From Neoconidiobolus thromboides FSU 785 (taxonomy: Eukaryota; Fungi; Entomophthoromycota), in assembly GCA_025603075.1 (NCBI GenBank), contig MU626427.1, forward strand, positions 1 to 42,136: a stretch of 42,136 nt of DNA, written 5' to 3'. The position numbers and the translations under genes were made by a program. The notes under the pieces were generated by a model that searched no databases, was not told the DNA's origin, and saw nothing but the letters and a program-made list of their open reading frames with translations. The stretch's first letter is position 1. The number at the start of each line of letters is the position of its first letter. Shown one piece after another: positions 1 to 42,136 of this stretch.

Positions 1-1474
1 AAATTGAGCACATGAAATAATAGTTTGTTTCTTTTCAATACCAGCAATAAGTACTTTTATTTCAGTTAATGGATTATCAACTTCATTTATTGTACTATCT
101 TTATTATCTGATTTAAATATTATTTCAAATGACATATCAACTAAATTAAGTAAAAGTTCATTTTCTTCTTTTGAAAATTTCACTGGTTTAGGTATTAATT
201 GTAATATTGGATAGTATAATAAAATCAATGAAGTATTAACTAATAATTGGAAATAATTATAAACATTTAATTGAGTGTTCTTGTTTACTATTTTATTATT
301 GTTCAATTCCAAATTTAAACTCATTAATATTGTATTCTGTTGATTAAACTCAGATGATGACAACTTTACCTCTTCATTTTTTATTATTGATATTAACTCT
401 TTTTTTTTGTGTTTAATGTTTAAGGTATGTTGGATAATAAATAAATTAATAGCTACAACCTTCTTAAGAAATATTTGATGTCTTTCATATTTTGTGTTCT
501 CTTCACTTTGTCCAACTTCCAAAAAGCGACATTCTCCAATATTTAAATAAGGTACTAAATCCACTTGATCAATATCAAATTTATATGCTGGAAAGTCAAT
601 TATAGCATTAGAATAAGTGATATACCCTAAGTATAACATATTCCATATATTCTTACCTCTTGTATTATGATGACTTACTTGATCTATACAGTCAATGCTT
701 TTCTCTTTCGAGTTGTAACCCAATACTTCACCCATTCTAACAGCTGAAAAATAGTATCTTTCTACTAATTCAAACTTGGAATGAGATAAAGCTAAATAAC
801 TCAATAAGCTTAAAGCAATTACATTGTTACAACTTGGTATTTGATAAGCTATCGGCAACAATAGTCGAATATTTTTCAGACTGTTAGAATAAATAACTTT
901 ATAACTTGGACTATTTTGTGGTAAAGTAAGTTTTGCTAATAAAGCATAAAAAACATGAGTAAGTAGCCCTTTCTTATCTTTTTGAATGATTTGAAATAAA
1001 GTTTCTTTTTGAAGCCATAAATTATTGGGATCTAGAAGAGTCGGTACCATTTTTAATCCAAATTCTAAAAATTGGGCAAAGTTAAATAAGTTATCAATAG
1101 TAGTATAATTTCGATTGATCATGATCGAACTGCTGGTAGTATTGCATAGTTTTAAATGATAAATTATTTTTGTTTTAAATACTTTTATTCTCTTTATTAA
1201 TTCCATTTGCTCCAATTGATTGTATTCTTTCTTCCTTTTATTATTTGCTAGTTGGTCAATTACCCAGCTTAAATAATCTAGTTGTTTTTAAAGATATTAG
1301 TAAACATTATAATTTATATAGTTAAATACCATAGCTAATCTCATTTAATTGAACGTCATTAATTATGTTAACAGTGTAAATATAATGATTTGTTATCCTT
1401 GTTAATTGTTGTATTTGTTCTTTCATTCGATCTTGTCGACTTCTTATCCGCTTTATTATCACTTTTTCTGTCAT
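1..1474 (-). CDS. Fungal_trans (PF04082)-like transcription factor, paralog 1, two exons, 3' end runs off the window
   Basis: Manual translation: exon 1 1474-1330 (MTEKVIIKRIRSRQDRMKEQIQQL...ISY), intron 1329-1278 (GTATTT...CTAG, 52 nt), exon 2 1277-<1 open with no stop. Colinear with the 2085-3820 gene (e.g. YSNSLKNIRLLLP, ERYYFSAVRMGEVLGY). Absent from the ORF track, probably because it has no stop inside the window. Confidence 0.85.
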
Positions 1475-1531
1475 TGGCTAAAATTGCATAGAAGAAATCA
1501 AATGTTTGGAATTGTATTGAAAAAGAAATAG

Positions 1532-1541
1532 TATTTATATA
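1532..1541 (-). promoter_or_regulatory. TATA box of paralog 1
   Basis: TATATAAATA on the minus strand about 58 nt upstream of ATG 1474. Confidence 0.45.
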
Positions 1542-2084
1542 AAGTTAAAGCTTGGGAATATTTAACTTCATTGAATTATGTAAATCAAGTTGCTATTATT
1601 GAATTTAAAAAATAGTTGCAATATTTATACCAATTTAAAATTCAAATTCATCTCAATAAAGGTATGTGTGTTCACATTGTCATCAGGTTACATATTAACA
1701 ATTTTTTTGAACTATGATTGTAATAAATCAGTGTTATACTAGTAATCTCGACTAATTAAATCAACCTTTAGAAGGATATAAAATCTACTTGGTTAGTCGA
1801 ATTTCATTTAGAATAGTTAAAGTTAAAATTTACTAAGCATAAACAAAATCCGTCTGATAACTGTTAAAACAAGAAAATCGATACCAATAATTTTTATAAT
1901 TTAACTAGCTTAAAGGTGTTAATATTTATAATATTTTTTAAATACTTTAATTATAAGTTTACTTATTATCATTATTTAATATTATACTATATCAAAACCA
2001 TACTTATAAATTCTACTCAAATAATTATTATTTATTAAATACATTTCCATTACATCAAAAATAATTTCCAACTCTCATTTATCC

Positions 2085-3820
2085 TTAATTATTCATTATC
2101 TCTTTGACCTTTTTGATGTATTCTGGTGGCAATTGAAATCTATCCAATGCCCTATCAACCTGCTTTAAATTCAACTTAGCATCACTACGCAAAGTTTTTC
2201 TACCTTCCACTGCCAACTCTTTGACTGCTTTTAAAACAATCAATCCACGCTCCTTTGACTTATTTACCTTATCAACATCAAATGACTTCTTATCATTATT
2301 CGATGCATTAGAAATGATGTTCCAATAAACATAAATTAAGTAACAAAATTGAGAACAGGAAAAAATATTTTGATTCATTTCAAGACCCGCAACAAGTACA
2401 GATACTTCTGATATTAAGTTCGTAATAAAGGTTGTTGTGTTTTCATTATTATCCAATTGGAACATTATTTCAAACGATGTGTTTGCTAAATTATACAAAA
2501 GTCGACTCTCTTCTTCTAAAAAGTCAACCGGTTTAGGGGCTAATAAAATGACTGGATAATACAATGATATAATAGTAGTATCAATTAAAACTTTAAAAAA
2601 CCTATATACATTTAATTGTGTATTTTTATCTACTATATCGTTACTATTCAATTCCATATTACAATTCATTAAAGTTGTACAATATGAATTAAACTCTGAT
2701 AAAGGTAATTTTAACTCCTCATTCTCTATTAAAGTTATAATTGTTTGATTTTCACTTTTGATATTTAAGCTATGTCTCAAATTAGCTAAATTAACAGCTA
2801 CAAGCGAGTTAAAAAATTCAGCATGTTTACTTGATTTTTTTCCCACTTCATTTTGACCAATCTCCAAAAACTCACAATGTTCTGTATTTAAATAGGGAGT
2901 TAAATTGATACTATCTATTTGAAAGTGATAAACTGGGAAATCCAATATAGTGGCGCTATAAGCGATGTATGATAGATATAAGGTATTCCATAAATTTTTA
3001 CCTCTTTTACTGTGAAAAATTAGATTATCTATAGATCCCAAGCGTTCTTCTTCTAAATTATAACCTAATATTTCTGCCATTCTAACAGCTGAAAAAAAAT
3101 ATCTTTCCACCAATCCAAAATTGGAATGAGATAAAGCCAAATGACTCAATAGACTAATAGCTATTATATTGTTATGGGTTGGTGTAGAATATGCTTCTGG
3201 TAATAATAATCGAATGTTTTTTAAGCTATTGGAATAGATAAGTTTATAACTTTGGCTATTTTTTGACAAAGTAAACCTAGCTAATAAAGCAAAGTAAACA
3301 TAAGTAAGCAACTCTTCCCTATTTTTTTTAGTCACTTGTAGTAAAGTATCTTTTCCAAGCCATAAATTACAAGGGTCTAAAAGCCCAGGCATAACTTTTA
3401 ATCCAGTTTCCAAAAATCTACCAAAATCAAATAGGTTGGGGATAAAATTGGTTTCTCGGTTGGTGATGATGGGACTATTGGTAATAAAATATATTTTTAA
3501 ATAATGATCCATTTCGGTTTTAAATACTTCCATTCGGTTTATTGCTTCTATTTCATTTAATTGATTATGTTCTTTTTTCTCTCTACTTTTAATCAATCGA
3601 TGTTTTACCCAGCTCAAATATTCTAGTTATTTTTTCAATGATTATAAATATTATAACTATATATTTACTTACCATAGCTAACTCTATGAAGTTGAGCATC
3701 ATTAATAGTACCAATAAAATTAATATGATTATTGATCGTTATTGCCAATTTTTGCATCTGCTCCTTCATTCGATCATGGTTACTTCTTATCCTTCTCTTA
3801 ACCATCAGTTTACCTATCAT
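2085..3820 (-). CDS. Fungal_trans (PF04082)-like transcription factor, paralog 2, two exons, about 561 aa
   Basis: The track ORF starts at a TTG (3617). The likely gene is exon 1 3820-3673 (MIGKLMVKRRIRSNHDRMKEQMQKL...VSY), intron 3672-3623 (GTAAGT...CTAG, 50 nt), exon 2 3622-2085, in frame and with the same intron position and phase as paralog 1. SAVRMAEILGY...RGKNLWNTLY resembles the A.R.A..LG...RR.WW core of the fungal TF middle homology region. Confidence 0.85.
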
Positions 3821-5265
3821 TAATAATTGTAAGATGAATTATTTTAATCCAAAGTTCAATTTTTTTATGACTTTAATTTAATGCGAAATCACTAATGATG
3901 CATAAAGTGAAAGAAAATGGAAAAACACTTTTAACACTTTAAACTGCTTAAAAGACAAAGTAGTAAAAAGGTTATTCTCATATCCCTTACTTTTCTACAT
4001 AACCTCACTAAACTCATTTTCCTTTTATATATTCTAAAACAAAACGTATGGAAACCTTTGCTTCTTTAAGATTTTTTTTAAAAGTCATTCTTTAATTGTT
4101 TTATTCAACTTTGAACTTGGGCACATAAAATTCTCCAAATTGAAATTTTTTATTTATACACTTGATAAAGTTCTTAAAACATTCGCACAGTTATTAAAAT
4201 TGAAATAAAATGACATTTATAGAGATTTAAACTATAAAAATTCATTTTCACTTTAAACAGGTTTTTAAACTTTTTGAACAAATAGGTATATTAATATAGT
4301 ATTTAAACCTTTCTTTTTAAACAAAATCAATCACTTTGTTGCTCTTTGAATCTTGGTATTAAATAACAAGTTTTATTTATCGAACAGTTATCGTTTTTGT
4401 AACTTCAATGTAATCATTATAATTATCTTGAGGCTTATGTTATGATTTAGTATAAGAATGGATTTATAATAACCTACCAATTCTTAAGCATAATAAATAA
4501 AGAATAATGACACTTTTTTATATCTCAGCGTATTAAATTATTTCTTAATATTATTCTATAGTAAAAGTTTGATATAATTACAAAAGGATTAAGGATTGAC
4601 AACAGGTACTTTTACTTAAAGTTTGCGAACTATTACTTTAAAAAGTTTCTTCTTTTATTCTATACTTTTACAGAATACTAAAAATCGAGATTAAATCATC
4701 ATAGCGAATTTTTATTTGTTGAATTTTATTGTTGAAAATGTATAACTCTTAAAACAAACACTCTGTTAAAAGATTATAGTTAAATGAAGACTAATAATTA
4801 TTAATAGATTTATCCCATCTTGGCTATTGTTACTACAAATTATTTAATAATTGCATAATAGTAATTAAATAAAATATTAGAAATTTAGATAGTTTTCATT
4901 TTATTATTAGGCTTATTTTTTTTGCGCTTCTGAAACCCAATTTTAAGAACTTAATGGAAAAATTATATAATAGGTAACTACTTAAAAAGATTGTGACCTT
5001 TTATTATTGAGATTATTAATCAACACAATGAAAATTTATACAATAATAATTAATGAACCTTGAGAAAGTGCACTAAACATTTTATTATTATTATAATCTT
5101 ACTAATTTGATAACTTGATATATTAAACGTTAATAGTATTTTATTAATATTAATATCGCAAATACAGAATAGAATATCAAACTAAAATATAAAGGCAATT
5201 CAAATTTACAAATGAACCTTTTAAGAACTTTATGAAATTTTAAAAGGAGATTAAAATAAATTTAA

Positions 5266-5387
5266 TTATCTTAGTCATCATATAGGGCAACTAATTTTAG
5301 TATTTTCATAAGCATAAGCAAACATTAAAAGTAAAGGTTTTTGATCAAAATATTGAACTTAATTGCCCTATATGATGATTAAAATAA
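5266..5387. repeat. 29-bp imperfect inverted repeat (hairpin or solitary MITE-like element)
   Basis: 5266-5294 TTATCTTAGTCATCATATAGGGCAACTAA versus the reverse complement of 5359-5387 TTATTTTAATCATCATATAGGGCAATTAA: 26/29 identical. Confidence 0.75.
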
Positions 5388-6232
5388 GCTACCAGCTTAA
5401 ATTTAGCAAAGGTGGAGAATAGTAGTTTTTTTAATAGATTAGGATACTATTGTCATTTTTTAGATATTAATTTGGTAAACTCGATATTGTATAACCTAAC
5501 AATTAAGAAAATATTTTCCAATTGTAGTAGTTGTATTTTGTTAAATAACGGTTCTTAAACCACTTTAATATCACTATTAAATTTGAAGATTTGTCCACCA
5601 ATATCATTTGATCTTATTAATAACACATTGAAATGAATACAAAGAAACTTGTACAATCTGAAATTGAAATCCTTCAAATTAAAAAATATAATAACAATTA
5701 AATAAAATGTGTTTTATATTATAAACTAAAATAACTAAAGTAAAACTTTAATAAAATAACAAAACTGTAGTTAACATCTGTTCTTTAATTACAAAACACT
5801 ATTATTATTTGTGGCCAAATCTATTGATAAGGAACTTAGAAAAGATTCAATTTTCCATATTTGGCATCTCATCTACGCTATAATTACATAATTTAACAAG
5901 ATTTAATCAATTTATTAAGAACTTTAAGACAGTTACTTTATTTTGAGCTTAAAATAGAAGGTTGAATGCTTAGCACTTGTTTGTTGAAAAGAACATTTTA
6001 TTATTTAGTTAATGGATAAATTTTTCACATAAAATGATTGGATATAGTAGAATTTAAAGCTCGTTTTAATTCGTTCTGTGACAAATATTTTATTTATAGA
6101 AGTGAGACTCATTAATTTTATTTGTTCTTTAATAAAAAAGTTATTAATTAAAGTTGAAGTTTTCTTTGTTGAAAGTATAAATACAACAATCATTTCTCTA
6201 AAAAAATAAATTAAATTAAATTAAATTGAATC

Positions 6233-7282
6233 ATGATAAATTCGGATAACAGTGACAGGCAAGATGTTTTAGATAAACCTACTAGACAACGTAAGGTGCT
6301 CGATATTAAAACCAAAAAGAGTATAATTGAATTGTCAAAACAAGGTTTAAGTCATCAAACAATTGCCACCAGGTATAGTATTGGAAGGAGTACAGTTACC
6401 AAGATTTTGTTAAATAAGGAGCATATCCTTGAAAATAGTATCGAACACTTCCATGACTTTCGCAAAAGGATAAGAAAGACAGTGTATGATGGTTTAGAGA
6501 CCGAGCTCTTTAAATGGTGTACTGAAGGCGTTTCTATTCCTAATCATAAGGTTTATTATTCCTGCAGTAATCGAAATGAAAAGCGTAACGTTCTTAATCC
6601 CAACATTATTAATGTTCGTGAAGGTGTTGATAAAGATATGATCTTATGGAAGGCCGAGTGTCTAGCTAAAGACATGAATTTGAATGATTTTGTTGCTAAT
6701 AATACTTGGCTTGGGAAGTTTAAAAGGAAGTATTACCTTAACTTCAAAACTGCTAAAAGGCGAACCTACTTAAATGACGGCTTTTCTATTAAGGAATTGA
6801 CTAAGGAATGTAACCCTATTGCTTATCGTCCACCCACCGAAATTCAATCACGTAAAGTTTTAGTTAAAAGCAATGTGCCTCAAAATGTGGACTTATTTAA
6901 TTTATCTAAAGATTATAAAACTAAAAATAGTTCCTTCAGTGTTAGCAATTTATTAAACCCAGCCATTCCTGTATTGAAAGTAGGAGCTTCTAATGATAAA
7001 GTAGATGATGCGAGTGAGGTATCGCCTCCTGAATCTGGAACTTCTTCAGCTCAATCAGCTCCTGTCTTTGAACCTAAACATAGTCCCGAGGTTATTATTC
7101 ATACTGCTTTAATAGAGAAGCGCAAATTAGGGGGCTTAGTAGATAATGAACATAGCCAAAAAAGAAAACCTATTCATAGAACCGAGGAAGACTTTCTTAA
7201 AAACTTTTTCCCAACAAATGTAGAATCAAAATCAAAGTCTGTAGTAACTCCTGAAGCTAAAAATAGAAACATGTTTTATTAA
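6233..7282 (+). CDS. CENP-B/pogo-derived double-HTH DNA-binding protein without DDE domain (copy 1, 349 aa)
   Basis: HTH1 LSHQTIATRYSIGRSTVTKIL; HTH2 LETELFKWCT...ILWKAECLAKDMNLNDFVANNTWLGKFKRKY; VKSNVP motif; low-complexity tail; no N.DETG or other DDE motif; TATAAATA at 6176-6183. Confidence 0.85.
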   Translation: MINSDNSDRQDVLDKPTRQRKVLDIKTKKSIIELSKQGLSHQTIATRYSIGRSTVTKILLNKEHILENSIEHFHDFRKRIRKTVYDGLETELFKWCTEGVSIPNHKVYYSCSNRNEKRNVLNPNIINVREGVDKDMILWKAECLAKDMNLNDFVANNTWLGKFKRKYYLNFKTAKRRTYLNDGFSIKELTKECNPIAYRPPTEIQSRKVLVKSNVPQNVDLFNLSKDYKTKNSSFSVSNLLNPAIPVLKVGASNDKVDDASEVSPPESGTSSAQSAPVFEPKHSPEVIIHTALIEKRKLGGLVDNEHSQKRKPIHRTEEDFLKNFFPTNVESKSKSVVTPEAKNRNMFY

Positions 7283-8231
7283 TTATCTTACTATTTTATG
7301 GTCAAAATCTCTAACAATAAAATAATAATATTTTTTTAATGTGTTTTGATATTAACTTTTAAAATTTCTTAGCTTAACATGCTAAATAAAAAGCCACAAT
7401 TATTCACTAAAAAATTTATTTTTCCACTTGTGAATTAAGTGCTACGAAAGCCTCGGAAAACTCGGAAAATATCACCGTATAGAACATAGCTATCACATTT
7501 GGGACGTTTATTTTATGTTCTATTAAAATTTCTTTTTAAAATTCCTTATGGTAATAAGAATGTTAAATATTCTATGTAAAGGATTAAATAGCAAAGATTT
7601 GATATCTTAATATTATTCATATCAATATTGTTAAAAAATCTTTACAATAGCTATAAATAACTTATTAATTGGTTGTAGTATAAAGTAAGTAAGTACAACG
7701 TTTTAATTTATTTAATTTAGTAAATGACAAATATCAAATTACTATCTGTAATAATAGAAGAAGCCATAATATTGTATAAAAATAAATGTTACTATTCATT
7801 AACTTTATGAATTTAAAATAGCACCATTTTTTTATTGCCAAGTTTTAACTCAAACCCTTCTAAAAGAAAAGTATTCTAATAACTGAAGTCATCACATTGT
7901 TTTCCTTTGCCTAAATTAGATAATACAGTTTATTCATATTGAATAATTGATGGTTTAGATTATAGAGGTTAATATATGGTGCAGATAAAGTAAGCTCATA
8001 ATTTTTAGAAATTACAATATATTCACCATTTTTTTGTCGTTTGTGATTAAAATTTTATTAGTAAGCTAAACTCTATTGTCACATTTGAACTCTAGCAACA
8101 GCAGGCACTACGTTATTATAACGTTTCTATAAATTTATAAATTTAGTTTTATACTATATTTTATACTATAACCTATAAAGTCTATTTTTCGAGCTTTGTT
8201 TATATAAAATAGTAATTCTTAAAAAGGCGAC

Positions 8232-8271
8232 TTTTAAAAATAGAAAAGTGATGAAACTAAAAAACACCCTC
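8232..8271 (+). mobile_element. MITE 3'-end fragment
   Basis: TTTTAAAAATAGAAAAGTGATGAAACTAAAAAACACCCTC matches the right half of the ~98-bp family consensus. Confidence 0.55.
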
Positions 8272-10397
8272 ATTTTATTTAACCTTGAAAAATGAAAATT
8301 AACAATAATTGTTATTTTTCATCTGGCATTTTATTACACAGTAATAAATTTGTACTTGTAATAAAGTAAAGCATTTGCTAGGATCATTTATTGAAATATA
8401 TACTACTATAACATATTCTTTCTTAGTTTTATAGTTCAAATAGTAGTTTAATTTAATAATTAAATTAAAGTTAATATCATTTGCTGATTACTTAATACTA
8501 ACTAAATTATTATGATATCGATGGAATCCCTATTCTTTTTAATAAGGAACAAATTTTTATAGTATTAAATATAAATAAAAACAAAATTTAATGATATGCA
8601 ATAGCCTTAAAAACATTAAATTATAAACTCTATTAGAAATTATTAAGTCATGTACTGGCTTAAATAAAATTAGATTTTAACCTAATTTTTTATATTCACT
8701 TAATTATAAAAATAGTTTAATTCAAATATATTTTTAACAGTAACACACCTGCCTGTAAGGGTCCAAGATTTTTTTAAAGGCACTTTATGTAATATTACTA
8801 TAAACATATCAAATTTAAGATTAAAATCGTTATAATAATGCCTTACTTTTTTAATAAAATAATACTTTTAATTATAATAAAAGTGGTTATATTATTTTTA
8901 TTCGACACTCTATACTATTTCACTCTTTATACATTTTTTGCCTATCATATATGAGAGTGTATTGTCGGTGACTTTTAACATTACCGTTATTCGCTATAAT
9001 AACTTATTTATAAAATTCATAAATCTGATAGATTACTAGATTACATAAATATTTTCAACATTGTATAATATATTGGATCTAATATTTCAAGCATTTTAAT
9101 GTTTACATCTTACTGGAATGTTAAATAACTATTCTTTGTTGATACTAGAAAGCTTTCACTTAGATGCTTTGGGTATATTTTACTTAAAATAAGTAAAGTG
9201 AAAACTTTAATTTATTAATTGTATTCTTCATTGTGTATTTGTTTAATAGCAATTATAAATACATGATTGTTACTTAAACACTTGGTTAAATAATTGTTAT
9301 ATAACAAAATTCTTTTGGCTTATACTTAAAAAGGATAAAACAAAATAAAATAAATTATTTCCGTATGCGGATTTTTTAAAAACTTAGAATTCAACATTTC
9401 TAATACTCTGTAATCCGCAATTAATACTTGTTTTTAACATTCTTCTCTTTTTCCAGCTTATTAGATCCTCATAAAAAAATAGAAACTCTATCTCCAATAA
9501 CATCAATATAAAGTTATTAAAAATAAAATTTTTGCCACCCAAAAAAACACCCTGCATGATAACTACTTAAATTTACACTGGATAACTATTCATTTAAGAG
9601 AATTTCATAATTCCAAGCCTTAAATTTACTAAACAATATAAATTATTAATATAAAAGCTATCAGTATATAAAGCACATTTGAACTTAAACAGTTGTAATA
9701 CATTTCGATATCAAGCTTTATGTTTTTTCGGGTAAAAACGGCTTCTAAATAAGAATTTTGTATTACAGGAATAGCATTTATAATTTAAAAATAGCAAAAA
9801 ATTCATAGAATTATCATCACATCGAATAATAGAATTTTTGATTTATTATTTTGAAATTATATCCAACATGATTACAGGTTGTAAAATTATTTAAAGCCAA
9901 TGATATTAAAGTAAAGGAAGTATCTAAATTTGTACTTGTGATTTTTACCTCTAAGTAACAACTAACGTCTTTTTCTATTCAAATAGATTTTCTAAAGCTT
10001 TCGAAATACAATCGTCACATACCTTTATTTATTGTAATGCGGATATTTATAGCATCGAAAACATTTAATCTAAAAGATATACCCAGATTTACATTTTATT
10101 TTAAATAAAGCATCACCAGAAAACGTGAGGTCACTTAAATGGTAGAAACATTTTAGTCTAGTAAACAGTGATTGGTAATTGTAGAATAGATTTTTTTACC
10201 ATTGAATTAAAAAGATGCGTAGATTCTAAATTAAGAACTAATTTATTTCAAAATAACCATTTTTATAGCTACAAAACAGCTAAGTTCCACAAGATTTATT
10301 ACATTTATTGCTCATTTCCATTGGTATCACCATAGTTCCATTTCAAAATTATATAAACGCATCAAAATACAAAATACTCATAAATAATTAATTTAAG

Positions 10398-11162
10398 ATG
10401 AATTCAACTGATAATATGATAAACAAGGGGGAGAAAACGAGGAATCGCAAGGTGGTAAACCTTAATGTTAAAAGAGCCATTATTCAACTTGGAGAAGAAG
10501 GTTTAAGTCATAAAGCTATAGCTGAGAGGTTTGAAATAGGAAGAAGTACTGTTACCAAAATATTGCTACGTAAAGAAATTATCTTAAAGAGCGATTCAAA
10601 TGAAAATAGTATAATAGAATGTAATAAACCAAGGATATTAAATGAACTCGAATCATTGTTATTTCAATGGTGTACTGGTGAAGGTGAAATCAAATCAGAC
10701 GGAGCCATTTATATCAATAAAAATGTTACTCGTAAATCTATACTCAACAAAGCTAAAGATATAGCTAATGACATGAACTTATCAAACTTCCCGGCTAGTT
10801 TATCATGGTTCAAGGGTTTTGTTGGTAGATACAATATTGTTTTACCAACAAAACAAAAAAGTATTCTAGTTGTTAAAAGTAACGTCCCTGAAGATTATGT
10901 TTTGGGAGGCAAAATAAACTCAAGTATCCCTTTAAGTGTTAGTACACCTCAAGAATATCATTCGATTGCTTCCAGCTTTCCTATGATGTCTAGCGCTTTT
11001 CAAAACTATTCAGAGATTAGTTATAATATTCCTATGAGACCTATTGTAAGTTTTGATTCAAGGCCTAACAACCCATATGGAAATTTTCGCCCTAATGACT
11101 ATGGACTAAATCGTTATAGGGAAAACTCTAGTCATTCTTCAGATTACATTTACTTTCACTAA
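10398..11162 (+). CDS. CENP-B/pogo-derived double-HTH protein without DDE (copy 2, 254 aa)
   Basis: LSHKAIAERFEIGRSTVTKIL; LESLLFQWCT; ILNKAKDIANDMNLSNFPASLSWFKGF; VVKSNVPE; S/P/N/Y-rich tail; TATATAAA at 10350-10357. Confidence 0.85.
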   Translation: MNSTDNMINKGEKTRNRKVVNLNVKRAIIQLGEEGLSHKAIAERFEIGRSTVTKILLRKEIILKSDSNENSIIECNKPRILNELESLLFQWCTGEGEIKSDGAIYINKNVTRKSILNKAKDIANDMNLSNFPASLSWFKGFVGRYNIVLPTKQKSILVVKSNVPEDYVLGGKINSSIPLSVSTPQEYHSIASSFPMMSSAFQNYSEISYNIPMRPIVSFDSRPNNPYGNFRPNDYGLNRYRENSSHSSDYIYFH

Positions 11163-11703
11163 TGTAGCCTTAGATATATTTATTTCATTTTCGATAATTT
11201 TGATGTAGTTTAATAGCAAATAAATAACTTTTCAGTTTTAATGCATTTATTTCTATTTTCTCTGTAGTTCAAACTAAGTACTTATTCTATATTAGTTCAT
11301 AATATTTCACAAAATATATTGTTTGTTCCTTAAATATGATGCTTTGTCATTTTAATATAATCAATTTATAAAATAGGAAATGTGAATATTTATAAATTTG
11401 TATTTCCGGAAAATAGATAAGCACGAATATTTTTATTGATGTGTTCATTTTATAACTAAAACGTGATTTTATATAAACAGTCATTTCGTTTTGTTTATTC
11501 TTATTTAGTTTGTAATAACAAAGTATTGATAACTAATATAATATATAAAAATGTATTTTTTGATTTCATTTTCTGTCCATTTCTAAGCACTATTAACTAG
11601 AAAAATTATTAATAGAGTTTTTAAAAGAAAAAGACATGGCTAAATATATTATTTAATTTATCCTATACATTTTTTAAATTATGAAGAAAAATTAAGCAGG
11701 TTT

Positions 11704-12072
11704 TTAATACTTTATTAAGGTTAAAGATTCTATTCTGACTTCAAAATTTGTTTGGTTCCTTTTCCTCATCTTGTCACTTTCCATAGCATCCTCTACTGAA
11801 TTTCCAAAGCGTTGGCATTGATAAGAACCCTCATTTTTCACACATGATTTAAGATCTTGTACAAAATTTGATTTCTATTTAATTTAGCTTACCATCAATT
11901 CGATTGCCTCTTTTCAATCATATCGCTCTCCATATTCGATGGAAAGTCCTCTGGAGATTGGAATCGAAATGGACCTTATTTTGCCCTTTTCAATCTTACA
12001 AGGATAAGAAAAGATTGGATTATCTTCCCATACTTCCAGAAAGACTCCATTGAATAATGCGATTCTCAAAGT
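11704..12072 (-). pseudogene. Decayed coding relic, possibly LTR-retrotransposon gag
   Basis: One frame of 123 codons with only three internal stops (TGA 11916, TAA 11886, TAG 11877): ...ERYD*KEAIELMVS*IK*KSNFVQDLKSCVKNEGSYQCQRFGNSVEDAME. Locally higher GC. The gag assignment is resemblance by eye only. Confidence 0.4.
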
Positions 12073-12186
12073 TTACTGAATTTAATGTGTAAATTTTTAT
12101 TTTATTGAATAAAATACTGTAGATTTATACCTTTCAAGGGAAGGAAAATTATTGATGTGATGACAAAAAAAACTATGTTAATGTAT

Positions 12187-12285
12187 GAGGATCTATTTTT
12201 GTATTTGAGAATTTTACTAACAATTTTTCCACTTAAATAGTGCTTAAAAAATGGAAAAAGTAATGAAGTCAAAAAAAACATCCTC
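12187..12285 (+). mobile_element. ~98-bp MITE, full length
   Basis: GAGGATC...CATCCTC termini, family core; flanked by a perfect GTAT/GTAT duplication. Confidence 0.85.
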
Positions 12286-12741
12286 GTATTATTTTTTTAA
12301 CTTTTTATTAATATTTTAACAAATTACATAATAAAAACCTCTAAAAATTAGATATTAATTATTTTGCTTTCTAGTTGTTTTATTTATGTCATTGATATTG
12401 TAATTATTAACTTATTACATGTAATAAATAAAACTAGCTCATATTAAATACAATATACAAATTTTTGATACTTTTAGATCTTTAAAATTTAATTAAACTT
12501 CAAAATATTTTAATATGAATATATCAGATTTTATCATGAAATTTTTAAAATGCTCTATACATTTAAAATAACCACCTATCTATAAGCTGCTCGTTTTTAC
12601 TACTTTAAGTCATTTAATAGTAACATCGTTATTTCTTCTAATGCTTTCTTCTTTAGGTTATACCTGAATCGATTTGTATAAAGTAAAATTAAAAGTTCTC
12701 AGCATAATTTGCTTGTATTAACAGTGAAAGTTTTCTAATAT

Positions 12742-12839
12742 GGGGATGTGTTTTTATATTTAAGGATTTTAATAACAATTTTCCCACTCAAATAGCGCTT
12801 AAAAATGGAAAAAGTAATGAAACCAAAAAATACATCCCC
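12742..12839 (+). mobile_element. ~98-bp MITE, full length
   Basis: GGGGATG...CATCCCC; flanks ATAT/ATGT. Confidence 0.9.
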
Positions 12840-13373
12840 ATGTAGTAATCTTGTTTTCTTGTATTTTCTTGCTTCTTAATCTTTTCCTTCTATCTCAACT
12901 TTTGATCAATCATCTCCATAAAAATAGGGTAAACGTGATTTTTATAGTACTTTTTAAATAGTTAATACTACAAAAACAAGAAACATTAAAACATAGAAAT
13001 AAGCGTTTTTAATTCTATAATTATTAAAATTAATAACATGTTTTGTTTTTTACTTTTAATATAAAAAATAATTTTTTGGTCTTTTAATCTTTAATAACGT
13101 CCCTAAGTAACTCCAAGCCTAATGAATTTATAGTGGGTTTTTCCACTATAAATTAAAAATACATGATAATTAGAATAGCTTAGATTAAATTCTAATAATA
13201 TAAATCAAAAACATAACCCTTTGCCTTTATTAATTCAAATTTTTGTATTTTTATTTTCATTATTAAAATATTCAGGGATAGTACCTTTTTAAAAATATAA
13301 AAAAATGAGTTGGAATTTCAACAACATTTTGCTAACATTAGTTAGAAAGTAGCATTATAAATATTTAACATAT

Positions 13374-13473
13374 GGGGGTGTTTTTTTTTGGCCTGATTAC
13401 TTTTTCTATCTTTTAAGTGCCATTTGAGTGGAAAAATTGCTAGTAAAATTCTTAAACACAAAAACACATCCCC
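13374..13473 (-). mobile_element. ~98-bp MITE, full length
   Basis: Reverse orientation, GGGGGTG...CATCCCC; flanks ATAT/ATAT. Confidence 0.9.
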
Positions 13474-14011
13474 ATATAGTTATATTTATTATCCTAATCA
13501 TTTTATAAATTTTTTTAAATATGGAGGTTGGTTTATTTGATTATCATTATTAGTTGAAAGTTTAATAGTTTTCACATTAATGTAATGCTTATATTAATAT
13601 TAATATTAATTCATAAATATATTTATATATGTCGTGTTCAAAATTTTTCTAATAGAATTTTGATTTTTTTGTAAGTACTTTTATTTGTAATATTATATAA
13701 TAACCCCTTTAACTTTTGGAGGCAATGGCTTTGATATGCTATAATGTATAAGTAAATTCAAATCATAAAAAGAACACATGTCGCGTATATATCAATTTAA
13801 ACTATTTTAATTTATTTAACTTTTTTCTTTTAGTTTTAGCTATTTTTAAAAATTCCATAAAACTCCCATTGGGCTTGTAAAACATGTGATAGCTTTTAAC
13901 TCCAAACTTATAAAAAATAGTATAGTCATTGGATTTTATTAAAAAGTAAAAAATAATTAATAACTAATCTAAATGCAAATGGGTTAAATTATTGAAAACC
14001 AAATGGTAGTA

Positions 14012-14752
14012 TTAGTGGTGGTCAATGAATAGACCCTTTGAGGAATAGGGGATATAATTTGATGTATTATTATCATATCCATTGGTATTAAACTCATTAC
14101 TATTATATAAATAAGAGGAAGAAGAGCTGTTAATAACATTACTATATTCTAAAGCTAAGGAGTCATAAACTAGAGAGTTATAGTAACTTATAAAATGAGA
14201 GTTAAAATCCTTTTCCAATTGTATTTGCGAGCTAATTGGAAAAAAGAGGTTATCTGGCACATTGCTCCTCACAATATTATTACATAACAACTGTTGTTTA
14301 TCAGTATTATTATCAGCTAAATTACGAGACTCATCGATTTGAATCTTCAAATTATGTTTTATAAAAAAATAATCTATCCATGAAGGCCCTGCTATTATAT
14401 TTTTCAAATCTAACTGTTTGATTAATTGCTGTGCTTTCTCCAACACATCATGGCGGTTTAAAGTTGACTTTGATTGTAATTTTTTGGCTTTACTACTCAC
14501 TTGAGTATACCATAAAAGCAAATGATCTTCTAACGTGCTTTCTGCATGTGAAGATTTAAATTGTTTTTTTACTTCATAGGATTGAATGATCTTACTCCTT
14601 TGATTTATTATTTTACTTACAGTGCTCCTCCCGATTCCAAATATATTGGCTATCTTTTGATGAGAGAAGCCTTGCTCTCTTATCTGGATTATCTCCTTTT
14701 TACGATCTAAACTTATATAGTTACGAACTCTTTTATTTGGTTTTAATAACAT
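14012..14752 (-). CDS. CENP-B/pogo-derived double-HTH protein without DDE (copy 3, about 246 aa)
   Basis: FSHQKIANIFGIGRSTVSKII; LEDHLLLWYT; VLEKAQQLIKQLDL...PSWIDYF; IVRSNVPD. Start moved from 14848 to ATG 14752 because paralogs start at that depth and TATATAAAGG lies at 14812-14803, between the two ATGs. Confidence 0.8.
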   Translation of the reverse strand: MLLKPNKRVRNYISLDRKKEIIQIREQGFSHQKIANIFGIGRSTVSKIINQRSKIIQSYEVKKQFKSSHAESTLEDHLLLWYTQVSSKAKKLQSKSTLNRHDVLEKAQQLIKQLDLKNIIAGPSWIDYFFIKHNLKIQIDESRNLADNNTDKQQLLCNNIVRSNVPDNLFFPISSQIQLEKDFNSHFISYYNSLVYDSLALEYSNVINSSSSSYLYNSNEFNTNGYDNNTSNYIPYSSKGLFIDHH

Positions 14753-15674
14753 TTGAAAGCACTTGTATTTTTTTTTTTTAAAAACTAGGACTTTTTTATC
14801 AACCTTTATATATTTGAAAACTCGAGGTTGTTCCAGGTTTATTATCATATCAAAAATTTCTATTTTTTAAGCAAATATCAAAAAGAGTAAATAATATTCT
14901 CGGAAAATCTTAACGACAAAAATACTGAGAAGGGGAAAATATAATAAATGACTATAATAATTAGAGTAACAAGTTATATAATTGCAAAATCATGAAGGTA
15001 TATATTCGTGGTGATACAATTATATAACATTACCAGTTATAAAAGCAATACCTTAAAAAGTAAAAATCATATCTCAATTTCTAGTTCCGCCGAATATTTA
15101 AGCTTTTATTTAATTAGAGCAAACTATAATTTGTATCAATATCATATAAAATGATCAGCCATTTATAATACACTGTTTTATAAAATAGTTGCGTATGTCA
15201 GTGATTACAAATAACATAACTAAATTAGTAAAAAGCTTTATAATATTCATTTTTGTAAACCGTATCCTGGTTACAATTATAATTTTTATTTGCTTTGTTT
15301 AAATGTTAAACTAGTTTGACCTTTACATTTACAATTATACCTTAGATATCGAAGCATTTATCCTTATTTGGTCTTTAATATAATATTAAATGACTTCTTG
15401 TTCTTCCCGTTAACTCACATATTTATATCTTGTGATTATTTAATTTTTAGTTTACTTTTAAACTATAAGTCGTGTATAGCAATTTGTAAAAATTTATGAA
15501 GCTGATTAATTAATTAATTAATACTTTGATAATCCTTAAAATATCCACATATAGTAAAAACGTTTCAATTGACTTGAATTTACAGATATTCTATTGTAAA
15601 ATTAACTGCATATTTAATTGTTATTCTTTATATTATACCTCAAAAATAAAATCATCTATGAGCTAAAAAGAGAT

Positions 15675-15772
15675 GAGAGTGTTTTTTTGATTTCATTATT
15701 TTTTACATTTTTTAAGCACTATTTAAGCGGAAAATTTGTTAGTAGAATTCTTAAACACAAAAATACATCCCC
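15675..15772 (-). mobile_element. ~98-bp MITE, full length
   Basis: GAGAGTG...CATCCCC; flanks AGAT/ATAT. Confidence 0.85.
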
Positions 15773-17823
15773 ATATAAATAAAACCATATCAATTTATCA
15801 ATTGTTTTATGTTATTTAAGGAATAAAATTTTGAAATAATACATTGAAGTTTTGAAATAGTCTTTTTATCTAAGCTTAGTATGTTTGGCTTAATCAGTTT
15901 GGTAAAGCGCTTTTTGACTAAACTATTGAAATTTAGAAGAACACATTATATTTATAGATTAAAAATATAAGAAAGAAGCACTAAGCAAAGGCAAAAAATA
16001 CAGAGATTTTATGTTATTGAAGAGCTTATTTTTGATCTATTGAAGATTTGACTACCTTTACTTTTTAGTCTCATTATAAAGCTTAAAATAAAGTTTTCAG
16101 ACCCAAAATTGGAATTTTTTATCTTTAAAATAATGTGCAAACCACGTGTATAGCAAATTTGGTAAATGACTAATTTTAAATTCCCTATTCTGTATTTAAA
16201 TTTATTGAATAAGGAAAAGCATAATAAAAGTTTGTAACATATTATTATACTAACATTAGATGAGACGATAATGGTTGATCTAATAAATAGTGAACTTTTT
16301 TTAAAGCTATGATACATTAAGATAATTATTATACGGGCGGATACAATATTAAACCAGTATTAGAAGATATAATCCATAACTCTAACAAGCAAGCAAGCAA
16401 AATTACATTTTATTAAAAACACTTGTTCATTTATTTTATTTATTAAAGTTACAATCGAAATTTGATAAGCTATATATAATTCAAATCAAGTATTATATAT
16501 TAACATAACTTTTATTATAGCAACTTTATTTAAGTTAAAATCAGTAGGAATCGAACCAAAGATAATAATGGCTAGAACTCATAAATTAGTACTAAAGTCG
16601 TAAATATTACAAATTAAGTTGAGATACAACTTTTGATTATAGTAGTATAATAAAATGCAGATTAGAAATGTGAAATAGAAGCAATTTAAAGTTAAGAATT
16701 GGAATTTTATAATATTTGACAAAAAGCAAGTATCTAGATTATAGAATAAAAATAAAAGTACTATGTATAAGTGAAATTATCAAATAACATTATAAGTACC
16801 ATAATAGATAGCAGTAGTTTTTTTTGTAACACCCAACTAAATAACAATAGATAATGGGGTTTTTAGTCAAAGAGTTTTTAATTATATCTTAAGTCATTTT
16901 AATCTTAGCCTGTATTTAGATCAATATGTAAGTTTCAAATAATTTATAACTTATAAATTAATTTATTGCAACATAGCTTTCTAGGTCACATTTGGTTAGT
17001 TTTTGGACAATATTTTTATCAATTTAAATAGCATCTCCTTGTTTTGGTAAACTGAAAAAAGGCTTTCTTAAATACTGAGAAGGGAAATACCTTAAATAGG
17101 TAATAGTTTAATAAAAATCCATAATTAGTTTTTTTTAATAGATACAAAAAAATCCGCATTTAGATTATATTTGTTATGAAAAATCTGTATAGAACACTAA
17201 ATATAAGTGAAATTACTAATAAGCTATGAAAAAAATCAAAAAGTTCTAAAAATTCAACAGTTTTAATTAAAAAGACATGTGGTTTTTTTACATAAATTAT
17301 ATATATGTGCAAAAGTTCGCTTAAAGAGTTTTGAGTTAATTAAATTGGCCATTTTTAAAGTATGAAGGAGTTATATAAATAAAGTCTTACGGAAATCCTA
17401 ATATCATCAAAAGCTGAAACTTTTATTTCTATTCTAAAAACTTATATATACATTTGATGCTTTAAGAATAATTACAAAACAAGTATAAAACTTGATACTC
17501 AAAGTCTGTTTGCTTTATATTAGTTATAAAAAGCTGAAATTTAGAAAAAAAAGTTTACAATAATTTATTAAAAATATATATGAAGTATTAAAAAGTATTC
17601 AATAAATACAAAATTATATTAGTAGTAGCAATAAAAAATAAAGAACATTTTTTAATAAAAAGCTGAGAATATAAACAAGGTTCAAAATTTAATTATATAA
17701 TAGGGTATTATATTTTAAATAAAAATAACAGCTTTTACACATATCATGAGTTTACTATAATACCGTAATATATATTCAAATAAATTAGTAATAAATAAAT
17801 TAATTTAAAAATAAACACAATAT

Positions 17824-17921
17824 AGGGATGCGTTTTTATGTTTGAGAATTTTACCAACAATTTTTCTGCTCAAATAATGCTTAAAAGATAGAAAAAGTAA
17901 TGAAGCCAAAAAAACATCCCC
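17824..17921 (+). mobile_element. ~98-bp MITE, full length
   Basis: AGGGATG...CATCCCC; flanks ATAT/ATAT. Confidence 0.9.
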
Positions 17922-17941
17922 ATATTTTAAACTAAGAAATC

Positions 17942-18015
17942 AGGGCATCTTTTTAGTTTTATTACTTTTTCTATCTTTTAAGCATTATTTGAGCAGAAAA
18001 GCTATCAGTAAAATT
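17942..18015 (-). mobile_element. Truncated MITE in inverted orientation next to the 17824 copy
   Basis: 17961-18000 is the exact reverse complement of 17862-17901 (40 bp). Confidence 0.8.
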
Positions 18016-18165
18016 AATTAAAAAATACTGAAAATATAAAATTAATTATATTTTATTATTATAAAAAAACAAGAAAAATGTCATTTTGGCCCAGTTTTAG
18101 CCTTGGTCAAATAATTTTTAAAAAAATAAGTTAATTAATAGTTTTAAAACTATGCCTATTTATAT

Positions 18166-18264
18166 GGAGATGTATTTTTGTGTTTAAGAGTTTTACTAAC
18201 AATTTTCCCACTCAAATAGCGCTTAAGAGATAGAAAAAGTGATGAAGCCAAAAAAAACACTCCT
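18166..18264 (+). mobile_element. ~98-bp MITE, full length
   Basis: GGAGATG...CACTCCT; flanks ATAT/GTAT. Confidence 0.85.
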
Positions 18265-19139
18265 GTATATAACTTTAAATACGTTTTTTATTTTATTTGG
18301 CTTTTTTTATAGCTTTCTTGGTTTTTCCTTAAATTTTTTGACTCTCTTGTACTATACCAACCCAAATGTAAACGGTTCGGAAGTTGAATGTTTCTTAAAG
18401 CAAAGTCGTAAGGACGGTCTAAATAAGTATGAAATTGAATGATATATACAAATAAAATAGTATAAAAATTATAATCATTTAAGTTACCTTAAGCTAATTT
18501 CTTGAACTAATAGTATTTTTTAGGGGGATATGTAGTTAGAAACTTCTATTAAACTATAAAAGCAAAGTTTAGAACTAGTTTATTAAGGATATAATTAACT
18601 ATTAGTGTTTTTCAAAGCTCTAACCTCTAACCTCTAATTTTCAAAATAACAAAAGGCTCAGATTAGTAGCATTCATAAGTTTTATTGGCGATAAATACCT
18701 TTGCCAGTAAATTAAATTAAAAGCTCAGTTATCGCTATTAACATTTAGCTAGAAGTGAGATAGGGCAAATTATTAAACTCATAATTCGACAACTTCTAAG
18801 ATCAAATGCTAAGCCTAAGCCTTCAAAAGGCTCCCTTGATAAAATTTTAAACGGGATAATAGTGATAATTATATATTTTAAAATTTGTTGAAAAAAGTTA
18901 AAACTTCATTAGGGTTAGATGTGTATTAATTTTAATAAACATTAAAACTGATATATTCAATTTCACATACTTAAATGTATTAGTTATTTTAAACTTTTAA
19001 ACAGTAATTACATAATCTGAGATATAATTTATTTGTAGAACTTGTATCTTATAATGTGAGTTTAATATATATTTGAAGTTTGATCGTTATAGTCAAGGGT
19101 TAAAATTCCAATCGAGTGATAGTATTGATATGGATATCA

Positions 19140-19868
19140 TCATATATATTGAGTATAAAAGGCTTCATAAGATAGGCTATTGATAGAAGAAATAGGGCTT
19201 TGAGTATAGGTATTTGACATATAATCAAAATAATTTGGAAAAATTCCAGAAGCTAAACTATCTGAAGAGTAGATTTGATTTAGATTATAATCATATAAAG
19301 AGAAATCCAGATTAGAGCCATTCATGTTGTCTAAACTCAAATTGTTTTCAGCGAATGAGCGTGAATCTAAATACAGAGTATTTGAGGTATTACTTAACAG
19401 TGTAGAATCCGCTTCCTCGTTTTTGTTAATCCTTAATTTAAACTTCCTTAAAAATCTCTTAATCCATTTCGAATCGATATCAGAACTACCCAACTTTAAA
19501 CTACCAGCAATCTCATTAGCCTTGTTAACAACACACTTTGAAGTTATGTTCGATTTGATCAAGTTAACACTACTTAATTCAATATTCTGACCTTCTGTAC
19601 ACCACAAGTATAACAGGTTCTCCAATTTCTCGTCTTGATTCTTTTTAAAACATTTACGAGGGTCATATTTTAATATCTCATGGTTTAATATTTCATCCTT
19701 CCTTAATATTATTTTAGTGATCGTGCTTCTAGCAACATTGAACTTTTCAGCCAGACTCTTGTGAGTTAATCCACTTTCTGCTAGCTTCACTATGGTTTTT
19801 TTCGTATGAATATTTAAAACATTACGGTGCTTTCTCGCTTTTCTTTGAATTAGCTTGTTTGATCTCAT
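19140..19868 (-). CDS. CENP-B/pogo-derived double-HTH protein without DDE (copy 4, 242 aa)
   Basis: The track start 19892 is TTG; the first ATG is 19868 (MRSNKLIQRK). LTHKSLAEKFNVARSTITKII; DPRKC; LENLLYLWCTEGQNI; KWIKRFLRKF; KSNVP degenerate or absent; TATATAAATA at 19913-19904. Confidence 0.85.
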   Translation of the reverse strand: MRSNKLIQRKARKHRNVLNIHTKKTIVKLAESGLTHKSLAEKFNVARSTITKIILRKDEILNHEILKYDPRKCFKKNQDEKLENLLYLWCTEGQNIELSSVNLIKSNITSKCVVNKANEIAGSLKLGSSDIDSKWIKRFLRKFKLRINKNEEADSTLLSNTSNTLYLDSRSFAENNLSLDNMNGSNLDFSLYDYNLNQIYSSDSLASGIFPNYFDYMSNTYTQSPISSINSLSYEAFYTQYI

Positions 19869-20398
19869 TATTAGTTTTAGAATAAAATGCAAGCTTTGTA
19901 AGGTATTTATATATCTATTTTTTTTATTAACATATGTGATTTATTTGTATTTTTTTAAAAATACACTAGATTTACAATTTGTCAATTTCATATCATACTA
20001 CCCAAATGTTTCCATCAAACTTCTATTTAAATTTTTTTAAATTATAAAGAATTACCAAAAGTTTTTATTTATTTTGCTGTAAAAACTTAGACCAATCACA
20101 TAAGCAAGTACATGCTATTAAGTATCTATTATATGTTGATACCACAAGTTAATATATATACATTTCTTTCTTAATTTCTGAAAGTGTAGCATAATTAGAT
20201 TGATATTGTTTAGTCAAAGAAATCCTAAATTACAAAAACAATTCTATAGTATACTCAGCAACATACGATGGACGGCATATTTTTGAATCATTTTTAATTT
20301 TAACTTCTATTTAGAAAGTTCGATTGAAAATACAATAAACTAGTAGTGTTAAATCATATTTAGCAATAATATAAATCAAGAATTCGGTTTAATAATTT

Positions 20399-20497
20399 GG
20401 GAGTGTTTTTTTTGACTTCATTACTTTTTCCATCTTTTAAGCGCTATTTGAGTGGAAAAATTATTAGTAAAATTCTTAAATACAAAAATACATCCCC
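20399..20497 (-). mobile_element. ~98-bp MITE, full length
   Basis: GGGAGTG...CATCCCC; perfect non-palindromic ATTT/ATTT duplication. Confidence 0.9.
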
Positions 20498-20751
20498 ATT
20501 TAGTATTTCTAAAATGATTAATTAGTGTTTCTAAAGTAGAATTTCTAAAATAACTACCTTTATGTTTAAAAACATCACTTTTTTGATTTTATTTATTATA
20601 CATTCAATAAAATATATAAGCATTACCATAGCTTAATTAGTTAGAATGACTATTAGTGTAGCTATAATTGATTAAAATGAATTAGTACCATTAGTTATTT
20701 AAATCTATTTTTAAAATTTTAGTTTGCTTCCATATTATTACAAAACCATAT

Positions 20752-20776
20752 GAGGATGTATTTTTAGGTTTAAGAA
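20752..20776 (+). mobile_element. MITE 5'-end fragment
   Basis: ATAT-GAGGATGTATTTTTAGGTTTAAGAA matches the left end of the consensus, then similarity stops. Confidence 0.5.
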
Positions 20777-21121
20777 TAATTTTTTATGAAACTTAAAATA
20801 AAGTTTATTTAAATCCCAGTTAGGTTTATAAGTAAACTAATATACAAGCCCAAAGCTATTAACCGCAATAATTAGCTATTATGATATTTATACATAATCA
20901 TTATTAACTATTTTTATTAAGCATTTACCACTTTTAGTTAAAACGGGATAAACTCGTCATATTCCACATTCTAAGCACAATCATTTATATTTTATTGGAA
21001 TACACTCTAAGTATAGTAAATTACATAATTTTTTTGAATAGGAACAAAAAATTCAAAGTTAAAATTTAAATATATGAAGACAATTAATTGAGTGAAATAA
21101 TCCCTAGATTATATAATAATA

Positions 21122-21170
21122 GATTATAATATATTTGATTATAATATATTTGATTATAATATATTTGATT
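21122..21170. repeat. Tandem repeat (GATTATAATATATTT) x3.3
   Basis: Three perfect 15-bp units plus GATT. Confidence 0.85.
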
Positions 21171-22078
21171 TAAATTTTATCAAAAATCCTTTAAAATAGC
21201 TAAGAGATTAGCGAACTAACGTTATAATAAAAGACCAATAATAATAAAAGCTTTTTAAATAAGATTATTTTTTCAATATTATATCAGAATTTAATTAAAA
21301 ACAGCAACGAAAGCTACCTACAGAAATGTTAAAACAACCGCTCTATTTTATAAGTAAAGATATGTTTTGTCTAAAATCTAAAAATGGCACATATGCTTAA
21401 CTATGGCTGATAGTTGGAATATTTAACAATCAAAAAACCTAATGGTAAAAATCCGAATTAAGAGTATACCATTTATACTAAATAACCGGCTTTTCTAACG
21501 TCTTTCTTTCAGATGCTTTTTAATATAAGTTCTATACTTTGATTTTTCGGAAAAAAAGTATTTTAAACTTGAAGAGGTTCACTCTTACAATATATAGAGC
21601 CGTAAAACTATTTGTATTCAAAATACCCAAATCATATTATTGCTTAATATTAAACATTAAACATTAAACATTGTGGTTTATCTATAATTATGATTCAAAT
21701 TTTTAGAAATTGATTAAAATGCTCTTCTCAAAGAAAATAAGGGCCTTTCGAGGCCAGAGATTTATACAGGTGTCCCTGGGAATAAAGTAATAAAGGCTCA
21801 AATGTCAAATGCGTTTGGCTTTAAGGAAACATAACAAAAATGATTAAGCATATATAAATATACGCATACGTGATCTATTTTATAATATCCATCACTTTAT
21901 TATAAAGAGCTTACATAAGGCTATGCTTAGATTTTAAAAGCAATTGTCATTGGTCTACTAAAATAATGTTATAAAACTAATAATATATAATATTAGTTTT
22001 ATTATAACAGTATATATGAGTGATCCAAAAAACAATTATATTATATTTCTCTATTTTGAAGGCTTTTAAGCAATATAT

Positions 22079-22170
22079 GGGAATATTTTTTTGGTTTTAT
22101 TACTTTTCCATTTTTAAGCGCTATTTGAGTGAAAGGATTGTTAGTAAAGTTCTTAAAAAAATGCATTCCC
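22079..22170 (-). mobile_element. MITE, full length (92 bp)
   Basis: GGGAATA...CATTCCC; flanks ATAT/GTAT. Confidence 0.8.
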
Positions 22171-23093
22171 GTATGTTTAATAAAACTCAAACATTGACTT
22201 TACTACCAGTTCAAGCGGTAACATTTATGACTTTAAATAAAAAATAAAAATATCTGTTTTTGAATTCTTAATAAAATATCATTAATTAGATAGTCAGTTT
22301 TCATTTTGAATAACTTCTGATAACTTCTATTGTTTATCAACATCTAAAACCTATCCTTGGTTTTTACATAAATCAAGCAGCGATTAGAGCGGACAAACTA
22401 TTGCATAACTATAACGTTAATAAATCACTATATTTGATTTTTTTGACATATTGGTGTATTTGTTAGAATGGTAATTAAATAATTGGATCAAGATCCAGTT
22501 AAAAGCTAATTCCATTTGCAATAGTAACACATTTATCTTAGCTGTATCTTTTATTTTGGGACTCATTTTTATAAATGAGTAATAGCTTGGGAGCATACAA
22601 TAGTTTCTATAGGGGTTTTGACACAATGTCTTCAGTAATGTATATACAGCTATTTCATGGGTGAATGTTTTTAATAAATCAAAGCAATTTTTAAAAATGA
22701 TCAACTATTTATAACAAAGTACTTAGAAGTTACACTCTTTCGAGGTTTTATTCCTTTTTTAAGCTTAAAATTTAAATAACTGTTAACTAAATTCTTAATC
22801 AAGAAAATAATAAAAGTCGTAGTCAGGGCGTCATCTTTGTAAACCATACTGGTCCCTAGTTTATTTATTGATACAAAGGATAAACAAAAAATATCCAAGT
22901 TTCAATTTTTATCATGTTTACCTTTATAAAGGTATTGGCAATCAAGTTCAATAGCATAGTTATAATAGCTATTAAGTATTAAACTTAAATGATGTCTTTT
23001 GGTCAATTTCCACCAGGATATGGTTTATTTATTTTATACTAAATAATTGTAATGGTTTACATAACTATACGCTTCATTAAAATGACATAAGGT

Positions 23094-23191
23094 GGGGATG
23101 TATTTTTGTAGTTAACAATTTACTAACAATTTTCTTCCTCAAACAGTGCCTAAAAGATGAAAAAAATGATGAAGCCAAAAAAAACATCCCC
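23094..23191 (+). mobile_element. ~98-bp MITE, full length
   Basis: GGGGATG...CATCCCC; flanks AGGT/AGAT. Confidence 0.9.
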
Positions 23192-23412
23192 AGATATTAA
23201 ATTTAACTTTAAATTTGTTTACTGTAGTCCACTATAGATTCCAATACAAATTTAAATTTAAATTTTATTTCAAACGAAAGGCAAATAACATAGATATCGG
23301 CTAAAATATTTATGTGATTCTTAATGTATCGAAAGTACGATTTGTAGTAGGTATAAAATTGGATACCCTAAAAGTTTTTTTACAATTTATTTTATAATCA
23401 TTACAAATATAT

Positions 23413-23512
23413 GGGAGTGTTTTTTCTGGCTTCATTACTTTTTCCATCTTTTAAGCGCTATCTGAATGGAAAAAACTACTATTAAAATTCTTAAACACAA
23501 AAACATATCACC
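23413..23512 (-). mobile_element. ~98-bp MITE, full length
   Basis: GGGAGTG...TATCACC; flanks ATAT/ATAT. Confidence 0.85.
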
Positions 23513-24619
23513 ATATGGAGTTCACTTAATACATAATCTGGTTAGGGAAGTTTCATAGAGAAAATACAGGAGTATAAATTGATTGCAACTTATCTTAAAA
23601 TCTCACGAACTGCAATAGATTTACAATGTAACAACTTTTTCGCTAAACTTCTGGTACTATGAAGCGTAATATAAAATGAACATTTGGTGCCTTATTATTA
23701 ATAACATAAACAGGTTTATCAATATACGATTTGGGGTGATTTTGGTTCATCTAAATTTTATACTTTGTTTGAGTGAAAGCTATTAATAGTTAAATAATCT
23801 TTTAATTCTAATCATATATTTGAAAACTGCTAGACTACAAAAGAATCAATATTAAAAAATAAGATGCTAAATAAATGGTTTAAAGCTGCTACTAGATTTG
23901 TGTCATTATTTTGGAATTGATTTATTTAGGAATTACAATTAGTGATATAATGAATTAGTTATTTATAAACTTGCACTAGTGTAGAAGTTCAATATATTCG
24001 ATATTAATTTTACACATAGCAAAGTTAAATAATGGATATTCAAACTGTGAATTAATGGTTAGTTAATTAATTTATGTTAATATAATTTTTTTTAGTTATG
24101 GCTGAGTACTCAAATTATAATAAATTCTAACAGTTTATTATGTATTCAATACATAACCCCAAATATAATATAGATTGATAGATCCATTAAATAAAAAATA
24201 GCCTTTTAATGTATATAATAATTATTTATAAGTGTTATATTAGATAAAAAATTAGTATTTGAAATACACCTTGAAGCTATTTATTAAATTTAGTAAGCTT
24301 ACAGTATGCATATAATGAACTATGATAAATTTGGTAATTTTAAAAATAAATCCATTTAATAGCAGTTTAATATATTTTGAAATTCTATTCATTTCAAACT
24401 TCTTATTATAATATCATTTATTTAAATAAAAGAATATAATTAATAGAATGCCTAAAGTAATTGTTCTTTAAAATTAAAAGTAATAAAGTGATATCTACAG
24501 CTAAATTTATAGCTATTCATTCTATAATAACTAAACTATTATGAAAACGTCAATATGAAGCTATTTGTTGGCTATAAAATAAAAACGAACATAAATCTTT
24601 AACACAAACATGAAGTATT

Positions 24620-25294
24620 ATGAACTCGGAAAACTACAACACATCAAGAAAAAAGAGAAAGGTCTTAAATATACATATCAAAAAAGAAATCGTAAGGCTA
24701 GCAGAAGAAGGAGCAACCCATAAGGATTTAGCTGAAATGTATGATATTGGAAGGAGTACAGTTACTAAAATAATACTAAGGAAAGATGAAATATTGAACT
24801 ATGAAATATTAGAAAATGATCCACGTAAATGCTTTAGAAAAAATAAAGACGAGAAATTGGAATCTATATTATATACTTGGTGTACAGAAGGCCAAAATAT
24901 TGATTTTAATAATTTTAGCTTTGTTAGGGAAAACATAGAAATTACTGATATAGCATCTAAAGCTATCTCTCTCGCCAATGAGCTAAATATTAATTTAGAC
25001 CACGACCTCAATTGGGCTAAGAAATTTTTAAGAAAATTCAAGCTTAAGTTAAAGAAGCATAATAAAAATTCGGAACTTGTTGTTGGAAGTAACGTACCTG
25101 AAAATTTCAACTTGAACTTAGAAACGCCCATTTCGTGCGTTAATATTGTTAATTCTTTTGATACTTATCAAAACTTTTACAATTATAGCTATGAAACTCA
25201 AACCAACATTTATCCGAAACACAACCCTATATATGAAGACAACTCGGATGTCTATTATCAAAATCCTTATATTTATATGCATACTTCAAAATAA
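24620..25294 (+). CDS. CENP-B/pogo-derived double-HTH protein without DDE (copy 5, 224 aa)
   Basis: ATHKDLAEMYDIGRSTVTKII; DPRKC; LESILYTWCTEGQNI; VVGSNVPE; Y/N-rich tail; TATAAAA at 24573-24579. Confidence 0.85.
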   Translation: MNSENYNTSRKKRKVLNIHIKKEIVRLAEEGATHKDLAEMYDIGRSTVTKIILRKDEILNYEILENDPRKCFRKNKDEKLESILYTWCTEGQNIDFNNFSFVRENIEITDIASKAISLANELNINLDHDLNWAKKFLRKFKLKLKKHNKNSELVVGSNVPENFNLNLETPISCVNIVNSFDTYQNFYNYSYETQTNIYPKHNPIYEDNSDVYYQNPYIYMHTSK

Positions 25295-26092
25295 ACATGA
25301 CATCTCTCTGCTTATTTAGTATTCTATTCAATTTGAAGTTTTTTCTAGTTATATATTTTAGTCATTTTAATTATTTTAAAAAAGGTCACATTAACCTTTG
25401 ACTAGGATGTAGTTTAAAGTATTATAATATAATAGAATTCAAAGTAATGCTATTTAATTAACAAGCGCTGCTTTCTATCTTTCTAGTGGAAAATTACGTA
25501 CTGTCACATAATATTTTATATTTACTGAAGTATAGGAATTTTGCTATTTTTGCTGTATACATTTTATTTAGATCTTCAGTGGAATATGCTTTTAAGTATT
25601 TTAATTAAACAAAAATAAACAAAACGGGTAATATATATAAACTGTGGCATAATAAAAGAGTTTGGTTCGTGTAGAAAACTAAAACATAATGTAAACTTCT
25701 ATCTTTTTTATATGTTTTTAATAGTGCTATAAATTTTGTAATTTAATTTATGTAAATATGAATATTTTTGAGAACATAAATTATTACAATAAGCAAAAAT
25801 CAGAAGTTTATTAAGTACAAGAGTTTAACTTTGAAAATTTGAAATATATCGTTATTCATATAAATCAAGCTAACATTAATTGTTAATACTAATGTTATCT
25901 AATGATAGTTTATGTGAACAAAAACTCTGGATAGGTGTAATCAATATATGGCTTGAGTCTGGAATTATACATTAAAGATCGAAAGGAGAATAAAAATATC
26001 CTATATTTAACTACTGAATTTATAAAATAAAATCATGTCATGATAATTATGAATAGTGCTTTGATGACAAGTTATAGAATGGCGCACTATAT

Positions 26093-26191
26093 GAGGGTGT
26101 TTTTTTTGACTTCATTACTTTTTCCATTTTTTAAGCACTATTTGAGAGGAAAATTTATTAGCAAAATTCTTAAACACAAAAATACATTCCC
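26093..26191 (-). mobile_element. ~98-bp MITE, full length
   Basis: GAGGGTG...CATTCCC; flanks ATAT/ATAT. Confidence 0.9.
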
Positions 26192-27114
26192 ATATTCTTT
26201 TTAGTAATGAACGATATAAATAATGATCTTAAATATAGCTTTTTAAAAAGAATCAAAGTAAAACTACGGCAAAAAAGTTTGCAAACTAATACTTTTTAAA
26301 CAGATTCTAATAGTTGATTTGATTTATTCCCTCAAGAAAAGCTCGACTAGTCAATATTACTATGATATTTGTTAACTAATACTTTTAATAGGAGCCGGAT
26401 AGATACAACTTTCTAAGTATATTAAGCTTTTGAAAAAAGCGATTTATGCGTCCTTTCTTACTTATATTTCTTGTAAATAACTTTAAAAAGGCCCGGGAAT
26501 ATTTTCTGTAAGGTCTTAAACGAAAACCTCTTGGATATTGGTTACACTAGTATCTATATATGAGAGCCTTATTGGATATCAATCCAAGCAAAGGTATTCA
26601 AATTAATTTAAAAAAAATCATGAGTTGAATCTAATTTAATTTAACTAAATATATAATCAACACTTTAGAATGGGCATTTTTATTATAACTATTGTGTATA
26701 GTTTTTACATTTTTTTATTTACCTAGGCTCCTTTAGGCTTTAAAAGATACTTAGCTTTAATATTATAAACATCAATCTTTAATCTATGATATAAGTTAGA
26801 AGCGTAAATTTTCAAAATTTAAAACAGCTTAGTTACATTCAAAAAATTCAAAAGAGGGACCAATGATTTATTTAGGTAGGCCATAAGTATATTTGGTACG
26901 ATTTAAACTAAATATAATATATGAACAAACTCCCATACGCTTTATATGTAAAGTTTTAAACTATCAGAGTATTACATTTTATATTTGATTATATTGCTTC
27001 CGTATTAGTAAAAAGACATATGTTTTACATACTCTTCCATATCAATTCAAGGTGTTTGAAGGATCAAGGATTTAAAGTATAAACAGCAGTATGTATTCAA
27101 CAACCATTTTAAGT

Positions 27115-27899
27115 ATGTCAAAAAAAACAGCAAAAAAGAAAAAGAGGGCTTATATTTGCTTGGGAAAAAAGGAAAGATTCATATACATGAGCAGTCAAGC
27201 CATTCCTCATAAGCATGTTGAAAATAGGCTTAGTACTATTTGAAGCACTGTTATTAAAATAATAAACCAGGAAAAGTTTTTTATTAGCATGGTTATAAGT
27301 AAAAAAGCTCAAATATTTGAGAGGAAACCATATTAAAAAACCAATTGTTATTATTATATACCAAAATAGAACATGAAATAGAACAATCAATTTTGAAGCA
27401 AGAGATCCATTGTGAATATGTATTAGATAGCACTGATGAAATAACAAAAGAGTTAAATTTGGGATATTTAATTATTATCCCGAATCGGATGCATAGTTTT
27501 GAAAAAATATCTTGTGATAATCTATGCTCCAAAGAAATGTTGAACTCGCCTTCCATTAATATACTTAAAAGTAAGGTACTAGATGGGTAGTAGCTGCCTA
27601 TTATCAATAAACGTATATAATATAGCCAAGCGTCATCTTTTGCGTTGTTAACTAATATTGATGAAGAAAGTTTCAATAGCTTTGGAATTAATAAGCTTAT
27701 TCAAATATTTTTAAAACATAGCTTGCATATGCCCTTGATGAAAATGAGCTTGAAGGCGGTATTGAAAATAGCATGTGCCCCCAAAACTGTAATTATTATG
27801 AGCTGCAATAAGACCAAAATATTGGCTACATATATTGAAATAGTGGCTCAAATCTTTAATACTTACAATTTTATGTTTAAAAAGCTTAAATATGTATAA
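27115..27899 (+). pseudogene. Pseudogenised seventh CENP-B-like double-HTH paralog (closest to copy 3)
   Basis: ATG 27115: MSKKTAKKKRAYICLGKKERFIYMSSQAIPHKHVENRLSTI*STVIKIINQ aligns gap-free to copy 3 RVRNYISLDRKKEIIQIREQGFSHQKIANIFGIGRSTVSKIINQ. TGA at 27241; one-base frameshift near 27330; then LKNQLLLLYTKI...VLDSTDEITKELNLGYLIIIPNRMHSF (cf. LEDHLLLWYTQV...VLEKAQQLIKQLDLKNIIAGPSWIDYF) and ILKSKVLDG (cf. IVRSNVPD). Stops at 27588, 27591 and 27618. Explains the track ORFs 27345-27590 and 27645-27899. Confidence 0.85.
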
Positions 27900-28199
27900 A
27901 GCGGTTATTCAATGTAAAATGTATTAATTGTAGTCTAAGCATGAGTATAAAGATAGAAGTTTAAAAAGGACAATATAGTAATGGTATAGGAGATTTCAGT
28001 TAATATAATGTGATCTACATAAATATAATTACACATGAATGTTTTATTACTTTAAATATTATCTCAATTTCAATTAGAACTTATAAAATACATTTAAATA
28101 CTTATTTTTTAAGTACATAGGTAATAATATTATAATAAGCTACTTTCCAGTATGAGTTTTAAAACATTTTGTATATCTATAAAAACTACTTTTTAAAAG

Positions 28200-28800
28200 C
28201 GACAAGCTTTTTTGAGGGTCCTAAATAAGGACTTCCCATATCATTCCCTTTTATTGCAATTATATTGGAAACTTTCCCTAACTACTTTAATGTCTCATAC
28301 CAGGTCGCAATCCTTTATGTCACTTTTTTAGATGAGTTTGTGCTGCTAAATTCTAAGCTGATCCAATCAAAAATATTGCTCCTTGTTAAATCAATGCTCG
28401 CTTGCTCTCATCTTGCTTTATAGTAATCTCGTTCTCTGACTTTGGCATTATATCTATCTTTTATTTAGTAAAATCTATCCTCTGAGCAAATCAATTATAC
28501 CCATCTTACCTTTTCACTTGAAGATCTGAATAAAGATTTACCATCATCTTACCTATTTATGATATTATAAATTTCTTAAGTTAGTGAAGTTTTTTAGACA
28601 ATTAACATATTGCGGACTGAAAACCTTTACGTCAATCGCTTTCAAATACTCGCTTGACTTGTATCAGATTGTTATTTGGATTTTACTTTATAAAGCATTT
28701 GTCTTTCAGGCTTAAGCTTTCAAAAAAGGCTTTATCCTAATATTTGGAATCTTATAAAGAGGAGCCTATTGCCTGTGTAATTACTAGGCAATTCTGATAT
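28200..28800 (-). pseudogene. Possible highly decayed gag-like relic (boundaries approximate)
   Basis: Locally higher GC; IATWYETLK*LG at about 28311-28276, followed in another frame by IWEVL. Several stops and frameshifts. Confidence 0.2.
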
Positions 28801-29352
28801 TAAATATTATATATAAAAATTCCTTTATTGTATTTTAGCTCATACTTTATTTATAGAAGTACAAAGCTTTTATCGCCAAGAGGATAATTGACTCGCATTT
28901 AAAATAGCTGACAAATTTGTTATTTATAGTACAGCATATTATCATTTCTAATGACAAAACTATCATAAAGCTATTTTTATAGTTATTATATAAACTAGTA
29001 CCATGAAACAAATTCATAAAAGAATAAAATCCTTTTAAACTTTTTCTATTTAACTTGTAATTAAACACTAGGACTTATTTTTTTAACATTTACACAGCAA
29101 TAAAGCTGTAAATTTGAAACAATATGAAAATTCAACTATATTATATAATGCAATGAATTTGAGGTAGTTTTTAAAAAGCTATTTATCTTGAATTGGTTTT
29201 CAAAGTATAGTTACAAACATACATGTTAAACCCTCATGGTCTAAGGTAGGTTATTCGCTTTTTGCCAACCTTAATGATTTCCAGGGGTTCTTCTATTTTC
29301 GATTTTTTTTTTGAGTAAATAAAATTCACTGTTTTGTTTTCTGACAAAATAT

Positions 29353-29449
29353 GGGGATGTGTTTTTTTGTTTAAAAATTTTACTAACAATCTTTCCACTC
29401 AAATAGCGCTTAAAAATGGAAAAATAATGAAACTAAAAAAAACAGTCCC
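29353..29449 (+). mobile_element. ~98-bp MITE, full length
   Basis: GGGGATG...CAGTCCC; flanks ATAT/ATAT. Confidence 0.9.
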
Positions 29450-31622
29450 ATATGCTAAAAAAATGTATAGTCATAATTTGTTTTGGTATATATACTTCAA
29501 GTAGAATTACAAATAGAACATATGATAACTTCTCATGTTATATATTTAGTAAGTAGCGTTGGTAGGAATAAGAACTATTTTTGATTAAATTAAATTAACT
29601 CCGAGAATTTTAATCTAGAATACTTAATATGTTTAAAATTCGCTTAATAAGTAAAAATAATAAACTATAAAACTTTAAAGGTATTTCCGGTATTAGAAAT
29701 GTATATGTAAATTATGGATTAATATTGTATAGGCTTAGACAGGAATAATTAATAGCATAATGATATATTAATTCCTTTGTCATTGTACATGATATAGGAA
29801 CTATAGATTCTGCGATTATAATACAATAATTTATGTTTTTTCAAAGTTTTAATATAAATAATAACGAAATTATCTATACATCATTCTAGAAAAATGAAAT
29901 GAACGACTTTATAAAAAATTTATACTAGTTAAAGATAATGTATTGGTAATAAGCTTAAATATCATTACATGTTTGATAAACTTATCAGTCTCATTTACAC
30001 ATTGAATGTTTATAAGATATTATAAAGAAAAGCTATAAATAAGCTATTCGGATATTGATTTTTTAATCCGAATCTGAATAAAATTTCCATAACATAGAGC
30101 GCTATAATAAAAAAACTACAAGGCAAAAAAAGCTTTGAAATATCCATAAGGATACTATCAGTAATTTACATTTGCCATAATCAATTGTCCTTTCTCTAGG
30201 GCGTTTTAAATTTGGTTTTTAGTTTATAGCGTACAAATATTGTGTTATTCATAACTTGTTTCATAAATACAAAAAAGGCAAAAAGCCTAAGAACAATACG
30301 AAATTCAATCATTTACACATCAATGCGCAAATTTTTGCTACACAAAATTTAGTTTATTTTAGTCTAGATTACTAAGATTTGTTATATCAGGCAAATAAGT
30401 TTTAAGTTTGAAAAAGTCCAGTCTATTAGATCAATAATTCATAATAATGAACTTATTTTATTATAAATAAAATAGAAAAATATTTCTCTGAACTAAATAT
30501 AGCCCTATTAACGATAGTATTTATCTTTTCTAGCATCTTTTTTGTAATTTATAATATTTGACAAAAAAATGAAATATAATTAATTAACAGTAATTATATT
30601 TATTCAGCTTATTTTTCGATATAGTTGATATAAAATTCGAATCTGCCAATTATTTTCTAGGCATAATATAATATTTTAAATTGTATTAAGTTAGAACTAT
30701 ATCATTAGTTTTAATAAATTGCTGCTCTAAGCCACAAAGTTTTATTACAATCAGCCCTTAATTCACATTTCTAAAGTATAAATATATTTCTGTTATCTTT
30801 TTAAGTACTATTAATAGCATAGTATATATCATATGTTATGTTACTCTATTTAAAATTACCAAAATAAATATATTACTTATTTTAGTATAACTTCCCATGT
30901 TAAGAAATTTTTTGATTAAGCACTCTCCAACAAAAATCAGATAGATTTTGATAAGTATTTACCTTACAGTTAAGCTGGAAAATATTAACACACATTCATT
31001 GCTACTTTTTATTGTGATTTGAAAGCTAAATATTCTTCTGAAGTTAAACTTTTACCATTACATTAAAAAAGTTTGTTTGTACGTTTTACTTTAAATTAAT
31101 GGATTTTTTGAGTGATTGATGGTATTTAAGCTATCTATTGTTTCTCTTTCTTTGTTATTGTATGATGTTAATAGCTTTGGACATCAAATACTAATATTTT
31201 AAATAGTTTAAGTGTCATCAATCAATTAAAAAATATATTAATTTACAGTAAAGCATACAAATAAACTATTTAAAAAAGAGACAAACTATTGTTAATTTAC
31301 AAATAAGAGTTTGGCTTTAAAGAACAATTGGTTTAGAAACTATGATAAAAGATCAACAATGTGGTCAATAGTTTCTGTCTAGACTGTATATTTTTTGATT
31401 TAAAGCCGTTATATTTACTTATATATAAGACATCTGATACTATCCAATAGATAAGAATTCCAAAAACAAGATCAGTATAAATAGCCTCTTCTCTTTATCA
31501 CATACATCTCAAATTAAGCTAACTTGATTTTACAACTTTTATTTTTAGTTCAATTTATGTTTATAAATAATTTTTATTTATCATTTATTCTCAGGCCTCT
31601 TACAGTGTAATTTTTAATATAT

Positions 31623-31717
31623 GGGGATGTGTTTTTTGTTTAAGGATTTTACTAACAATCTTTCCACTTAAATAGCGCTTAAAAAATAGAAAATAATGAA
31701 ATCAAAAAAACATCTCC
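31623..31717 (+). mobile_element. MITE, full length (95 bp)
   Basis: GGGGATG...CATCTCC; flanks ATAT/ATAT. Confidence 0.9.
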
Positions 31718-32687
31718 ATATGTTATTTACTTCGATTCAAAACGCCAAAAATGACGTCTTATTATAACGTTATGATCTTGAAGTGCTATTTAATATATCC
31801 CTAAATTATTATTTTTATACGCTTTATAAAGCTCGTAATAATAAACGACGTTGTTAAGGGAAAACTATAACGGTAAACAAACTTGGAAGTAAGAGTTATC
31901 CTTAAATGCGGCTACAAGTAAAATGAACAAACAATGACTTTTTTAATGTTTCTTGGTATCTATACACTTTGTTGTTTAGAGCCAACTCCTTAAGATATAA
32001 GTATGTTTTTTTGAAAACATTGATTGCTGGTCTTTGGTATAAATTCTATAGGTACTAAAATATCTTTGTGACCTATTTAAACTAGGGTGTACTTTTTGGT
32101 ACTAGATCATGGAGTTATAAAATGCATTTCAATACAACAGCCAAATTTGATTTTTAATTAATGGCACTTTTACTCTACTGATTCTTTGAATAAAGTACAG
32201 GCTTTCAAATATAACATTTTTTAGTTATAAATATAATTAAATTATTATTATTCTATTAGGGCTTTTTATATATAATTACAGATAGCTAATTCTCAAAATA
32301 TTTGTTAGTAGTGCTAGTAGTGCAATCTGTTAATGGCTATTTTTAAATGTAGCAAAAGTCAAGTCATAATGTATATTAGAATAGATTATATAATTTTGGT
32401 AGATTATTGGGGATATTGCTATTTTTAGTATTTACACAAGGCTTTAGATAACTACATAAAAGATACCAGAGCGAAATTCAAATGACTAAACTTATTAAAT
32501 AAGGTTTATTAAAGAAAATTTTATTCATTACATATGCAATAAAATAAGTATATATTCGCTCAAATTATGTTCTGGATTTAACCAAATCTATCATCGAATA
32601 AGAATAGGAAAAATAGAGTATATATAAAGGAAGATAACCCAACACGCTAAAATTCATAACAAATAACCACATCAAATCAAAAAAATA

Positions 32688-33341
32688 ATGTCTTACAGGA
32701 AACCTAGAAAAGTATTAAATATACATACGAAAAAAAAAATAATCGAACTAGCGGATACGGGTTTAAGTCATTTGAGTATAAGCAAAATTTTCGAAGTTGG
32801 AAGAAGTACTGTTACTAAAATTTTGCTAAGGAAGAATGTCATTTTAAGGAATGAAATACTGGATTGTGATCCACGTAAGTGTTTAAAGGATAGTACACTA
32901 AATGATTTAGAAGGAAAATTGTATAAATGGTGTACAGTTGGTATTCAAATAGATTCAACCGGGACTACCTTTATAAAAGAAGGAATTACGACCGATGATA
33001 TACTTACTAAAGCAAACGAACTCATGAATGGGTTGAAACTCACGAACTTTGCTCCAGATACAAAATGGATTACTAGGTTTTGTAGAAAATACAAACTCAA
33101 GAAAAATAATTCTAAGAAAGATAAGGTTTTATTAGTTAAGAGTAATGTACCAGAAGGCTACGGTTTAAACGATAATTCTAACGAAGCTACATCTATTACT
33201 GAACAATATCCACAAGATTTTAGTTACGATATATTTTCTAGCTTTAACAACATAAACCAAAACATGCCATATTATCCAGATTCTTACCTTTGCTTGTCTA
33301 ACAGCTCTCCACTTTCAGATAATTTTTATTACACTTTTTAA
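32688..33341 (+). CDS. CENP-B/pogo-derived double-HTH protein without DDE (copy 6, 217 aa)
   Basis: LSHLSISKIFEVGRSTVTKIL; DPRKC; LEGKLYKWCT; ILTKANELMNGLKLTNFAPDTKWITRFCRKY; LVKSNVPE; TATATAAAGG at 32621-32630. Confidence 0.85.
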   Translation: MSYRKPRKVLNIHTKKKIIELADTGLSHLSISKIFEVGRSTVTKILLRKNVILRNEILDCDPRKCLKDSTLNDLEGKLYKWCTVGIQIDSTGTTFIKEGITTDDILTKANELMNGLKLTNFAPDTKWITRFCRKYKLKKNNSKKDKVLLVKSNVPEGYGLNDNSNEATSITEQYPQDFSYDIFSSFNNINQNMPYYPDSYLCLSNSSPLSDNFYYTF

Positions 33342-33539
33342 ATTAATATCCAATTTTTTAATTTTATAATAAAATTGGTCAAAACTATTTACCATCTTCT
33401 AAAATAGAACCTTCTATTATTTAGTTACAAACCTACTAAAATTTAAAAATACCAAAAAAGTGTTTTTAGACTCTTGAATAAAAAGCTAATTTTTTTTAGA
33501 AATTTTGAAAGGGGAGATTGACTGACTACTCATCCACTG

Positions 33540-33960
33540 TGTAGCCTATTGTTTAGAGGTGAAAATAAGAGATAAATCAATACAGTCAGCTTCAACGAGA
33601 TAAACAAAGAGAGAGTGAATATAGGAAAGACGAAGGATTAAGTTCTTTTATGTCAATTTTTGAGAGAGTAAGATGAAAACTATCCCGCCTTTATGCTCCA
33701 ATTTATACGTTTGCCCATATATGTAACAAAGAAACAGCAGGAGAATAGGTTAATAAAGAACTATTAGCAGGAATTCTAAAATAACAAAAAACTATAACCC
33801 AAGGGTTAGTCATAATAATGAAGAGTTACTGATAAGAGAGGAAAGAGAAGAAAGAGTAAAAAGGGACCCTTAATTGAGAAGAAAAGGAGGGAAGCGAATT
33901 GTTTTACCTTTGCAAAGGTCTGTTCTTTTACTGCCTATTATATAATAGCTTATGCAAGTT
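33540..33960 (+). pseudogene. Possible decayed gag-like relic (boundaries approximate)
   Basis: Purine-rich stretch reading EYRKDEGLSSFMSIFERV and DENYPAFMLQFIRL...ENRLIKNY in broken frames, reminiscent of the gag Q..DE.V..Y..RF..L motif. Confidence 0.2.
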
Positions 33961-35205
33961 TTGTAATTATATTTTGTACTATTTTTATACCCTTATTAAC
34001 TATATATTTGTATCAAATTCAAATAAATATCCTTATTTTACATAGGAGATGAGTAATTTAATTCCACTTATGGTTTTAAGTAAAATTCTGAATTCACAGA
34101 CTCTATTACAAGATATATCATTAAATGTAATTATGTCGGTATAGCTGTATGCAAGTTATTGCTTTGAAAAAGCTTTTAGAAATTAATAATGTCTTATCAT
34201 AACTATTCTAAAAAAAGAAGAGTTAAAAAGTATTAAGGTAGTAAAAATAGGAGCTTTATTATCAAATATAGGAAAAAGAATTATATAGTAATAAAAAAGA
34301 TACATACTTTATTTTATTTTTGAAAAAACAAGTAGCACTGAATAAAGTTATTCAAAGCATTGAGCCTAATATAGGTTCCATTAAAATACGTAGCAATATA
34401 TTTAAAAACGATTTTTACTATAAATATAAATATTAAGATTTGATTAATTACAAAACTAGAACAATTGAAATGTGTAAAAAAAAGAGTATTCTAATATCAA
34501 ACTCGTATTAAGATTTATTAAACTTATCAATCATTTGTAAATAAATATAACAACCCAATGCTTGGCAAAAAGATTGTCAATTCTCAGAAAATCAATACTA
34601 ATTTGTTCTATATTTAATGAAAAAGTTATAGTTGGATTAGTTTAAAAGCTCGGTTCAAATTTTGTACATTTTAATTTTTAATGGAAATTACAAATTAAAC
34701 ACCAAGCCCCTATAAAAATATTGTCCTTGCTTTTGCTTAGTTTAAAATTACTGATATTGTAACAATTTTAATCTAGTATTTGACTAGTACTTTTCAAAAT
34801 TTTATGCTATATAAGATAAAAAAATAATCGATTTTTTTAAAAATTTTACCAGACTTTTAAGCTTTATTTATTTCATAAAGTAATACTGTTAAGTTAATTT
34901 CTCTATTTTATTATTAACTAACTTTAGAAATACTGAAATCCTTTTAGTTTTGAGCATCATCATCAATATTTTATATTTTATTTTTATTAATCAGAATGGT
35001 ATAAAATCATTTTCTATCTTATAAATTAAATTGTATTATTTTATTTCAAATAACACTGATATAATTTAAACATCACTTTATTTTTACGTTGATACATTAA
35101 TGTTTGATTTATACAGATTAACAAATTACCAATGTACTAATAACACATAACTTCCGCTATTTGGAGCATTTAGTATTTTACATAAAATATATTTAAATAA
35201 CATTT

Positions 35206-35302
35206 GGGGATGTGTTTTTTGTTTAAGAACTTTACTAACAATCTTTCGGTTCAAATAGCGCTTAAAAAATGGAGAAAGTAATGAAACCAAAAAACCATCC
35301 CT
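35206..35302 (+). mobile_element. ~98-bp MITE, full length
   Basis: GGGGATG...CATCCCT; perfect ATTT/ATTT duplication. Confidence 0.9.
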
Positions 35303-35399
35303 ATTTGTAAAACTAATTTACTACATGTTTTTAAAATTTGAACCGAGTAAAGCTTTAAGGGGCAAGCTAAGTCAACACTTTATTTAAAAAAACCAAGTA

Positions 35400-35561
35400 T
35401 AGTTTTTTAAAATAACTATATGCACCCAAAATATATTGGTATTGATTAAAAAATGACAGGGAATCCTTTTTAAAGAGCTTCCATACCTCCAGCTTTATCC
35501 CAAACCCTTTCATAAACGTATACCAAGTATCAGGCGTTAAACCGGGGGAGAGTGAATCCTT
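35400..35561 (-). pseudogene. Gag-like relic (Retrotrans_gag-type motif)
   Basis: Open frame KDSLSPGLTPDTWYTFMKGFGIKLEVWKLFKKDSLSFF resembles the A..WY...W..FK..FL..F signature. Higher-GC broken frames continue to about 35990. Confidence 0.35.
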
Positions 35562-36337
35562 TTATTGATTCCGATCTGAAATATAGTAACAAACATTCTA
35601 TTTACACTTTATCTCTTATGTTTTCTTTTGAACTTTCATTGTATTAAATGATCTAACTTTATATGAGTGGGTAATTAAAAAATATTTATTTAACAAAAAA
35701 TCAGCAGTTTCTCATGCTTCCCTTTATCATAAGCTTTCATTTCATCGTTAAGATGTGTTTACCCCGTATGAATTAAGTTAAATTAATCTTGAGTAGTCAA
35801 ACCATTGGTCCTACAGCTTCTTACTCCCATTATCACTCTTAGATAGCGCTTTATGAAATGAAACCCAGATTTATGGAATTTAATCTATTTGGATCTGAAA
35901 CTGGCCGGTTAGAATTAGAGTAGTTTCTCCAATTCATATATTTCTCCCCTTTACCTCTCTAATCTCCCTTGCTGCTTATTATTCTATTACCAGTCAATTT
36001 AAAATTTATATATCCTTTACTTTGAGTAACAAGCCATTTGAGGGAGTTTTAAGATTTTAAAAAATAGTTGCTAATTTTGAATGGATTTAAAACTAACTAG
36101 TGAGATTATTTTTTTGATCAATGAATTGTAAAATTGGCTTTAGAATTATGTTATTATTTGTAGAAGCTAAAATACCATATTAAGAAATGTAAAAATGATA
36201 CTTGAAGTGGTCATAAATGAAAATGTATCATTATATATTAAAAATAACAAAATTTGTAATAGTGAGACCATAAAAAAAGAGTACAAAAACATGGATACCT
36301 TTCTATCTGAAATCATAATAGAATCAAAGTATTAAAG

Positions 36338-36604
36338 ATGTCATCTCAGCCATCAAAAATGGACGGAAATATGAATTTCACTATCGCATACGTTAAAGAA
36401 AATGTAGACTCTGCTGCTAATCACCCTGTTCAAGCAAAGGGCACTGCTCAAAAAGTTGAAGGCAATGGTGAATATCAAGCTGCTAAATCAAAGGGTTGTG
36501 CTAAAGGCGCCAAAGATGGTGTTACTGGGAGTATTAAATACATTGTTGATTTCTTCAATAGTAATCGTCAAACTCAAGCTGAAGGTAAAGCTTTGGAGTT
36601 ATAA
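36338..36604 (+). CDS. CsbD/Hmp1-like small hydrophilic protein, probably truncated or eroded
   Basis: MSSQPSK...VKENV...QAKGTAQKVEGNGEYQAAKSKG.AKGAKD...TQAEGKA fits the fungal Hmp1/CsbD-like pattern. The in-frame continuation after TAA reads GDVKRKANA. Confidence 0.65.
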   Translation: MSSQPSKMDGNMNFTIAYVKENVDSAANHPVQAKGTAQKVEGNGEYQAAKSKGCAKGAKDGVTGSIKYIVDFFNSNRQTQAEGKALEL

Positions 36605-36795
36605 GGTGATGTCAAGAGAAAAGCTAATGCTTGGATATTTACTATTCGAATAAATCTATACTTTATAGAAAAGATTCAAAATTTTTAATATTGTAGCAAA
36701 ATTTGCAATAATTTAACTAATACAAAGATAATTCATTACAAATACCAACATAAAAAACTCAAAAAAGCAATATTAATTTTTAATAGTTATACCAT

Positions 36796-39006
36796 TTAAT
36801 AGTTTTTACTACGACATTTATGACGAATACTGGTAGAAGTAACACTAGTAACTGGGATAAGGGTATATGTACCAGTTTGTACTGATGAGCCACTGGTAAC
36901 TGGTAGAAGAGTGTAAGTATCACTAGGAACGCTATAACTTGTAGATGTGGATAATTGAGTATCAGTTACTGGGTAAGATCCGGTTTGAGTGTATGAGTTA
37001 GTGGAAGAATTGGCTAAACTAGAAGATGTAGTAGAAGGTGTAGTATATGATTGGGTATAAGTAGTAGAGTTAGGTTCAGTTACTGAATAAGTTCCAGTCT
37101 CAATAGTGGTGTTATAAGTACCTGAAGAAGTAGATTTAGTGCTAGTAGAGCAAGAAGTAGATGTTGAGCTGATAGGAGTGGTTACTAAATAAGTTGAGGT
37201 TTTAGAAGTAGTGGAACAAGGGATGGTAGATGTACCAGTGTATGATTCGGTACCAGAGGTAGATGTGATTGTAGATGTTTCAGATCCAAATGTAGTAGTG
37301 GTGCTCGAAGTTTCAGATCCGGAAGTGGAAGTTTCTGATTGAGTAGAAGTTATGGCTGAAGTAGTAGAAGTTTCCTCTTCTTTCTTAACAATTTTAATTC
37401 TACCGTCAGTATAAGGAGATACAGGGGTGTACTTTTTAATATAATCACTAACAATAACATCAATAGCATCAAGAGGAGCAAAATCAGTGACAGGTGGAGC
37501 AATAAAGTTATCACCACCAGTAGCAACAAAATCTAAAGTTGTACAGGTATATACTTTTTCTAAGTCTAATTTAACATAGGTTGCTGTCTTTGTTTTACGA
37601 TTCAATATATCAACAGAAACTAAGCGAGATTGTTCTGGTGCAGTTGGATCATAGGTAAATCTCATACCACCAATTTGAATAAATGAACTTACAGGACGAT
37701 TGTTTACTTTGTTTACCTTAGATACAATAGCTTCTAGCATATCCCATAATTGTTGACCTGTTAATTTTATATCAACAATAGCATTACCAAATGGAAATAC
37801 AGTTAAAACATCGGATACTTTAATATCACCTTTAGTAATACCAGCACGAATAACACCAGCATTAAGAAAGGATACATCTGAGTTTGGTCTTTTTTCTAAA
37901 ATAATATCGGAAACAAAAGAACCAAGAGAACATTCTTTTGTTTGGCAACTAGCTTGCTCAAAATCATCGGCTGCGATACCAAGCACTGTTTTACCAAAAG
38001 CATCAAATGGTTCTCTCCATTCTTGAGCTTGTTTATTAGCTTCTTCATTTAATGGGACCAATGAGTTTAATTCAATTGGGAAGCCATCGATTTTGCTTAA
38101 GTAACCATCTTCATTAAACTTAATATCAACATGTCCTAAGAATCGACTCCAGCAGTAAGCTTGAACAATATAAGTATCTTTTCCATCTAAATTCTTAACG
38201 GAAGTTGGATATAGACCCATTGAATTTGGAGCATTTGTTACATTATTTAATGGAGAAGCAAGATAAGAATGAGAATGACCACCAACAATGAGTGATAAGC
38301 CTTTAGTTTTTGATGCTAATTCTTGATCTTCTTTATAACCATTATGAGAGACAGCAATCACTCTTTTATAACCCATTTTTTTAACTTCATCAATAGTTTC
38401 TTGTAAAGTAATAATAGGATCAGATACTTTGAGTAATTTTCCAATACTAGAGATAGATGGAGCAGTATAAGTGATATAGCCAACAACAGCTAGATTGTAT
38501 TTTGGGAACAATTGATATTTTTTAATTAAGCTTGAAAGTTGAGGATGTTGAGAGGCATCAATATTGGAGGATACTAATGGGAATGTAAAATTTTGAGCTA
38601 CTCTAGCTAAATTATCTGGTCCATTATCAAACTCGTGGTTACCAATAGTCATAACATCATATTTTAAATAGTTCATAGCCCTTGCTGTAATATCTCCTTT
38701 ATAATAAGTATAGTACATAGTACCTTGGAATTCATCCCCACCATCTAATAATAAATTGTTAGGGTGTTTTTCACGTAATTGATCAATGGCTGTTTTTAAT
38801 CTTGCTAAACCACCATAACATTGTTTGTTTTCAATCTGCGCCTTAGTACAATCCGTTCCATACTTATTACTTTGGTCGTATCTTGAATGGACATCATTTG
38901 TATGTAGAATAGTCAAATCATAGTCTGAGTCTTCCCTTCTTATTATACTACCCTCAGTGCAAAAGGTTAAGAGCAGTAAAACCAAATTACTACTTTTGAA
39001 CAACAT
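36796..39006 (-). CDS. Secreted 5'-nucleotidase/apyrase family protein (metallophosphoesterase + 5'-nucleotidase C domain) with Ser/Thr-rich tail
   Basis: N-terminal signal peptide; motifs LHTNDVHS, LDGGDEFQG, IGNHEFD, GGHSH; C-domain NAGVIR, VFPFGN, FVATGGD; about 190-aa S/T-rich C-terminus; single uninterrupted 736-aa ORF. Confidence 0.93.
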   Translation of the reverse strand: MLFKSSNLVLLLLTFCTEGSIIRREDSDYDLTILHTNDVHSRYDQSNKYGTDCTKAQIENKQCYGGLARLKTAIDQLREKHPNNLLLDGGDEFQGTMYYTYYKGDITARAMNYLKYDVMTIGNHEFDNGPDNLARVAQNFTFPLVSSNIDASQHPQLSSLIKKYQLFPKYNLAVVGYITYTAPSISSIGKLLKVSDPIITLQETIDEVKKMGYKRVIAVSHNGYKEDQELASKTKGLSLIVGGHSHSYLASPLNNVTNAPNSMGLYPTSVKNLDGKDTYIVQAYCWSRFLGHVDIKFNEDGYLSKIDGFPIELNSLVPLNEEANKQAQEWREPFDAFGKTVLGIAADDFEQASCQTKECSLGSFVSDIILEKRPNSDVSFLNAGVIRAGITKGDIKVSDVLTVFPFGNAIVDIKLTGQQLWDMLEAIVSKVNKVNNRPVSSFIQIGGMRFTYDPTAPEQSRLVSVDILNRKTKTATYVKLDLEKVYTCTTLDFVATGGDNFIAPPVTDFAPLDAIDVIVSDYIKKYTPVSPYTDGRIKIVKKEEETSTTSAITSTQSETSTSGSETSSTTTTFGSETSTITSTSGTESYTGTSTIPCSTTSKTSTYLVTTPISSTSTSCSTSTKSTSSGTYNTTIETGTYSVTEPNSTTYTQSYTTPSTTSSSLANSSTNSYTQTGSYPVTDTQLSTSTSYSVPSDTYTLLPVTSGSSVQTGTYTLIPVTSVTSTSIRHKCRSKNY

Positions 39007-39280
39007 CTATATATTTTAATAATTAATTAAAATCACGCTTTTCTTTATCAGAAGTTAAAGAAATGACAGCCTCTGCTATTCTATTTATACCATTTTTGTT
39101 CTCTAATTCTATTATTTAAAGTTACCAGCCTCGAATTAAGCTATAAATTTCTAATTGTAGTATTAATTTTCTGATATATTAAATTTAATTTGAAATCTAA
39201 ATTTAGATGTTTGATATTTCTTTATTGGATTACATATCTAATAGATCAAGTAATACTAAAAATTATTTGAAGTGCTTTGT

Positions 39281-39321
39281 TTTTATATTTTATATTTTAT
39301 ATTTTATATTTTATATTTTAT
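39281..39321. repeat. Microsatellite (TTTTATA) x5.8
   Basis: Perfect 7-bp units about 275 nt upstream of the nucleotidase ATG. Confidence 0.85.
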
Positions 39322-39701
39322 CTACTAGATAATATACGTAGTAATATGATAAACAGTTTTATTTTGACAAACTTATGATTTCTTTATTAAAAATAAAGAT
39401 TATTTTATAATTCTATGTTAAAGATTACTTTATTATTTTGTAATTAGGTTTATTATTTATTTGTATAAATTAATTTCAAATAGAGTACTTTTATCAATAC
39501 GGCAGTATTGGTGGTAACATCACCCACAAAAACATGCATAAATAATTAAATCTTTTCTATAACTTTGTTTAATTGGTTTACTTTGGATTACTCGAATATT
39601 AATTTTATTATAAAATTTCTCCACTTATAAATATTACTACTAAAAGTTATTTTATGAATGTATAAATTAAAAAGTTTTTTAAAGTTCGGAGTTAAAATAT
39701 T

Positions 39702-39795
39702 GGGGGTGTTTTTTTGGTTTCACCACTTTTTTCATTTTTAAGCATTATTTGAGCGGAAAGATTGTCAGCAAAATTCTTTAAAAAAATATATCCTC
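39702..39795 (-). mobile_element. MITE, full length (about 94 bp)
   Basis: GGGGGTG...TATCCTC; left flank ATAT plus an extra T, right flank ATAT. Confidence 0.8.
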
Positions 39796-40125
39796 ATATA
39801 TTAATTCAAATTTGAATAATTTCCATCTTGTACAATGATTATATTGTTTATATCATGATAGATAGAAGTATGAATTTTAGGAAGTAATCAATTATTATTT
39901 CATATTTTGAAAGACTGTTAGCTCGAATATTTTATTAATAAAAGAAACTAATCAATTAATTAAACTAGGAGAGAGATAGTTCATAAAAGTAGCATGTTGT
40001 TTCTTTTCTTATTTCTAATCAGTTTTATTTTCATGTTAAAGTTAGTCATCCAGGTGATTCCACACTCAAAAATAATGAAAGTGCAAAAGTACTTAAAGCT
40101 TTGGTTTTAAAGGATAACTTTATAT

Positions 40126-40219
40126 AGGGATGTATTTTTTTAAGAATTTTACTAACAATCTTTCTGTTCAAATAGCGCTTAAAAGTAAAAAAAAGTGATG
40201 AAACCAAAAAAACATCCCC
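40126..40219 (+). mobile_element. MITE, full length (94 bp)
   Basis: AGGGATG...CATCCCC; flanks ATAT/ATAT. Confidence 0.88.
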
Positions 40220-40265
40220 ATATATATTCTACGAATGTGATATAAGATTGTTAGGTATAATGCTG

Positions 40266-40353
40266 ATAAGCTTCTTAATTAAGACTGATTTTTATAATAG
40301 ATTTAATAAGCTTCTTAATTAAAACTGATTTTTATAATAGATTTAATAAGCTT
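40266..40353. repeat. 40-bp tandem duplication x2.2
   Basis: ATAAGCTTCTTAATTAA(G/A)ACTGATTTTTATAATAGATTTA repeated with one mismatch. Confidence 0.85.
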
Positions 40354-40632
40354 ATAAGGGCTCATTGCTATTGGATGAAAATGCTATCCTTATAGTAAAT
40401 TGAGTATAAGCTAAATAAAGCGCCTATGCTCTATACTTTCTTCTAAATTATTATAGAATTGGCAATTTCGAGATACTTCAGCTAAGTATTTATTTATATT
40501 TCTCTTAAGAATTAAAATGAACATTATCAATTATAAATAAGTAAAAAAATAAAGTTCAATATTAAAACCAGTAAACCAACTACGTAACACAAATAATAAT
40601 ACACAATTTTTGATAAACTAATTTTCTAATAC

Positions 40633-40680
40633 GGGGATGTTCAAATTAGTTTCATTTTTTTATCCAATTTTTAGATATTT
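40633..40680 (-). mobile_element. Degenerate MITE fragment
   Basis: GGGGATGTT...GTTTCATT...TCCAATTTTTAG loosely follows the reverse consensus. Confidence 0.35.
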
Positions 40681-41148
40681 TATATTTCATGTTTTAAAAC
40701 TTTGCTTAACATTTTATAAAATAAATTCCTTATTAAAAAGCAAAAATATTCAACACAGTTTTAAATTATTTTATTATGTGAAATCTGGTACTCAGTAATT
40801 GAAGTCAAAAACAGTTATTGGCTGGTTGACTACACTATAAATTGAAAGGCCTTAGCTTATGTGACTAAGATAGACTTGAATTATGAAGAGCAGCATGTAA
40901 TAGGCTAGGGACTATGTAAGACAAATAGAATAGACAATACTAATGCAAAATCTATATAAATTATTACTAAGAAAACTTAGTGGCTTTATTAAATGTACGA
41001 GATATCAGGGAATAATCCAGTTAAAAAGCCTCAAGTTATTGTGTTCTAAAATCTCTTTTATATTCCAACAAGTATAGATATCAAAACAGGAGGATAATAT
41101 TCTTTGGAATTAAGTTAGAAATTCTTGCAGCAAACCAAAATAAGAGAC

Positions 41149-41246
41149 GGGGATGTATTTTTGTGTCTAACAATTTTATTAACAATTTTTCCACTTAAAC
41201 AGCGTTTAAAAGGTGGAAAGAGTAATGAAGCCAAAAAAACATCCCC
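41149..41246 (+). mobile_element. ~98-bp MITE, full length
   Basis: GGGGATG...CATCCCC; perfect non-palindromic AGAC/AGAC duplication. Confidence 0.92.
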
Positions 41247-42136
41247 AGACTTTGAGTCAATTGTGCTTGAATTTGAGAACACAGTGACTTAAGGGATTAT
41301 GTTATAATCAATCATAGAGCTGACAAAGCGATATTTTGCATTGGGTTATACTTTATTAAACATTTATCATTTAAACCAGATACATATTATTTGAATACTC
41401 TTAAAACTTCTGATATAAGCATAATTGCTCCTTTGAATGTATATTGATCAATATTTGTTAAACTTGGAAAATTAACATTTTTATTTAAAGAGAGTTTATA
41501 AACAATCTAGAATTCTGTTACTGTTACTAAAAATGCTACTAATTTTACCAAAATTTTAAATTCTTTTAAATTTTAAATAAATAAAAAATTGAAACAAAAA
41601 GATCATATAAAAAAAATATAATTTTATTTTTTAATTATTTTTTATATAATATTTTTAATATAACAAAAGTTAAATAGTTCAATTCTTTTTAAAAGAATTT
41701 AAAATTTAAAAATAAACAGAATAAATATATCACATAATAACTAAAATAATTTTGTGTAAATTTCTAAATTTAAAAAAATAGTAGACAAATTGTAAAAATA
41801 AAAATCTAATTATGATCTTTTTATAACTTTTATCTTAAACAATCGACTATATGGGCCTGTCTTAATTGGTTTCAGAATTTACTTAGAAATTAATCCAAAT
41901 TTAAAAATTTTAAATTTGTGTCAATATGACGGTTAAGTCTAAAAAGCCTAAAATTAAATCTCTCTACTTAAAACATTTTAATAGTTTCCTTTTCTTAAAT
42001 AGCCAATTTTCCTAACTATATGTTTTATGTTAGTTCTGTTGGATATTTAACAGATATATAATATATAACTATATGATTATATAATTATATAAATACAGTT
42101 ATTTGACTTTATTTTTTGTTGAAATAAAAATAAAAT

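Follow-up and report, generated by a model that had tools for sequence, protein, structure and literature searches.

Contig MU626427.1 of Neoconidiobolus thromboides FSU 785 raises the question of whether a cluster of genes with transposase-like DNA-binding domains still belongs to mobile elements or has been taken over by the host, and to what end. The organism is an early-diverging, insect-pathogenic fungus from a poorly studied group. The stretch of DNA analysed here (the window; 42,136 nt) carries six intact intronless ORFs and one decayed copy within 27 kb (Table 1), each intact gene encoding a double helix-turn-helix (HTH1 and HTH2) of the CENP-B/pogo type followed by a disordered tail. 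All members of the family are annotated as hypothetical proteins. A preliminary interpretation based on the letters of the window (the sequence-only reading) had proposed a single domestication of a pogo-like gene with loss of its catalytic DDE domain, followed by tandem expansion into an array of transcription factors. We infer that the genes probably belong to a lineage-restricted family of domesticated regulators that bind specific DNA sequences.

Table 1. Genes, decayed copy and upstream TATA boxes of the cluster (contig MU626427.1)
Feature	Position	Strand	Description
g1	6233..7282	+	ORF, 349 aa; KSNVP, then long tail
g2	10398..11162	+	ORF, 254 aa; double HTH, KSNVP, disordered tail
g3	14012..14752 (ORF open to 14848)	-	246 aa from ATG at 14752; WYT and RSNVP variants
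g4	19140..19868 (ORF to 19892)	-	242 aa from ATG at 19868; ARSTITKI helix variant, SNTS
g5	24620..25294	+	ORF, 224 aa; double HTH, GSNVP, tail
Probable pseudogene	about 27091..27680	+	TGA at Arg of RST helix, at least one frameshift
g6	32688..33341	+	ORF, 217 aa; double HTH, KSNVP, tail
TATAAA box, g1	6176..6181	+	57 nt before start; regex scan
TATA box, g2	10352-10357	+	regex scan
TATA box, g3	14805-14810	-	regex scan
TATA box, g4	19906-19911	-	regex scan
TATA box, g5	24573-24578	+	regex scan
TATA box, g6	32623-32628	+	regex scan

Reading of the ORFs placed the six intact genes exactly where they had first been proposed. For g3 and g4, translation probably begins at the ATGs given in Table 1, since the proteins read from them match the annotated P0008 (246 aa) and P0004 (242 aa), respectively. 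The gaps between successive units measured 1.8–4.8 kb, and their DNA is AT-rich as described (21–30% GC). Genes g4 and g5 share an inverted match of 275 nt at 75%. As for the seventh copy, the codon for Arg in the RST recognition helix has become TGA, and HTH2 lacks its conserved Trp; it matches g3 in tblastn (E 7e-5 and 1e-3) and the family profile in two colinear fragments (E 0.32 and 0.16). Taken with its frameshift, these features agree with its earlier designation as a pseudogene, and it is a probable, heavily decayed relic of the family.

The Pfam domain CENP-B_N (PF04218) was found above its gathering cut-off of 21.2 bits in all six proteins (24.6–33.6 bits; g1 27.1, g5 29.3 and g6 24.6), whereas HTH_Tnp_Tc5 (PF03221; cut-off 22.2 bits) exceeded its own only in g1, g2 and g6 (23.7, 27.0 and 26.7 bits), fell below it in g3 and g4 (22.0 and 16.9 bits) and had no listed match in g5. 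Of the two domains that had been expected, the first was thus detected in all six genes and the second above its cut-off in half of them. It should be noted that g5 matches the family profile with an E of 6e-70, and that this profile aligns with the human CENP-B structure 1HLV over residues 4–129, covering both domains, domain 2 included (E 8.9e-13). In the AlphaFold model of g2, seven helices (3+1+3) exceed a pLDDT of 90 and the tail stays below 50; among PDB entries, Foldseek again ranked CENP-B first (1hlv_A; E 2.1e-5, 31% identity, probability 1.00, TM by target 0.61). Profile and structural matches together bear out an origin in a DNA-binding domain of the pogo/CENP-B type.

The motifs that had been picked out in the sequence-only reading, namely the [G/A]RST[V/I][T/S]KI helix of HTH1, the LE..L..W[C/Y]T segment and, in five of the six intact copies, (K/R/G)SNVP, are all present in the sequences; g4 has SNTS in place of the last. 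In g1, HTH2 carries an insertion and a long linker precedes KSNVP. The tails are divergent, as claimed, and disordered, with 15% Asn, 13.5% Ser and, in most members, about 12–19% aromatic residues; they are mildly acidic, acidic residues exceeding basic ones in most members.

The absence of the catalytic domain, on which the proposal depends, withstood all searches. In Pfam, no DDE family reached E≤1 in the six proteins, and tblastn and HMM searches with the DDE halves of ten true pogo transposases revealed no DDE relic in the window or at two sister loci (best E 0.09). Nor is such a part added to g1–g4 by a spliced downstream exon, their RNA contigs being colinear and unspliced. We considered whether SNVP might be what remains of the first DDE motif and ruled this out by position, because SNVP lies about 15 residues after HTH2 and DDE_1 starts about 65 residues after it. 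SNVP aligns with the conserved post-HTH2 linker of true pogo transposases (GEAASVD-like), and by its sequence it may, suggestively, descend from that linker. Similar motifs (RSNIS or KSNYP) occur in two proteins from outside the family.

Short DDE-less ORFs with CENP-B_N/Tc5 domains are common in eukaryotic proteomes and many of them are transposon fragments, so the genes might be truncated, DNA-binding-only remnants of pogo elements, either decaying or acting as dominant-negative repressors of transposition; that one copy in the window is dead fits such a view. Against it, no TIRs or TA duplications were found around the genes in the window, in agreement with the sequence-only reading, and the copies share no flanks and carry no DDE relics. 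Each copy is moreover unique and, with dS saturated, old. In the 90% clustering every annotated member stands alone and lies on one contig, and family representatives are at most 50% identical to one another; many dispersed near-identical copies, which non-autonomous transposon derivatives would have left, were not seen among the annotated members.

The only long inverted repeats in the window are copies of an unrelated 98-bp MITE, of which the intergenic DNA holds 19, and once these were masked no similarity remained between the flanks of the gene copies. Identical 4-bp flanks accompany 12 of 17 MITE copies (mostly ATAT, also GTAT, AAAT, ATTT and AGAC), which fits a Sola2-like MITE and not a relative of pogo. 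The possibility that the repeats are pogo-type MITEs, and thereby the ancestral target of the proteins, was rejected on the grounds of these 4-bp, rather than TA, duplications. They were likewise rejected as TIRs of gene-carrying elements: their orientation around the genes is inconsistent, none bracket g1 or g2, and the one inverted pair that brackets g4 does so by chance.

Transcription is clear for g1, g2 and g4 and weak for g3. The RNA contig of g1 (6288–7339; word depth 653) is colinear and has an A-run as a loose end, which places polyadenylation at about 7339, 57 nt beyond the stop codon. Unspliced contigs cover g2 (10287–11278) and, in three runs, g4 (19027–19864), and a weak one covers g3 (14051–14734; depth 5). 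The mRNAs end about 60–115 nt after the stops, with no joints at the genes. Discrete and abundant mRNAs set against silent intergenic DNA are not what would be expected of pogo remnants. The depths of the contigs differ widely among the four members, depth being a poor measure of expression. From 24400 to 33500, a region comprising g5, the pseudogene and g6, 8% of the sampled words were present in an RNA run.

Differences between strains, taken from the RNA contigs, amount to 15 synonymous and 3 non-synonymous changes in the DNA-binding half, compared with 4 and 10, respectively, in the tails (Fisher p 0.003). In addition, RNA run X6 (organism C) contains g2 transcripts with about 3–5% nucleotide differences, against which the DNA-binding half of g2 has a pN/pS of 0.026. 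Purifying selection acts strongly on the DNA-binding half, which again speaks against remnants, and the tails evolve fast. Between paralogues, dN/dS in the DNA-binding half is 0.17–0.46, values that are only loose upper bounds given the saturation of dS (undefined, or at least 1.5), and the tails could not be aligned; selection was therefore judged from the strain differences and not from this pairwise comparison. Some members may be decaying, as g4 has lost SNVP and its strain differences comprise 5 non-synonymous changes against 1 synonymous, and this preponderance of non-synonymous changes is a further point on the side of pogo remnants. Unique flanks, single-member clusters, unspliced transcription and purifying selection support the view that the genes of the window are host genes, not transposon copies.

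Searches for further members depended strongly on the method. Word-indexed protein searches, started from a single member or from a 20-sequence alignment, returned almost nothing beyond the window's own proteins, and it was an exhaustive profile search that proved informative. The family has 22 or more divergent members, spread over at least eight scaffolds of N. thromboides and mostly in tandem clusters, plus two relatives from external samples. In the tree, g4 is sister to P0010 and g5, and g6 groups with g2, g4 and g5; g1 and g3 are not closest to these four, g3 being a long lone branch and the most divergent member. P0010, which is encoded on another scaffold, nests within the clade of the window. 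The nearest relative of g1 is the external P0026, with 36% identity and a common insertion in HTH2; a g1-like protein from ERR10900026 has this insertion as well as KSNVP, at 36% identity. The family-specific motif and the tail persist over deep branches and also in an external organism, which transposon debris would hardly achieve, and the interpretation of the genes as truncated pogo remnants, already largely refuted, appears to us highly improbable.

The evolutionary scenario was only partly upheld. Largely local duplication is supported, but the seven units do not constitute a self-contained array: they belong to a family of 22 or more genes, and P0010 falls inside their clade. As for one domestication, the pogo origin and the loss of DDE stand, and the monophyly of the family is weakly supported (79/87), one long-branch outgroup falling within it. 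With these provisos, an ancestral pogo-type transposase would have lost its DDE part and kept the CENP-B_N-type HTH1 and the Tc5-type HTH2; the (K/R)SNVP motif and the disordered tail would have been gained, or retained from the transposase linker; and the gene would then have given rise, for the most part through tandem and inverted duplications nearby and now and then through dispersal, to the present family of at least 22 members, of which the window holds six live copies and one dead. The proteins would bind DNA sequence-specifically through their two recognition helices, and the paralogues probably recognise similar sites, because these helices are nearly invariant. They would then probably regulate transcription or chromatin, with an output that varies with the tail and with the expression of each gene.

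New regulators have arisen repeatedly from the DNA-binding domains of transposases. CENP-B, encoded by a single gene, has retained a central region derived from DDE as well as a dimerisation domain at its C-terminus; Abp1, Cbh1 and Cbh2 of S. pombe retain a DDE_1-derived region. To our knowledge, the characterised fungal cases (Abp1/Cbh1/Cbh2 and yeast Pdc2) all keep a relic of the catalytic domain and number one to few genes. The present family has in common with CENP-B (1HLV) the bipartite HTH1 and HTH2 fold of pogo-transposase origin, but in N. thromboides nothing except a short motif and a disordered tail comes after the domain, and the gene has been multiplied about 22-fold. With Abp1/Cbh1/Cbh2 it shares the two HTH domains and the status of pogo-derived fungal host genes; the match of the family profile with Abp1 (1IUF) is at E 0.07, and the lack of any sign of common descent points to an independent domestication. 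The nearest matches of the profile outside the family are arthropod and nematode proteins, e.g. Penaeus XP_027234068 and Ditylenchus KAI1717696, which likewise combine CENP-B_N and HTH_Tnp_Tc5 without DDE_1, but have 2–6 HTH pairs per polypeptide and neither the GRSTVTKI helix nor SNVP.

The suggestion that the architecture was undescribed did not hold, since co-option of DNA-binding modules, CENPB-type expansions and DDE-less proteins with CENP-B_N and Tc5 domains are already known, short proteins of the last kind being common in databases. In Drosophila, DNA-binding modules of Tc1/mariner transposases have been co-opted (cag, CG4570 and toy; five genes, 43 species; PMC13548663), and as in our family the catalytic domain was lost, the module kept and the products are conserved, expressed host genes under purifying selection; these were described singly and in animals, whereas here a fungus has about 22 tandem-clustered paralogues with an SNVP motif. 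In Metazoa, independent, species-restricted bursts of pogo-derived CENPB-type proteins have been classed as transcription factors (PMC10027918), in animals only and often with BTB/POZ or integrase domains attached. A full-text literature search found no description of the family or of fungal arrays of DDE-less CENP-B-type genes. The family is thus an uncharacterised fungal instance of a kind of event already known from animals, in which module co-option and CENPB-type expansions have been described. It leaves the known mechanism of domestication unchanged, and offers a tractable case of a transposon module becoming a gene-regulatory family outside animals and plants, as well as a candidate set of lineage-specific regulators for poorly studied fungi.

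What the proteins do at their sites can be read in two ways. They could be binders of chromatin, centromeres or transposons, like CENP-B or Abp1/Cbh1/Cbh2, that organise heterochromatin on repeats and do not control individual genes: the characterised pogo-derived domesticates named in the literature we found are of the chromatin/centromere type, among solved structures CENP-B in complex with its box comes closest, the near-invariance of the recognition helix over about 22 paralogues fits a single repeated target common to all of them, and the gene clusters sit in repeat-rich, gene-poor DNA. We nevertheless regard this as unlikely, given that the DDE-derived and dimerisation regions kept by CENP-B and Abp1 are missing and the C-terminal part is predicted to be disordered. 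Furthermore, the repeat that abounds locally, a Sola2-like MITE with 4-bp duplications, is unrelated to pogo, which leaves the proteins without an ancestral reason to bind it, and 22 diverging tails together with differing contig depths (a poor expression measure) are more typical of regulators. Within the regulator reading that we prefer, the about 22 paralogues may, tentatively, constitute a fungus-specific network of transcription factors built from one pogo DNA-binding domain, which would read much the same DNA word through their almost invariant recognition helix and, at the sites they share, either compete or work together. Their outputs would diverge by way of the fast-evolving disordered tails, with the conserved (K/R)SNVP as a docking motif recruiting a common partner. 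Such a network would be a fungal counterpart of the bursts of transposon-derived transcription factors in animals. A tie to the insect-pathogenic life cycle is conceivable.

Upstream of the genes, a TATA-like box had been placed about 30–60 nt before each start, and TATA[A/T]A was indeed present in all six cases, at -43 to -65. With a background of 0.5 per 100 nt on one strand, about 0.2 boxes per gene would be expected in this interval. The transcript contig of g2 begins upstream of its box, and the boxes therefore remain candidate promoter elements. When the k-mers of 15 upstream regions were compared with those of 139 control chunks, only TATA-like words were enriched, none significantly after multiple-test correction; as no other shared motif was found upstream, neither a target nor autoregulation is indicated. 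The word TGCGGAT occurred four times upstream against 0.94 expected, a count reached in 1 of 100 shuffles.

Neoconidiobolus thromboides is an entomophthoralean, insect-pathogenic fungus, and its DNA in the window ranges from 21 to 35% GC. An ORF scan recovered the six intact genes (g1–g6) claimed by the sequence-only reading; the mechanical starts of g3 and g4 are too early, and annotated ATGs are listed in the table. The motifs it had quoted were seen in the alignment, namely the near-invariant [G/A]RST[V/I][T/S]KI, LE..L..W[C/Y]T, and (K/R/G)SNVP, which five copies have and g4 replaces by SNTS; W...F was seen in HTH2. The presumed pseudogene is probably a strongly decayed relic, whose weak colinear traces reach a KSKV remnant (tblastn E 7e-5; family-profile fragments E 0.16–0.32).

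Coordinates of features in the window and of related genes elsewhere
Feature	Position	Details
g1	6233-7282 (+)	RNA contig 6288-7339, terminal A-run 57 nt beyond stop
g2	10398-11162 (+)	RNA contig 10287-11278
g3	14012-14752 (-)	Annotated ATG 14752 (246 aa); RNA contig 14051-14734, low depth
g4	19140-19868 (-)	Annotated ATG 19868 (242 aa); RNA contigs cover 19027-19864
g5	24620-25294 (+)	
g6	32688-33341 (+)	
Decayed copy	~27091-27680 (+)	TGA at Arg position of RST; frameshift
Family genes, MU626404.1		Six in 14 kb, one unannotated
Family genes, MU626464.1		Four, one unannotated
Family genes, singletons		Five
Unannotated intact members, GRSTVTKI helix	L003:3545-4381 (-); L002:14330-15325 (-)	278 aa; 331 aa; absent from gene tables
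98-bp MITE, 19 copies	11551-41244, e.g. 12184-12289, 18163-18268, 20395-20508	Also in sister loci L002 and L003
TGCGGAT	9366-9372, 9413-9419, 10038-10044	Three within 700 nt, upstream of g2
TGCGGAT	17152-17158	
X6 contigs	18776-19173	Loose ends at 18871 and 19001
5'-nucleotidase gene	36330-39138	Adjoins g6
5'-nucleotidase copy	L003:13888-16800 (scaffold MU626464.1)	88% identity, protein and DNA
510-aa ORF	2085-3617 (-)	No Pfam match
Similar 300-nt stretches	613-912, 2958-3257	75% identical, 2.3 kb apart
Tandem repeat	40266-40345	2 x 40 nt, 98%
Tandem repeat	21107-21166	Three overlapping 30-nt copies, 15-nt spacing

The predicted Pfam content was borne out in part: CENP-B_N exceeded the cut-off in all six genes and, as expected, DDE families were absent among their matches even at E≤1, but HTH_Tnp_Tc5 passed only in g1, g2 and g6; it scored marginally in g3 and weakly in g4, and g5 had no listed match. 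A profile built from the DNA-binding halves of all six genes matched both DNA-binding domains of human CENP-B (1HLV residues 4–129; E 8.9e-13), whereas S. pombe Abp1 was matched at E 0.07 only. RSTVTKI aligns on PSTLSTI of CENP-B; in the model of g2 it is helix 3 of HTH1. That model, predicted by AlphaFold from a 20-member alignment, has helices at 22–33, 38–45 and 49–57, a linker helix at 59–68, and further helices at 79–93, 112–125 and 135–144, mostly at pLDDT >90, with the SNVP segment at ~72–78; all residues beyond ~172 fall below 50. Its top PDB match was 1hlv_A (E 2e-5, TM by target 0.61); Pax paired domains came next. The tails contain 15% Asn and 13.5% Ser, with ~12–19% aromatic residues in most members, often terminal, and acidic residues outnumber basic ones in most. 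The two conserved recognition helices would confer sequence-specific DNA binding; paralogues probably bind similar sites, and their tails, their SNVP motif and the expression particular to each gene may have diversified their outputs. The main rival to such a diversified regulatory array is a chromatin role like that of CENP-B and Abp1.

In ten genuine pogo transposases DDE_1 begins ~65 residues past HTH2, and their DDE halves (tblastn; HMM against all six-frame ORFs) found nothing in the window or the two sister loci (best E 0.09). RNA contigs run colinear with the genome, with no joints at g1–g4 of the kind that a spliced downstream DDE exon would leave. As the sequence-only reading had it, the genes have no TIRs or TA duplications; the window's long repeats are 98-bp MITE copies with ~18-nt inverted termini (GGGGATGT...ACATCCCC) and 4-bp target duplications, the flanks being identical in 12 of 17 copies (mostly ATAT, some non-ATAT). 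As a pogo-type footprint this element was ruled out, 4-bp duplications differing from the TA of pogo. Its density is ~4.5 per 10 kb, with none in the first 11 kb and none around g1 and g2; around g3–g6 its orientation is inconsistent, and the inverted pair bracketing g4 (103 nt, 90%) is made up of two elements, each complete and independent of the other. A great many RNA contigs contain this MITE. Once MITEs were masked, no similarity was left among the 1.8-kb flanks of the seven units. Every annotated member is the sole sequence of its 90% cluster, on one contig. That these genes, with their pogo-type double HTH, are transposon fragments is largely excluded.

The RNA signal is not DNA contamination, because intergenic depth is zero. 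Contig depths of g1 and g3 in one run differ ~100-fold, depth being a poor measure of expression. The TATA-like box described for each gene is present (TATA[A/T]A in 6/6, at -43 to -65; background 0.5 per 100 nt), and also in most members of the two sister clusters; that of g3 falls within the spurious 5' ORF extension. The g1 contig start is consistent with its box and the g2 contig starts upstream of its own, so box use is putative. The window has four occurrences of TGCGGAT where 0.94 are expected (four reached in 1/100 shuffles), and none was found upstream of family members other than g2. In X6, an RNA run from organism C, contigs of word depth 420–561 lie on ~130 nt just 3' of the g4 stop and leave its coding region uncovered; they may come from a repeat, or from another transcript of organism C.

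Pairwise dN/dS, proposed as a check, was uninformative between paralogues, whose DNA-binding halves share 26–54% identity with saturated dS, whereas strain or species differences taken from RNA contigs were more telling. In the comparison of g2 with organism C, 10 changes in the DNA-binding half are synonymous and 1 is not (pN/pS 0.026); in the tail the counts are 3 and 5 (0.42). For g1, g2 and g4 taken together, the synonymous to non-synonymous counts are 15:3 in the DNA-binding half and 4:10 in the tails (Fisher p 0.003). As g4 shows 5 non-synonymous changes against 1 synonymous and lacks SNVP, constraint on this gene may be relaxed.

Searched exhaustively with the profile, 1.84 billion representatives yielded 4399 matches. 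The GRSTVTKI-type helix occurs in 20 representatives, 18 from N. thromboides, where all named members are labelled "hypothetical protein", and two from unknown samples (Logan ERR10900026, SRR5690348). The family comprises at least 22 genes on at least eight scaffolds. Tandem expansion held only partly: g2, g4, g5 and g6 form a clade with P0010, a member from another scaffold (support 90/97); g1 pairs with the external P0026 (36% identity; common HTH2 insertion, long linker and KSNVP), and g3 is a long solitary branch. Cluster labels are clumped on the tree (0/200 shuffles as low), yet not monophyletic; the expansion is therefore old and took place largely by local duplication, with a degree of dispersal. 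The closest matches outside the family are arthropod and nematode proteins with 2–6 HTH pairs and no DDE, and in the ESM Atlas short DDE-less CENP-B/Tc5 proteins make up many clusters, of which some are commonest in Mucoromycota. Repeated domestication of pogo into CENP-B is well known. The sequence-only reading knew of no description of the architecture; a literature search turned up no publication about this fungal family, but species-restricted CENPB-type transcription factor expansions have been published for Metazoa (PMC10027918). The family is a fresh, fungal addition to a known phenomenon and no new kind of event.

The secreted-type 5'-nucleotidase gene beside g6 has a copy in L003 that directly adjoins another HTH-family cluster in the same relative position and orientation; the neighbouring HTH genes, g6 and P0023, are not mutual closest relatives. 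The pair could reflect the recent duplication of a block, or gene conversion, stopping at the cluster edge. The 510-aa ORF contains one of the two similar 300-nt stretches, the other lying 2.3 kb upstream, which suggests that unrelated genes form a tandem pair at the window's left edge, listed separately in the earlier reading as "Fungal_trans-like". Two small tandem repeats are also intergenic.
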